From NCBI GenBank assembly GCA_016874915.1, contig VGSW01000002.1:1-55255 (forward strand): DNA of 55,255 nucleotides, written 5' to 3'. A model generated the notes under the pieces. The model searched no databases. It was not told where the DNA came from and saw nothing but the letters and a program-made list of their open reading frames with translations. The DNA comes from Deltaproteobacteria bacterium (lineage in GTDB: Bacteria; Desulfobacterota; Desulfobaccia; Desulfobaccales; 0-14-0-80-60-11). The position numbers and the translations under genes were made by a program. Positions 1-55,255 of this stretch are shown here, in pieces. Position 1 is the first letter of the stretch. Each line of letters opens with the position of its first letter.

Positions 1-148
1 CGAAGAATCTCTAAATACGAGATGCTTCGCTTCGCTCAGCATGACAAGAAGACAATAAAATGTAGAGTGGGCACTGCCCACCAATTCCTTAGAATCGCTT
101 AAGTGAACCGTATTGCCCCTAACCCCTTAAAAAAACTGGACACATGCC

Positions 149-424
149 ATGTTCTATGCTATCAGTTACGATATCCGGGATGACCGCCGCCGCCTGAAGG
201 TGGCCAAGACCCTGCAGGACTTCGGCCAAAGAGTGCAACTGTCGGTTTTTGAGGCTCGCCTGGAGTCGTCGGAATTGGCCCGTCTCAAAAAACGCCTCAG
301 CCCCATCCTGGATCAGGACCAGGACAGCGTGCGCCTCTATCCCCTATGCGCCGCCTGCCTGACCGGAGTGGAGATCCTGGGACAGGGGCTGGTAACCCAA
401 GAGCCTGATTTTATTATAATTTAA
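149..424 (+). CDS. cas2: CRISPR-associated endoribonuclease Cas2
   Basis: 91-aa ORF. The N-terminal 'MFYAISYDIRDDRRR' strand with conserved Asp and the 'VQLSVFE' motif are typical of Cas2. It lies 188 nt upstream of the CRISPR array. Confidence 0.9.
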   Translation: MFYAISYDIRDDRRRLKVAKTLQDFGQRVQLSVFEARLESSELARLKKRLSPILDQDQDSVRLYPLCAACLTGVEILGQGLVTQEPDFIII

Positions 425-612
425 CGAACATCGGCCCCGACTTGAAAAATGCCGGAGGTTACCATCCAGGGTTATGTTATTGAATAACATAGGCTTTCGC
501 CAAAAGAGGGCTGAGGCGCCGGGGTTGATTCTGCACCTTGGTGCCATTCGCCGGGACCTTACCCTTTCAGGGGTCCCCAACCCGCATCATCACTGCCCCG
601 GAAATTGCCGGG
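425..612 (+). promoter_or_regulatory. Putative CRISPR leader
   Basis: Non-coding stretch between cas2 and the first repeat. The degenerate terminal repeat lies at the far end of the array, which supports this end as the leader. Confidence 0.5.
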
Positions 613-3600
613 GTTGAAGTTCTACTCAGAGCCTTCGGGCGATTGCGACGAATCGAGGCTGGCAAACTTGGGAACCATCCACAGGTTCCGTTGAAGTTCT
701 ACTCAGAGCCTTCGGGCGATTGCGACTTCAACCGCCGCCTGCCGCTTGGCCTCGGCCGTTTCCTTGTGTTGAAGTTCTACTCAGAGCCTTCGGGCGATTG
801 CGACCTTGTTAATAGTTCCGCCACGGCGTATTCGGCGTATGGCGGTTGAAGTTCTACTCAGAGCCTTCGGGCGATTGCGACTTTGGTTGTTGCTGAAAAA
901 TCAGCGCAACCAGCCAGCAAAATGGGTTGAAGTTCTACTCAGAGCCTTCGGGCGATTGCGACTTCTGTCAGAATCTCCGGCAGAGGGTCAACCGCGATTT
1001 TTGTTGAAGTTCTACTCAGAGCCTTCGGGCGATTGCGACTTATAGGAGAAGACAAGTTCATCAGCAACGACTCAATCCGTTGAAGTTCTACTCAGAGCCT
1101 TCGGGCGATTGCGACGCTGAATAATATCCAAGATGAACATCGTCGACTGCAAGTGGGTTGAAGTTCTACTCAGAGCCTTCGGGCGATTGCGACTCCCTGA
1201 CGTAATGGAGGGCATGGCCGTTCTGCTCCACTGTTGAAGTTCTACTCAGAGCCTTCGGGCGATTGCGACGTTATAAGCCGCTTCCGCGCAGGTGGCCGCC
1301 TTGTTGTTGAAGTTCTACTCAGAGCCTTCGGGCGATTGCGACTTATCTTGAGCCACAACATGCAATTCGTACTCCTGGCGTTGAAGTTCTACTCAGAGCC
1401 TTCGGGCGATTGCGACTTAAGTGGCTGCCAGAGCGCCTTGCCGATCATCTGATTGGTTGAAGTTCTACTCAGAGCCTTCGGGCGATTGCGACTTCTATAC
1501 TGCTCATGCCAAGAGGGATTTCGTTATGCATAGTTGAAGTTCTACTCAGAGCCTTCGGGCGATTGCGACCACGTGGCGGGCGGGGCCGGGGAATAGCAGG
1601 TCACTCTGTTGAAGTTCTACTCAGAGCCTTCGGGCGATTGCGACTTCCGCATCCGGCAGGGCGTCCGGCCGAAGTAGTCCGTAGTTGAAGTTCTACTCAG
1701 AGCCTTCGGGCGATTGCGACACACTTCGGTGACCTTGGCGTCGTATTTCGTAATTGGGTCGGTTGAAGTTCTACTCAGAGCCTTCGGGCGATTGCGACAT
1801 TGAATAGTTAGTCCTCTTCATCTCCTATGGAATCCAGTTGAAGTTCTACTCAGAGCCTTCGGGCGATTGCGACATTTTCCAGTTGAGAAACCCATAGACA
1901 ATCACAGTTAGCGTTGAAGTTCTACTCAGAGCCTTCGGGCGATTGCGACCGAGACATGGTGGTTACTCCTATGCAAGAGCCACAGCCAGAGAGCCAGAGT
2001 TGAAGTTCTACTCAGAGCCTTCGGGCGATTGCGACCTCCAATTTTCTTGGTCTTGTTCAGGCGGTGGTTCATAATGTTGAAGTTCTACTCAGAGCCTTCG
2101 GGCGATTGCGACCTTGCCATCTCTTGTTACGCGAACATTAATCCGATTTAGGTTGAAGTTCTACTCAGAGCCTTCGGGCGATTGCGACTGACTTTGCTCA
2201 AAAGCTCCTGGCCCACTCCGATACGGCCATCCAGAGTTGAAGTTCTACTCAGAGCCTTCGGGCGATTGCGACCTTTTCCTTCACCTTCAGGACCAGCTAT
2301 TTCGAGAATTTTGGTTGAAGTTCTACTCAGAGCCTTCGGGCGATTGCGACGTATGGCTGGTGGTGCCGGCCCCAGGGGCGATGCTCATAATGTTGAAGTT
2401 CTACTCAGAGCCTTCGGGCGATTGCGACGGCCATCAGGGCGCGATTGATCGAATCATTGTGTTTGCGTTGAAGTTCTACTCAGAGCCTTCGGGCGATTGC
2501 GACCAGGCGTGTTAACCTCATCATCCCGCGTCTGCCATAACTTCGTTGAAGTTCTACTCAGAGCCTTCGGGCGATTGCGACGACGACTAAGAGATATCTT
2601 TGCGTCCGTTTCCATGAAGGTTGAAGTTCTACTCAGAGCCTTCGGGCGATTGCGACTCAATGGAGTTAAAAACGGTTTTGGTGCAGCCCCAAATGGAAGT
2701 TGAAGTTCTACTCAGAGCCTTCGGGCGATTGCGACTGACAGGTAGCAATGAACAGCCCGTTGGTGGTTTGTCTTAGTTGAAGTTCTACTCAGAGCCTTCG
2801 GGCGATTGCGACCCAAGGTTGTTCAAGTCGCTCCGGATGGAAAGTTGGCTCAGTTGAAGTTCTACTCAGAGCCTTCGGGCGATTGCGACGGAGCGGGGCG
2901 GGGAACGCACATATCGAATAGTACTGGCGTTGAAGTTCTACTCAGAGCCTTCGGGCGATTGCGACTCCTGTTCGGGGTAGTGTTCCTCAGCATAATCCTC
3001 AGCCGTTGAAGTTCTACTCAGAGCCTTCGGGCGATTGCGACCCACCAGAGGCAGGGGAGAGGGTATAGACAACCAGATACTTAGGTTGAAGTTCTACTCA
3101 GAGCCTTCGGGCGATTGCGACACTCAAGGATGGGTTTGCAGGCATCATTACCGTTGCGTTGAAGTTCTACTCAGAGCCTTCGGGCGATTGCGACTATTTC
3201 CCCAGGATAGGAAAATTTAGGACCATTATACGTTCCGTTGAAGTTCTACTCAGAGCCTTCGGGCGATTGCGACGCCTCCAGGCCGCCATTGATGGTCAGG
3301 GTTTTAGTGGTGGGTTGAAGTTCTACTCAGAGCCTTCGGGCGATTGCGACGGCCTACACCATTTGCGCTGAAATTGTCGCCATTCTCTGTTGAAGTTCTA
3401 CTCAGAGCCTTCGGGCGATTGCGACGAATTTCTGACATGGCTTTTTCTCCTTTTCTTTTCCAGAAGTTGAAGTTCTACTCAGAGCCTTCGGGCGATTGCG
3501 ACTTTGCCGGAGTTGCTGATGTTTCCGTTCCCCCAGCTTAATGTTGAAGTTCTACTCAGAGCCTTCGGGCGATTGCGACTCATCGCTGGGTTTTATTTTG

Positions 3601-3729
3601 ACTTTTAAAGTGACGGAAGTTGAAGTTCTACTCAGAGCCTTCGGGCGATTGCGACCGAAAATGGTCCGGCCCCAGCCGCACGTATACGTAACGTTGAAGT
3701 TCTACTCAGAGCCTTCGGGCGATTGGTTG
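613..3729 (+). CRISPR. CRISPR array, 41 repeats of 37 bp (GTTGAAGTTCTACTCAGAGCCTTCGGGCGATTGCGAC), 40 spacers of 36-49 nt
   Basis: Repeats were counted directly: first at 613-649, last at 3693-3729. The last repeat matches for 33 nt and then diverges (GTTG in place of CGAC). All spacers are unique by eye. Confidence 0.97.
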
Positions 3730-3732
3730 ATA

Positions 3733-3875
3733 GACAGGGGACGGGGGACGGGAGACAGGTAAAACCTATAAGCGCCATTGTCAAGATTGAGGCTCCGGTC
3801 ATCGGTCTCCGGTCCCCGGTCCTTCGGGAGACGGGAAAAATATTCCCGGTCATCGGTCTCCGGTCCCCGGTCCTT
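3733..3875 (+). repeat. Hairpin-forming repeat cluster in the array trailer (two copies of CCGGTCATCGGTCTCCGGTCCCCGGTCC plus complementary GGGGACGGGGGACGGGAGAC)
   Basis: Direct copies at 3795-3824 and 3846-3875. The G-rich complementary arm is at 3733-3759. A third copy occurs at 4611-4635. Confidence 0.6.
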
Positions 3876-3882
3876 CCCTTAT

Positions 3883-3897
3883 AGCCTTCGGGCGATT
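3883..3897 (+). repeat. Relic fragment of the CRISPR repeat (AGCCTTCGGGCGATT)
   Basis: 15-nt exact match to repeat positions 19-33, located 60 nt upstream of brnT. Confidence 0.5.
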
Positions 3898-3958
3898 CTG
3901 AATTAAGTGGGCAACTTTGGCCGGTTGACGCCAGAGGCAATGGGCCATACAATTAATT

Positions 3959-4252
3959 ATGCGGTTCGAGTGGGATGAGGCGAAGCGGCTGGCCAACCTG
4001 GAAAAACATGGCATAGACTTCGCCGACGCTCCGGAACTGTTCCAGGGACAGATGGTAATCGCCCTGGACCGGCGGATTGGTTACGGAGAAGAGAGGTATA
4101 CCGGGTTCGGCGTTCTTAAGCAGCGGGTGATGGCCGTGGTTTTCAGCAGGCGAGAGCCCGACCTCATCCGCCTGATCTCCCTGAGGAAAGCCAACCGGAG
4201 GGAGCGGAGGAGATATGAACAAGCAGTCGCAGACCGATTGGGACAGGATTGA
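3959..4252 (+). CDS. brnT: BrnT-family (DUF497) type II toxin
   Basis: 97 aa. 'FEWDEAKRLANLEKHGIDFADA...IRLISLRKANRRERRRY' matches the BrnT/DUF497 pattern (FEWD..K...N..KHG..F, IR.IS.RKA). Confidence 0.85.
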   Translation: MRFEWDEAKRLANLEKHGIDFADAPELFQGQMVIALDRRIGYGEERYTGFGVLKQRVMAVVFSRREPDLIRLISLRKANRRERRRYEQAVADRLGQD

Positions 4253-4457
4253 CGCCCTCAAAGACGAGGAGATCGATTACTCCGAGATCCCCGATTTGGG
4301 GGAGGATGAAGCTTTTTGGTCCCGGGCCGAGGTAGTGGTGCCGGTGACCATTTGGGTCGATCCCGAGGTGCTGGCCTGGTTTAAGGCCCAGGGGGAAGGG
4401 TACGAGGAGCGCATCAGCAAAGCGCTGCAAACCTACAAAGAGACCCACGAAAAATAA
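4215..4457 (+). CDS. brnA: BrnA-family (DUF4415) antitoxin
   Basis: 80 aa. 'TDWDRIDALKDEEIDYSEIPDL' and 'VDPEVLAWFKAQGEGYEERISKALQTY' match the DUF4415/BrnA pattern. It overlaps brnT by 38 nt. Confidence 0.8.
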   Translation: MNKQSQTDWDRIDALKDEEIDYSEIPDLGEDEAFWSRAEVVVPVTIWVDPEVLAWFKAQGEGYEERISKALQTYKETHEK

Positions 4458-4469
4458 CCCCAGTTAATA

Positions 4470-4566
4470 AGAGCCTTCGGGCGATTGCGACGGACTTCGG
4501 CCATCATTGCTCATCCTCCCGCCCTCCTTTTTGTTGAAGTTCCAATAAGAGCCTTCGGGCGATTGC
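4470..4566 (+). CRISPR. Relic mini-array: 5'-truncated repeat (22 nt), one 41-nt spacer, degenerate repeat
   Basis: 4470-4491 is identical to the last 22 nt of the repeat. 4533-4566 is GTTGAAGTTCCAATAAGAGCCTTCGGGCGATTGC, which has 4 mismatches to the consensus and lacks the last 3 nt. Confidence 0.7.
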
Positions 4567-4583
4567 TTTTCAGACGGGAGACG

Positions 4584-4642
4584 GGGGACTGGAGACGAGG
4601 AAAAACATTCCCGGTCATCGGTCTCCGGTCCCCGGTTTTTTT
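4584..4642 (+). terminator. Rho-independent terminator (13-bp GC-rich stem plus T7)
   Basis: GGGGACTGGAGAC (4584-4596) pairs with GTCTCCGGTCCCC (4621-4633), with one G-U pair. It is followed by GG and TTTTTTT (4636-4642). Confidence 0.7.
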
Positions 4643-4827
4643 GGCACAGGAACGACGCCGGGCCGGGAATCCCCTTCTACGGCCCCTTTCTTTTCTCCTA
4701 CCCTTTTCCCCAGAATGCCTCTAAAAAAGCGCTAGCCGTTTTTTCAGCCACGTTGGGGAGCAGGGCAAGGGTTTGATAAGGGGAAGCGCTAGGGCAGGTA
4801 AGGCGCCTCCTCAGCCTCAAAAAAGAC

Positions 4828-4857
4828 TTAACCAAACCCCTCCACCCATGGCATAAT
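4828..4857 (+). promoter_or_regulatory. Candidate sigma70-like promoter (TTAACC-N18-CATAAT) for the RM gene
   Basis: The two hexamers were read directly. The site lies 18 nt upstream of the ATG at 4875, and a GGTGAGGG Shine-Dalgarno sequence follows. Confidence 0.3.
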
Positions 4858-4874
4858 GTCCTGGTGAGGGCTGG

Positions 4875-7800
4875 ATGAACCCCCTGGAAACCTACCTCAA
4901 GGAGCTATCTGAAATCCGCGTGTCCGGTGCCGGGGTCAAGGAGACCTCCTATTACGGCCCCCTGGCCCTGCTCCTGAACGAGATCGGCAAGACTCTCAAG
5001 CCCAGGGTCAAGTGCATCATCAACTTGCAGAACGTGGGGGCCGGTCTGCCCGACGGCGGGTTCTTCACCCAAGAGCAATTTCAGAAATTCGCGGACGCCG
5101 CCCCCCTCCCCGGCCAGACCCCCGCCCGCGGCGTCATGGAAGTCAAATCCACCCAGGATGACGCCTGGGTCACCGCGGCCGGCGCCCAGGTCACCAGGTA
5201 TTGGGGCCGCTACCGGCAAGTCCTGGTGACCAACTACCGGGATTTCGTGTTGGTGGGCCAGGACCCCTCCGGCCAGCCCGCCAAGCTGGAAACCTACCGC
5301 CTGGCCGACAGTGAAGCCGCATTTTGGGATGCAGCCCGGCACTACCGGCGCACCGCCCAGGAGCACGGCGAACGCTTCATTGAATACCTGAAGCGGGTGA
5401 TGCTCCATGCCGCGCCCTTGGCCCGCCCGGAAGACGCGGCCTGGTTCCTGGCCTCCTATGCCCGGGACGCCAAGGCCCGCCTGGAAGGAAAGGACCTGCC
5501 GGCCCTGTCCGGGCTGCGGGGCGCCCTGGAAGAAGCCCTGGGGTTGCGATTCGAGGGCGACAAGGGCGATCACTTCTTCCGCTCCACCCTGGTCCAGACC
5601 CTCTTTTACGGCGTCTTCGCCGCCTGGGTCCTGTGGCACAAGAAAAACCCCCTCCCGGACCCCAGGAAACTCTTTGACTGGCGCCTCACCCCTTGGTTCC
5701 TCCACGTCCCCATGATCCGGGTGCTCTATGAGCAGGTGGCCACCCCCACCAAGTTAGGCCCCCTGGGACTGGAAGAAGTCTTGGACTGGACCGCCGCGGT
5801 CCTCAACCGGGTGGACCGGCCGTCCTTCTTCTCCCAATTCGATGAAGGCCACGCGGTGCAGTATTTCTACGAACCCTTCCTCAAAGCCTTTGACCCCCAC
5901 CTGCGCAAGGATTTGGGCATCTGGTACACCCCGCCGGAAATCGTCCAGTACATGGTGGCCCGGGTGGACACCGTGCTCCGGCAGGAGCTTGGCATTGCCG
6001 ACGGCCTGGCCGACCCCCGGGTTTACGTCCTCGACCCCTGCTGCGGCACCGGCGCTTACCTGGTGGAAGTCTTGAAACACATCCACGCTACGTTGAAGGA
6101 GAAAGAGGACGCCTTAACTGCCCAGGACCTTAAAAGCGCGGCCCGGAACCGGGTCTTCGGCTTCGAGATTCTGCCCGCTCCCTTCGTGGTCTCCCACCTG
6201 CAACTGGGCCTGCTCCTGCAAAACCTGGGCGCGCCCTTGTCCGAGGAGAAGGCAGAACGGGTGGGGGTCTTCCTCACCAATGCCCTGACCGGCTGGGAGC
6301 CCCCGGAAGGCCCCAAGAAGCAGCTGATGCTGCCGGAGTTTGCGGAGGAACGGGACGCCGCGGAAGAAGTGAAGCGGGACAAGCCCATCCTGGTGATCCT
6401 GGGCAATCCCCCGTACAACGCCTTTGCCGGGGTGAGCGCCGAGGCGGAAAAGGCCCTGGTGGAGCCTTACAAGGAGGGGTTGATTTCCCGGTGGGGCATC
6501 AAGAAATTCAACCTGGACGATCTCTATGTCCGGTTCTTCGGCCTGGCGGAACGGCGCATTGCCGGGATGACCGGCAAGGGCGTGGTCTGCTACATCTCCA
6601 ACTTCTCCTACCTGGGCGATCCCTCCTTTGTGGTCCTGCGGGAACGGTTCCTCTCCGGGTTTGACGCCCTGTGGTTCGACTGCCTGAACGGGGACAGCCG
6701 GGAGACCGGCAAGCTCACCCCGAACGGCCAGCCGGACCCCAGCGTCTTTTCCACGGAATACAACCGGGAAGGCATCCGGGTGGGCACAGCCATTGCCCTG
6801 ATGGTGCGGAAGGCCAGCCGGGATGAGAAACCCGCGGTTCGCTTCCGGCAGTTTTGGGGAATTACCAAGAGGGCTGACTTGGTGGAAAGTCTCAAGGCCC
6901 CGGATTTTGAGGGTCAATATGAGGCCGTCTACCCAGATGGAACTAACTGGTTATCATTCCGGGCCATGGAGGTAGCAGCCCATTATCTGGGATGGCCTAA
7001 AATAGTGGATTTGTGTTCAGAGTTACCGATAAGCGGTCTACAAGAGATGCGCCATAGTGCGCTCATTGACATTGACAGAGATTCCCTCAAGAAAAGGATG
7101 CAGTTGTATTATGACCCTGAAGTGTCTTGGGAGACACTAAAAGCTCTGGGCACAGGGTTAACTCAAAAGGCAGGAGGGTTTGACCCTAAACCATGCAGAG
7201 AACGAGTGCAAAAGTCAGAACAATTTGATGACAAGAGGATCATGCGTTACGCTCTTTATCCTCTTGACTTGCGCTGGTGCTACTACAGTCAAATTCAGCC
7301 GCTTTGGAATAGACCGCGGCCCACCCTTGTGGCTCAAAAATGGCTTGGCAACAAGTTTATCATTACCCGAATGATGGCTGAAAGACCTAAAGAGCAGATC
7401 GCCATCACCATAACATCAGAGTTGCCCGATTACCATTTGCTCAGACCGAACGCTATCGCCATTCCCATCTATCTCCGTCAGCCGCATACAGAAAAAGGGA
7501 GCAGAGGTTTTAACCATCCCAGCCTTATTGGAGAACCAGAACAAGGGGAACAAACCCCCACAGCCAACCTTGCCCCCCTGGCCCGGTCTTACCTGGCCGC
7601 CCTGGGGCTCCCGGACCCGGGCGCCAACCCGGAAACCGCCGCCCTCATCTGGCTGCACGCCCTGGCCATCGGCTACGCCCCGGCCTATCTCGCGGAAAAC
7701 GCCGACGGCATCCGCCAGGACTGGCCCCGGATTCCTCTGCCGGACAGCCGGGAAGCCCTGGAACATTCCGCAGAGTTGGGTCGGCAACTGGCAGCGCTGC

Positions 7801-8372
7801 TGGACCCGGAAACCTCGGTTCCGGGTGTGACCGCCGGAGCCATCCGGTCTGAACTGAAATCACTGGCCGTGATCTCCAAAGCAGGAGGTGGAGTCCTGAA
7901 CCCCGACGCCGGGGACCTGGCCGTAACCGCAGGATGGGGCCATGGCGGGAAAGACGGCGTGACCATGCCGGGCAAGGGCAAGGTGGAGAGGCGGGAATAT
8001 ACTGCCGCAGAATTGACTTCCATCCGGGAAGGCGCCCAGGCCCAGGGCCTCACCCTGAAAGAGGCCCTGGACCACCTGGGCGAGACCACCTGTGACATCT
8101 ACCTGAACAAGTCGGCCTATTGGCGCAACGTCCCGGCCAAGGTCTGGGGCTACTACATCGGCGGCTACCAGGTCATCAAGAAGTGGCTCAGCTACCGGGA
8201 ACGCGACCTCCTGGGCCGCTCCCTCCACATGGAAGAAGTCCGGGAAGTCACCCACATGGCCCGCCGCCTGGCCGCGATTGTTCTGATGGAGCCCGCCCTT
8301 AATCTAAACTACCAGTTGGATAAAGAACACCCTTTTGCCTGGCCCAAGAGCCAAGGAGGACCACGATGCTAA
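4875..8372 (+). CDS. MmeI-like Type IIG/IIL restriction-modification enzyme (N-terminal PD-ExK nuclease, gamma-class N6-adenine methyltransferase, type ISP-like C-terminal specificity region)
   Basis: 1165 aa. Nuclease motif: 'LPDGGFF...GVMEVKS...VLVTNYRDFVLVG', comparable to MmeI D-X-EXK followed by Y.LV.DF..F.L. SAM motif I is 'VLDPCCGTGAYL' and motif IV is 'GNPPYN'. 'YPLDLRWCYYS' resembles the type ISP C-terminal domain. No helicase Walker A motif is present. Confidence 0.75.
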   Translation: MNPLETYLKELSEIRVSGAGVKETSYYGPLALLLNEIGKTLKPRVKCIINLQNVGAGLPDGGFFTQEQFQKFADAAPLPGQTPARGVMEVKSTQDDAWVTAAGAQVTRYWGRYRQVLVTNYRDFVLVGQDPSGQPAKLETYRLADSEAAFWDAARHYRRTAQEHGERFIEYLKRVMLHAAPLARPEDAAWFLASYARDAKARLEGKDLPALSGLRGALEEALGLRFEGDKGDHFFRSTLVQTLFYGVFAAWVLWHKKNPLPDPRKLFDWRLTPWFLHVPMIRVLYEQVATPTKLGPLGLEEVLDWTAAVLNRVDRPSFFSQFDEGHAVQYFYEPFLKAFDPHLRKDLGIWYTPPEIVQYMVARVDTVLRQELGIADGLADPRVYVLDPCCGTGAYLVEVLKHIHATLKEKEDALTAQDLKSAARNRVFGFEILPAPFVVSHLQLGLLLQNLGAPLSEEKAERVGVFLTNALTGWEPPEGPKKQLMLPEFAEERDAAEEVKRDKPILVILGNPPYNAFAGVSAEAEKALVEPYKEGLISRWGIKKFNLDDLYVRFFGLAERRIAGMTGKGVVCYISNFSYLGDPSFVVLRERFLSGFDALWFDCLNGDSRETGKLTPNGQPDPSVFSTEYNREGIRVGTAIALMVRKASRDEKPAVRFRQFWGITKRADLVESLKAPDFEGQYEAVYPDGTNWLSFRAMEVAAHYLGWPKIVDLCSELPISGLQEMRHSALIDIDRDSLKKRMQLYYDPEVSWETLKALGTGLTQKAGGFDPKPCRERVQKSEQFDDKRIMRYALYPLDLRWCYYSQIQPLWNRPRPTLVAQKWLGNKFIITRMMAERPKEQIAITITSELPDYHLLRPNAIAIPIYLRQPHTEKGSRGFNHPSLIGEPEQGEQTPTANLAPLARSYLAALGLPDPGANPETAALIWLHALAIGYAPAYLAENADGIRQDWPRIPLPDSREALEHSAELGRQLAALLDPETSVPGVTAGAIRSELKSLAVISKAGGGVLNPDAGDLAVTAGWGHGGKDGVTMPGKGKVERREYTAAELTSIREGAQAQGLTLKEALDHLGETTCDIYLNKSAYWRNVPAKVWGYYIGGYQVIKKWLSYRERDLLGRSLHMEEVREVTHMARRLAAIVLMEPALNLNYQLDKEHPFAWPKSQGGPRC

Positions 8373-8815
8373 AATGGTTAAGGAGGAAGGAAGCAAAGGA
8401 ACTTAATAAGCAAATAGACTTTAAAACCTTTAAACCTCCAGATGACCCTGTTTTTGGAAATCTTTTGGAAGAAGCTGTAAAGGGCCGGGTGCCAGTTTAT
8501 TTCGCTGCCGTGCCCTTGACCCTTGTCCGCCCATATGACCCGGAGTTTCACCCGGAAAATATGCCAGAAGGTGAAAAAATCGTGGAAGCTATCATGGCAG
8601 ATTGGCGAGCCGGTAGATTCCGTCACCTTTGGGTATATCCCCAGCAAGATTATTTTGTCATGGCAGATGACTATCTCACTTATGCAGCGGCTCTAAAGGG
8701 CCAACCCGATTTTTTCCCGTGCTGGGTGCTCGGCGAACCAAGGTTGCCCGGAGTGAAAGACATTCAAGGGCCAATAAGGATAGAGGATGTTCGCCGATTA
8801 CTTTTTGGAGATTGA
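8366..8815 (+). CDS. Hypothetical protein, translationally coupled to the RM gene; possibly a degenerate ParB/Srx-like fold
   Basis: 149 aa. Its ATG at 8366 overlaps the RM stop (ATGCTAA). GC is about 40-48% against about 65% just upstream. 'YFVMADDYLTYAAALKG' loosely resembles the ParB-N 'Y.v.DGHHR..Aa..lG' segment but lacks the catalytic residues. Confidence 0.5.
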   Translation: MLKWLRRKEAKELNKQIDFKTFKPPDDPVFGNLLEEAVKGRVPVYFAAVPLTLVRPYDPEFHPENMPEGEKIVEAIMADWRAGRFRHLWVYPQQDYFVMADDYLTYAAALKGQPDFFPCWVLGEPRLPGVKDIQGPIRIEDVRRLLFGD

Positions 8816-8862
8816 TCATTAGCTGCATATGGTAAGTTTTCTGATACCATTTCAGTGCCAAT

Positions 8863-9528
8863 ATGACCGGACCCTGGTTTTTATATCTGGATGAGAGTGG
8901 GGATCTAGGCTTTAATCCCGACAAGCCGGGTCGGTCCCGGCACTTTACCATCTGCATCCTGGCAGTAAGCACCACCACCAGAAACCGGACGGTGGCCTCC
9001 GCGGTGAAAAAGACCCTGGCCCGGAAACTCAACCCCAAAGGCAAGCGCCGCCGGATGGTGAAGGAGCTTAAAGCCAACGCCACCAATTTTGAGGTGAAGG
9101 AATATTTTTTCCGCCAACTCTCGGGAGTGCGTTTCGGCCTCTATTCCCTGACCTTGAATAAGGACCGGCTCTTTCCCGAACTTCAAAGGCAAAAGGACCG
9201 CACCTATAACTACCTGGCCCGCCTGATCCTGGACCAGCTTCCCCTGGAGAATGCCACGGACGCGGTCAACCTGGTCCTGGACAAGCGGAAAAATCGGAAG
9301 GAGCGCCGGGAGTTCAACTCCTATATCCAACGGGAATTAGCCAGCCGTATCCCCCCAAATGTAAGATTGCGAATCACTCACGAAGATTCCGTCAACAATC
9401 ACTGCCTACAGGCCGCGGACTTGTTCTGCTGGGGGATTTTTCGGAAATACGAGCGAGGGGATGCCGCCTGGTATGAGATTTTTCAGGGCAAAGTCCGCTA
9501 TGACCGCGTTTATCTGCCCCCGAAATAA
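8863..9528 (+). CDS. DUF3800 family protein
   Basis: 221 aa. N-terminal 'WFLYLDESGDLGF' (DUF3800 DESG motif) and C-terminal 'CLQAADLFCWGIFRKYE' (the Q.aD motif). Confidence 0.65.
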   Translation: MTGPWFLYLDESGDLGFNPDKPGRSRHFTICILAVSTTTRNRTVASAVKKTLARKLNPKGKRRRMVKELKANATNFEVKEYFFRQLSGVRFGLYSLTLNKDRLFPELQRQKDRTYNYLARLILDQLPLENATDAVNLVLDKRKNRKERREFNSYIQRELASRIPPNVRLRITHEDSVNNHCLQAADLFCWGIFRKYERGDAAWYEIFQGKVRYDRVYLPPK

Positions 9529-10105
9529 AAAAGAGCGCGCCTTGGAGGCCATCGTCCCAGGGTTTGTGCCACCAGATGGAGGGACCATGCCCCGGGGACC
9601 TACAGAGGACTCACCGCTCATGTATAAGATAATACACCGCGTGGTAATGTCAAGAAAAATTGTCCCTATCACTCCCTTTAAGTCCTTGAAATTACAAGCT
9701 CCGGGTACTGGATTTGAACCCACGACCTTATGATCAATAAGGGGAATCATGGTCAACGTCAACCCCTGTCAACCCCGTTTTTCTTTGAAAGAATTTCCCG
9801 GAAATGAAGGCAACCACTGGATAATGCTGAATAATTGGCAATTTATCAGGAATTTTTTATTGTCGGACCGGTGGAAATTGAATTTTATGGATTTTCTTTC
9901 GGGAGAGGAATAATGAGGCAATTTACTATTGATTTCAGTTAATTATAATGGGGGAGACAAGAAAAAGAGGATAGAAGAGGTGTGCAAAATCATGGCAAAT
10001 ATGGCAGGGAGGTGCCAAATCTATCTTGGAAAATGATACTGGAAAACCTCAATTATCTGAAAATACTGATGATATTTGACTAATACAAAAATCACCCAAA
10101 AATAT

Positions 10106-10456
10106 TTATTCGTCTGTAGGGATGCAAGAGGTATCAATGAGCAAAGGGAAAATGAATCTTGCATATTCGGGGTGGCGTTCGACTTGGGCTTGGACATCAG
10201 GCCGATCTGTGATAAGAAAGCCGCCAACAAAGGAGGCCAAGCCAACATTTAAGTTGGGGAATCTTACACAGACATAGGCCCGGTATCCTCGGAGAGGGTG
10301 AGCTAATTCTGCTCGGCGCCGCCGTTTATATTGTCTCTGGAAATTTCTTCTCACTGTTGGATCTTTATAAGGCATCGAAGCCCCCTCCTCGTGATCTGGA
10401 GTTATATTATTATTTTTTCCCTTGCCCATCGCGGTGGGAGTGCCCTGACCGGCCAT
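10106..10456 (-). CDS. Hypothetical protein (element cargo)
   Basis: 116-aa ORF. 'MPYKDPTVRRNFQRQYKRRRRAE' at the internal Met (start 10375) resembles a common phage/plasmid N-terminus. The function is unknown. Confidence 0.4.
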   Translation of the reverse strand: MAGQGTPTAMGKGKNNNITPDHEEGASMPYKDPTVRRNFQRQYKRRRRAELAHPLRGYRAYVCVRFPNLNVGLASFVGGFLITDRPDVQAQVERHPEYARFIFPLLIDTSCIPTDE

Positions 10457-10623
10457 TTCTTCAGGCGCACTTACTACCGGGGGCCGTTGGCCGGTAGCGG
10501 CTGTAGCGGGTTCGCTCCGCTTCCGAAGCAGCCCGAGGACCGTGGTACGTCTCGGACGTGAGAGAGGGGAGACTTCGCGATGCGTTTCAGAACATCAGGA
10601 AGGTACATTGCTCGCAGCGGCCC

Positions 10624-10959
10624 TCATTTTCCCCCACAAATACGCCCGCAGCCGCAGTACTCCTTGTCTTTATCCTCCTTCAAAGCCAGGATCGCTAGCA
10701 CCGAATAATTGGCCAGGTCTAGCAAGCTGTCCTCCAAAGCCTCACCCTCTACCTGGGGGGTCTGGCCCCGGGCCAGCCGACAAGCACGGGCTAATTTGTC
10801 AGTCATTCGCACCAGTAGGCCAACATAAGCTGGGATGCCCAAGAGAGATGGCGCTAGGTTATAGGACGCGCCATAATCAGCGTTTTTGGCCCGGTGTATG
10901 GCCGCCATGCGTTCAAAGATGGTCTCAAAGGTTGTATGCCCTTGTTCCATAATCATCAT
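10624..10959 (-). CDS. Hypothetical protein, possibly DUF1599-like (nucleotide-modification-associated domain)
   Basis: 111 aa. 'RAKNADYGASYN...VRMTDKLARA' resembles the DUF1599 pattern (K..DYG.s). This is recalled from memory only. Confidence 0.4.
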   Translation of the reverse strand: MMIMEQGHTTFETIFERMAAIHRAKNADYGASYNLAPSLLGIPAYVGLLVRMTDKLARACRLARGQTPQVEGEALEDSLLDLANYSVLAILALKEDKDKEYCGCGRICGGK

Positions 10960-11167
10960 GCTCCCCCATAGACCCGGCTTCGCCCTCGGGCCGCGTTCTC
11001 CACAAATTTCGCATCAACATCATAGTAATCCAAAACTCTATACGAGTCCTTCCCCGGCGCTTGTCGGATCGCTCCCCGACCAAAAATTTATGGGTATTTC
11101 TGCCGCGAAAATTTTGGGCTTCGCCATCTCTGGTACCACATGTCGTGATTATCCCTCTCCTTCCAGT

Positions 11168-12877
11168 TCATCTGCCAACCTTCCCCTCTTCATTAAGGAG
11201 TTTGTAATTTTCAACGGTGGGCACTTTCCGTCTCCCGAAGGTCTTGTAAGCCACATCCACCCAACAAACCATACCCTCTAGATGTTTCCAATTTACTTGA
11301 ATAGTTTCCTTATTCCCCCATGGGATAAGTCCCAAACGACAAGCAATGCGCAGCCGGCGTTGGAGCATTCCCTGTGATTCTTTGGAGTGCGGTAGACTGA
11401 TGTTGTCAAAGAGGGGCCTACGGGCAGCGGGTCCCTCTAAAATTTCCATTCGCAACCTGGCCCTCGGCCCCCGATATTCCTCGAAGTTATGCAGGTAGCC
11501 TCTTACCTGTTTAATTTGTACTAGATGCCGCCCTTCCCCCGGTGGCCCTCCATGGGAGGCGTCTCCACGATCTTGATAGGTCTCTTTCCCTTTAAGGGTT
11601 TGGGAGTATTCTAGACCAGCCAACCCATAAGGCGAGGCAGCTGCTAAATCCGTTAAAGTTGTCACGGGCTCTGTTGGAATCAGGCTTTCTTGAAGGAGTC
11701 GGCAGATGGGGTTGTCGATCAGGAGCCCCTCCCCCCAGTAGAGACAAAAAGCAGGCAAACCAGGCTCAATCTCTTTGGCCACATACTGAGGGCATGCGGC
11801 ACAAGACATAATCTCCGCTACATGGTCACTGTGGGAGGTTGAAGGATCGCTCTGTGGTTCGGGTTGTTCATCCCAATTGGAGCTTATATTAGAAGAATTA
11901 TCTGGTCTTGAATCTGTCCGGTCTGTCCACTCCCCTAGTTCCAAATACCTATTAGCAGCCCATGCTTCGCTTAAATCCTTATAGCCGGCGTAGGTTACCC
12001 GAGACAGAAAATATACCTCTATTCCCAATAGCATGGCGTGGCAGGCTAATTCTCTCCAACTTTCGCCAGCTTGGTCCCGGTCAAACCCAAAGACGACGGT
12101 GGCTGCCTTGACCCATGGCCACCGCAATCCATTTAATCCAAAAATCGCACAAGCCTCATGGCCCGCAGCCAACAAAGAAACCGCGTCAAATGGGCCTTCA
12201 GTAATAAATGCCCTATCTTTAGTTAAAGCCTGGGCATTAAAGATCCCTTTAGGTCCTTCCAGATGGGCATGACGATGCTGCTTTAGCAGATCACCATTCA
12301 AATCAACACCCCGCCCATAAAGATTTACTATTTCCCCGGCAGGGTTAGTGTGAGGGAAGACTATGCACCCCTGAAGAAAGTACTTCTTTGGGTTCGGCCA
12401 CAACCCCGGGGCTGCGTAACCCAAACCATATTTCTGGGCCACTTCAAGGGAAATTCCCCGTTGTTTAAGATATTCTTCCCCTGGGCCCCCAGGCAAGGCC
12501 TCTTGGAACTTTCGGAGCGGCTCAACCAGCTCAGGCCGGGCAGGGGGTTCGTCTGCCTTCGGAAACGTGTATGTCGATGTAGCCTGGTTCAAGGGCGTCG
12601 GATTGTGATGAATGTCTGCTTTCCAAGACGGACCTGACAGATTTGTCCGGCGCCTTTCCTGCCGCTTCTCCGCCAGATACCCCCAGGCACCGCAGGAGAA
12701 ACATTTGAACCGGCCAGTCTCCGAATCCAGAGATAAAGACCTCTGGTTGTCGCCTCCATGAATTGGACAGTAGTATCGTAAATATTTTCCGGAAGGCTTC
12801 CCAGAACCCTGATCACGGTAGCTTTCAATCTCCTGCAGGGTAAGGGTGAGGTTCTCGTTGGGGCAGTACTGATTCAA
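11168..12877 (-). CDS. DNA primase (CHC2 zinc finger plus Toprim domain)
   Basis: 569 aa. 'CPIHGGDNQRSLSLDSETGRFKCFSCGAWG' is a CHC2 zinc finger. 'AFITEGPFDAVSL...VVFGFDRDQAGE' carries Toprim acidic motifs. The TTG start overlaps the helicase stop (TTGA). Confidence 0.8.
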   Translation of the reverse strand: MNQYCPNENLTLTLQEIESYRDQGSGKPSGKYLRYYCPIHGGDNQRSLSLDSETGRFKCFSCGAWGYLAEKRQERRRTNLSGPSWKADIHHNPTPLNQATSTYTFPKADEPPARPELVEPLRKFQEALPGGPGEEYLKQRGISLEVAQKYGLGYAAPGLWPNPKKYFLQGCIVFPHTNPAGEIVNLYGRGVDLNGDLLKQHRHAHLEGPKGIFNAQALTKDRAFITEGPFDAVSLLAAGHEACAIFGLNGLRWPWVKAATVVFGFDRDQAGESWRELACHAMLLGIEVYFLSRVTYAGYKDLSEAWAANRYLELGEWTDRTDSRPDNSSNISSNWDEQPEPQSDPSTSHSDHVAEIMSCAACPQYVAKEIEPGLPAFCLYWGEGLLIDNPICRLLQESLIPTEPVTTLTDLAAASPYGLAGLEYSQTLKGKETYQDRGDASHGGPPGEGRHLVQIKQVRGYLHNFEEYRGPRARLRMEILEGPAARRPLFDNISLPHSKESQGMLQRRLRIACRLGLIPWGNKETIQVNWKHLEGMVCWVDVAYKTFGRRKVPTVENYKLLNEEGKVGR

Positions 12878-14133
12878 AATTTTGCCTCCTCGCGAAATAT
12901 CCCGATAGTAGGGCGAAAAATCAGTGGGATTATCCCCGTATCTCCAAAGCGATTTTTGCTAACATGCAGGTCGACTGCTCTGGCTGGAGGGTTGGCTGGC
13001 CTTTTGCTTTTCACCAAGAAAAGAATAGAATCGGCGGCGTATTCCAGATCCCCGGATTCTTTGAGACTAGTCATAAATGAACTCCCCTGGCCGCCGCGGT
13101 TTTGAGAAGAGATCACTAAAATTGGAGAGTTCAACCTATTGGCAACGTCGCGAAGTTCCGCAACTAAGGCCCCAACAATGTGCCGGAACTCTGAAAATTC
13201 CCTGCGACTGGAGGCCCACTTCTGCAAATAGTCAATAATGACAAGGCATTGATTTGTCTTATGCCGCGCTAAAATCTGAAGTGCCTTCGCCTTGAGCTGG
13301 GGGACCGTCAGGCGGGAACTTCCTTCTATTAGATAGAATGCCTTGAGCCTGGAGCCGTACTCTTTTATCGCCGTATTCAATTGTGCAAGATCACCGTTGC
13401 CATCAAAAAAGCGCTTCATCTCTAAATTAGCTTGCTGGCAGACAGATTTAAGGCAAAGGCGGGTTAAAGACTCTTCAAAAGAAACGAAAAGTGCAGGCGC
13501 CTGGGCCGCCACCTTCGCTGCAATTTGAAGGGCCAGAGAAGTTTTTCCTTCACCAGGTTCGGCTGCCAAGATGTGTAGGCCGGTTTGTAGGCCGCCGATC
13601 ATTTTGTCCAATCTCGATATTCCGGTTGGCAGTCCCACGGCGACGGTGCCGGTTTCCATGACCGCCTGCTGGCGGCTGGCCATTTCTTTTAGAACCTCAG
13701 GGAGCAAGTCGGCGACGGACATCGCCTGACCGGAGCGCATCTCCCGAATAGCCGTCTGGATTCGAGTAAGTTCTACTTCAGTCTGTGCAATCAACTCATC
13801 TGCTTTGATTTCCCCTCGGAGTTTTTCGGTAAAAGGTTGGATCATCTGGGCGAGAAGACGTTTTTGATAGAGATTAGCCAATTCCCGGGCGGCCAGAGAA
13901 GGGTCTGGGGTGGGCGACACTGTGTTGAGGGTGTCGATGGGTGGAATGGGTTTTTCTGCCTCAACCGCCGCGGCGATGATTTCGTATGCTGCCTGCCCCA
14001 CTGTCAGTACCCCCGGGGGGAGCGAGTCGAGGGTCTCCCAATACTTCGGGGGATCAGAGATTATTGCAGCCAGCAAGGCCCATTCCAGGTCGGGGTTTAC
14101 GAACTGACCGGCAAAGGAAAATTTCTGGGGCAT
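12874..14133 (-). CDS. DnaB-family replicative helicase
   Basis: 419 aa. Walker A is 'AAEPGEGKTSLALQIA' and Walker B-like is 'CLVIIDYLQ'. 'ISSQNRGG' and 'ESGDLEYAADSILFL' are typical of the DnaB C-terminal domain. Confidence 0.85.
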   Translation of the reverse strand: MPQKFSFAGQFVNPDLEWALLAAIISDPPKYWETLDSLPPGVLTVGQAAYEIIAAAVEAEKPIPPIDTLNTVSPTPDPSLAARELANLYQKRLLAQMIQPFTEKLRGEIKADELIAQTEVELTRIQTAIREMRSGQAMSVADLLPEVLKEMASRQQAVMETGTVAVGLPTGISRLDKMIGGLQTGLHILAAEPGEGKTSLALQIAAKVAAQAPALFVSFEESLTRLCLKSVCQQANLEMKRFFDGNGDLAQLNTAIKEYGSRLKAFYLIEGSSRLTVPQLKAKALQILARHKTNQCLVIIDYLQKWASSRREFSEFRHIVGALVAELRDVANRLNSPILVISSQNRGGQGSSFMTSLKESGDLEYAADSILFLVKSKRPANPPARAVDLHVSKNRFGDTGIIPLIFRPTIGIFREEAKF

Positions 14134-14262
14134 GGGCTCGGTCCTTTCAGAAACACGCCGGCCCGCCGTCAGGCGGGGCCTGGCGTGCCGTTATTCTAGT
14201 TAATATAGTTAAGATTAAAAAATCCTTAAAATCGTCCATATATAGCCCACTTACAAATATCG

Positions 14263-14328
14263 TTCGCACCGGATGATGCCGACATTCGCACCAGATAATG
14301 CCGACATTCGCACCGGATAATGCCGACT
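14263..14328. repeat. Three contiguous 22-bp iterons (TTCGCACCRGATRATGCCGACW), candidate replication origin
   Basis: Units at 14263-14284, 14285-14306 and 14307-14328 were read directly. An AT-rich tract (about 14190-14262) adjoins them. The repeats sit between the rep-like gene and the helicase gene. Confidence 0.75.
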
Positions 14329-14349
14329 CTTTCTCCATGTTCCCCACCC

Positions 14350-15588
14350 TTATTTTCCAGATGCCAGCGGCGCTTTTTTGCCAGTCAGGGTATGGTTCAT
14401 CTTGCGGTATTGCTCCATAATCTCCTGGGGCGGCTCGATTTGAATCCTCGACGAAACCCAGTTTTCCAACCAGCCCTTTCGACCTGCTGGCCTCTCTGTT
14501 ACTTGCTGCACATAGCGCCAATATCTGATCACGCCGTCCTGGCTCAGTAGATCGAGTGCCTTTTCCATGCGGGCCCGGGTTTTCTTGGGATTCCGCTTGC
14601 ACACCTGCAGACCCGCCCCTTGAAGTAATGCCCCCACCGAAATCGGGGCCAAGTAGTCGTTCCGGGCCCGCCGGATGCGCCAGATGTAGGCCAGGAAGCG
14701 CGTTATTCGTTTTTCCCATTGTTGGCGGTATGGATCATAGTGAAGGGCCTTCTGGCTGATTAAAGCGGTCTGCCTCCCAGGACCAAAAAGAAATCGGGCA
14801 AAAACATCGCCTGGACGTATCTTCCATGCCCGCGGCTCCACGTCGCCTGAGGGGGTGACTGGTCCAACCCGGCTGGAGACGACGATGGCGCGGGACTCAC
14901 CGGCCCACTTCGTTCTTTTGCGATAGGCGCCCTTCTTCCCCTCTGCTATTTCCGTAATTGTTCGTTCAAAAACCCGAATCCAGGTGCTCGCCAGGACATC
15001 TATGTGCCGGGCTACTTCCTGGCGCAGGTGATTATGGTAACCACCGCGGCGACCTGTCCCACCTTTCTTGGGGTTTATGCCCCGGTGCCGTAAGAAGTCA
15101 TCCGCAGTCAAGACCACCATGGATTCCGGGTGGGAAACCTGCTTCAGCCATTCCGCGGAGATAACGTCCAACACATCCGCAGTCAGGTCATCCATAACGC
15201 AGACATATTCATGAGCTCGTTCCTGCCATTCAGCAATCCCATGTTCGGGCAGAAAAGGTTCTATCTCTGTGGGGTCTGGCATCAATCGGGCGATGGCCTT
15301 GAGTTTGTTAGTAGGGTTTTTCAGATCGGCTGCCGGCCAACGAGCATCTTCCGGGACAGAGAAATTTCTCGTGGCCATGGAGCGGCGTAATGTATGATAG
15401 AGGTCGGAGTTGTCAATATTGAGAAACCGGGGTTCTCGTCCTGCCAACGGCGGGGCACATTGTCCGTGAGGATGCTCAAAGGTGGCGTTCTTTTCATCGC
15501 AGCGGACACTATCCTGTTCGCCGCTGCCGTTGGCCACCAAGCTTTTTTGCTGACCCCGGTCGCTCATTAGCTTTTCCTGTTCCCCCAT
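14350..15588 (-). CDS. Hypothetical protein, candidate replication initiator of the element
   Basis: 412-aa ORF with no recognisable motif. The Rep role is inferred only from its position immediately upstream of the iterons and the helicase-primase pair. Confidence 0.5.
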   Translation of the reverse strand: MGEQEKLMSDRGQQKSLVANGSGEQDSVRCDEKNATFEHPHGQCAPPLAGREPRFLNIDNSDLYHTLRRSMATRNFSVPEDARWPAADLKNPTNKLKAIARLMPDPTEIEPFLPEHGIAEWQERAHEYVCVMDDLTADVLDVISAEWLKQVSHPESMVVLTADDFLRHRGINPKKGGTGRRGGYHNHLRQEVARHIDVLASTWIRVFERTITEIAEGKKGAYRKRTKWAGESRAIVVSSRVGPVTPSGDVEPRAWKIRPGDVFARFLFGPGRQTALISQKALHYDPYRQQWEKRITRFLAYIWRIRRARNDYLAPISVGALLQGAGLQVCKRNPKKTRARMEKALDLLSQDGVIRYWRYVQQVTERPAGRKGWLENWVSSRIQIEPPQEIMEQYRKMNHTLTGKKAPLASGK

Positions 15589-15748
15589 TTAAAGGCGCCA
15601 TCAAATTTCGTTTACCAAGCTGCCCGAACCTCAACCTGTTCCCTGTTCACGCTTGCAAAAGTTTTGGCAGAAGTGGAGACTGTCAGGTTCCTGGAACAAC
15701 TCGCCGTTCCAAGATGATGTTTGAGACTGGCAGGTGCCGGTCATCTCT

Positions 15749-15880
15749 TTATTCTTTAGCTTCAAGCCAGGAGAGTATCGGCGGCAACTTCTGCATCGGA
15801 TATGGGAGGCTGCCAGTTAATTCTTTCCGTTTATTAACTTGCGCCACCGCATCCATCTTACAAGTATCAGTCCATGCCAT
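15749..15880 (-). CDS. Small hypothetical ORF (43 aa)
   Basis: Encodes MAWTDTCKMDAVAQVNKRKELTGSLPYPMQKLPPILSWLEAKE. A strong AGGAG Shine-Dalgarno lies 7 nt upstream. It is shorter than the 60-aa minimum seen in the supplied ORF track. Confidence 0.25.
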   Translation of the reverse strand: MAWTDTCKMDAVAQVNKRKELTGSLPYPMQKLPPILSWLEAKE

Positions 15881-15945
15881 TCTCGTTCTCCTTTCTATAG
15901 GTCAAGAATTCCGTCCAAGGTTAGTTATGACCGTTCTTCAGACCC

Positions 15946-16176
15946 TTAGCCGGCGACCAAAGGCTTTTTCTTTCGGGGTAGCGGCGTCTTCCGTTGGCCC
16001 CGGGAAGCGTCAATGAGTTGCTCCAGCCGTTCTAGGTCCAGAAATAATGCACCAGAAATTTTTACGAAAATTTCGAGATGCTTGCCCGTATGGAACCACT
16101 TATAAAAAGTTTGCGCCTTGAAAGGCAACTTTGTTGGTAAGCGTGGTATCTCTGATATTCTCACTAAGTTTTTCAT
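15946..16176 (-). CDS. Excisionase/AlpA-like helix-turn-helix protein (start taken at the internal Met)
   Basis: 'MKNLVRISEIPRL...AQTFYKWFHTGKHLEIFVKISGALFLDLERLEQLI' resembles the HTH_17/Xis pattern. It lies between the integrase side and the replication module. Confidence 0.4.
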   Translation of the reverse strand: MKNLVRISEIPRLPTKLPFKAQTFYKWFHTGKHLEIFVKISGALFLDLERLEQLIDASRGQRKTPLPRKKKPLVAG

Positions 16177-16403
16177 AACATCACCTCTTGTTTGGAATAA
16201 AAAAGGCAAGGCCATTACAGCCTTGCCCAAAATTGTAAAAAATAACCACAGACGAAGTCAAATAGTACTTATGCTTCCTATAGTATTTAAAGTAACCATT
16301 TTTGCCCTTAGTAATTAAATCAAAAGGTTAGAAGATTTTAGAAGAAAATGGCAGGAAGAGAATAGGTTATTTTTGAGATAACTTATTGAATTTGTTTATA
16401 AGG

Positions 16404-16431
16404 GCAAAAAAGCTTACTTAAGGGGAGTAAG
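16404..16431 (-). terminator. Possible intrinsic terminator after the 253-aa gene
   Basis: On the minus strand, CTTACT-7 nt-AGTAAG is followed by CTTTTTTG. The stem is short (6 bp). Confidence 0.35.
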
Positions 16432-16436
16432 TTGAA

Positions 16437-17198
16437 TCAAACTTTGCCCCAAGGCCAGGAAGGATAACGCTGCTTAAGCATTTCCTTAAAAGCTTGGGGG
16501 GATATTTTCTTTGGTAACCATCTCTCATTCACCAATATTTTGATGACCTTATGCCAAGGATTTCTCTCTTTTCGGGTTCTTTTTTTTTCTCTGGCGTTGC
16601 CCTCCTGTCGTTTCACATTTTCGAGCATTTCATCAGTCACTACCATTCGCGACCTTTCTAAAATATCTTTCAAAGTGTTAAGGGAGGGTTCGTCCTCCAT
16701 GGCAGCCGCTAATTGATCGTCTTCGATCACGAATCCCCGGAGTTCCAAGACTCTAATGAGAAAGGCCATATCCCATGGCCGCTTCATGCCAGTTTCAAGG
16801 CCCTCTACTTTAGTTTTGCGTAATGTCTTCCTCCCTTCCTTTCCCCGTAAGCGTTGGCGCTGAATCCAGTCTTCTAGGTGACTTATGGCCCAAGTCGGTA
16901 ATTCAGGGTGGTAATAGTGTTGTATTTGGGGCTTATCCAAACCTTTCTTTTTGGCCCAGGCATGGGCCTCTGGAGGGAAGGAGAAAGACTTATCAGGTCC
17001 CCGTAAAATTGCACCAGACCTTGTTAGACTGACTGTAAATTTATCTATTGCATTGAGAATTTTTTCAAGTTCGGATATCCCCTGGTCGGATTCTGGAGTA
17101 TTTAGATTTGTGAGCTTTTCTTTTTCCGACTTGATTTTTTCGAGGAGGTCCCATTGCCTTGGGGAGAGTGGGGGAAAGTCAGGGATGGGGGTTTTCAT
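16437..17198 (-). CDS. Hypothetical protein (element cargo)
   Basis: 253-aa ORF in a low-GC region, with a basic C-terminal region. No motif was recognised. Confidence 0.55.
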   Translation of the reverse strand: MKTPIPDFPPLSPRQWDLLEKIKSEKEKLTNLNTPESDQGISELEKILNAIDKFTVSLTRSGAILRGPDKSFSFPPEAHAWAKKKGLDKPQIQHYYHPELPTWAISHLEDWIQRQRLRGKEGRKTLRKTKVEGLETGMKRPWDMAFLIRVLELRGFVIEDDQLAAAMEDEPSLNTLKDILERSRMVVTDEMLENVKRQEGNAREKKRTRKERNPWHKVIKILVNERWLPKKISPQAFKEMLKQRYPSWPWGKV

Positions 17199-17346
17199 CT
17201 TGCCGCCTCCTGCCGGGGTCTAATCTTGGAGTAACGCCATCTCGGGTTTTGGGAGGTTTATGTGATGGTCAGGACCGGTTCAGTGTAAGCTCACCTGGCT
17301 GGCCTGTTATTCGTAGGCCCTATAGGCCCTGTGGCTGGATAGCCGT

Positions 17347-18534
17347 TTAATCTGTTAATGCGATAAAATTACTCTCCGCCTTTTTGAGGATCAGCAACTC
17401 CCCGCTTTTAAGGGCCGCATCCCGGATAGCTCCGGGGGCTAGGTGAGCATAGCGGGCGGTTGTCTTGCTGTCCTTGTGGGTCAAGAGCCGTTGCACCACC
17501 AGCAAGTCAACCCCGTTGCTCACTAGGGTAGAGGCGAAGTGGTGCCTCAGGCCGTGGAACCGGAAATTGCTGGGCAGCCCTGCGGCTTGGCGGATTTTTT
17601 GCCAGGGGCCGTTAAACTCCACTCTCTGCTTGCCGCCCTTGCCGGGAAAGACAAAGGGTGAGGTTACTTCCAAAGATTTGAGCACGTCCAGAGCTTGCAG
17701 GCTCACCGGGACACTTTCGGTCTTGCCGCTCTTGGGGTCCTTGAGGGTGATGAGGCCTCGTTCAAAATCCACGTCATCCCAGCGCAGCTTGAAGATTTCA
17801 CCGCGGCGCAGCCCGGTGAACAAGGCGAATTTCACCAGAGCAGCGCTTTCGGCAAAGGGCCAGTTGTCCAAGGTGTCCAGGAGCCTTGTCAATTCCTCAT
17901 TGGTGAGAAATTCGGTCTGCTGATTGTCCAGCTTGGGCATGGTGACTGATTCAATGGGGCTTTTCCCCTGGTAGAGGCCCCACTTTCGGGCCAGGTTGTA
18001 AAGCCGCCTCAGTATCACGATCTGGTGTTTGATGGTGGCCGCCGCGAAGGGTTTTCCCCGCTTGTTCAGCCCCTTTTTCATCTCGGTTTTCATCCGCTCC
18101 ACGTCAATGGGGGAGATGGCGTCCAGGCCCTTCTTGCCGAAGCGGGGTTCCAGGTGGAGCCGGTAATATCTCAGGTCATTGAGCCATGATTTCTTGTGCA
18201 CCTTGGCCCAGGATAAGTATTTATTCCACAGTTCACCTAGGGTAATGGTCTTCTTTTTCTTTTTCCCCCGGTTGATGCCAAACTCGCCCCTTACCGCGTC
18301 GCCTTTAAGGGCGGATTCTACCTCTTGGGCCAGGGTGAGGTTGTCCACCACTCGGGTTTGGCGCTCCCCCTTCTCAGAGACGCAGACCCGGTATCTCCGG
18401 CTTCTACCGAAGACCGCCCCGCAGTTGGAGCACGATTTAGCGTCTTTGCTGTTGCTGGTATAGCACTTTTCGCAATAGCTGTGGATCGCCATGTCAACCC
18501 CTCCCGCCGAATCTCCTGTGCACCTCCTGTGCAC
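17347..18534 (-). CDS. int: Tyrosine recombinase/phage-type integrase with N-terminal zinc ribbon
   Basis: 'FTGLRRGEI' (Arg I), 'HGLRHHFAS' (H-x-x-R) and 'KTTARYAHL' (catalytic Tyr). N-terminal 'CEKCYTSNSKDAKSCSNCG'. The likely true start is the ATG at 18492. Confidence 0.9.
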   Translation of the reverse strand: MHRRCTGDSAGGVDMAIHSYCEKCYTSNSKDAKSCSNCGAVFGRSRRYRVCVSEKGERQTRVVDNLTLAQEVESALKGDAVRGEFGINRGKKKKKTITLGELWNKYLSWAKVHKKSWLNDLRYYRLHLEPRFGKKGLDAISPIDVERMKTEMKKGLNKRGKPFAAATIKHQIVILRRLYNLARKWGLYQGKSPIESVTMPKLDNQQTEFLTNEELTRLLDTLDNWPFAESAALVKFALFTGLRRGEIFKLRWDDVDFERGLITLKDPKSGKTESVPVSLQALDVLKSLEVTSPFVFPGKGGKQRVEFNGPWQKIRQAAGLPSNFRFHGLRHHFASTLVSNGVDLLVVQRLLTHKDSKTTARYAHLAPGAIRDAALKSGELLILKKAESNFIALTD

Positions 18535-18659
18535 CTGTGCATGAAAAGCAATTCGTAAGTAGATAAAATTATCTCAATCTTTGAGCTTATAATAGGCAGG
18601 AATACAAGTGGTTGTCAAGAAATATCTTAAAGGAGGAAAAACGAGAATAGACTTTCTAA

Positions 18660-18709
18660 ACGGACTACGAATCCGTGTGTCGGGGGTTCAAATCCCTCCG
18701 GGCGCGCCA
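18660..18709 (+). tRNA. 3' fragment of tRNA-Arg (anticodon ACG): anticodon arm, T arm, acceptor 3' strand and CCA. The 5' acceptor strand and D arm are absent.
   Basis: Anticodon stem ACGGA/TCCGT with loop CTACGAA. T arm GGGGG-TTCAAAT-CCCTC. Acceptor CGGGCGC plus G plus CCA ends at 18709. The upstream sequence cannot form a D arm or supply GCGCCCG. Confidence 0.7.
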
Positions 18710-18720
18710 TTGATTTCAGG

Positions 18721-18753
18721 AGGTTAGGCTTAATAAGCCTAACCTTTTTTTTT
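18721..18753 (+). terminator. Rho-independent terminator downstream of the tRNA fragment
   Basis: AGGTTAGGCTT-AAT-AAGCCTAACCT forms an 11-bp perfect stem and is followed by a run of 9 T. Confidence 0.8.
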
Positions 18754-18882
18754 GACTGTCAACACATTATCAACAGATGAGGCGGGGTCACTGTCAGAGG
18801 ATTCAGATATTCCTCAATGGTCAATGTCCGGCTCGGGCATTGGCTGCCTTCCTCAGTTTTCGCTTGATGGCAGGCCTTCCCG

Positions 18883-19866
18883 TTATGCCTCTCCGGGTGG
18901 AAACTGATGGAGCTGAGAGAGGGTGAATCCCTGAACCGGTCCGGTCTTTTGCAGCCAGGTCAGGAAAGTGCGGATTTTGTGAAGGAGTCGATGGACGGCT
19001 GCCGGGGTGGGGAATTGGGGACTGGCCCCGGGGTGGAGTTCGGAGGAGTGGAAAAACAGGTTAATCACCCTGCCGCGCCGGCGGCGGTGCAAAGACGCGG
19101 CCAACCGCATGGAGGTTAGGGGAAACCAGGCCGGCTGGGTACCGGCCGCCCCCAGATAACGGAAGGCCCAGAGAAGAAGTTCGCCCCCCTTTCTGGGAAG
19201 GGCGCGAGAAAGACGGTAAACCAGGGATGGGGCCAAGGCAAAGACCGGCACCAGGGTCAAGGGCGCCTCCCACAACTGGGGTTCAAGACCCGGCAAGGGG
19301 AAGGGGTCAGAGGGCCAGAGCAATTGCTCCAGGCCGCCCAGGTGGGGCATAAGCGGCACCATGCTGGAGTCCACCTTGAAGCCCAATTCAGGCAACAGGG
19401 ACAAAACCTGGTCACTTAAATCAAACCGCCCCATCCGGAAAGAGGTGGGAGTTACCCCCAGATTATTCTTAAGGCTGGAAAGTAAAGTGACCATCTTCTT
19501 CCGCAGCAGATCCCGGGGAAGATTCTTGGACCTCACCGGCTCCGGATAGGGCAGGTGGGCATATGGCGGGGTACTCCAGGGGTGCAGGTGAGCCCCCACC
19601 TCCGCCCCCCACCGCTCCCGCCAGTGGGCCAGAACCCGGCAGGCTTCCGGATCCCGGGATACCTGGTAGGTAACCAGAAAGGTTAGAGGAAAACCGAATT
19701 CCCGGGGGATGAACTCCAGATGCCGCAGCGCCGCCACGTTGCTCACCCCTGGCGGCGTCCTGGGGTACCTTCCCGCGAAAAGGCCCTCTTCTTCCACATC
19801 GACGCTGATTACCAGTTTCACCGTTGGTCCCGTTTCCCGTTGCCAGGTTTCAGGTTCAAGGTCCAA
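18883..19866 (-). CDS. Polysaccharide deacetylase-like (NodB/WalW-like) protein
   Basis: 327 aa. 'LVISVDVEEEG' and 'GAHLHPW' resemble the deacetylase Asp and His metal motifs. The TTG start from the track is uncertain. Confidence 0.5.
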   Translation of the reverse strand: MDLEPETWQRETGPTVKLVISVDVEEEGLFAGRYPRTPPGVSNVAALRHLEFIPREFGFPLTFLVTYQVSRDPEACRVLAHWRERWGAEVGAHLHPWSTPPYAHLPYPEPVRSKNLPRDLLRKKMVTLLSSLKNNLGVTPTSFRMGRFDLSDQVLSLLPELGFKVDSSMVPLMPHLGGLEQLLWPSDPFPLPGLEPQLWEAPLTLVPVFALAPSLVYRLSRALPRKGGELLLWAFRYLGAAGTQPAWFPLTSMRLAASLHRRRRGRVINLFFHSSELHPGASPQFPTPAAVHRLLHKIRTFLTWLQKTGPVQGFTLSQLHQFPPGEA

Positions 19867-19880
19867 AGTTCAAAGTTCAA
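19846..19880. repeat. Five tandem heptamers (GGTTTCA GGTTCAA GGTCCAA AGTTCAA AGTTCAA)
   Basis: Read directly at the 5' end of, or upstream of, the deacetylase-like gene in a divergent promoter region. The same heptamer recurs inverted at 55231-55251. Confidence 0.5.
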
Positions 19881-20045
19881 AGCAATTGCCCGAAAACCGA
19901 AGAGCTTGGCTTTCCGATATTTGCCGCCCAAACTCACCAAGTGTCAAGGGGTTTTTCTGGGAAAAGGGTTGGGGGCTTTCCTGACATTGAGGTATAATTG
20001 ATCTCTCGGGATACCGCGATATTTCGAGAAAGGTGAGAATGGCCC

Positions 20046-21176
20046 ATGAGGCATGGGGTTTCTGCCCATCACGCTTGGCCCAGACCGGCCCGGTTGGTGT
20101 TCCTGCTCCAGGATTTGCGGTTTGGGGGGACCCAACGGCAGGTTTTAGAGTTGGCCCGGGCCCTGGATGCCGCCCGGTTCCGGGTGGAGGTCTGGGTGAT
20201 GATGGCGGGAGCGGACCTGGAGCCCCTGGCCCGGACCTGGCAAATTTCGGTGGTCCGGCTGGCCCGGCAGTCCTGGGTGGGCCCCCCGGCGCTGTTCAAC
20301 TTGTGGCGCCGCCTCAAGAGCCATCCCCCGGACCTGTTCCTCTTGTTCACCGTGGTTCCCAACATTTGGGGACGAATTCTGGGCCGGCTGGTCCGGGTGC
20401 CCCTAATTGTCGGCAATTGCCGGGGCGGGGCCGCTCCCTGGCGCCAACATGAGCACTGGCTCTGGCCCCTGTCCGATCATCTCATCTGCAACTGCCAGGC
20501 TCTCAAACAAGTCCTGACACGCCGACATGGGGTGCCTGCCGACCGGGTCACGGTAGTACTTAATGGGGTGGATACGGCATTTTTCCGCCCCCCTCCCGGG
20601 GCTGGGGGGAATGGCCCCCTACGGGTGTTGTCTCTGGCCCGGTTTGCTCCGGACAAGGACCATGAGACGCTGCTCCGGGCCTTCGCCCTGGTGGCCCAAG
20701 ACTTACCGCAAACGGAATTGTGGCTGGTGGGAGAGGGCGACCAACAGGCAGTTTTGGAAAAAATGGCCTCATTGCTCTGTCCGCCCAAGTCGGTGCGGTT
20801 TTTCCCCGGACGGCCAGATGTGCGGCCGCTCCTGGAGCAGGCCAGCCTCCTGGCGCTGAGTTCCATCCACGAAGCCCTGCCCAATGTCCTCCTGGAGGCT
20901 ATGGCCGCGGGGTTGCCGGTGGTGGCGACCAAGGTGGGAGGGGTGCCTGAGGCAGTAGGGCATGGCCAAACCGGCTGGCTGGTGCCGCCCCGGGACCCGC
21001 CCGCCCTGGCCGCGGCCCTGCGGCAGTTGCTGGCCAGTCCGGAAACCCAGCAGACCTTCGGGGAGGCGGGACGGCGCAAGGCCATGGAGGTTTTTTCCCT
21101 GGAGGGCATGAGGCGCGGCTACGAAGCAGTCTTGCAACGGTTGCTACACAGCAAGTCGGGGCCTCAGCATGGTTGA
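20046..21176 (+). CDS. Glycosyltransferase family 4 (GT-B)
   Basis: 376 aa. 'FGGTQRQVLELARAL' and the C-terminal 'SSIHEALPNVLLEAMAAGLPVVATKVGGVPEAV' (E-x7-E region). Confidence 0.85.
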   Translation: MRHGVSAHHAWPRPARLVFLLQDLRFGGTQRQVLELARALDAARFRVEVWVMMAGADLEPLARTWQISVVRLARQSWVGPPALFNLWRRLKSHPPDLFLLFTVVPNIWGRILGRLVRVPLIVGNCRGGAAPWRQHEHWLWPLSDHLICNCQALKQVLTRRHGVPADRVTVVLNGVDTAFFRPPPGAGGNGPLRVLSLARFAPDKDHETLLRAFALVAQDLPQTELWLVGEGDQQAVLEKMASLLCPPKSVRFFPGRPDVRPLLEQASLLALSSIHEALPNVLLEAMAAGLPVVATKVGGVPEAVGHGQTGWLVPPRDPPALAAALRQLLASPETQQTFGEAGRRKAMEVFSLEGMRRGYEAVLQRLLHSKSGPQHG

Positions 21177-21185
21177 GGTGAATAG

Positions 21186-22355
21186 TTGAGCCATAACCCC
21201 CTTACCGGCGCGCTGGCGCTTTTGAAGCAGGTTAATCCCGGAGCCTACCTCAATGCCTTTTTGGCTTATGCCAGCGGGCGGCTCCGGGTGACCAAACCGC
21301 GCAGTCTGCCGCTGAAGCTGGACATCATCTTGACCAAGGCCTGCAACCTGCGGTGCACCTTCTGCATCTCCTATGGTTCTCTCACCGGGGAGAGGTGGAT
21401 GGATTTTGGGCTTTATGAACGCATCGCCCGCCGCTTATTCCCCACCGCCTTCTCAGTGCTGTTCTGTTCCGGCGGGGAACCGTTGCTCTATCCCCGGTTG
21501 CGCGAGGCTCTAAAGTTGGCCCAAACCCATCGCACCGCCACCATAATGGTGAGCAACGGCATGCTTTTGGACCGGGAAACGGCCCGGTGGCTTGTCGCCG
21601 ATCAGAGTCTGCACGATTTAAGAATTTCATTTGACGGGGCCAGCAAAGAAACGCTGGAAAGGATCCGGCGGGGCGCCCGGTATGAGACGATTCTGGAAAA
21701 CCTGGCCTACCTCACCCACCTGAAACGGCGACAGGGGCGCGTCTTTCCCCGATTATCCCTCCGGTATGTGGTGATGAAATCCAACGCCCCGGAGCTGCCG
21801 GAAATCTTCCGGGTCGTGGCGCCGCAGGGGGTGGAGAGAGTGGAGGCGGTCTCTCTCATTGTGGCCAATGACCTGGATTTTCAGGAGTCTCTGTTTAACC
21901 ATCGGCAGTTGGCGGCGGAGGTTTTTGCCCAGGCCCGATGCCAGGCCCGGCAATATGGCATTGCCTTGAAGCTGCCGCCATTGCCCGGGTCTGATGCCGG
22001 CAGGCGTAGATGCCGGCAGCTCTGGGAATTTTGTCAGATAGACACCGACGGTTCCATCAGGATCTGTTACCCTTCCTGGCGGCAGCGGCTGGGCTTTTTT
22101 GACGACGGGTTTGAGCGCGTCTGGCGGGGTCTGCATTATCAGCGGCTGCGGCAAACCGTGGACAGCAGCATCCCCTATTTTCCTTATTGCCGCCACTGTT
22201 ACGTACACCAGGGTTTTAATCAGAAAAGCTCCCACCACCAGGAGCTCCAGCCGGAAGCATACACCATTCCCGGCCTGGAAGACCTCCAGGTCCCCTTCAA
22301 TGAACGGCGGCAGGAAAACCTGGACGCCTGGCGGTCCCGAGAAAGGCTCCACTGA
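21186..22355 (+). CDS. Radical SAM protein with C-terminal SPASM/twitch-like Cys-rich domain
   Basis: 389 aa. 'LTKACNLRCTFCIS' (CxxxCxxC), 'SGGEPLLYP', and C-terminal Cys clusters ('CRQLWEFCQIDTDGSIRIC', 'PYCRHC'). Confidence 0.8.
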   Translation: MSHNPLTGALALLKQVNPGAYLNAFLAYASGRLRVTKPRSLPLKLDIILTKACNLRCTFCISYGSLTGERWMDFGLYERIARRLFPTAFSVLFCSGGEPLLYPRLREALKLAQTHRTATIMVSNGMLLDRETARWLVADQSLHDLRISFDGASKETLERIRRGARYETILENLAYLTHLKRRQGRVFPRLSLRYVVMKSNAPELPEIFRVVAPQGVERVEAVSLIVANDLDFQESLFNHRQLAAEVFAQARCQARQYGIALKLPPLPGSDAGRRRCRQLWEFCQIDTDGSIRICYPSWRQRLGFFDDGFERVWRGLHYQRLRQTVDSSIPYFPYCRHCYVHQGFNQKSSHHQELQPEAYTIPGLEDLQVPFNERRQENLDAWRSRERLH

Positions 22356-22405
22356 CGTCGCCGTGCCGGCGCGTTATAACGGCAACTATCCGCGGGTTGG
22401 CACGG

Positions 22406-23401
22406 TCAGGAGCCTCCTTGGAGAAGGGAAGGCGGCCTGCCGCAGATGGCAGTGATCAGGCCCCAATGCCAGCCAGCCACGGTTACCAAGAGGAAAAGCA
22501 GCCAGCGCCAGCCCCGGCGGCGGTCTCCGGTCTTGATCCAAAACCACAGGAAAGCCGCCATCCCCGGCAGGAGGAGAACCGGCCAGGTATGCGGGTTCCG
22601 GAGCAGTAAACCCAAAAGCAAAAAGGCCCCGGCCAACAGGCCCGCGGACAGGTAGTGAATCTTGCGAAAAAGACCGTATTTGCGGATGAGCGGCCACTGG
22701 CAGGCGCCGTAACGCCTGACCATCCGGGCCAGGCCCCCGTAGTTCCGGGGGCGGTAGTGGGCCACCCGGGCGGCGGGGTTGTAAAGGAGCCGATACCCCC
22801 GGCGCCGGATTCTCAGATCCAGATCCACATCCTCTCCGGGCCACAGAGACTCATCGAAGCCCCCGACTTCCTCCAGGACCTGCTTCCGGTAGGCGGCGTT
22901 GCAACTGGGGTTATGCTCCGTTTCTTCCAGGCCGGAAGAAGTCTTGATGTAGTCGGTGACAAAGCCGATGGCCTTAAAAAAAGCCTGAACCTCCTTTCCG
23001 AAATCGGTGTCGTCCGGAGGGCTGATCTGGTCGCCGCCCACGCCAGCCACCTGGGGCGTGAGGAACCCCTTTTCCAGCTCCCTTAGCCAGGCCCTATCCA
23101 CCACGCAGTCGCTGTCGGTGAAGGCGACGATGGCGCCCCGGGCCGCCTGCATGCCCAAATTACGAGCCCGGGAAGGGCCGCCCGGGGGTACCTTGATGAG
23201 CCTAACTCTGGAGTATGCGGCACAGATTTCCGAGGTGGCGTCGGTGGAGCCGTCGTCCACCACGATAACTTCGTAGGAAGGATGCTCCAGGGCGGTGGCG
23301 GCCTCCAAGCAGCAAGCCATGGTAGCCTGGGCGTTGCGGGCGGCGATAACGATGGAGAAGACGGGGTCCGGCGCCATCACTTGCCCCGCTGGGCAGCCCA
23401 C
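22406..23401 (-). CDS. Glycosyltransferase family 2 with C-terminal transmembrane segments
   Basis: 'FSIVIAARNAQ', 'VIVVDDGSTD', 'ARNLGMQAARGAIVAFTDSDC'. The more likely start is the ATG at 23377 (MAPDPVFS). Confidence 0.85.
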   Translation of the reverse strand: MGCPAGQVMAPDPVFSIVIAARNAQATMACCLEAATALEHPSYEVIVVDDGSTDATSEICAAYSRVRLIKVPPGGPSRARNLGMQAARGAIVAFTDSDCVVDRAWLRELEKGFLTPQVAGVGGDQISPPDDTDFGKEVQAFFKAIGFVTDYIKTSSGLEETEHNPSCNAAYRKQVLEEVGGFDESLWPGEDVDLDLRIRRRGYRLLYNPAARVAHYRPRNYGGLARMVRRYGACQWPLIRKYGLFRKIHYLSAGLLAGAFLLLGLLLRNPHTWPVLLLPGMAAFLWFWIKTGDRRRGWRWLLFLLVTVAGWHWGLITAICGRPPSLLQGGS

Positions 23402-23730
23402 TGCTGGGTCCGGTTAAACCAGGGGAGATAAGGCTCGTTGATCAGGATAATCTTCATGGACCTCAAAGGAGAGCTTAACTCTGTCTCTTGCTATTCATAC
23501 CAATTCGAGAACTCTGCGAAACTTGCGCGAAGGCCAAAATCTTCGGCTTTTATCCCCCCTCCCCTCGCAGCTTGTTTGGACCGGAGAGATGGGTAACAAA
23601 CGTTCGGGGACATAGGTAACACATTTTTGGTTAAGTTTGTAAACTCATGCGGCCACAAAATTTTTTTATAAAAAAAGCCTGCCGTTCCATGATAAACTGG
23701 CCTTCCCCGGCGGAGGATAGGGTCTCGCTG

Positions 23731-23795
23731 TTACAAAAGTGATTTTGGGGGGAGGGCCGGGGGACATTTTCCGTAAGTGCCCCCCGCCCTCCCTC
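23731..23795. repeat. REP-like GC-rich palindromic element, copy a
   Basis: TTACAAAAGTGATTTTG plus GGGGGAGGGCCGGGGGA, a loop, then CCCCCCGCCCTCCC. It is related to the copies at 39285-39328 and 52772-52846. Confidence 0.6.
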
Positions 23796-23853
23796 AAGCT
23801 CCCCTCCCAACCCCCGGCCCCCTCTCCCAATGGCTTTTCTCAAAAGTCTCAAA

Positions 23854-26037
23854 CTAACGCCGTTCCAGCCGCAGCAGCACCGAAGCGCCCTGGTCGTCCA
23901 GGACGGTGGCTTTCAGGCCGTCCAGGGGCGGCGGCAGCAGATGAGCTGAATCAAAGGAAAAGGCCACCCGGCCGGTAACTGGGTCTTTGGCCATCACGGT
24001 CACCACTGCTTTGTGGGCCCAGGGCCAGCGATGAGTCGAATCTCCCAGGTTGATTCCGCCGATGGCCAGCCGGTGGGGTGTCTGGGGAAAGATGACCCGG
24101 TATCCCAGGATATGGTGGGCCTGGCTCCACGGGAACTCCACCCAGCCGCTCCAGTTCGCTGCCACCGAGGTTTTCGCCGCGGCCGCATGGGGAGCCGGAT
24201 GGGGACCGGTGAGGGGGCGGCATTGGAGTTCGGCGGGGCCGCCGGGATTACTTACCCATACCCTCAAAAAGGCAGGCCGCGGTCCCTCTTGGGGTTCCAC
24301 TTGCAGCCACCGGAAGTCCGCGGCTTCTAAAGATCCGCTCCGGCCCAGAGGCTCGTAATTTCTACCCCGGTGCAGGGGGGAATAGTGAAACTGGGGGCCG
24401 GTGACGCACCGATCCTTTTCGTCCAACCCTGCCAGGGCGGGATGGAAAACTATCGGGTTATAGGCCACCGCAAAGCGGATATCCGGCCGGGAGAGCCATT
24501 TCCCAACCCCTTCCGTATCTTGGAAGGCCGGATGGGAATACACCGCGCCCCGTTGCATGGCCCCGTGGGCAAAATAATAGCCCATGGGTAGCAAGGCGGT
24601 GTAAAGCACCCGGTCCCCGGGCCGGGATTCTTCCAGCAACCGCCGGGGCTGCCGGGAGGCGAAAGTCAGAGACTGCCGGAGGCTCATATGCTCCCGGGTG
24701 GCATAAAGCTGTTCGCCTCCGGCCAGGACCATATTCCCCATATACCCCACCATTACGGCCAGGGCCAGGACAGGCCAGTAGGCCGCCAGTCCCTTGGCCC
24801 CTGTAGAATCGGGGTCCTCATGGCGGGCTGCCCAAAGAGCCAGGCAGCCGCGCCCGGCATAAGCCACCGTCTGCCCCACTGCGCCGAAAAGGGCCGCTGC
24901 CAGGGGGATCCACATGCGGAAGAACAGGTCTCCCGGACCGGAAAACAGGTCGCGGTGAAAGAGAGTTGCCAGCAGAACCAGGGGATAAAACGTCAGGAAC
25001 CGGCGGATCACCAAGCGCCGCTCCTCCGGGGCGGTGAGGTATCCCAAGGCGGAGGCCAGGCAAAACAGCGGCAAAGAGCCGAAGAAACCATCCTTCAGCC
25101 GGACTATCTCCGGGAAGAGGCCCATGAGGTTGGCCAGGAAGGCGGCGCCCAGGCCGCGGCCCAGGAGGATGATCCGGAGAAAAGCCAAGGAGTCGAATAT
25201 AGGAGGCTTCTTCAAGATTGCCGCCAAGACCAGGATGGCGCCGAGAAGGGCGGCGGCCGCGGCCATAGCCCATTTCATGCGGCGGGGGGTCTGCCCTGGC
25301 GCGGCCAGCCAGGCCATGATGATGCTGATGAGGGCATAGACACCCCCCAGAGGATGGATGGCGGCCAGGGGGAGGGTGCTCAGCACCAGGACCCAGGGGG
25401 CATTGCCCCGGCGGACGATAAGCCGGGCCCACACCAACAAAGCCAAGCCCAGGGCCAGGTTAGAGGGAGTGCAATAAAGCAAACCGGAATCCGGAAAGAC
25501 CTTGAAGGCCAGGAGCGCCAGGCCGATACCGGCTGCGCTACGGCCCCAGAGGCTGGCCAGGAAGCAACTGAAGGACAATCCGAAGAAAATCGGACTGCCC
25601 CCCCATACCACCTTGTAGGCAGAAAACAAATCGCCGGTCAAGCGGCTGACGCCCAGCAGAAGTAAAGAGAACAGGGGATGGTAAAAGGCGAAAGGAAAAC
25701 TGGCCAGTTGGCGTTGCCGCAGGGCTTCCGGGTCGGCCACCGGCTCGGAGAATTGCTCCCGTAAATCTATAAGTGCTGGACAATCCTGAAAGAAACACTC
25801 CTTTAGCTGGGCGGTGCGCACCAGGTAGGCCAGGCTGTCGTCCGCCTCGGGGGGCAAGGCCCGGTTCCACAAGGGAGGCAGAATGACCAGGCTCTGCACC
25901 GTCACATAGAGGAGCAGGCCCAGAAGGAGAACCCACCAGGACAGGGTCTGCCTGGCCCGGGGCGAGGTGTCCAGGGTTATAAGCAGTCGCGTGCCGGAGT
26001 CTCGGGCCCGGTTAAGGAACGCGGACAAGAAATTCAT
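23854..26037 (-). CDS. Large polytopic membrane protein with C-terminal soluble domain (possible GT-C-type glycosyltransferase or polymerase)
   Basis: 727 aa. Many hydrophobic segments occupy the first ~430 residues, followed by a hydrophilic C-terminal ~300 residues. It is the last gene of the exporter operon. The functional call is inference only. Confidence 0.4.
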   Translation of the reverse strand: MNFLSAFLNRARDSGTRLLITLDTSPRARQTLSWWVLLLGLLLYVTVQSLVILPPLWNRALPPEADDSLAYLVRTAQLKECFFQDCPALIDLREQFSEPVADPEALRQRQLASFPFAFYHPLFSLLLLGVSRLTGDLFSAYKVVWGGSPIFFGLSFSCFLASLWGRSAAGIGLALLAFKVFPDSGLLYCTPSNLALGLALLVWARLIVRRGNAPWVLVLSTLPLAAIHPLGGVYALISIIMAWLAAPGQTPRRMKWAMAAAAALLGAILVLAAILKKPPIFDSLAFLRIILLGRGLGAAFLANLMGLFPEIVRLKDGFFGSLPLFCLASALGYLTAPEERRLVIRRFLTFYPLVLLATLFHRDLFSGPGDLFFRMWIPLAAALFGAVGQTVAYAGRGCLALWAARHEDPDSTGAKGLAAYWPVLALAVMVGYMGNMVLAGGEQLYATREHMSLRQSLTFASRQPRRLLEESRPGDRVLYTALLPMGYYFAHGAMQRGAVYSHPAFQDTEGVGKWLSRPDIRFAVAYNPIVFHPALAGLDEKDRCVTGPQFHYSPLHRGRNYEPLGRSGSLEAADFRWLQVEPQEGPRPAFLRVWVSNPGGPAELQCRPLTGPHPAPHAAAAKTSVAANWSGWVEFPWSQAHHILGYRVIFPQTPHRLAIGGINLGDSTHRWPWAHKAVVTVMAKDPVTGRVAFSFDSAHLLPPPLDGLKATVLDDQGASVLLRLERR

Positions 26038-26063
26038 GGGATTCGGGTCGAATGCCCCCAGCC

Positions 26064-27239
26064 TTATTCATAGCGGATGGCATCCACCACTTCCATGCGG
26101 CTGGCATGCAGAGAAGGGTAAAATCCGGCGCCCAGCCCCAGGATCAGGGCGAAGAGGAAGGTCAATCCCAGACAGCCCCAAAACACCTCGGCGGGAGGGG
26201 GGGAGTCGATGACCCATCCCATGACCGCCACGATCAACCGGGCCAGGACCGCCCCGGCCACGAAGGCGACGCAGCTCAACAGGATGGCCTCCGTGAGAAA
26301 TTGTGCCAGAATATCCTTGTCTTCGGCTCCCAGAGCCTTTTTCAGGCCAATTTCCCTGGTCCGGCTCCGCACGGCCGCCATCATGACATTCCAGATGCCC
26401 GCTCCCCCTAGGATAAAAGTGGCGCCGATGGCCAGATAGATAAAGAATTCGGTCCACCAGAACACCCGCTGCACCCGCCTTAACCCCTCCCAGGGGACAT
26501 GGACCCGCAGATACTGGGCGGACTGGTATTGCTGCACCACTTCGGGCACCGCGGCGGCAACCGCGGGCACATCATCTGAGGTTATGCAGCGGAGATAAAG
26601 CCGGTCCGTCAGGACGACCCCTGGAAACCTGTCCAGGACGGTGGTCAAGGGGAGGAAGGCGCAGTCGGACAAACCCAGGTCCGTAATGCCTCCCAGTACC
26701 CCGGTGACCTCGTAGCCTTCTTTATAAATTTCCAGGGTCTGGCCCTTTAGTTGGTAGTTTCCGAAAATCCTATCGGCCAGGGTGGCTCCCAGGACACATT
26801 CCCGCTTCCGGGCGGCTACGGTTTCGGAGGTGAACAGGCTTCCGGTCAGGGCCCAGAAACTGCGCACCGCCCAGAAATGTTCATCCACGCCCACCACTGG
26901 GAAGCGATATTCCCGGCCCCCGGAGAGATTGGTTTTTCCTCCCGTGGAGGCCACCAGGCTGACTCGCATCACTCCCGGCAATTGGCGCAGGGCGTCCACC
27001 GCCGCGGCCTGGAAAGATTGGGGCCAGGGGGCCAGGGCGTTGTCAAAATAGACCCGCATCACCGTGACCCCCCCGATGAGGTTCAGGTCTTTATGCAGGT
27101 TCCGCTTGAAGTCCCGGCTCATGGTGATCATGGTAATGAGCCCGGCAGTGCCCAGGGCGATGGCCAGGACTACTCCCAGATAGCGCCGTTGGCGCAGGAG
27201 CTGGCGGGTACTGACGTAAAGCAGGTCAACAAAATGCAC
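26064..27239 (-). CDS. ABC transporter permease, FtsX/MacB/DevC type
   Basis: 391 aa. An N-terminal TM segment is followed by a periplasmic domain. The FtsX motif 'IGLKKALGAEDKDILAQFLTEAILLS' is followed by 3 C-terminal TM segments. Confidence 0.85.
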   Translation of the reverse strand: MHFVDLLYVSTRQLLRQRRYLGVVLAIALGTAGLITMITMSRDFKRNLHKDLNLIGGVTVMRVYFDNALAPWPQSFQAAAVDALRQLPGVMRVSLVASTGGKTNLSGGREYRFPVVGVDEHFWAVRSFWALTGSLFTSETVAARKRECVLGATLADRIFGNYQLKGQTLEIYKEGYEVTGVLGGITDLGLSDCAFLPLTTVLDRFPGVVLTDRLYLRCITSDDVPAVAAAVPEVVQQYQSAQYLRVHVPWEGLRRVQRVFWWTEFFIYLAIGATFILGGAGIWNVMMAAVRSRTREIGLKKALGAEDKDILAQFLTEAILLSCVAFVAGAVLARLIVAVMGWVIDSPPPAEVFWGCLGLTFLFALILGLGAGFYPSLHASRMEVVDAIRYE

Positions 27240-27268
27240 GGTCTTATAATCCCGTCTGGTTGCGCCCT

Positions 27269-28459
27269 TTAGAAAGGCTGATTCCTTAGGTCGTCCAGCA
27301 GCACGGAAAACAGGAAGCCGGCAAAAAAGGTTTGTACGCCAACAACCAGGAAAATAGTGCCAATCACCACCATACGGTATTCAAACAAAGGACCGAATGC
27401 AGCAATAATCCATTTGGTGCCGACATATCCCAAAACGAGAATACCGCAGGCAATTAATAACGCGCTCAATAACAAAGCATTCTCCAAGGTAAAATATTTG
27501 ACGAATTTATCCATGAGGGAGTAATGATTCTGTTGGGAGTGATGATATAGGGCGGAAATGATCCCCAAAACAAACACCTGATAGCCGATGATGAAGATGC
27601 CGCCGGCCAGGATCATCCAATGGTCCCCCAAGCGGAGGGCCCCCAGGGTGAACATGTGTTGGGCGGGGGTTAACAGCAGGACCAAGAAGATGAGCAAGCT
27701 GAAGGACATCATCGCCAGTGCGGGAATGAAAAACAGCCATAAGGGGCTGTGCCGCAAAATCAGCTTGAGGCCGCACCAACCGTCCCGCCAGGGTTTCAGA
27801 TAGGACCGGTGGCTTCGCCGGTCCGGGGACAGGGTAATGGGCACTTCCGTCCGTTTCAATTGCAAAAGGGAGGCCTTCACCACCATTTCACTGGCGAACT
27901 CCATCCCCGAGGAGTTCAGTTTCATGCGGTCGTACGCCTCCCGGGTGAAAGCCCGGAGTCCGCAATAGACGTCGCTCATCCCTGACCGAAACAAGAGGTT
28001 CACGATCTTGGTCAAGAGGGGATTGCCGATAAAGCGGTTTTTCCAGGGCATGGCGCCGGGCAGAATGGTCCCTTTATACCGGGACCCCATGCAAAGGTCG
28101 TAACCCTCCTGAAGTTTTTCCACCATGGACACGGATTGGGTGAAGTCATATGAGGCATCGGCATCGCCCATGACGATGTACCGGCCCCGGGCATGGTTGA
28201 TGCCGTAGATCAGGGCATTGCCGTATCCCCGGGAGGGGCAGTGCACCGCCCGACAGCCCGCCTGGCGGGCAATGTCCTGGCTGCCGTCGGTGCTGCCGTT
28301 GTCGACCACCACGATCTCTCCTGTCAGGTTTCGCTTCTTTAGCCCGGCAAGGGCTTGTTTGGCGGAAAGAATGGCGAAGGATATGGATTCCGCTTCGTTC
28401 AAACACGGCATGACGATGGAGACATCGGGTCTCATGCTGGATATCCGATCAAGAGCCAA
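27269..28459 (-). CDS. Glycosyltransferase family 2, polyprenyl-phosphate glycosyltransferase-like, with C-terminal TM domain
   Basis: 'VSIVMPCLNEAESI', 'VVVDNGSTDGS', 'GYGNAL', 'GDADASYD', and 4 C-terminal TM helices. Confidence 0.85.
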   Translation of the reverse strand: MALDRISSMRPDVSIVMPCLNEAESISFAILSAKQALAGLKKRNLTGEIVVVDNGSTDGSQDIARQAGCRAVHCPSRGYGNALIYGINHARGRYIVMGDADASYDFTQSVSMVEKLQEGYDLCMGSRYKGTILPGAMPWKNRFIGNPLLTKIVNLLFRSGMSDVYCGLRAFTREAYDRMKLNSSGMEFASEMVVKASLLQLKRTEVPITLSPDRRSHRSYLKPWRDGWCGLKLILRHSPLWLFFIPALAMMSFSLLIFLVLLLTPAQHMFTLGALRLGDHWMILAGGIFIIGYQVFVLGIISALYHHSQQNHYSLMDKFVKYFTLENALLLSALLIACGILVLGYVGTKWIIAAFGPLFEYRMVVIGTIFLVVGVQTFFAGFLFSVLLDDLRNQPF

Positions 28460-28489
28460 ATCACTTTTCCGGCGGGACCGGCGGCATCA

Positions 28490-29437
28490 TTACCTGGCGG
28501 CGCCCACCACTATCCGACCTTTCAAACCTTCCCGCAGGGACAGGTCAGTATTGGCCACGGTGAATTCCACTTCATAGTAGGAAGGTTGGTCCGGCGCGGC
28601 CGACAGGGGGGTCCAGGACAGGCGGCTGACCGCGGCGGCAAATTTGCGTTCCGGCAGGGTTTCCAGAGTTAAGTCCCCCCGGCTTCCCAAGGAGAGGTGG
28701 ACCGCTTCCATCTCGTGCACCTGGGCCCGGATGATCATGGGGTCCATGACCCCCACCTGGAAGACCGGCTCCATCGCTTTTAATTCCGCCCCTTCCCGCA
28801 GTTCCGGATGGAGCCAGATCACCTGTCCCCCCAGAGGAGCCTTCAGCACCCCTTCCACCGGGAGGCGGGAGGAGTTGACCGGAACCCCCAGTTGCTTGTT
28901 CAGGAGCGCCAGGTAATCCTGGTGAAGCTGCCGCTCGCCCTGAAGCCGGTCCTGCACTGCTTTTTGCTCCTGGGAGAGGTTCTGGAGCTCCCGTTCCACC
29001 TGGGCGAGGCTTTGCCGGGAAGCCAGGTTTTCCTGGGCCAATTTTTTTAAGGTTTTGACCTTGGACTCCAGCTCTCCCCGCTTCCTTTGCAGCCCCGCTT
29101 GCCGGGCCTCCAGTTCCTTGATATGGCTGGCCACCAGGCGCTGACGGATCTGCCAAACCGCTTCCGGGGTCAGCCGGTAGCGAGCCAGCACCTCCCCCTG
29201 GGCCACCCGTTGACCGGGTTGGACCGTGAGGCTGGTGATCAACGCCTGGAAAGGCAAAATCACCGGCTGTTTCAGGGAGCAGGCCAGCTTACCGGTTAAG
29301 GTAAACTGGATGCTTTTATTTTGGGGCCGGTCACTAGGGTTCGCCTGGGTCATTCCGTGGGTTGGCGCCAGCAGCAGACCCAGTAGAAGCCCGACGGCGG
29401 TGGCCCTCCGGCGGCTATTTTTGCCAGGAAAGTTCAT
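28490..29437 (-). CDS. HlyD/MacA/DevB-type periplasmic adaptor (membrane fusion protein)
   Basis: Long coiled-coil ('LEARQAGLQRKRGELESKVKTLKKLAQENLASRQSLAQVERELQNL') flanked by barrel and lipoyl-like segments. The start is moved to the ATG at 29437 (MNFPGKNSRRRATAVGLLLGLLLA, a signal-like sequence) to avoid a 150-nt overlap with the upstream gene. Confidence 0.75.
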   Translation of the reverse strand: MNFPGKNSRRRATAVGLLLGLLLAPTHGMTQANPSDRPQNKSIQFTLTGKLACSLKQPVILPFQALITSLTVQPGQRVAQGEVLARYRLTPEAVWQIRQRLVASHIKELEARQAGLQRKRGELESKVKTLKKLAQENLASRQSLAQVERELQNLSQEQKAVQDRLQGERQLHQDYLALLNKQLGVPVNSSRLPVEGVLKAPLGGQVIWLHPELREGAELKAMEPVFQVGVMDPMIIRAQVHEMEAVHLSLGSRGDLTLETLPERKFAAAVSRLSWTPLSAAPDQPSYYEVEFTVANTDLSLREGLKGRIVVGAAR

Positions 29438-30803
29438 CCACATAACGGGACACCAGTTCTCCGGATAGATGGCGGACAGCCAGTTGGGCCAAATCATGTT
29501 CCAGGGACTTGAGGGCCGCGTTCTTTTGGGCTTCCCACAGGCCCTTCTTCCCTTCCAGGAAAACACTGAAAGGCTCTCCGCCTTGGTAATAGCGGATCTC
29601 GCTTTGCCGGTCTTTCAACCGGGCCAGTTCCACCTGGGCCAGGGCGGCTTTATGGGCCGCGGCGGCGGTCTGTAGCTGCTCCAGGGCTTCCCGCCGTTTC
29701 TGGCTGAATTCCATCTCTTTTTCTTGGTACTCAGCCTCATATTGTCTCAAGACGATTTTTTGCCGGGAGACGTTCCGGACTCTTTTAAAACCATCCCATA
29801 CCGGGAACGTAAAACCCAGGGACACGAAGTAGCCGCTGGAATCCAGGTTGCTCAACGGGTCAGGATTTTGGACCCCCATGTACAGGGTGGGCAGGAGTTG
29901 GGCCTTGGCCAGCATGATATTGTAGGCTTGGAGTTCCTTTTTCAAGGTTTGCATTTTTAAGTCCAGAGAGCGCCCCTGGGCCTCCTCCATCCGCCCGGGA
30001 GAACCGTCCCCGGGCCCCAGGACCTGCGAACGGCTGGGCTTCAAAGAAAAATGGAGTTTATGGGCCGGGGGCAGGCCCAACCAGGATTTCACCGCCTCCC
30101 GGATCCGGCCCTGGGCGCCGGCCAGACGGTCCTTTTCCGCCCTGGCCACCTCCAGTTCCTGCCGGCTCAGGTTCACTTCCAGGGTGGTGCCCTCTCCCTG
30201 ACTCTGGCGCTGTTCCGTATAGACCAGATTTTTCCGGCCCAGCTCCAGGATTTCTTCCTGGCAGTCCGCTATCTTTTTCAGGGTGTCCAACTCCAGAAAA
30301 GAACGCCCCAGGCGGTGCAACCCCTCCGCAATAACCTTCATGTGGCTGAGAACCGCCACCCGGGTGATGAGTTTTTGGGCCTGCAAGGAAAAGTAGGCAG
30401 CTACCGGATTGTAATTTTCGGAAATAAAATCCAGGGCATACGTCCGGTTGCTCCGGCCAGATTGAGTGGGTTCATTGACAAAAAACCGGGTGCGCAGGGT
30501 TACGGAGGGCGCGAAATCGGAGAGCGCGTCCGTCTCATTTAACCGTCGGAGCTGAATTTCCAGGCCGCTTTTGATCAGGAAAGGGGATTGTTTGAGGGCC
30601 AGCCTGACGCCCTGGTCAAAATCCACCGTAGTCTCCCCCGGGATGGCGCCGCGCTCAGGGGGGTGATCGGTGGGGAAACCGGCCGATGGCGCTCCTATTA
30701 GCAAGACCCATATCGTCAGCAGGATCACCCCTGACCGGAGTAGGGGCGCGCCACCATTACGTAATCCAGAGATGCACATAAATGAGCCACAGAAATTATT
30801 CAA
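29415..30803 (-). CDS. TolC-family outer membrane efflux protein
   Basis: 462 aa with an N-terminal signal-like segment and two repeated helical/beta halves typical of OEP proteins. Its start overlaps the ABC ATPase stop (ATGA). Confidence 0.7.
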   Translation of the reverse strand: MNNFCGSFMCISGLRNGGAPLLRSGVILLTIWVLLIGAPSAGFPTDHPPERGAIPGETTVDFDQGVRLALKQSPFLIKSGLEIQLRRLNETDALSDFAPSVTLRTRFFVNEPTQSGRSNRTYALDFISENYNPVAAYFSLQAQKLITRVAVLSHMKVIAEGLHRLGRSFLELDTLKKIADCQEEILELGRKNLVYTEQRQSQGEGTTLEVNLSRQELEVARAEKDRLAGAQGRIREAVKSWLGLPPAHKLHFSLKPSRSQVLGPGDGSPGRMEEAQGRSLDLKMQTLKKELQAYNIMLAKAQLLPTLYMGVQNPDPLSNLDSSGYFVSLGFTFPVWDGFKRVRNVSRQKIVLRQYEAEYQEKEMEFSQKRREALEQLQTAAAAHKAALAQVELARLKDRQSEIRYYQGGEPFSVFLEGKKGLWEAQKNAALKSLEHDLAQLAVRHLSGELVSRYVDELSWQK

Positions 30804-31558
30804 CCGGTGGAGAACCGCCGCCCCGCCAAAGATGGTTCGATGGTGGACCGGGGATGTTCATAAAGGACGCCGTCTTTTAAAATGCAGATGCGGCGGCACC
30901 GGGAGGCGATCTCAGGGTCATGGGTAACCACGATGACTGCCTTTTCCCCGGCCGCGGCGATTTCCGCGAAGTAGTCCAGGATGAGGTGGCTGTTAGCCCG
31001 GTCCAGTTGACCGGTGGGCTCATCCGCCAGGATAATGCGGGGGCGGTTCACCAAGGCCCGGGCTACTGCCACCCGCTGCCGTTCGCCTCCCGACAGCCGG
31101 TTGGCCGGGTGGTGCACCCGGTGATCCAGGCTCACCTTCCCCAAGGCTTCCATAATGCGTTCTGGCCGCTCCCTCCGGGGAACCCCGGCGTAAATCAACG
31201 GGAACTCCAGGTTTTCATACACCAGAGAATTTTCCAACAGGTCCCCGTTCTGAAAGACGAACCCCAGGAGCTGGCGGCGATGCTCCGCCTGTTGGCGCCG
31301 GCCAAAAGAAAGGGTGTCTTCCCCGCCCAGGAGATAGGTTCCCTGGGTGGGTTTGAGGAGCAGGCCCAGGATATACAACAGGGTGGACTTGCCGGAACCC
31401 GAAGGTCCCATGACGGCCACCAAATGTCCCGGGGCCACCTGGAAGTTGAGATTGTCCAACACCGGCAGGCGTGCGTTGCCGAGGGTATACTCGTGGGTCA
31501 GCCCTCTCAATTCAATGAGATGATCCGCCGCCTGGTTCGAGGTTTCCCCGCGGTTCAT
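30800..31558 (-). CDS. ABC transporter ATP-binding protein (MacB/LolD/DevA type)
   Basis: Walker A 'GPSGSGKSTLL', signature 'LSGGERQRVAVARAL', Walker B 'ILADEPTGQLD'. Confidence 0.95.
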   Translation of the reverse strand: MNRGETSNQAADHLIELRGLTHEYTLGNARLPVLDNLNFQVAPGHLVAVMGPSGSGKSTLLYILGLLLKPTQGTYLLGGEDTLSFGRRQQAEHRRQLLGFVFQNGDLLENSLVYENLEFPLIYAGVPRRERPERIMEALGKVSLDHRVHHPANRLSGGERQRVAVARALVNRPRIILADEPTGQLDRANSHLILDYFAEIAAAGEKAVIVVTHDPEIASRCRRICILKDGVLYEHPRSTIEPSLAGRRFSTG

Positions 31559-31599
31559 TATTACTGCTCTCTGCCGTTGAATTAAGTGAGGCCTACGTT

Positions 31600-32865
31600 T
31601 TATCTAAAGACGGGCACGTTTTCTTTTTTCCGCCCGGGTTTCCGCATATCCTGGTCCCCGATCCGAATGCGGTGCTTAACCGCCAGGTTAGCCAGAACCT
31701 CCAAGACATGGTCCACCTGGGAATCCTGGTGAGTGCTCATATAGGCGGTGCGGATGACCGCCTTCCCCTTGGGGACCGCCGGGTAGATGGAAGGAAGGGC
31801 GAAAACCCCATGGTCGTAAAGGTCCTTGGAAAAAAGAACGGTTTTCATCTCCGAGCCGATGTGAATAGGAATAATATGGCTGGGCGCGTCGCTGTAAATC
31901 AGCCCGATTTCCTGGTAGCCCCTTTTAACCCGACGGGTAATTTCCCACAGGCGGTGAAGGCGCTCCGGCTCCCGCTCCAGAATATCCAGGCACGCCAACA
32001 CCGTGGCGGTGTTGCTGGCGGGCAGCGCCGCTGAAAAAATCAGGGGAGTGGAATGATGACGCAGGTACTCCAACGCTTCCGTGTCGTCACCGGCTATGAA
32101 ACCGCCGATGGAGGCCAGGGCCTTGCTGAAGGTGCCCATGATAAAATCCACGCGGTCCGTCAGGCCGAAATGGGCGGCGGTGCCCCTCCCGTTGGGGCCC
32201 AGGACTCCGAGACCATGGGCGTCATCCAGGTAAAATGATAGGTTGGGATAATGATCTTTCAACCGCATCAGGTCCGGCAGGGCCCCTATATCCCCTGACA
32301 TGCTGAAGACGCCTTCAGTAATCAAGAGGATGGTGGCGGAGTTTTGCCGGGGCAAAGCCGCGGTGAGCTTCTTTAAGGCCCCCTGGGCGTCGTTATGAGA
32401 GAAAGTTACCAGCCGGGCCTGGGAAGCCTTCCAACCCTGAAAGATGCTGGCATGACTCTCCCGGTCCACCAGCAAGATGTCGTTAGGGGTCAGCAGGCAA
32501 GGAATGGCCCCCAGGTTGGTGCTGAACCCGGTGACATGCACCACCGCTTTCTTCTTGCCCACAAATGCGGCCAGGCGCTCTTCCAGCTTTTCCAGCAGGG
32601 TAGTGTTGCCGCAAAGAAACCGGGAGCCTCCCGGACCGGTTCCCAAGCATCGCGAGGCTGCGGCCGCGGCTTCGTGCACCCGGGGGTCATGGCTGAGACC
32701 CAGATAGTCGTTGGACCCCACCATGACCAAGCGCCGGCCGTCCACCTCCACCTCGGTACCCCACGAACGGGAAATGGGCCGGAAGTAGGGGTATATTTCC
32801 TGGCTTCGGGCTCCCGCAATATACTCGAAAAATGCCTTACAACGGTTTTTGAGCATAGGAGTCAC
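31600..32865 (-). CDS. PLP-dependent alpha-oxoamine synthase (serine palmitoyltransferase/KBL/AONS family)
   Basis: 421 aa. 'SNDYLGLSHDPRV', 'HASIFQG', 'DDAHGLGVLG', and 'GTFSKALASIGGF' (PLP lysine). It is the first gene of the exporter operon. Confidence 0.85.
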   Translation of the reverse strand: MTPMLKNRCKAFFEYIAGARSQEIYPYFRPISRSWGTEVEVDGRRLVMVGSNDYLGLSHDPRVHEAAAAASRCLGTGPGGSRFLCGNTTLLEKLEERLAAFVGKKKAVVHVTGFSTNLGAIPCLLTPNDILLVDRESHASIFQGWKASQARLVTFSHNDAQGALKKLTAALPRQNSATILLITEGVFSMSGDIGALPDLMRLKDHYPNLSFYLDDAHGLGVLGPNGRGTAAHFGLTDRVDFIMGTFSKALASIGGFIAGDDTEALEYLRHHSTPLIFSAALPASNTATVLACLDILEREPERLHRLWEITRRVKRGYQEIGLIYSDAPSHIIPIHIGSEMKTVLFSKDLYDHGVFALPSIYPAVPKGKAVIRTAYMSTHQDSQVDHVLEVLANLAVKHRIRIGDQDMRKPGRKKENVPVFR

Positions 32866-33019
32866 AGAGGGTTGAGGGGAGGTCTTACGCCCGTCTTATT
32901 TCATCTTCCCCTTCAAGTTAAGCAGACTAACCTGTTAATATCGTTACTATTTTTAACAGAAAACGCTATTATATAACCTACCAAACTTTCCCAACCTCAG
33001 CCGGGAAGAAGGATGGGGG

Positions 33020-33778
33020 TCAATTAAAATGATAGGCTACTCCAAATATTATATCGTACAGATTATACTTGGTCCGCATCACCACATAACGCCATGATTG
33101 ATCAAATATGGTATCATCAACGTCAAGATGATTGGGGATATATCGGTATCGAAAGGCCATATTGAGGGAAACGTTCTTTCGAAGCATATAGCGTATGCCG
33201 CTTTCAATCCCAAGGCCAACATCAGCCTCCGTAGATTTAAATTCTCGCCCTATATTTAATTTTTGACTCGAGAAAAAAACAATCGGACCAATGCCTATGT
33301 AAGGTTGAATGCGGCCAAACGGGACTTCCGAGTCCTTGCGGAATCCATAACGCGCCATTAATAGGAATGTAAGGGTAACCGCCGAACCACTATTCTCAAG
33401 AACAAAATTACGACTTAACGGGTCGACCCTGACACTTTGGCTGGGCCAGCTCAAACTATGATAGCTAATATCGAGTTCAAAGCCAAAATACTTTAACCAT
33501 TTAGGCATGTTTAACCCGAAAACGCGTTCCCGGGTAAACCAATGTCCGATTTTACCCCCGACGATTAGTGCCGGGTCCATAGATATATCTCTGGCAGTAC
33601 GGTTGGCAATAATAACTCTACGGTGGTCAAATTTTTCGTGAAAATCGAATTCAGAGTCAAAATTACTGGAAAAATTGCCCCCGAAGTAGACGCCAAGATA
33701 TGTTTCGGACCGGGATGATGTTGGGGTAAGCACCAGACAGAACAGCATTGCCAGCAAAAATATTTTCCCATTCTTCAT
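33020..33778 (-). CDS. Outer-membrane beta-barrel protein (OmpA-beta/OmpW-like)
   Basis: The start is set at the ATG at 33778, giving the signal peptide MKNGKIFLLAMLFCLVLTPTSS with an AAGGTGG Shine-Dalgarno. Alternating beta-strand pattern; C-terminal 'FGVAYHFN'. GC is about 40%. Confidence 0.6.
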   Translation of the reverse strand: MKNGKIFLLAMLFCLVLTPTSSRSETYLGVYFGGNFSSNFDSEFDFHEKFDHRRVIIANRTARDISMDPALIVGGKIGHWFTRERVFGLNMPKWLKYFGFELDISYHSLSWPSQSVRVDPLSRNFVLENSGSAVTLTFLLMARYGFRKDSEVPFGRIQPYIGIGPIVFFSSQKLNIGREFKSTEADVGLGIESGIRYMLRKNVSLNMAFRYRYIPNHLDVDDTIFDQSWRYVVMRTKYNLYDIIFGVAYHFN

Positions 33779-34284
33779 GGCTGCACCACCTTTATCATGA
33801 TCAGAGATTATACCGCAACCTTGGCCGCTCCGGTCCCAAAATAGTTTTGAGGACCTCTTTTCCCGAGTTTGCTCCAAAGAGGTTTTCATCCTCTAGCCAA
33901 ATTGTCTTTTGGGGGCATGTTAGCACAAAATTAACTGAAAAAGGTTTTTTTCTAGTTTTGAGTATATAGGTACTTGATGACCGGACTCTTCTTTGCTCGA
34001 CAGCCTTCTTCGCATGGGGCTTAACCCGTTGGTGAATCCTCTTGTTGGCTTTCCCCACTGCAAGCATCTTGAAGGCCCTGGATTAAGCCAATTACTTCTT
34101 CATGTTGCAAATAATTAATCAAATTTCTAACTTATTTGCGGGATAACTCAGGTTAGTAGCCAACTACTATTAGCAGAATCCTCTTAAAAAAGCAACGCTT
34201 GAAAATGTTGTTAGCTGCTTCGAAATGTTTTTTGTAGGCTGGGCACGCTCGCCATAACTATTCGCAACTTTTTATGATTTACAG

Positions 34285-35703
34285 TTGACCCAAAAGCTCA
34301 TGAGCCACTGTTCTCAAAGTTCAAATCCACCAGCCCGAGTTCCTGAAAAACCCGATTTTTCGGAAACAACGGCAAACTTAGAAAAATGGTGCGAATCAGC
34401 TCCAAGGCAGCATGGGATTTTTTTACCGGCTCGGCCTCCACGGTTGGGAACCTCCCCGGGGTGTGCTATAATCCCGCCCATGAACCTTGCCGTTTCCCGG
34501 GGGCGCCTGTGGCAGAGGGTGGTGGCCAAACTTTTCCGGGGCATCGCCAGGCATCCCTGGATCGGCGTCAGAGTGGCCGCCTTGGAGGCGGAAAAATGGT
34601 TGTTCCCTATCCTCTGGCCCCGCCCCCAAGAGGGGTTCGGTCATAGTATCCGCCAGGTGAGCTTCCGCATCACCGACCTGTGCAACCTGCGCTGCCACAC
34701 CTGCGGCCAATGGGGGGACCAGGGGTTTTTGCGCGGCCGCGACCTCCGAGACCTCAAGAAAAACGAGGTGCCTCTTCTCAGATACCTGGAAGTGCTCACC
34801 GATTTGCGGCGGCAAGGCCACCGTCCCCTGGTGTACCTTTGGGGAGGCGAACCCATGTTATATGAAGGGGTGGTTGACCTGATGGAGACCGCCACCCGCC
34901 TGGGGATGCCGGTGTCGGTGGCCACCAACGGCACCATGGTTGCCTCCGTGGCCCCCCGTCTGGTGGAGGCGCCGCTTTTCCTGTTGCAGCTTTCCATTGA
35001 CGGCCACCACGCCGGGCTGCACAATCAACTGCGGCCTGGGGTGGGGGGAGTGGATAATTTCGCCCAGATCCAGGCCGGTCTGGCCGCGGTGCAGGAAGCC
35101 CGCCGCTCCCGGGGGAGCACCCTGCCCCTCATTGCCTCTCTCACTGTCATTTCCCGAGCCAACTTCCGGCATCTGGTGGATATCTATGACACCTTCCGGG
35201 AGCAGGTGGACCTGTTGGTGTTCTACCTGTCCTGGTGGATTGACCCAAAGAATGCCCAGGCCCACGCCGACGATTTCCAGCGCCGGTTCGGCTTTCTGCC
35301 CACCCGGCAGTGGGGCTGGGTGGGGGACTGGAAACCGGACGACTTTGGAGAGTTGTCCCGCCAGCTCCGCCTCTTGCAGGACCGGAGCCGCGCCTGGTCG
35401 GCGCCGCCGGTGATCGTCCTCCCCCCTCTCACGGCCAAGGCCGATCTTGAGACTTACTACACCCGGCACCAGGCGACCTTTGGCCTCCGCCGGTGCCTCT
35501 CTATCTTTCAGGTGGTGGAAGTCAACAGCAACGGCGATCTCTCCCCCTGCCGGGACTACCACGATTACGTGGTGGGCAACCTCAAAGAGCACACCATCTC
35601 GGAACTGTGGAATTCCCCGGCGTATCGGAAATTTCGCCGGAGCCTGGCCACCGCTGGCCTCATGCCGGTATGCTCCCGCTGCTGCGGCCTCATGGGGTAC
35701 TGA
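34285..35703 (+). CDS. Radical SAM/SPASM domain protein
   Basis: 'RITDLCNLRCHTCGQWG' (CxxxCxxC), 'WGGEPMLY', and C-terminal 'CLSIFQVVEVNSNGDLSPCRDY...MPVCSRCCGL'. The TTG start from the track is doubtful; the ATG at 34480 (MNLAVSRG) is more plausible. Confidence 0.8.
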   Translation: MTQKLMSHCSQSSNPPARVPEKPDFSETTANLEKWCESAPRQHGIFLPARPPRLGTSPGCAIIPPMNLAVSRGRLWQRVVAKLFRGIARHPWIGVRVAALEAEKWLFPILWPRPQEGFGHSIRQVSFRITDLCNLRCHTCGQWGDQGFLRGRDLRDLKKNEVPLLRYLEVLTDLRRQGHRPLVYLWGGEPMLYEGVVDLMETATRLGMPVSVATNGTMVASVAPRLVEAPLFLLQLSIDGHHAGLHNQLRPGVGGVDNFAQIQAGLAAVQEARRSRGSTLPLIASLTVISRANFRHLVDIYDTFREQVDLLVFYLSWWIDPKNAQAHADDFQRRFGFLPTRQWGWVGDWKPDDFGELSRQLRLLQDRSRAWSAPPVIVLPPLTAKADLETYYTRHQATFGLRRCLSIFQVVEVNSNGDLSPCRDYHDYVVGNLKEHTISELWNSPAYRKFRRSLATAGLMPVCSRCCGLMGY

Positions 35704-35727
35704 GGGATAGGGCCTGAGGGAAAAAAC

Positions 35728-36948
35728 ATGTCCAGGGCGAAGGTGGCCTATATTCTCCTGTTTTTTCCCGAACCCACCGAGACCTTTGTACTGGATGAGG
35801 TCAATACCTTAATAGGGCTGGGTCTGGAAGTGGAGGTTTACAGTCTATACGGCCCCCGGTCTCCGGCCAGGCTAGCCGGGCTGGCGAGGCCGGCGGCGCC
35901 GGTGTTCCATCTGGGGCTGGCCTCTCTGGGGAGCCTGCTGCAAGACTTATGGCGAACCGGTAGAAATGATCGCCCCACCATTTCCTTTCTCCTCCGGGTT
36001 CTGGCCCGGAGGTGGCGCACTCTGGAAACCGCGGGGGAAGCCGCCTGGTCCGCCTTGGCCGGGGTGCATCTGGCCCGGCGCTTTAAGGCCCGGGGGGTGA
36101 CGCACATTCACGCCTCCTGGGCCAATGGGCCGGCCACCGCCGCCTGGGTAGCCTCCCGGATAAGCGGCATCCCCTTCAGCTTCTGCGCCCGGGCCCATGA
36201 CATTTATCCCCCCGACGGCGCCCTCGAGGAGAAGCTGGCCGCGGCCAGGTGGGTGAGGACGGAAAACCGGGCCAATCTCCGCTACCTGGCCCAATTGTGC
36301 CCTTCCCAGGCCCGCAAATTGAACAGTATTTACAATGGGGTCCCTTTGGAAGCCCCCACCGATTCTTCCCCCCCAGCGGCGCCTCCTTTCCGCCTCCTGG
36401 CCCTGGGCCGCCTGGTGGTGAAAAAGGGATTTGCCGTGTTGCTGGAGGCCTGCCGCCTCTTGGCCCATCAGGGGCTGGAGTTCCAGCTTACCCTGGCGGG
36501 GGCCGGCCCCCAGGAACGCGCCCTGCGGAGAATGATAGAGATTTATGGATTGGAGTCCCGGGTATCCCTCCCGGGCTTCGCGCCCCACCGGGAAGTGCCC
36601 CGTCTCTTGGCCCAGGCCCATCTATTCGTGATGCCCAGCATCATCGCCCCTTCCGGGAACCGGGACGGCACCCCCACCGTCATCCTGGAAGCCCTGCAGC
36701 ACGGGGTGCCGGTGGTGGCTACCGATATTTGCGGGATCAGCGAAATGGTGCGCCCCGGGGAGACCGGCTGGCTGGTGCGACCCGGGGATGCCCCGGCCCT
36801 GGCTGCGGCCATCCAGGTGGCTCTCAGCCACCCCCAGGAGGCCCAGCGCCGGGCCCAATGGGGGCGAAGGCTGGTTCAGCAGGAGTTTGACTCCCGGAAG
36901 AATTACGCCTGGGTGAAAGACTGTCTGGAAAAGTTTTCGGTAAGCTGA
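35728..36948 (+). CDS. Glycosyltransferase family 4 (GT-B)
   Basis: 406 aa. 'LGRLVVKKGFAVLLEA' and 'DGTPTVILEALQHGVPVVATDICGISEMV'. Confidence 0.85.
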   Translation: MSRAKVAYILLFFPEPTETFVLDEVNTLIGLGLEVEVYSLYGPRSPARLAGLARPAAPVFHLGLASLGSLLQDLWRTGRNDRPTISFLLRVLARRWRTLETAGEAAWSALAGVHLARRFKARGVTHIHASWANGPATAAWVASRISGIPFSFCARAHDIYPPDGALEEKLAAARWVRTENRANLRYLAQLCPSQARKLNSIYNGVPLEAPTDSSPPAAPPFRLLALGRLVVKKGFAVLLEACRLLAHQGLEFQLTLAGAGPQERALRRMIEIYGLESRVSLPGFAPHREVPRLLAQAHLFVMPSIIAPSGNRDGTPTVILEALQHGVPVVATDICGISEMVRPGETGWLVRPGDAPALAAAIQVALSHPQEAQRRAQWGRRLVQQEFDSRKNYAWVKDCLEKFSVS

Positions 36949-36964
36949 GGGAGGGATGCAGTGC

Positions 36965-38017
36965 TTAGGCGCTCTGCCCGCCTCCCCCGATAAACTCCTC
37001 CACCAGAGTGAAGACCGCCTCATTGCCGCAGAAACTTCCTTGCCCCACGGCCCGGCGGTAGTGCTCCAGCCCCGATTCAAAAGACTTGAGCAGCCCGGCC
37101 CCGGCGCGGAAATCCTCCGCATAGGCCCCGTAACCCAGGCGGGCCAGGTAAAAGGCGTTCAAATATTGCTCAAAATCGCCCCTGAAGGGGAAAGCCAGGA
37201 TCGGCTTGCCGTAAAACAGGGCCTCGGACATAAGGGTGTGCCCCCCTCCGGCAATTACATAGGAGCACGAGGCCAGGTCATCCAGAAAGCCTTCTTCGGA
37301 GTGGGGTTTGAAGGTCAGGTTACCTTCCCGGCGGTCCTCGTGGGCACCGTACACCACCACCGGTCGGGGGATTCGACGCAGGAAATCCAGAAATTCCGGC
37401 AAACTGCGGGAGCGCTGATAGGCCAGCACATGGTCGCCTTCCCGGGGCCGGCGCGCCAACACCGTGTCCCGAAGCAGGGGAGGCAGGAGCCGGGCCGGCA
37501 AATGGCCCCGCAGGGGCGGCCGGTAAAAAGAAATTATCCCAAACTCATCCGCCCTGTTATATAAAGCCTGTATCAGCAGACGCGCTAGAAAATATTGGGG
37601 GAGCCGGCGCACCGGCACCGGGTGGGAGCAGCAGGTGATCACGTGCTGGTGGTCCAGGGAGAGGCAGGGCAGCCCCACGCTCCGGCACACCCAGGGTATA
37701 AAGGCTTCAAAGTCGGTGATGGCCAGGTCCGGCCGGAACCGGTCCATGAGGTCCAGGATCTGACGGCGAATGTTCCGGGCCTGGATCAGGGGCCGGAGAT
37801 TCGCGCCGATGGTGGCAGCTATGGCCACCCGGTGCCGCCGAAACACGGTCTCCAGGCCGGGTAATGCCACCATCGGAAATTCCCACTTCAGGATGGCGGC
37901 TCCCGCATCCTGGCTGACGAACAGAAATTCGTGATGGGAAAAACGGCGGGCAATGGTCAAGGCCCGAATGGCATGCCCATGATTGGTGCCGTGAACGCCA
38001 TATAAAATTTTGGCCAT
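36965..38017 (-). CDS. GT-B glycosyltransferase, MurG/GT28-like (MJ1255-type)
   Basis: 350 aa. 'ILYGVHGTNHGHAIRAL' and 'VIAGGGHTLMSEALFYGKPILAFP...EQYLNA'. Confidence 0.7.
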   Translation of the reverse strand: MAKILYGVHGTNHGHAIRALTIARRFSHHEFLFVSQDAGAAILKWEFPMVALPGLETVFRRHRVAIAATIGANLRPLIQARNIRRQILDLMDRFRPDLAITDFEAFIPWVCRSVGLPCLSLDHQHVITCCSHPVPVRRLPQYFLARLLIQALYNRADEFGIISFYRPPLRGHLPARLLPPLLRDTVLARRPREGDHVLAYQRSRSLPEFLDFLRRIPRPVVVYGAHEDRREGNLTFKPHSEEGFLDDLASCSYVIAGGGHTLMSEALFYGKPILAFPFRGDFEQYLNAFYLARLGYGAYAEDFRAGAGLLKSFESGLEHYRRAVGQGSFCGNEAVFTLVEEFIGGGGQSA

Positions 38018-38081
38018 GATGACCCCACTATTTAAGACAACCGATGCCAGTTGTCAAGAACGGCAAGTTGAAAGGCTCTAG

Positions 38082-39248
38082 GTGGAGTGGTCCATTAACC
38101 TGGCCTACCTGGCCTTGATTCTGCTCCTGGCGGGTTTGATCCGTCAAGGGGGCCGGTCCCTGGGGGGAAGGGGGGGCGAACCCGTCCGGAATCCGCCGCA
38201 ATGGCCCGTCGCGACCCTGATCATCCCCTTAGCCGGAGCCTCCCCCCGCCTGGCCGACAACCTCCGGTCCCGGGTGGTCCAGGATTATCCGGATTACCAG
38301 GTAATCCTGGTGACGGCCGGGGTGGAAGACCCCGCAGTCCCGGTTATCCATGGCTTGATGGCGGATCATTCTCGGCTGCGGCACGTGGTGAGCGGCCCCG
38401 CCCAACAGTGCAGCCAGAAGAACCACAATTTGCTGGCGGGCCTGCAGATGATCGGGAACCCGGTGGAGGTCTTGGTATTTGCCGACGCCAATCAGGAAGC
38501 GCCCCCGGACTGGCTCCGGGAACTGGTGCGCCCCCTGGCCCTGGGGGAAGCCGAAGTGGCCAGCGGCTACCATCAGGTCCGGCCGGAGACTTTCACCTTG
38601 GCCGCGGTGGGCCGCAGCGTCACCGTCCTCCTGCTCTCCATCCTCCGCACCATCCCCGGGTTGGGGCAGCCCTGGGGCGGCGCCACCGCCATCACCCGGG
38701 AATGTTTTACTCGTCTGGAGCTGGACCGATGGTGGGGACATCAGATCGTGGACGACGTCTCCTTAGCCCGGCGCCTCACGGAAAGAGAGGCCAGGCTGGC
38801 CATCACCCACCGGGTCCTCCTCACCACCCCCCTCGATGATTGCACCATATCCGGCTGGGTGTCCTGGCACATCCGCCAATGGATCTATTTGAAATTTTGT
38901 CTTTGGGGGCACTGGGCCGTCAGCGGTTTAATGGTGTTGGGGATCGCCGGAATGCTCCTGGGGGCGGGGGCCCGGCTGCTTCTGGCCCTGGGGGGCTGGG
39001 TCCCTCGGGCGGAGGGCGCCGCCCCGGCCTTGTTCCTGGCCCTGATGACGGTACTGGCCGCTTCCCTCCGGAGGCTCCATCCCTGGCCCGGGCCGGCGCT
39101 TAAGTGGGTGGCCGCGGTCTATCTGGCCATTTTCATGGGGGCCTGGTGCCATATCCGCACCTGGTTTCCCCAAACCCTGCAATGGCGCGGCCTGTCCTAC
39201 CGCGTCGGTCCCCAGGGGAGAGTCACCGGCATCCGGCGGCAGGGCTGA
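38082..39248 (+). CDS. Membrane GT2-superfamily glycosyltransferase, ceramide glucosyltransferase (GT21)/HpnI-like
   Basis: 388 aa with a GTG start. 'LIIPLAG', 'CSQKNHNLLAGL' (compare NPK.NNL in GT21), 'FADANQ', 'IVDDVSLARRL', 'WHIRQW', and C-terminal TM helices. Confidence 0.55.
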   Translation: MEWSINLAYLALILLLAGLIRQGGRSLGGRGGEPVRNPPQWPVATLIIPLAGASPRLADNLRSRVVQDYPDYQVILVTAGVEDPAVPVIHGLMADHSRLRHVVSGPAQQCSQKNHNLLAGLQMIGNPVEVLVFADANQEAPPDWLRELVRPLALGEAEVASGYHQVRPETFTLAAVGRSVTVLLLSILRTIPGLGQPWGGATAITRECFTRLELDRWWGHQIVDDVSLARRLTEREARLAITHRVLLTTPLDDCTISGWVSWHIRQWIYLKFCLWGHWAVSGLMVLGIAGMLLGAGARLLLALGGWVPRAEGAAPALFLALMTVLAASLRRLHPWPGPALKWVAAVYLAIFMGAWCHIRTWFPQTLQWRGLSYRVGPQGRVTGIRRQG

Positions 39249-39284
39249 AGAGCGATGTTAAAGGCTTATGGGGGAGGGGAGTTT

Positions 39285-39328
39285 GAGGGGAGGGCGGGGG
39301 ATTGGTTATCCCCCCTGGCCCTCCCCTC
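39285..39328. repeat. REP-like GC-rich palindromic element, copy b (likely bidirectional terminator between convergent genes)
   Basis: GAGGGGAGGGCGGGGGAT-TGGTT-ATCCCCCCTGGCCCTCCCCTC. Its loop is the reverse complement of the copy c loop (TAACCAA). Confidence 0.6.
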
Positions 39329-39341
39329 AAGGTTTAATTGG

Positions 39342-40730
39342 TCATTGGCGCTTATCCAGGCGCCGCCAGCGCCACCCGGCCCAGAGAAAAGGCGCCAGAG
39401 CCAGAGACTCGGCCAACAACCGGGGCAGATGGATTTTCCCCACTCCATAAAGAATAAGGGCCACCAGGCTAATGACGGCCATATCCCGGAGCAGCGCCAG
39501 GGTGATAATCTGCAGGCGGCGCTGGACATAAAGAACCGTCATCAACGCCACCACCCCTTTAGTCAGGACAATGGCCGCCGCGGCCCCCGGCAAGGGAGCC
39601 AGGGGAATCACCCAGGAGCATAATCCCAGATTTGCCAGGAGGCCGCCCAGGTAAAACAGCAGTAACAGGCGCTGGCGATCCATGCTCATCATGAGAAACC
39701 CGGCCAGGTTGTGCAAAAATGCGATGATGATGGCTGGGGCCAGATACTTCAGCAGCCAAACCGCGTCCTGAAACCGAGGGCCAAAAATTAGAGGGATAAT
39801 CCGGTCGCTTTCGACAAACAGGAAAAACATTAGGGGAAACGCGGCCAGGGTCAACCAGCGGGCGGTGGCCCGGGCCAGGCGGCTAATTTCCTCCTGATCC
39901 GTTCCCCAAAGCCGGACAAAGATGGGAAACATGACCTGGTGCAGCAGGAGGTTGGATACCAGAGCGGTCAGGCCCTCCACGATCTGCCAGGGGGCGCTGT
40001 ACTGGGCCACGGCGTTGACGCCCCCATGGTTTTGCAGGAAGAAAATGTTGGCTTTGTTGTAAATAGCCGCGACGAGTTCGATGATGGCAAAGATCGAGGC
40101 GGTCCAGAGGAGGCGCCTCATGCTCTCCAGGTTAGGGCGCCGCCAGGAGAACCCCTGTAGCCGCCGGACGGTGAGCGCGCCTCCCACCAGGTTGGTTAGA
40201 GCCTCCACCCATTTGAACAGCACGATCAGAATGGGGGGGACGCCCAGGGCCAGAGTGATGAGCCCGTAGCCGAAGCCCAGGGCGGCGGCCACGGTCCTGA
40301 TTTTGCCTTCCAGGTCCTGGCGGCCCGCCACCTGCAAGGCCACAAAAAAGGTGCTGGCCAAGCCTTCCAGACCCACCCCGGCTCCCATCAGCAGCATGAT
40401 CCAGGCTAATTGCGCTTCGTAATTCTGCCAGGAGACAAACCGCCAGGTTCCGGCCAAAGCCACCGTGAGAAGGCAAACTTTTAAAGCCAGCGCCTGGCTG
40501 AGGGTCTCGCCAGCTTTTTCGCCTTTGCGGATAATCTCCCCCACCAGGTGGTAGTTGAGGCCGAATTCCACCCCCATAAGCAGGATGCTTCCCAGGCCCA
40601 GGGAGAGCATGAACTCCCCATAAGTAGGAGCGCTTTTACGGGCCAGGTAAATAAAAAAGACAGCCTGGAGGCCCTCCCGGGCCCAGCGGGCGCTTAAAAG
40701 ATAGGCGAGGGGTCTAAGAATTGCCGACAA
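39342..40730 (-). CDS. Wzx-like oligosaccharide/lipid flippase (MOP superfamily)
   Basis: 462 aa, hydrophobic throughout (about 12-14 TM segments). The N-terminal 'ARWAREGLQAVFFIYLAR' is typical of polysaccharide biosynthesis proteins. TTG start. Confidence 0.6.
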   Translation of the reverse strand: MSAILRPLAYLLSARWAREGLQAVFFIYLARKSAPTYGEFMLSLGLGSILLMGVEFGLNYHLVGEIIRKGEKAGETLSQALALKVCLLTVALAGTWRFVSWQNYEAQLAWIMLLMGAGVGLEGLASTFFVALQVAGRQDLEGKIRTVAAALGFGYGLITLALGVPPILIVLFKWVEALTNLVGGALTVRRLQGFSWRRPNLESMRRLLWTASIFAIIELVAAIYNKANIFFLQNHGGVNAVAQYSAPWQIVEGLTALVSNLLLHQVMFPIFVRLWGTDQEEISRLARATARWLTLAAFPLMFFLFVESDRIIPLIFGPRFQDAVWLLKYLAPAIIIAFLHNLAGFLMMSMDRQRLLLLFYLGGLLANLGLCSWVIPLAPLPGAAAAIVLTKGVVALMTVLYVQRRLQIITLALLRDMAVISLVALILYGVGKIHLPRLLAESLALAPFLWAGWRWRRLDKRQ

Positions 40731-40939
40731 CGACTGCGGGCCTCAGAGGTTCAGGGAAGTGATGCCAATGCCGGCCGATGATGGGTCATATTTACCAATC
40801 ATCTTCCTACTGGCAGGCGCTGAAAACAATGTTATTGATGGTCGCTTGTGCGGCCCAGGCCTTCAGGAATAGGCCCCCCCGGTGTAGTTGCAGGTTGGCG
40901 GCATCGCAGCATCCAGTCTAGCCGGAAGCAGCCCGCGCC

Positions 40940-42535
40940 TCATGATTTTTTCCTTTCCGAAAGCTCTTGCTCCCGAATCTCAAACAGGTTCTCCCCTAAG
41001 AAGAGGAGGTTGATATACCTGAGCAAGCGGCTGGGGTTGTGCCGATAAACCCCCCACAACTGCTTCCAGAACTGCCCGCGGTATTCCGCTGCCACTCCTT
41101 GGCGCCAGATGAGCTTAAGAAAATTCCAGCCATCGCGGAGGGAATCAGTCCGCAGCGGCCGGGAGCGCTTCCCCACTGGAGGAAGAATGACGCCTTTAGC
41201 CTGGGCAAGAGTTCTCCGCGTGGGCCTGGTCCCCAGGATATAGCGATAGGTCCGTTTTAAGAAACTTGAAGGCTCATACAGAAAATCTATCGCCTCCCGC
41301 CATTCGCCGCGGATTTCGGACTCGGGGCGGTGGGGGCGGAAATTCATAACCTGTCCATGGAACTCGCCAACGTCCAGATGCGGCAAGAGACGGCCTTCCT
41401 GCTGAAGCCGGTCCCACAAGGCGGTCCCGGGAACCGCAGTCAGGATGTTGATCATGACCATGGGAATATCGGTCTCTGCCACCAAATCGCTGATGCGGCG
41501 ACCGGCCCCTTTTTCTTCCCCATCAAACCCGATGATGAAGCTGCCCATCACCGTCAGGCCGTTGGCCCGAATGTTTTTCAGGGACTGGACGATGGGATGG
41601 CCCAGGTTCTGAAATTTGCCCGTCTGCGCCAGGAGCTCGCGGTCCGGTGACTCGATGCCGATGAAAACATCGCTAAAATTGGCGGCTGTCATTAGATCGA
41701 TCATTTCCAGGTCCGACCCCAGATTCAGGGAGGTCTGGGCCCAGAATGACAAGGGTTCGCCGCGGTCCTCCAGCCAAAGAATCATCTCCCGGAGGATGTC
41801 CTGGGCGGCCTGCCGGTGGGCGATAAAATTATCGTCACAGATGAACACCACCCGCCGCCAGCCCTGGAGATACAGGTTGTCCAGTTCTTTGACGACCTGC
41901 GCCGGGGTCTTATAGCGCGGTTTATGTCCATAAAGCCTGGCGACGTGGCAGAATTCGCACTTGAAGGGGCAGCCTCTTGTGGTCTGGAGGCTCATGGCTT
42001 CATAATCTTGGAAGTTGAGCAGGGCATAGCGGGGCACGGGAGATAGGGTCATGTCGGCCCAACCGTCCGCCTCAATTACGCCCCGGGACTGGCCTCCATT
42101 TATCGTGGCCACCAGGGGCGCCATGGTCATTTCCGCCTCGCCGCACGCCACCAGGTCCACTCCGGCCTCCATAACTTCCTGGGGGAAGGAAGTGGGGTAC
42201 GGGCCCCCGGCCACCACGGTTTTCTGCCGCTCCTTGGCCTCCCGGGCCAGACCCAGTAGGCTTTCTTTCTGGACAAACATGCCGGAGAGCATCACCAGGT
42301 CGGCCCACTGCCAATCGTCCGGCGTCAGGGGGCGGACATTCAAATCTGCCAGGCGGACCTGCCACTGCGGCGGCAGGAGCGCCGCCACCGTCAGGAGACC
42401 CAAGGGCGGCGTTAAGGCGCGGCGGCCGGTGAGCTGTAAGGTGCGGCTCATACTCCAGAAAGTTTTGGGGAAAGGGGGGCAAATGAGGAGAACTCTCTTC
42501 TCGGGCATGGGGTACCCCGGATGGAGAAGCTTCAT
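40940..42535 (-). CDS. B12-binding-domain radical SAM protein (class B, DUF4070-type C-terminus)
   Basis: 531 aa. N-terminal 'VLLICPPFP...' cobalamin-binding-like Rossmann segment, followed by 'TTRGCPFKCEFCHV' (CxxxCxxC). Confidence 0.85.
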   Translation of the reverse strand: MKLLHPGYPMPEKRVLLICPPFPKTFWSMSRTLQLTGRRALTPPLGLLTVAALLPPQWQVRLADLNVRPLTPDDWQWADLVMLSGMFVQKESLLGLAREAKERQKTVVAGGPYPTSFPQEVMEAGVDLVACGEAEMTMAPLVATINGGQSRGVIEADGWADMTLSPVPRYALLNFQDYEAMSLQTTRGCPFKCEFCHVARLYGHKPRYKTPAQVVKELDNLYLQGWRRVVFICDDNFIAHRQAAQDILREMILWLEDRGEPLSFWAQTSLNLGSDLEMIDLMTAANFSDVFIGIESPDRELLAQTGKFQNLGHPIVQSLKNIRANGLTVMGSFIIGFDGEEKGAGRRISDLVAETDIPMVMINILTAVPGTALWDRLQQEGRLLPHLDVGEFHGQVMNFRPHRPESEIRGEWREAIDFLYEPSSFLKRTYRYILGTRPTRRTLAQAKGVILPPVGKRSRPLRTDSLRDGWNFLKLIWRQGVAAEYRGQFWKQLWGVYRHNPSRLLRYINLLFLGENLFEIREQELSERKKS

Positions 42536-42895
42536 CCTTCAAAAAAGGCTTTTGTGCCGAAAAAGGTTTTATCGGTTATTGGCCGCAAAACGATGGTGCA
42601 ACAATATCACTAACTGCGGTATTATAAATTAATTGACTGGATGTTTTGGGAAAATTTTGCTCCAAGTTCCCCCAGAATAGAAATTAGGAGCGCCTTTGAG
42701 GCCAGTGGAGGCCAAGTTGAGTTTATGGTTGACAAGATGGGCGTCTTGGGAGAAGGTTTCTGAGGGTTTCAAAAGTACCATTGCCGTAGTGCGTACTTAT
42801 GCCGCGAAGAAGCTTGTTTTTAGAGTTTTTCAGTCGCTTCGTTCCCCTATAATGACCAGTTAGAGGTCGTTTGCCCAGGCCAAGGTGCAAGGTCA

Positions 42896-44032
42896 ATGGC
42901 GCCGGTGACTCTCAGCGTGGTGGATGAGCCTGCCCAGATGCAGGCTTTCCTGGATCTGCCCTGGAAAATTTATGCCCGGGACCCCAATTGGGCCCCCCCT
43001 CTCAAGAAAGAACTGGCCCATCTCCTGGATACCAATTCCCACCCCTTCTGGCGGTTTTCCCAGCGAGTCCTGTGGGTGGCCTGGCGCGGCTCCCAGCCGG
43101 TGGGCCGCATCGCCGGCGTCGTGGACCACAACTACAACCGTTTTCATAACGAGCGCATGGGAATCTGGGGGTTTTTCGAATGCGCTCCGGACCCCGAGGC
43201 GGCCGCGGCGCTGTTCGCCGCGGTAGCGGAATGGGCTCGTCAGCAAGGGATGGCCTTTCTCCGGGGCCCCCTCAACCCCTCCACCAACTACGAAACCGGG
43301 CTGCTAGTGGAAGGCTTTGACCTGCCCCCGGTGTTCATGATGTCCTACAATCCCCCTTACTACCCCGGCTTGGTGGAATCCCAGGGATTGGTCAAAGAAA
43401 AGGACCTGCTGGCCTTTCGGGTGGACCGCCACTGGCGGCCGCCGGCTTGGGTGGAACAACTCAGCCAGCGTATCTTGAGCAAAACCAACATCACCATCCG
43501 ACCCATGCGACGCCGGGATTTCCTGGCGGAGATGCAGCATGTCAAAGAAATTTACCATGAAGCCTGGTTTGACAACTGGGGCTTCGTGCCCATGACGGAT
43601 GCCGAAGTTGAGGAAATGGGCCGCAACTTGTTAAAATTTATCGACCCCAACCTCTGTTTTTTTCTGGTGGACGGCCAGGAGCCGGTGGGGGTGGGCATGG
43701 TAGTTCCCGATATCAACCCTCTCCTCAAGCGATTGAACGGCAGGGTGGGATTCCTGGGGCCCCTGAAGATTCTCCTCTATCGCCGGGAAATCACCGGGTT
43801 GCGGGGGCTTATTTTCGGCGTGCGGAAAAAGTACCAGGACCTGGGATTACCCCTGGTGGCCTTCCAGTTCTTGTTTCACCTGCTCATTGAAAATGCCCGG
43901 TACAAAAGGTATAATTACATCGAATTGGGTTGGAACCTGGAAGACAACGACCTCATCAACCAGTGGTACCGGGACGGTGGCGCCCGGGTGCACAAGCGCT
44001 TCCGCTTGTACCGCAAGGATTTGACCTCCTGA
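42896..44032 (+). CDS. GNAT-superfamily-like acyltransferase (378 aa)
   Basis: 'VGRIAGVVDHNY', 'GIWGFFEC', 'AEWARQQGMAFLRGPLNPSTNYETG', and a second half with 'VGVGMVVPD'. Family membership is recalled by pattern only. Confidence 0.5.
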   Translation: MAPVTLSVVDEPAQMQAFLDLPWKIYARDPNWAPPLKKELAHLLDTNSHPFWRFSQRVLWVAWRGSQPVGRIAGVVDHNYNRFHNERMGIWGFFECAPDPEAAAALFAAVAEWARQQGMAFLRGPLNPSTNYETGLLVEGFDLPPVFMMSYNPPYYPGLVESQGLVKEKDLLAFRVDRHWRPPAWVEQLSQRILSKTNITIRPMRRRDFLAEMQHVKEIYHEAWFDNWGFVPMTDAEVEEMGRNLLKFIDPNLCFFLVDGQEPVGVGMVVPDINPLLKRLNGRVGFLGPLKILLYRREITGLRGLIFGVRKKYQDLGLPLVAFQFLFHLLIENARYKRYNYIELGWNLEDNDLINQWYRDGGARVHKRFRLYRKDLTS

Positions 44033-44120
44033 TCAGCCCCCTGGCCGGCCTTTTTCTCCCGGCTGGGAGTCTAATTCCCTATTTTTCATATCGATAAACG
44101 CACGCAAACAAGAGGGCCAA

Positions 44121-45140
44121 ATGGATTTCCACCACGAGCGTCAGATAATCGCCACGGTGTGGAGACCTGAAGAAATCAGCCCCGGAGTGGTCCACATGGC
44201 CCGGGCCACCGGCACTAAAACCATCTTTGATCTTTCTCAGGCTGACATCGCGGCCTGCCGTCCCGCCCTCCGGGCGGCGGCCGGGGGGGACGCGGCATTC
44301 CTTAAAATCTCCCCCGCGGCCCTGATGGATGACAGCCTTTCCGGCCTTCTCCAGGCCGCTAACATCAATGGCATTTTCGTAGAAATCCACCCCCTCCTCC
44401 TGGATGGCGACCCGGGGCGGTTTCTCAGCCGCCTGGAGGAGATGTCGGAGCGGTTCCTGGCCATCCCCATTCTCAGCGACGTGGGCCTCATCTTCCAGGC
44501 ATGGGACCGGTATCCGGGCCTCACCCATATGGCTCTCAAGGGCTGCGAAGCCGCGGGCCTGGTAAGTACGGAAAGCATCTTCAGCTTGTATTCCGCCCTC
44601 CGGGACCGCTTCCGGGAACGGGAAGAAGGTCCGGCTCTCTACATCTGGGGAGGCGTGGCCACTCCCGAAGCCGCCGCGGCCTTTCTGAGCAGCGGCGCCC
44701 GGGGGATAGTGCTGGAGAGCCTTCACTGGCTCACCGACCTGGTGCAGGGGGGCGAACCGGCGCGCCAGGGTCTGGCCAAACTTCGCCCCGATCACACCCA
44801 GTTGGTGGGCCTTAACCTGGAGGCGCCCTATAGGGTGTTCAATAAAGGCAATTCTCTGGCGGTGCGGGATCTGCAGGAATGGGCCGCTTCCGGGCCTGGC
44901 GGAGGTTCCCGGGAGCACCGCCGGGCTTTCGTTCATAAGGCCGCCCAGGAGGCGGTGCACCCCTTGGCCAGCCGCTTCCACCGGGATGAGCTTATCCCTC
45001 TGGGGGTGGAGGCGGCCTTTGCCCAGGAGTTCGCAGACCGCTATGGCGCCGCTACGGAAGCGGCCCTGACCGGTTTCCTGGAAGATGTGGCCTCCCAATG
45101 CTCCCGGGCCCCGGAAAAAGCCCGGGCGTTTCTGGAAAGC
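44121..45140 (+). other. Domain: degenerate nitronate-monooxygenase/FabK-like TIM barrel
   Basis: 'LKGCEAAGLVS' and 'LYIWGGVATPEAAAAFLSSGARGIVLESLHWLT' parallel 'LEGNEAGGHVG' and 'IILAGGIYNRETAFMAAMLGADAIQMGTAYLAT' in the next domain. The His is missing here. Confidence 0.5.
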
Positions 45141-48100
45141 CCCGTCGCGGCGGAACTGGGGCGCCGCTATCCCTTCATCCAGGGGGCCATGACTTGGATC
45201 ACCGATGTCCCGGCCTTCGCCCGGGAGGTGGCCGACGCCGGCGGCCTCCCCACCCTGGCTCTAGGGCTTATGGACCCCAAGGTCCTGGAGGAAAAGTGGG
45301 GCGGGCTCCAGGAGGTCATGGGGGACCGGCCCTTTGCGGTGAACCTCATCGCGTTGCCGGAAAATCCCCACCGGGACCACCAACTGGCCTGGATAATAGA
45401 GCGGCGCCCCCGCTTCGCGGTCATCGCCGCCGGCGACCCTCACTATGGGGCCCAATTGCGCCAACACGGCCTGGAGGTCATGTACCTGGCCCCCAACGAG
45501 GACCTAATACGACTGGCCGGCGCCGCCGGCATCCGCTATCTCATTCTGGAAGGCAATGAAGCCGGCGGCCACGTGGGACCGCACACCACTTTGAGCCAGG
45601 CCCAGATCGCCTTATCTTTGAAGCGCCGGGAGCCCGACCTTCTCAAAGATCGCCGCATCATCCTGGCCGGGGGCATCTACAACCGGGAAACCGCGTTCAT
45701 GGCCGCCATGTTGGGCGCGGACGCCATTCAGATGGGCACCGCCTACCTGGCTACCCGGGAGATGGTGGCCACCGGCGCCCTCACCGCGCTCTATCAGCAG
45801 ATGATCCTGAAAGCCTTGCCGGGTGACACCGCGGTTACCGGGGAAGCCGCCGGGCTCCGGGTCCGGTCTTTAAAGACCCCCATAATTGACCGCGTAGCCG
45901 CCCTGGAGCGCGACTTCCTGGCCCAAAAGGAAGATGAAACCTCCTTCCGCCAAAAAATGGAGGCCCTGGCCGCGGGGAGTCTGTTAATTGCCGCCCGGGG
46001 GTTGGACGGACCTGACGGCCCAGTTTTGCCTGAGGAGAGCTGCCTCAGCCAGGGACAGTTCATGAGCGGGGCCTGCGCCGGAGCCATCAACCGGGTGCAA
46101 ACGGTGGCCGACCTGCACCGGGACCTGGCAGAAGGGCCCCTTTCTTTGAGCCGGGTGGACCTTCAGCCCGGCCCTTACCCGGACCGCCGGACGGCCAGGG
46201 CCAAATCTCCGGGCCGGGAGCGCCTGGCCATCACCGGAATGAGCCTGGTCAATGCCCTGGGAAACTCCCCGGAAGAGGTGTGGGCCGCCAGCCTGGCCAT
46301 GCAGAGCGGCATCACCTGGGTGCCTCCCGAACGGTGGGACCACCTGGTTTACTACGACCCCCGGCCTCGCACCCCGGAAAAGACTTACTGCCGGGTGGGG
46401 GCGTTTCACCGCCTGGAGATCCATCGCAAAGACCTGGGCATCGCGCCCCAGGATTTTCGCACCATGACCCAGGCCACCCGCCTTACCCTGTGGCTGGCGG
46501 CCCGGGCCATCGGCCAGTCCGGGATTTTAGACGCTGACATCCCCCCGGAGCGCATCGCGGTGCTCATCTCCCAGAACTCCGGCGAAGCCGCGGCCACTCT
46601 CCGGGACCTGATAGTCCGGGGTTCGCTGGAGGAGATTTTCCACTCCATCAGCCAGGTTATCCCTCTTTCCCCGGAACTTAAGGAGGCCCTGGCCCGGGAA
46701 GTGAAGTCGGGGCGTCTGGCCATCGACGACACTACCCTGCTGGGCCGGCTCAACTGCACCGCCGCGGGGTTCATCACCCAGAAGTACGGCTTCCAAGGCC
46801 CCAGCTACGCAGTGTCCGCGGCTTGCGCCACTTCCCTGGTGGCCCTTTATAGCGCTATCCAGATGATCCGCAACGGCGTTATTGACGCGGCCATTGTGGG
46901 GGGTGGGGAAGAAAATCTCACGCCCATGCACTTCCTGGAATTTTCCGCCCTGGGAGCCCTGGCGGGCATCTCCGAGCAGGAGTGCCACCCCGCGGAGAGC
47001 AGCCGCCCCTTTGACCGCACCCGGGACGGCATGGTGCTGGGGGAGGGCGGCGCCATGATTGTAGTGGAGCGGGAGTCCCTGGCCCGCCGCCGGGGCGCCC
47101 GGGTGCACGCCTATATCACCGCCGCGGGGGCCTCCAACAGCCACCAGGGCCTGGTGGAGTCATCCCGGGAAGTACAGGAGATTGCCATCCGGGCCTCCTT
47201 CGACGACGCCCCTTACGGCCCCGAGGCCGTGGACCTGGTGGAATGCCACGCCACCGCCACCTTCCAGGGAGATGTTGAAGAAGTGCACGCCCTGAAAACC
47301 TTTTTCCAGGGCAAAAGCCGGACGGTGCTCTCCTCCTTCAAGTCTCAGATCGGACACAACCTGGGGGCCTCGGGGCTGAACAGTCTCATCCGGGGGATCA
47401 CGGCCATGCGGGCCAAGACCTTTCCCCCTACTCTCAATTACCAAAACCCCGACCCGGAAATGGCCATTGAGGGGTCAGGCCTCCTGGTGGCCACCGAACC
47501 CCTGGATTGGCCCTCCCCCAATGGCCTCCCCCGGCGGTTCCAGGTCAACTCCTTCGGCTTCGGGGGTTCCAACTACGTTATGCACCTGGAAGAATCCCTG
47601 GAGGAAGGAGACGCGGTGCTGGTTTCCCCCCCAGAGGTCCTCCCGCCCGCAGAATCGCCCGTTCCCGAGGGAGGCGAGCTCCAAGGGATTGCCTGCTTCC
47701 AGACCACCCTGGACGGCGCTCCCTACCGGGTGGCGGTGGTGGCGGATTCCCCGGCCGAAGCCCGCTCCCGGGCGGAAAAGATATTATCCCAGGCGACGCC
47801 GGGGATTTCTGCCAAGACCCTGAGGATGCTGGGGCGGCAGGGCCTGTTCCTGGGGGCGGCGGAGGAAGAAATCCCGCCTCTGGCCCTGGTCTTTCCCGGG
47901 CAAGGAGCACAATATCAGGGCATGGGGCACGAGCTGTACCGGGCCTTCCCGGTCATCCGCCACTGGTTGGACCGGGCCGCAGCATGGGCCGACTTTGACC
48001 TTCTTAGCCTGCTGTTCCACGACCGGGAAGAGGACCTCCAGAAAACCCGGTGGCAACAGCCCGCCACTTTTTCCCTGGAACTGGCCATGGCGCAGCACCT

Positions 48101-51100
48101 GCTCCCCCTGGGGCTTGAGCCCGCGGCCATGGCCGGCCACAGCCTGGGAGAGCTCACGGCTCTGGCCTGCGCCGGAGTTTTTTCCTGTGAAGACGGCTTC
48201 CGGCTGGTAAACAAGCGGGCCCAGTGCATGGACCAAGCCTCCGCCCTCCACGCGGACCCCGGCATCATGATCGCCACCGACGCCCCCCTGGATCTGGTGG
48301 AGAGAGAGGTCCGGGGGCGGGACGGCGTCTATTTCACCAACTACAACGCCCCCCAACAGGTGGTGTTGGGGGGAAGTACCCAGGCTCTCCTATCCCTGCG
48401 GGAGGAAATCAAGACCCGGGGATACCGGGCCACTCAGCTGCGGGTGAGCATGGCCTTTCACTCGCCGATGATGCGGGTCATCCGGGACGAGCTGGAAGAA
48501 TTCGTCAGCCACATCGCCTTCCATCCTCCCCGCATCCCGGTGATCTCCAACACCACCCGGCTGCCATATCCCTCGGACCCGGTGGAGATCAAGAAGACCA
48601 TCATGGCCCATCTGGAGTCGCCGGTCCACTGGATGGAGAACGTTCGGACCCTATGGCGGGACTACGGCATCCGGTTTTTCCTGGAGGTGGGACCTGGGGA
48701 CACGTTGAGCAATCTCATCAGTCAAACCCTGGAAGAACCCCAGTGCCTCCCCACCTGCCTGCCCCAGGCCGAGGCCCACACCTTCAAAACCGCTGTGGCC
48801 CAACTCCTGGCCGGGGGGCATCTTCCGGCTCCCCGGCCGATGTTACGGTTATCCATTGCTCCGGCCCCTAAACTCCAGCCGGTATCTCCGGCTCCCGCGG
48901 GGGCCAGCCCTGACCCGGTGGGGAGCATCATCCAGCGGGAGATCAACGCCTTTGTTTTGAAGACTTTCGGGGAGGTTCTGAAGCCGGACCTTATTCAGGC
49001 CCTTCGCCGGGAGTACGATCCCCGATTCTCGGAAGAAAGCCTGGAACGCTATTTAAATTCTTGGAGTTCGCTCCCGGTGCGGTCCCCGGACCCGGCACCG
49101 GGAGCAGCGGCTGTGGTCCCCCAGGCCATACCGCCGCCGGCGACTTCTCCGCCGGAAGAGGGAGCGGACCTCCTGGAAGAGGTTATCGGCCTCATCATGG
49201 CGGCCACCGGCTACGAGCGGGATGAAATCGAGCCGGACATGGACCTCCGGGCCGACCTGGCCATCCGCTCCAGCCGCATTCCCGTCATCATGGACGCCGC
49301 GGAAACCAGGTTCGGCATCCAGATCAAGCTGGAGGACTTCCTGAAGGTGCGCACGGTCCGGGATCTGGCCGTCCGCCTCCATGAGGTCATAGTTCGAAGC
49401 GGAGACCAAGGCGCTTCCGGGGTCACAATTTCTATGCTGACAAGTCCTTCGGCACCGGGTGTGGCCCCCCAGCCCGGAGCCGCAAAGCCCTTGAAACGGC
49501 TGGCATTCTCCTCCGCCCCCCTCCCCTCCAGCAGCAGCCCCAGGCCCTTGGAGTTTCAGACCTCGGATACCCTGGCCATCCTCACCCTTAAGGGGGATTC
49601 GATCCTGGGACGAAATGTCCAGGAGTTTTTCAGCCGAGAATATGGGGCGGCGACTCTACCGGTGGCCATGCTAGGAAAACCCGGCTCCGAAACTCTGGGG
49701 TTTGATTTGCGCGCTCCGGAAGAGGTCCGGAAGGCGGTGGCGCGGTTAGTTCAAGAAACCTCCCTGGCTGGCCTCCTGTTCGTTCTGGACGAGACGCTGA
49801 ACGAAGAACTCCAGGATGGGGCCGACCTCACCCCCGTGCTGACCGGCTGCTTTGCCCTGGTGCAGGCCCTTGCCGCCTCGCCTCACAAGAAACTGGCCCT
49901 GGCTCTATACGCCGGGGCTGAAGGGGCCCCTGGCAACATCTTGATTCAAGGGCTTTTGGGGATGTTCCTCACCGCCGCCCTGGAGTATCCCGAGGTCCAG
50001 TTCCGCACCTTGAGGGTGGATCACGAAACCGATCTTCCCCTGGCTCTGCGTCAATCCCTGGACCTTAACCAACCGGTTATCGACACCATCTACCGACAGG
50101 GCGCGGCTTTCACTTTAAAAGGACGAGTAGCCCTCCTGGACGGGAGCAAGGCCGCCGGTCTGGTTCTGAATCCGGGAGAGGTGGTGGTGTTCTCCGGGGG
50201 CGGCTACGGCGTCACCGCCCACCTGGTCCGAAGCCTGGCGCCTTTCCAGCCCCGGGTAGTCCTCCTGGGACGCACCCCCACCGAGTTCGACCCGGAAATC
50301 AACCGGCTGCTTCTGGCGCCGGAGCCGTCGGAGAAGGCTCTCCGCTGGGAGATAATGAAACGCCGGCCGGACATCTCCCGGGAGGACTTAACCCGGGAAA
50401 TGTCGCGTCTCCTCCAGGCCCGCACCGTGCTTAAAACTCTTGACGACCTCAGGGCCGGGGGGGTGGAGGTGGCTTATTACACTTGTGATGTCACGGACCC
50501 GGGGCAGGTTATGGGCGTCATCCAGGAGATCGGGCAACGTTATGGCCCCATTGCCGGCATCGTCCACGGCGCCGGGATTCTCCGGGACGGCCTGCTGTCC
50601 CACATGTCCCCGGAAGAGTTCGCCGCGGTGTGCCGGGTCAAATTCCTGGGGGCCTTGAATCTCTTTACCGCGGCCGCCCCCGCGGAGCTCCGGTTCCTGG
50701 TGGCCCTCTCCTCGGCCGCCGCCATTCAGGGCAACCGGGGCCAGGCCAACTATACCGCCGCCAACCGCATGATGTCCGCGCTCCTGGAGGACCTCCGGAG
50801 AAGACACCCCCACCTGCAGTGCAAGGCCCTGATGCTGCCTCCCGTGAGCGGGTCGGGCATGGCCGCCGATTCCCAAGTCCGCCGTTTTCTGGAGAAGATG
50901 GGGGTGGGCTATGTTGAACCTGAAGAAGTTGCGGAACTTTTTCGCCAGGAACTGTTTTTAGGGAAGGCCCAAGACGTCTGGGCAATGTTCATGACCCAGA
51001 TGCCCAATATCCCCCAGGTGGCCCTGGATACCACTTCTCCGGCCCCTGAGCCAAAATTCCTGCAGGTCCAGACCATGAGTTTTCCGGCCCCTAATTTTCC

Positions 51101-52004
51101 CCTGGTGGACACTGTCCTGGAAGCGGATTACCAGGAGGGGCTATTAAGGGCGGCCCGAACCTTCTCCTGGGAAAGGGACTTGTGGCTCCCGGACCACAAA
51201 CCCTTTAAGTTTCTCAAGCATCCCCTGGTCTCCACCATCATGGCCTTAGAGGCTTTCATGGAGGCCTCCCGGCTCCTTTATCCTCATCTGCAGGTGCGGG
51301 GAGTGCGCCAGGCCGAGTTCCGGGAGATCATCGAGTGTCCTCTTGACGCCTCCGTGACGTCGGAGATCACCTGCCGCGGTCATCAGGAATCCGGGGGAGT
51401 AATCTGCCGGCTCACGTTGGAAACTCCCCTGCTGTCTCCCTCGGGAAGAGTCCTGGACCAAAAGGCGCTCAACTTCCGAGCCCAGGTGATCCTGGACGGG
51501 GGGGCCTCGCCCCGGTGGCCGGAAATACCCGGATTTCCCGTGAACCTGAAGGACCTGGACACCCGTCCCGCCGGGTTAGCGGAAATCTCCGGATGGTATG
51601 ACAAACATACCGACATGCAGGGCCGTTACCGGGTGGTGGAGCATCTGGACGGCTCCGGCCCGGAAAAAGCCCGGGGCGCCATGACCTATCGGGACAGTCA
51701 AGATTTCTCCACTCCCGGCGCCCCCGTCCGGCAGTATCCCGCTTATATTCTGGAAGGAGTCATGCATCTGGTGAATTTTTATTACAGCATGAGGGATGAA
51801 GATAACCCCCGCACTCTGATCCCCGTGGGCATCCAGGAGATGGTCTTTTCCCGCCCGTGCCGGGATGGGGAAAAGATCATTCTGGAGGCATTGTTGCGGG
51901 AAGAGGACCCCAAAGGGGTGATCTGGGACGCGCGGGCCTTGGATGCGGAAGGCCAGCCCCTGATGATGGTGGCGGGGCTCCGGATGCAGTGGTTCAAGGA
52001 GTAA
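44121..52004 (+). CDS. Type I PKS/FAS-like megasynthase: NMO-like (degenerate) - NMO/FabK-type enoyl reductase - KS - AT - ACP - KR - DH
   Basis: 2627 aa. The domain motifs were all read directly and are listed in the domain features below. Confidence 0.9.
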   Translation: MDFHHERQIIATVWRPEEISPGVVHMARATGTKTIFDLSQADIAACRPALRAAAGGDAAFLKISPAALMDDSLSGLLQAANINGIFVEIHPLLLDGDPGRFLSRLEEMSERFLAIPILSDVGLIFQAWDRYPGLTHMALKGCEAAGLVSTESIFSLYSALRDRFREREEGPALYIWGGVATPEAAAAFLSSGARGIVLESLHWLTDLVQGGEPARQGLAKLRPDHTQLVGLNLEAPYRVFNKGNSLAVRDLQEWAASGPGGGSREHRRAFVHKAAQEAVHPLASRFHRDELIPLGVEAAFAQEFADRYGAATEAALTGFLEDVASQCSRAPEKARAFLESPVAAELGRRYPFIQGAMTWITDVPAFAREVADAGGLPTLALGLMDPKVLEEKWGGLQEVMGDRPFAVNLIALPENPHRDHQLAWIIERRPRFAVIAAGDPHYGAQLRQHGLEVMYLAPNEDLIRLAGAAGIRYLILEGNEAGGHVGPHTTLSQAQIALSLKRREPDLLKDRRIILAGGIYNRETAFMAAMLGADAIQMGTAYLATREMVATGALTALYQQMILKALPGDTAVTGEAAGLRVRSLKTPIIDRVAALERDFLAQKEDETSFRQKMEALAAGSLLIAARGLDGPDGPVLPEESCLSQGQFMSGACAGAINRVQTVADLHRDLAEGPLSLSRVDLQPGPYPDRRTARAKSPGRERLAITGMSLVNALGNSPEEVWAASLAMQSGITWVPPERWDHLVYYDPRPRTPEKTYCRVGAFHRLEIHRKDLGIAPQDFRTMTQATRLTLWLAARAIGQSGILDADIPPERIAVLISQNSGEAAATLRDLIVRGSLEEIFHSISQVIPLSPELKEALAREVKSGRLAIDDTTLLGRLNCTAAGFITQKYGFQGPSYAVSAACATSLVALYSAIQMIRNGVIDAAIVGGGEENLTPMHFLEFSALGALAGISEQECHPAESSRPFDRTRDGMVLGEGGAMIVVERESLARRRGARVHAYITAAGASNSHQGLVESSREVQEIAIRASFDDAPYGPEAVDLVECHATATFQGDVEEVHALKTFFQGKSRTVLSSFKSQIGHNLGASGLNSLIRGITAMRAKTFPPTLNYQNPDPEMAIEGSGLLVATEPLDWPSPNGLPRRFQVNSFGFGGSNYVMHLEESLEEGDAVLVSPPEVLPPAESPVPEGGELQGIACFQTTLDGAPYRVAVVADSPAEARSRAEKILSQATPGISAKTLRMLGRQGLFLGAAEEEIPPLALVFPGQGAQYQGMGHELYRAFPVIRHWLDRAAAWADFDLLSLLFHDREEDLQKTRWQQPATFSLELAMAQHLLPLGLEPAAMAGHSLGELTALACAGVFSCEDGFRLVNKRAQCMDQASALHADPGIMIATDAPLDLVEREVRGRDGVYFTNYNAPQQVVLGGSTQALLSLREEIKTRGYRATQLRVSMAFHSPMMRVIRDELEEFVSHIAFHPPRIPVISNTTRLPYPSDPVEIKKTIMAHLESPVHWMENVRTLWRDYGIRFFLEVGPGDTLSNLISQTLEEPQCLPTCLPQAEAHTFKTAVAQLLAGGHLPAPRPMLRLSIAPAPKLQPVSPAPAGASPDPVGSIIQREINAFVLKTFGEVLKPDLIQALRREYDPRFSEESLERYLNSWSSLPVRSPDPAPGAAAVVPQAIPPPATSPPEEGADLLEEVIGLIMAATGYERDEIEPDMDLRADLAIRSSRIPVIMDAAETRFGIQIKLEDFLKVRTVRDLAVRLHEVIVRSGDQGASGVTISMLTSPSAPGVAPQPGAAKPLKRLAFSSAPLPSSSSPRPLEFQTSDTLAILTLKGDSILGRNVQEFFSREYGAATLPVAMLGKPGSETLGFDLRAPEEVRKAVARLVQETSLAGLLFVLDETLNEELQDGADLTPVLTGCFALVQALAASPHKKLALALYAGAEGAPGNILIQGLLGMFLTAALEYPEVQFRTLRVDHETDLPLALRQSLDLNQPVIDTIYRQGAAFTLKGRVALLDGSKAAGLVLNPGEVVVFSGGGYGVTAHLVRSLAPFQPRVVLLGRTPTEFDPEINRLLLAPEPSEKALRWEIMKRRPDISREDLTREMSRLLQARTVLKTLDDLRAGGVEVAYYTCDVTDPGQVMGVIQEIGQRYGPIAGIVHGAGILRDGLLSHMSPEEFAAVCRVKFLGALNLFTAAAPAELRFLVALSSAAAIQGNRGQANYTAANRMMSALLEDLRRRHPHLQCKALMLPPVSGSGMAADSQVRRFLEKMGVGYVEPEEVAELFRQELFLGKAQDVWAMFMTQMPNIPQVALDTTSPAPEPKFLQVQTMSFPAPNFPLVDTVLEADYQEGLLRAARTFSWERDLWLPDHKPFKFLKHPLVSTIMALEAFMEASRLLYPHLQVRGVRQAEFREIIECPLDASVTSEITCRGHQESGGVICRLTLETPLLSPSGRVLDQKALNFRAQVILDGGASPRWPEIPGFPVNLKDLDTRPAGLAEISGWYDKHTDMQGRYRVVEHLDGSGPEKARGAMTYRDSQDFSTPGAPVRQYPAYILEGVMHLVNFYYSMRDEDNPRTLIPVGIQEMVFSRPCRDGEKIILEALLREEDPKGVIWDARALDAEGQPLMMVAGLRMQWFKE
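45170..46100 (+). other. Domain: NMO/PfaD/FabK-type enoyl reductase
   Basis: 'FIQGAMTWITD', 'GGLPTLALG', 'ILEGNEAGGHVG', 'AGGIYN...GADAIQMGTAYLAT'. Confidence 0.75.
46215..47600 (+). other. Domain: ketosynthase
   Basis: 'AVSAACATSLVAL' (Cys), 'ECHATATFQGD' (His), 'KSQIGHNLGASG' (His), 'FGFGGSNYVMHLE'. Confidence 0.9.
47880..48720 (+). other. Domain: acyltransferase
   Basis: 'FPGQGAQYQGMG', 'GHSLGE', 'AFHSPMM'. Confidence 0.9.
49165..49385 (+). other. Domain: single acyl carrier protein with atypical Ser motif
   Basis: 'DMDLRADLAIRSSRIPVIMDAAETRFGIQI' occupies the place of the canonical DLG.DS(L/I) motif. Confidence 0.65.
50180..50900 (+). other. Domain: ketoreductase (catalytic subdomain)
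   Basis: 'VVFSGGGYGVTAHLVRSLA' (Rossmann), 'IVHGAG', 'SSAAAIQGNRGQANYTAANR' (Y-x-x-x-N). Confidence 0.8.
51100..52001 (+). other. Domain: PKS-type dehydratase (double hot-dog)
   Basis: 'LWLPDHKPFKFLKHPLVSTIMALEAFMEA' (His motif region) and 'YPAYILEGVMHLV' (compare LDxxxQ/H). Confidence 0.6.
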
Positions 52005-52011
52005 AGTTGCC

Positions 52012-52746
52012 ATGATCGGCTTTCTCCCCACATCGATTTCAGCCCTGTTGCCGGGATCTTCCGGGGGCGCCGGCGTCAGTGGCGTTGGGTTGGAGGTCCT
52101 GACCCCCTTCCCCCATGGAGGGCTCATTCTGGTGGCATCCATGGAACTGTTCCCGGAATGGCCGCAAAACCCCCAGCACTGCCGTTTTTTTCAGGACCCA
52201 AAAGATTTTTTGGCTAATTACCTGTGGCGGGAGTGGATGGCCCGGGTGGGTGGCCATGGCAGCCCTGGCGATCCCGGACTCCAGCCCGGTGAGGTCGTCC
52301 TGGCCGCAGACAACTTGGGCAAACCATTCCTCCGGGGAGCACCCCACCCGGCTCCGGCTATCTCTTTCAGCCGGGGCGGCAGCCGCTTATGGGCCGCCCT
52401 GGGGGGCGCGCCCTCCGGATTGGGGCTGGATGCCGCTTCATCTCGGGAATTCGCCGGCGGGTATCCCTGGCATCGGGTCTTTCATGACCTGGAACTGGAG
52501 CATAGCCAAAAATATACCGGGGGTGATCGGCCGGAGGCCGCCGCGCTCTTGTGGTCCGCCAAGGAAGCCGCGGTGAAATCCCTGGGCTGCGCCTTCCACT
52601 TTTTCGGCCCTCGGCATCTCCGGGTCAGGTTCGCCGGACCATGGCCCCAGGGCCTTCTCTGGCAGGTGATCCTCTCCGGCGTCGGGGTAGTCCGCGGCGC
52701 CTCCCTGCGCCGGGAAGGCGTCTGGCTTTCCCTGGCCCTGGGCTGA
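52012..52746 (+). CDS. Sfp/HetI-type 4'-phosphopantetheinyl transferase
   Basis: 244 aa. 'WSAKEAAVKSLG' (the W/F-x-x-KE-A-x-x-K motif). It starts 8 nt after the megasynthase stop. Confidence 0.8.
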   Translation: MIGFLPTSISALLPGSSGGAGVSGVGLEVLTPFPHGGLILVASMELFPEWPQNPQHCRFFQDPKDFLANYLWREWMARVGGHGSPGDPGLQPGEVVLAADNLGKPFLRGAPHPAPAISFSRGGSRLWAALGGAPSGLGLDAASSREFAGGYPWHRVFHDLELEHSQKYTGGDRPEAAALLWSAKEAAVKSLGCAFHFFGPRHLRVRFAGPWPQGLLWQVILSGVGVVRGASLRREGVWLSLALG

Positions 52747-52771
52747 GAGGCTTCCCATTAACATGAAGCTA

Positions 52772-52846
52772 TTGCAAAAGTAATTTTGAAGGAAGGGCCG
52801 GGGGATAACCAATCCCCCGCCCTCCCCCAGAATCCTTTCGTAACAG
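52772..52846. repeat. REP-like GC-rich palindromic element, copy c (about 75-bp imperfect palindrome)
   Basis: TTGCAAAAGTAATTTTG-AAGGAAGGGCCGGGGGA-TAACCAA-TCCCCCGCCCTCCCC-CAGAATCCTTTCGTAACAG. Confidence 0.6.
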
Positions 52847-52870
52847 TCTCAACATGAAGGAATTAATCCC

Positions 52871-53848
52871 ATGCGCGCCTTGGTGACCGGGGCCAGCGGG
52901 TTCATCGGCAGCCACCTGGTGGAACGCCTGCTGGCCGAAGGCGCCCAGGTCAAGTGCCTGGTGCGCCGCCACAGCAATCTCCGCTGGCTGAAGAACCTGC
53001 CCGTGATCCTGTCCCCGGGGGACTTCCAGGACCCGGCCTCCCTGGCGCGAGCCGTGAGGGACGTGGAGGAAGTCTATCATGTGGCCGGGGCCACCCGGGC
53101 GGCCCGGCGGGCGGAATATTTTCGGGCCAATCATCAGGCCACCGTAAATCTCCTGAGAGCCTGCCGGGACCATGGCCCCCCCGGGCAAAAGTTCATTTTC
53201 ATCTCCAGCCTGGCCGCCGCCGGTCCCAGCGCCGGTGAGCCTCTCGCCGAGGATACACCCTCCCGCCCGGTGTCCGCTTACGGCGCCTCCAAGCTCCTGG
53301 CGGAGCAGGCGGTCCTAAATTTCAGCCGGCAGCGCTCCGCCACCATCATCCGCCCCCCGGTGGTGTACGGGCCTCGGGATCAGGAGGCCCTGCTTCTGTT
53401 CCGGAGCGTCCAACGGGGCTTCCATATCATCCCGGGCCGGGGGGCCCAGCGGTTGAGCCTGGTGCATATTCAGGACCTGGTGGCCGGCATTTTGCTGGCC
53501 TCCCGACGGGCTCAAGGCCGGGGCGAAATTTATTACCTTTCGGGAGAACAGGATTGCGATTGGCAGGATCTGGGGGAGTGCCTGGGCCGGGTCCTGGGCC
53601 GCCGGGTTCGCACTCTTTACGCGCCCGGCTGGATGATCCACCTGGCGGGCCTGGCCGGCTCCGCCATCTCCCAGTTGTCCCGTACTCCGGCCCTTTGGAA
53701 CCTGGACAAGGTGAAAGAAATAAGGCAGACCTACTGGCTCTGCAGTTGCCGGAAAGCCCGGATGGAATTGGGATTCCAACCGGTCATGGATCTAAGCGAG
53801 GGATTGACCGCCACGGCCGCCTGGTACCGCCGGATGGGCTGGCTTTAG
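52871..53848 (+). CDS. NAD(P)-dependent epimerase/dehydratase-family SDR
   Basis: 325 aa. 'LVTGASGFIGSHLVERLL' (GxxGxxG), 'YGASK' (YxxxK). Confidence 0.9.
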   Translation: MRALVTGASGFIGSHLVERLLAEGAQVKCLVRRHSNLRWLKNLPVILSPGDFQDPASLARAVRDVEEVYHVAGATRAARRAEYFRANHQATVNLLRACRDHGPPGQKFIFISSLAAAGPSAGEPLAEDTPSRPVSAYGASKLLAEQAVLNFSRQRSATIIRPPVVYGPRDQEALLLFRSVQRGFHIIPGRGAQRLSLVHIQDLVAGILLASRRAQGRGEIYYLSGEQDCDWQDLGECLGRVLGRRVRTLYAPGWMIHLAGLAGSAISQLSRTPALWNLDKVKEIRQTYWLCSCRKARMELGFQPVMDLSEGLTATAAWYRRMGWL

Positions 53849-54049
53849 GTTGAGTGGCCTCCGCTCCCTGGAGCCTACCGGGTGCTGCGCTACCAGGCGC
53901 CGGTGGCCGTTTTCACTTTAACCGCAGAGGACCTGGCGGCCGCGGGGGTACGGGAGGCCGGGCCGGAAATTGCCGTGGTGGGGACGCTGCACACCGAAAA
54001 TTTGGGCATCGAGCGCCTCATCCAGAATGTCCTGGCCAACCCCCACTAG
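53849..54049 (+). pseudogene. Remnant of an MtrA-like (tetrahydromethanopterin S-methyltransferase subunit A family) gene: N-terminal ~65 codons only
   Basis: In-frame 'EWPPLPGAYRVLRYQAPVAVFTLTAEDLAAAGVREAGPEIAVVGTLHTENLGIERLIQNVLANPH*' matches the MtrA N-terminus (GWP..GEY.V...V.TL.S...TENLGIEK...N...NPNIRF). No start codon precedes it, because the frame opens right after the SDR stop. TAG interrupts at the NPN-IRF position. Confidence 0.6.
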
Positions 54050-54061
54050 ATTTCCTTGCTC

Positions 54062-54570
54062 CTATTCCGCATCCAGGGCCCGCCAGCCGAAGCTTTCCCA
54101 GAGGGGCGGGCAGTCGTTGAGGCTGATCTCGCCCTCCCGCAGGGCCGCGGCATAGGCCATGCAGGTTCCGTAGCCGCAAGCCTTGCAGTTGGTCATGGGA
54201 GTCAGCTTTAAAATGTCCATGACCTTGAGTCCAGCCTGGCCGGTGTAGCGTGGGGTAATTTCCTCCGCCGTTCATAGACCTCGTTGATCTGCCCCTTAAT
54301 CCATTCCAGCAGGGCATGGGATTCCTCCATGTCTCGGGCGCCCCGGATGGCAATCTCTTTGGCGTGCAGGGTGATCCACTTGCCGGCGGAGAGCTTGAGC
54401 AGCAAGACCTGGTTATCCTGGTCGTAATCCCAACCGCCCAGTTCGGCGTTGAGATAAGGGAGAACCGGGGAAATATCCGTGTCAAAGGTGGCGATGCTGT
54501 GCAGGACCTCCTTGGTGGAGTCGCACTTGGGACGGAAGATTTCATAATTATTAATCCGGTCCAGTAACAT
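54062..54570 (-). pseudogene. Frameshifted (Fe-S)-binding protein with C-terminal RnfB/CdhE-type Fe-S domain
   Basis: The 120-aa frame (54208..54570) ends in junk. A different minus-strand frame continues as 'EEITPRYTGQAGLKVMDILKLTPMTNCKACGYGTCMAYAAALREGEISLNDCPPLWESFGWRALDAE*' (C-x2-C-x4-C-x16-C). The junction is at about 54262-54270 (CGGCGGAGG), consistent with a 1-nt indel. Confidence 0.6.
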
Positions 54571-54704
54571 GGCGATCCCTCATGTACCTGTACATGTCTG
54601 GTGAGTCCTTTAATGCTATTTAATAAAGCCTTGCCATATGTCCACCGGGCCGTGAAGAATCCGCCGATTATAACGGCGGCGCCGGCGGGCGCCTGGGCGG
54701 GAAT

Positions 54705-55136
54705 TTAGCGCGCCGGGCGCGCCTGAGCCTTCTCTCGCAGCAACGGGATCAATTCGGCCCGCAAGGCGTCCCGCACCTGTCGGAACGCGGCCATGATCTC
54801 CTCTTCCGTGCCCGTGGCCCTGGCCGGGTCCGGGAAGCCCGCGTGCATGACCTCGGTTTCCCCGGGAAACAAGGGACATTGTTCCTGGGCCTGATCGCAT
54901 ACGGTGATCACCAGGTCGAACTGTTCCCCGGCCAGGTCGTCCACCGACTTGGAATAGTGATGGCTGATGTCGATGCCCAGCTCGGTCATGGCCTGGATGG
55001 CCCGGGGATTCACCCGGCTGGGCCGCACCCCGGCGGAAAAGGCTTTCACCTGCCCGGCCAGGTCGTGATTCACCAGGCCCTCGGCCATCTGGCTGCGGCA
55101 GGCGTTTTCGGTGCAGAGAAACAAGACTTTATACAT
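54705..55136 (-). CDS. arsC: Arsenate reductase, thioredoxin-coupled LMW-PTPase family
   Basis: 143 aa. 'LFLCTENACRSQMAEG' (CX5R P-loop) and 'TVCDQAQEQCP' (the Cys-X6-Cys pair, as in the Cys82/Cys89 pair of the Staphylococcus/Bacillus enzyme). Confidence 0.8.
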   Translation of the reverse strand: MYKVLFLCTENACRSQMAEGLVNHDLAGQVKAFSAGVRPSRVNPRAIQAMTELGIDISHHYSKSVDDLAGEQFDLVITVCDQAQEQCPLFPGETEVMHAGFPDPARATGTEEEIMAAFRQVRDALRAELIPLLREKAQARPAR

Positions 55137-55230
55137 TGACGCGGTCCTTCAAGGCAATTAAACATGAGCCTTCGGCTCACTCGTTAATCATGAAAGCTGC
55201 CTGGCATATAAGGAAACTGTGGCCCCTACT

Positions 55231-55251
55231 TTGAACTTTGAACCTTGATGG
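55231..55251. repeat. Three tandem heptamers (TTGAACT TTGAACC TTGATGG), the inverse of the 19846-19880 motif
   Basis: Read directly, about 95 nt upstream of arsC at the window edge. Confidence 0.4.
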
Positions 55252-55255
55252 ATTC

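Follow-up and report, generated by a model that had tools for sequence, protein, structure and literature searches.

Canonical bacterial ceramide operons encode an Spt, a bCerS N-acyltransferase and the epimerase-family reductase CerR. The E. coli gene yghO is the counterpart of Caulobacter aca/CC_1154, which is needed for dihydroceramide synthesis, and the Spt of rhodobacteria favours acyl chains carried on a dedicated ACP (PMC9386255). A precedent for sphingolipids derived from a polyketide synthase (PKS) is PfSgaAB, in which an iterative type I PKS and an Spt-active alpha-oxoamine synthase (AOS) yield long-chain sphinganines (PMC12134224). The Desulfobacterota have previously been predicted to be sphingolipid producers (PMC11334938), and a synthase of the type described below has been proposed as a possible core fatty acid synthase (FAS) in Desulfobacterium autotrophicum (Shulse & Allen; PMC3098273).

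The window analysed here, 55,255 nt in full, comes from an uncultured, sulfate-reducer-type Desulfobacterota bacterium of a freshwater metagenome sample. We verified 22 substantial ORFs between positions 18883 and 53848, instead of the 24 genes first counted, and every gene family of the initial annotation was recovered at its position with Pfam and NCBIfam profiles (by fold searches in the case of the CE4 protein and a 727-aa membrane protein). The locus had been said to match no recognisable pathway; the bacterial ceramide pathway can be recognised in it, and PfSgaAB links a PKS to sphingolipids. Because the same genes are found together again in independent genomes and metagenomes, their grouping is no chance juxtaposition. 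The locus most likely serves to make, glycosylate and export a ceramide-like membrane lipid. Its pairing of ceramide enzymes with a giant fatty-acid synthase of their own and a putative export pump is undescribed in the papers that could be searched, but widespread in anaerobes.

Ceramide-type enzymes and the megasynthase

As judged by homology, the locus encodes members of all three enzyme families on which bacterial ceramide synthesis relies: a Spt-clade AOS (31600-32865, minus strand) that heads a minus-strand operon, a bCerS/YghO-family acyl-CoA N-acyltransferase of 378 aa (GNAT1; 42896-44032, plus strand) and a CerR-like extended SDR of the NAD-dependent epimerase/dehydratase family (52871-53848, plus strand; Pfam). 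The AOS scores 412 bits against the NCBIfam model SerpalmtaseCFB versus 327 bits against BioF, and comparison with PDB entries gives 329 bits for the Spt of S. multivorum, 225 for cysteate-C-fatty-acyltransferase (CFAT) and 200 for Kbl. These scores agree with a full-length alignment, in which the PLP lysine is retained, that the enzyme is Spt-like rather than BioF- or Kbl-like, as had been proposed. Its amino-acid substrate is not fixed by this assignment, since the score lies under the Spt equivalog cut-off of 640 bits. GNAT1 is 33% identical to E. coli YghO over its full length (E = 8e-64) and 37% identical to its counterpart in a Streptomyces operon of AOS, GNAT and epimerase genes, which places it in the bCerS/YghO family and bears out the earlier comparison with bCerS (PMC9386255). 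The SDR, likewise compared with CerR before, does resemble the epimerase-family reductases of canonical Spt-bCerS-CerR operons, with 38% identity to the member of the Streptomyces operon (E = 1e-45) and 27% to the E. coli 'epi' gene (E = 4e-31).

GNAT1 is encoded 88 nt upstream of an iterative type I FAS/PKS of 2627 aa (44121-52004, plus strand). Pfam domains follow each other in the order unassigned N-terminal region, NMO/FabK-type ER, KS, AT, ACP, KR and N-terminal half of PS-DH. The Cys-His-His motif of the KS, the GHSLG motif of the AT and the Tyr of the KR were found; motif inspection of the DH domain did not reveal the canonical HxxxGxxxxP. The protein scores 422 bits against the PfaA model (cut-off 1010), and its nearest annotated relative is an ArsA-like PKS of Beijerinckia indica. 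By these sequence features it is a predicted ArsA-like iterative type I FAS. ArsA itself is said, from work by Miyanaga et al. in 2008, to pass ACP-bound C22-C26 acyl chains straight to downstream enzymes. Since Pfam detected no thioesterase (TE) domain in the megasynthase, the chain is likely to be handed off directly from its ACP, and the favoured recipient is the GNAT, ahead of the AOS. The gene of an Sfp-type 4'-phosphopantetheinyl transferase (PPTase; 52012-52746, plus strand; Pfam ACPS) starts 7 nt past the PKS stop codon.

The exporter operon and the putative decoration genes

The AOS operon, initially described as eight minus-strand genes with gaps of at most 41 nt, consists of seven genes followed by a gap of 452 nt to a GT2 gene (GT2a; 22406-23401, minus strand; Pfam Glycos_transf_2), and only counting the latter makes eight; the spacing was approximately right, the source gene calls giving 20-54 nt or overlaps. 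Besides the AOS, it encodes on the same strand a LolD/MacB-type ABC ATPase (30800-31558; Pfam ABC_tran), a TolC-like outer-membrane factor (29415-30803; Pfam OEP in two stretches), a HlyD-family periplasmic adaptor (28490-29566; Pfam HlyD_3 and HlyD_D23) and a MacB-type permease (26064-27239; Pfam MacB_PCD and FtsX). The TolC-like protein and the adaptor are kept in AOS operons, and permease orthologues (45-61% identical) adjoin the AOS in about 35 loci. The NCBIfam scores of the ATPase (LolD 205, MacB 196 and DevA 160 bits) are each under the cut-off. These proteins are predicted to form a candidate export pump of the MacB-type ABC/FtsX-HlyD-TolC kind. The analogy drawn earlier with the heterocyst glycolipid system (DevBCA-HgdD) holds for the exporter type but not beyond it, the scores for the DevA, DevB and DevC models being far under their cut-offs.

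Two further genes of the operon encode putative glycosyltransferases. The first is a GT2 with a C-terminal TM domain (27269-28459, minus strand) of the polyprenyl-phosphate sugar synthase type (AglJ/PpgS/ArnC-like; AglJ 146, PpgS 79 and Und-P-Ara4FN transferase 43 bits in NCBIfam, all under cut-off), to which the source annotation assigns PF26629 (GT2_TM_C) and in whose C-terminal part several TM segments are predicted. The second, a membrane protein of 727 aa that closes the operon (23854-26037, minus strand), has no match in Pfam and only 64 homologues, the named ones all from Desulfobacterota. Foldseek relates its AF2 model (pLDDT 88.6) to STT3, AglB, ALG9/12 and ArnT; on this predicted structure, the protein is a GT-C fold membrane glycosyltransferase. 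Its orthologues adjoin AOS operons in three loci (L093, L118, L119).

A CE4-fold deacetylase-like protein (18883-19866, minus strand; 312-327 aa, the source call being 312 aa at 18883-19821) had no match in Pfam or NCBIfam searches; it belongs to a family of more than 1100 members (60-65% identity) in Desulfobacterota, and its AF2 model (pLDDT 87.6) retrieves polysaccharide deacetylases with Foldseek, including ArnD (8t0j). Orthologues lie near AOS operons in nine metagenome loci and in the genome MAG173, where a radical SAM/SPASM gene adjoins the homologue. Trios of GT2, CE4 and GT-C enzymes are known for lipid A modification in the Arn and NaxD/FlmK systems, and the exporter-operon GT2, the deacetylase and the GT-C protein form a similar trio (compare ArnC/ArnD/ArnT and FlmF2/NaxD/FlmK).

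The remaining sugar-related genes encode two GT4 enzymes (GT4a, 20046-21176, plus strand, Pfam Glycos_transf_1 and Glyco_transf_4, under every NCBIfam equivalog cut-off; GT4b, 35728-36948, plus strand, Pfam, with a 93% identical orthologue in the closest relative, L087), a GT-B Glyco_trans_1_3 enzyme (36965-38017, minus strand; Pfam 255 bits), a GT2/GT21-like membrane glycosyltransferase (38082-39248, plus strand; Pfam Glyco_transf_21, E = 1e-7) and a Wzx/MOP-family flippase (39342-40730, minus strand; Pfam Polysacc_synt and Polysacc_synt_3). The Glyco_trans_1_3 enzyme, of the MJ1255/VC2487 family, is the one previously called GT28-like; it has orthologues in L087 and L123, and the same Pfam family was called in L175. 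The GT21-like enzyme is distantly HpnI-like (75 bits against NCBIfam HpnI, cut-off 310). Where two further GT2 had been claimed, only GT2a is found besides the exporter-operon GT2 and the GT21-like enzyme. All glycosyltransferases score far under any equivalog cut-off. Three radical SAM enzymes are also encoded, two with SPASM domains (21186-22355, Pfam Radical_SAM and SPASM, and 34285-35703, Pfam; both plus strand) and a B12-binding one with DUF4070 (40940-42535, minus strand; Pfam), divergent from GNAT1.

Two modules in related loci

Synteny splits the locus into two modules. Module B comprises GNAT1, PKS and PPTase and, in some loci, the SDR. Among Desulfobacterota and Nitrospirota, 325 species genomes contain a relative of the megasynthase, identified by the PKS N-terminal region. 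Of 67 informative loci, 49 have GNAT1 immediately 5' of the PKS; the PPTase is immediately 3' of it in 53 of 55, and an SDR adjoins GNAT1-PKS in 12. Module A, the AOS with its MacB-type exporter, is near-universal around AOS orthologues: wherever AOS identity reaches 59% or more and the locus is long enough, the FtsX-ABC-TolC-HlyD set is present. The AOS operon of relatives usually holds a second bCerS paralogue, GNAT2, and genes for GT21, Wzx, CE4, GT-C and the B12 radical SAM enzyme recur alongside it.

Modules A and B are neighbours in this locus and in a few lineages; most relatives have them unlinked or some 80 kb apart (in MAG173, both lie on one contig at about this distance). The expected syntenic co-occurrence was found for GNAT-PKS-PPTase and for AOS-exporter, but in most relatives not between the PKS and AOS blocks. 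Their linkage does recur in a second lineage devoid of the GT block: in L084, B12rSAM-GNAT2-HlyD-TolC-ABC-FtsX-AOS, with the B12 radical SAM orthologue ending the operon opposite GNAT1, is divergent from GNAT1-sulfotransferase-PKS-PPTase-SDR.

Upstream of their AOS operons, L109, L113, L121, L123 and L130 carry orthologues of the GT21-like enzyme (36-52% identity), accompanied by Wzx orthologues; those of the B12 radical SAM enzyme (49-53% identity, the one in L084 included) are found beside GNAT1 in L001, L006 and L079 and near AOS operons in L095 and L107. In L087, a block of GT4b, GT21 (88% identical), CE4, GT1_3, Wzx and B12rSAM, interleaved with genes for APS kinase and a sulfotransferase, adjoins GNAT1-PKS-PPTase. 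Since their orthologues recur next to the GNAT-PKS core or to the operon of AOS and exporter genes, the data support that the glycosyltransferase, flippase and deacetylase genes are no unrelated EPS cluster, as first supposed. The gene of an OmpW/Opacity-like beta-barrel protein (33020-33889, minus strand; Pfam OMP_b-brl) was not seen adjoining the AOS or PKS in relatives' loci in the genome and metagenome scans, so that its membership is uncertain.

A proposed ceramide-like pathway and its alternatives

Read as a whole, the gene content suggests that the locus probably directs the biosynthesis, decoration and export of a sphingolipid-type (ceramide-like) lipid. The AOS would join serine or a related amino acid to an acyl thioester, giving a 3-keto long-chain base. 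The megasynthase, activated by its own PPTase, would build a long, mostly saturated acyl chain and, for want of a detectable TE domain, keep it on its single ACP, from which GNAT1 would take it straight to N-acylate the base; the SDR would reduce the 3-keto group. The cytoplasmic GT21-like, GT4 and Glyco_trans_1_3 enzymes could add sugar head groups, to be flipped by Wzx, and on the periplasmic face the GT2, CE4 and GT-C trio could attach a (de-N-acetylated) sugar. Tailoring of the lipid, by C-methylation or some other reaction, is the probable task of the B12 radical SAM enzyme, and the MacB-type machine would draw the lipid from the inner membrane and deliver it to the outer membrane. As a sulfotransferase and an APS kinase are encoded in the clusters of near relatives, we infer that head groups vary, being sulfated in some cases and glycosylated in others.

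The separation of the PKS and AOS modules in most relatives counts against this pathway, as do the AOS score under the Spt equivalog cut-off, a Desulfomonilaceae-like clade whose PKS-PPTase has no neighbouring GNAT, the DH motif that was not found and the low equivalog scores of the glycosyltransferases. In addition, because relatives' AOS operons usually carry GNAT2, ceramide synthesis might not need the PKS module, and the substrate of GNAT1 could be another amine; the GT2/CE4/GT-C trio may modify lipid A or some other acceptor. Of the combined ceramide and export scheme initially put forward, the enzyme triad and the exporter type are supported; the PKS-AOS linkage is missing in most relatives, and the PKS-primed condensation with an amino acid is the less supported order of steps, because it is the GNAT, and not the AOS, that invariably accompanies the PKS.

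That order, in which the ACP-bound chain goes to the AOS and is released by decarboxylative condensation with serine, would make the base PKS-derived and leave GNAT1 to use ordinary acyl-CoA or acyl-ACP. It has precedents in PfSgaAB (PMC12134224) and in the acyl-ACP preference of rhodobacterial Spt (PMC9386255), fits a megasynthase in which no TE domain was detected, and agrees with the single apparent operon of L073 (Desulfuromonadales; SDR-AOS-GNAT1-lipoprotein-PKS-PPTase-ABC) and the similar L082 and L083. It is possible but unlikely for our locus, where the AOS is about 11 kb from the PKS on the opposite strand: only 4 of 80 genome loci have an AOS no more than about 10 kb from the PKS N-terminus, against the 49 of 67 in which GNAT1 abuts the PKS, and in the metagenome scan a PKS was absent within 10 kb of about 40 loci with the closest AOS matches, AOS orthologues having their own operon with exporter and GNAT2.

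It is improbable that three independent systems lie side by side: an AOS-exporter operon for sphingolipids, a separate set for modifying envelope polysaccharide or lipid A (glycosyltransferases, Wzx, GT-C and CE4), and a type I FAS of general-purpose or 'secondary lipid' kind whose product goes elsewhere, e.g., to bulk fatty acids or, via GNAT1, to another N-acyl amino lipid. The usual separation of the modules, the likeness of the trio to lipid A modification systems, the core-FAS proposal for D. autotrophicum (PMC3098273), a Desulfomonilaceae-like clade with PKS-PPTase and no neighbouring GNAT, and the OMP and several glycosyltransferases without conserved linkage would suit such a view. However, the tight GNAT1-PKS-PPTase linkage across phyla and the bCerS homology of GNAT1 point to a dedicated amide-lipid role, SDR and AOS join this operon in several lineages, and the specific recurrence of GT21, Wzx, CE4, GT-C and B12 radical SAM genes beside AOS operons or GNAT1 would be unexpected of an unrelated EPS locus.

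A product other than a serine-derived sphingolipid, such as a capnine-like sulfonolipid with cysteate as precursor, a 1-deoxy base built on alanine or glycine, or some other N-acyl aminoketone, is very unlikely: the AOS does score under the Spt equivalog cut-off, with CFAT as its second-best group of solved relatives, near relatives do carry sulfur-activation genes, and Black Sea (sulfono-)1-deoxyceramides do correlate with Desulfobacterota (PMC11334938), but the window contains no sulfotransferase or APS kinase gene, sulfotransferases yield sulfate esters and not sulfonates, and a biochemically characterised Spt is the best match of the AOS by about 100 bits.

Gene content and ceramide-type enzymes

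An ORF listing combined with Pfam and NCBIfam profile searches yields 22 substantial ORFs between positions 18883 and 53848, with nearly no non-coding space. The initial annotation had counted slightly more genes (24, with two further GT2 genes where we found one), and all other gene families it listed are as described. On the plus strand, a type I PKS of 2627 aa (44121-52004) is composed of an N-terminal region without match followed by NMO/FabK-type ER, KS, AT, single ACP, KR and PS-DH domains (Pfam/NCBIfam), and an ACPS-family PPTase (Pfam) starts 7 nt past its stop codon. The same strand encodes a 378-aa protein without significant match in profile searches (42896-44032) and an epimerase-family SDR (Pfam; 52871-53848). 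An alpha-oxoamine synthase (AOS, aminotransferase class I/II; 31600-32865), whose start codon in the source annotation lies three codons downstream of the longest-ORF start, heads a minus-strand run that continues with an ABC ATPase, an OEP/TolC protein, a HlyD protein, a GT2, a MacB_PCD/FtsX permease and a 727-aa protein without Pfam or NCBIfam match (23854-26037). The glycosylation set detected with Pfam includes a GT21-like protein, two GT4, the further GT2, a Glyco_trans_1_3 protein and a Wzx/MOP flippase; Pfam also identifies two rSAM/SPASM proteins, one B12-rSAM/DUF4070 protein (40940-42535, minus strand) and an OMP barrel. The same DNA is present in the JGI freshwater metagenomes 3300020084 and 3300020109.

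The AOS is of the Bacteroidota/delta-proteobacterial serine palmitoyltransferase (Spt) type in both NCBIfam and PDB comparisons. Its best NCBIfam match is SerpalmtaseCFB, the Bacteroidota-type Spt model (412 bits, short of the equivalog cut-off of 640 bits), ahead of BioF (327 bits), Kbl (304 bits) and CqsA-type (199 bits) models. Among PDB entries, Spt from Sphingobacterium scores 329 bits, with an end-to-end alignment that keeps the PLP lysine and histidine motifs, and all non-Spt enzymes score at most 225 bits (cysteate acyltransferase 225, Kbl 200, BioF 174). On these sequence comparisons, and in agreement with the Spt-like character first proposed for it, the AOS is a predicted member of the Spt clade, under the equivalog cut-off, and does not belong with BioF, Kbl, HemA or CqsA.

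The 378-aa protein, hereafter GNAT1, gives nothing in Pfam beyond a sub-threshold match to Acetyltransf_6 and only noise against the PDB by sequence; its more than 2800 homologues in Thermodesulfobacteriota are mostly unnamed or called "acyl-CoA N-acyltransferase". Its link with bacterial ceramide synthases (bCerS) emerged from tblastn searches of annotated plasmids and chromosomes, in which a Streptomyces "GNAT family N-acetyltransferase" matched it from end to end with 37% identity; the Streptomyces gene is placed between an AOS gene and an epimerase/dehydratase gene. In pairwise comparison, GNAT1 is 33% identical to Escherichia coli YghO over 383 columns (full length, E 8e-64), and yghO adjoins aasR-epi-acpR-spt in the E. 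coli locus L085. The gene yghO (ECD_02850) is the counterpart of Caulobacter aca/CC_1154, which encodes the N-acyltransferase needed for dihydroceramide synthesis (PMC9386255). These two homologies, the operon contexts of both homologues and the equivalence of yghO and CC_1154 mark GNAT1 as a bCerS-family member. The SDR has its best NCBIfam match with an HpnA-like model (160 bits) and is 38% identical to the reductase of the Streptomyces operon (E 1e-45) and 27% identical to the E. coli "epi" protein (E 4e-31); since the SDR superfamily is broad, we consider it only a probable CerR-type reductase.

All three families of the Spt-bCerS-CerR pathway, known from Caulobacter (CC_1162/CC_1154/CC_1164), E. 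coli B (spt-acpR-epi-aasR / yghO) and Streptomyces operons, are therefore represented in the window, that of CerR probably so, and they resemble the Streptomyces operon members to about the same degree, the AOS being, like the SDR, 38% identical to its counterpart. This chemistry is already known, and the initial statement that the locus matches no recognised pathway has to be corrected; the association of a ceramide-type pathway with a megasynthase, glycosylation genes and an exporter stands, with the reservation that these blocks are modular in relatives. The window differs from the described systems in several respects. Its AOS gene is the first of an operon that also encodes a tripartite exporter, and two bCerS paralogues exist in its lineage, GNAT1 and a second one, GNAT2. 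No free-standing ACP or acyl-AMP ligase was found among the window ORFs with Pfam; in contrast to the Rhodobacterial AcpR/AasR system, of which the E. coli locus L085 has the canonical layout with spt, a PPTase and a type I FAS, the latter containing an ACP of its own, lie beside the N-acyltransferase in the window. Bacterial sphingolipids are abundant in anoxic waters and sediments, where anaerobic producers and their pathways have been inferred only via Spt, bCerS and CerR homology, and the sphingolipid potential of Desulfobacterota has been predicted from these same genes (PMC11334938).

The megasynthase and the probable recipient of its product

Motif searches in the PKS revealed the KS Cys-His-His residues (missed by strict regular expressions and found with looser patterns), the AT motif GHSLG and the KR tyrosine, and the ACP serine sits in the unusual context "LAIRSS". 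The DH motif HxxxGxxxxP was absent from the same search, which leaves DH activity uncertain, and no thioesterase domain was detected. The PKS is not a PUFA synthase (Pfa): it scores 422 bits with the PfaA model (cut-off 1010) and contains only one detected ACP, and no PfaB- or PfaC-like gene is present among the window ORFs (Pfam).

In ArsA/ArsD systems, the C22-C26 products of the type I FAS remain on the ACP and go straight to the next enzyme. The best annotated relative of the window PKS is an ArsA-like PKS of similar length encoded by plasmid pBIND02 of Beijerinckia indica (29% identity over residues 139-2272). Downstream of that gene come genes for two type III PKS-like proteins, an ArsD-like member of the PPTase family, a GT and an ABC transporter, an arrangement corresponding to Type P of Shulse and Allen (PMC3098273). 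The window shares with the ars clusters of Azotobacter and Beijerinckia a single megasynthase protein, with no thioesterase detected here and none annotated beside the Beijerinckia gene, a nearby PPTase-family gene, downstream GT and ABC transporter genes, and a model of direct hand-off of the ACP-bound chain. However, the acceptors are the type III PKSs ArsB/ArsC in the ars clusters, leading to phenolic lipids, whereas the window contains no type III PKS (Pfam) and has an N-acyltransferase and an AOS instead. Moreover, the ER of the window protein is fused at the N-terminus, after an additional conserved domain of about 340 aa without Pfam match. Relatives conserve this domain (residues 1-340; 44121-45140), for which Pfam gives no match up to an E-value of 10; on visual inspection, LKGCEAAG, GGVATPEAAAAFL and similar motifs recall an NMO/FabK-like barrel, a second and divergent one placed before the recognised ER.

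An alignment of the 700 N-terminal residues of the PKS, used as a query against one genome per GTDB species, detected relatives in 325 genomes, assigned by record title to Desulfobaccales, Desulfomonilaceae, Syntrophaceae/Syntrophobacterales, Desulfobacteraceae, Desulfuromonadales/Geobacter and Nitrospirota (Thermodesulfovibrionales). We built a neighbour matrix by tblastn of all window proteins against 80 retained loci. A GNAT gene lies directly upstream of the PKS gene in 49 of the 67 loci with enough upstream sequence, the 18 loci without it being mainly from MAGs labelled Desulfomonilaceae and Syntrophaceae, and the PPTase gene lies directly downstream in 53 of 55 loci. An SDR orthologue is adjacent in 12 of the 80 loci, and an ABC-type gene often follows the PPTase gene (paired with an ABC-2 membrane subunit in locus L003). 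In the closest relative, L087 (about 87-90% identical), genes for GT4b, GT21, the 327-aa protein, Glyco_trans_1_3, Wzx and the B12-rSAM protein are found beside GNAT-PKS-PPTase, with APS kinase and sulfotransferase genes interleaved. Four loci with an AOS gene close to the PKS are informative. Locus L027/L084 has the order B12rSAM-GNAT2-HlyD-TolC-ABC-FtsX-AOS, divergent from GNAT1-sulfotransferase-PKS-PPTase-SDR. The Desulfuromonadales locus L073 reads SDR-AOS-GNAT1-lipoprotein-PKS-PPTase-ABC, and the order is similar in L082 (Syntrophaceae) and L083 (Geobacter).

Two further observations concern these loci. A conserved protein of about 280 aa, with no counterpart in the window, is encoded between GNAT1 and the PKS in loci labelled Nitrospirota, Geobacter and Desulfuromonadales (L053:9048-9893, L043:9047-9892, L073:9074-9907, L083:4005-4931 and L062:9129-9974); it has a lipobox-like N-terminus (AGC) in L062, L073 and L083 and an "NNCT" (or "YNCT") cysteine motif in all of them, which makes it a possible acyl hydrolase or transferase of NlpC/LRAT-like type. 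In L084, from a long-read MAG, the PKS gene (12785-20318) and the TolC gene (3977-5354) are each split into two calls, most likely by assembly frameshift errors and not by true gene fission.

Since no thioesterase was detected in the PKS, the simplest model is that the ACP-bound chain would be handed directly from the megasynthase to the next enzyme. The near-invariant linkage of GNAT1, PKS and PPTase genes makes the bCerS paralogue GNAT1 the likeliest recipient, in which case the megasynthase chain would more probably end as an amide-linked acyl than as a long-chain base. Alternatively, the AOS could receive the PKS chain, as does the AOS of PfSgaAB (PMC12134224) and as occurs with acyl-AcpR in Rhodobacteria (PMC9386255), but this is less supported by synteny, as among the 80 genome loci only four have an AOS gene at most about 10 kb from the PKS N-terminus. 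PKS-derived sphingolipids were demonstrated in 2025 in Pseudomonas, and the PfSgaAB(C) systems of Pseudomonas fluorescens MYb115 and Burkholderia also combine an iterative type I PKS, an Spt-active AOS and an SDR to produce a sphingoid lipid, with a chain that leaves the PKS without a thioesterase step (PMC12134224). However, PKS and AOS form there an adjacent two-gene unit, and the available text of that study mentions no ceramide-synthase gene, whereas the window PKS is syntenic with a bCerS-family GNAT and its AOS belongs to a separate exporter operon, about 11 kb away and on the opposite strand; the window reductase is also CerR-like (epimerase family) and not, as SgaC, KDSR-like. Transfer to GNAT1 remains our preferred reading.

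The AOS-exporter block

The MacB_PCD/FtsX permease, its cognate ATPase, the HlyD adaptor and the TolC-family outer membrane factor are encoded together, all four Pfam families being above gathering scores, and this four-gene set is conserved beside AOS orthologues, with a gene order that is not the same in the window as in its relatives. The initial annotation had compared the exporter with that of heterocyst glycolipids. The HglE/HetI/DevBCA-HgdD system can be dismissed on model scores and missing subunits: the window proteins score far under the NCBIfam cut-offs for DevA (160 against 296 bits), DevB (23 against 129) and DevC (20 against 290); they are also under the cut-offs for MacA, MacB and LolD. 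The putative exporter resembles DevBCA-HgdD and the type VII ABC machines MacAB-TolC and LolCDE in that its ATPase is a protein of its own, encoded together with the MacB_PCD/FtsX permease, the HlyD adaptor and the TolC-like channel, and in that these genes are tied to a lipid pathway. The transport of sphingolipids to the bacterial outer membrane has been described as unresolved (PMC11087976). In the E. coli locus L085 (NZ_MG591698.1, 846-19964), spt-acpR-epi-aasR / yghO is flanked by genes annotated as LptF, LptG and a "lipopolysaccharide biosynthesis protein", which may represent a different, Lpt-like means of moving sphingolipids.

Metagenome contigs were scanned with an alignment of the AOS, and a neighbour matrix was built as for the PKS. 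The set AOS-FtsX-ABC-TolC-HlyD is present in every sufficiently long metagenome locus with an AOS at least 59% identical to that of the window, whereas AOS matches at 43-45% show a plain AOS-GNAT(-SDR) order. In relatives, the AOS-exporter set is usually followed by GNAT2, which ends the operon in L084 (1855-2940), L093 (2799-3938) and about 20 metagenome loci (e.g., L097:15581-16699). GNAT2 is about 32% identical to GNAT1, and the two lie at much the same distance from YghO and from the Streptomyces enzyme. The window has no GNAT2, and a GT2 gene is inserted in its AOS operon instead. Homologues of the 327-aa protein occur near AOS operons in nine metagenome loci (47-64% identity), and GT21 and Wzx homologues in four (45-52%); other recurrent neighbours are Glyco_trans_1_3, the B12-rSAM protein (52-53%) and the 727-aa protein (45-46%). 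No PKS gene was found within 10 kb of the AOS in these metagenome loci. In one MAG (MAG173), both modules are present on one contig, about 80 kb apart: GT1_3, GT4, rSAM/SPASM, a 327-aa homologue, GT2, AOS and exporter in one, and B12rSAM-GNAT1-APSK-sulfotransferase-PKS-PPTase-SDR in the other.

This AOS-centred synteny, including that of MAG173, places the GT, flippase and putative deacetylase genes with the AOS-exporter block and not in an EPS locus of unrelated function. The PKS block, in turn, constitutes a module of its own, only sometimes adjacent to it, given the AOS loci without a PKS within 10 kb and the distance between the modules of MAG173. The single supercluster first proposed thus splits into two modules, which are fused in the window, where GNAT2 has been lost and sulfation genes are lacking.

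A sulfotransferase gene, usually with an APS kinase gene, is located inside the cluster of the closest relatives, either in the GNAT1-PKS interval or within the group of GT genes (L001:11235-13166; L084:11245-12339, sulfotransferase only; L087:4393-6219). Neither gene was found in the window, and a sulfonolipid route was therefore rejected for the window itself. This distribution points to an alternation of sulfated and glycosylated head groups from one relative to another, and the relatives offer natural head-group variation in the form of sulfation or glycosylation genes.

Putative glycosylation genes and flanking regions

The family of the 727-aa protein comprises only 64 clusters, lacks a Pfam model, and all its source-named matches are from Desulfobacterota. 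The AlphaFold (AF2) model of the protein (pLDDT 88.6) is similar, in Foldseek searches, to STT3, AglB, ALG9 and ALG12 (probability 1.0) and to ArnT (0.99), and D67, in an "EADD" segment, is at least 90% conserved. On the basis of this model, we predict that the protein is a GT-C glycosyltransferase, a multi-TM fold that has a periplasmic C-terminal domain and, in its first external loop, an acidic motif. Characterised GT-C-fold enzymes use polyprenyl-phosphate-linked sugars outside the cytoplasm. Two genes upstream, the operon GT2 carries a GT2_TM_C domain (source annotation) and has AglJ, PpgS and Und-P-Ara4FN transferase as best NCBIfam matches, which marks it as a putative polyprenyl-phosphate sugar synthase.

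The 327-aa protein (18883-19866, minus strand; 312 aa in the source call) has no Pfam match and no PDB match by sequence. Foldseek nevertheless relates its model (pLDDT 87.6) to CE4 polysaccharide deacetylases, including ArnD (E 1e-9, TM ~0.6); the invariant residues D8, E10-E12, H78 and H80 of the family are suggestive of the metal- and acid-binding residues of CE4 / NodB-type deacetylases. In the ArnC/ArnD/ArnT and FlmF2/NaxD/FlmK systems of lipid A modification, a de-N-acylated amino sugar is placed on a lipid. A GT2 with a C-terminal TM domain, a CE4-fold protein and a GT-C are the same three parts, and by analogy the window trio looks as if it follows this logic. The likeness is however at the fold and family level only, and the trio lies in or beside a sphingolipid AOS-exporter operon and not in a lipid A locus, a gene context that favours a sphingolipid as acceptor.

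We infer the mechanistic steps that go beyond family membership from homology and gene context. Our most far-reaching reading, which we put forward as tentative, is that an alternative ceramide logic operates across the lineage, in at least 325 Desulfobacterota/Nitrospirota species, in which a dedicated ArsA-like FAS would pass a long ACP-bound chain to a bCerS, a GT-C of an unclassified family would decorate the lipid in the periplasm and a MacB-HlyD-TolC machine would deliver it to the outer membrane. If so, bacteria would have in this machine their first candidate for the export of sphingolipids. A literature search of limited coverage, which constitutes weak evidence, retrieved no described PKS-sphingolipid cluster from Desulfobacterota, Geobacter or Syntrophobacter; within the same limits, it retrieved no description of a module joining bCerS, type I FAS and PPTase, of a MacB/HlyD/TolC operon headed by Spt, of a second bCerS paralogue, of this GT-C family or of a sphingolipid-linked Arn-like trio. 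The locus and its relatives thus offer a conserved candidate exporter operon headed by Spt, together with a widespread bCerS-megasynthase-PPTase module that suggests a new route of acyl-chain supply, and the small unclassified GT-C family and its Arn-like partners may glycosylate sphingolipids outside the cytoplasm.

The right flank of the locus opens with an ArsC-like gene (54705-55136). A 175-aa ORF on the minus strand (54018-54545), rich in Arg, Pro, Gly and Ser and without Pfam matches, is for these reasons probably non-coding, so that the 850-nt stretch between the SDR gene and the ArsC-like gene carries no assigned feature. On the left (1-18534), genes for a tyrosine integrase (17347-18534), a DnaB-like helicase (12874-14133) and a Type ISP restriction-modification enzyme (4875-8372) are present, and the window to the left of about 18.5 kb looks like an integrated mobile island. 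No tRNA gene was found at the integrase junction in this flank. In other samples, contigs of this organism stop just past the CE4 gene, the leftmost of the locus, which is consistent with a variable junction.
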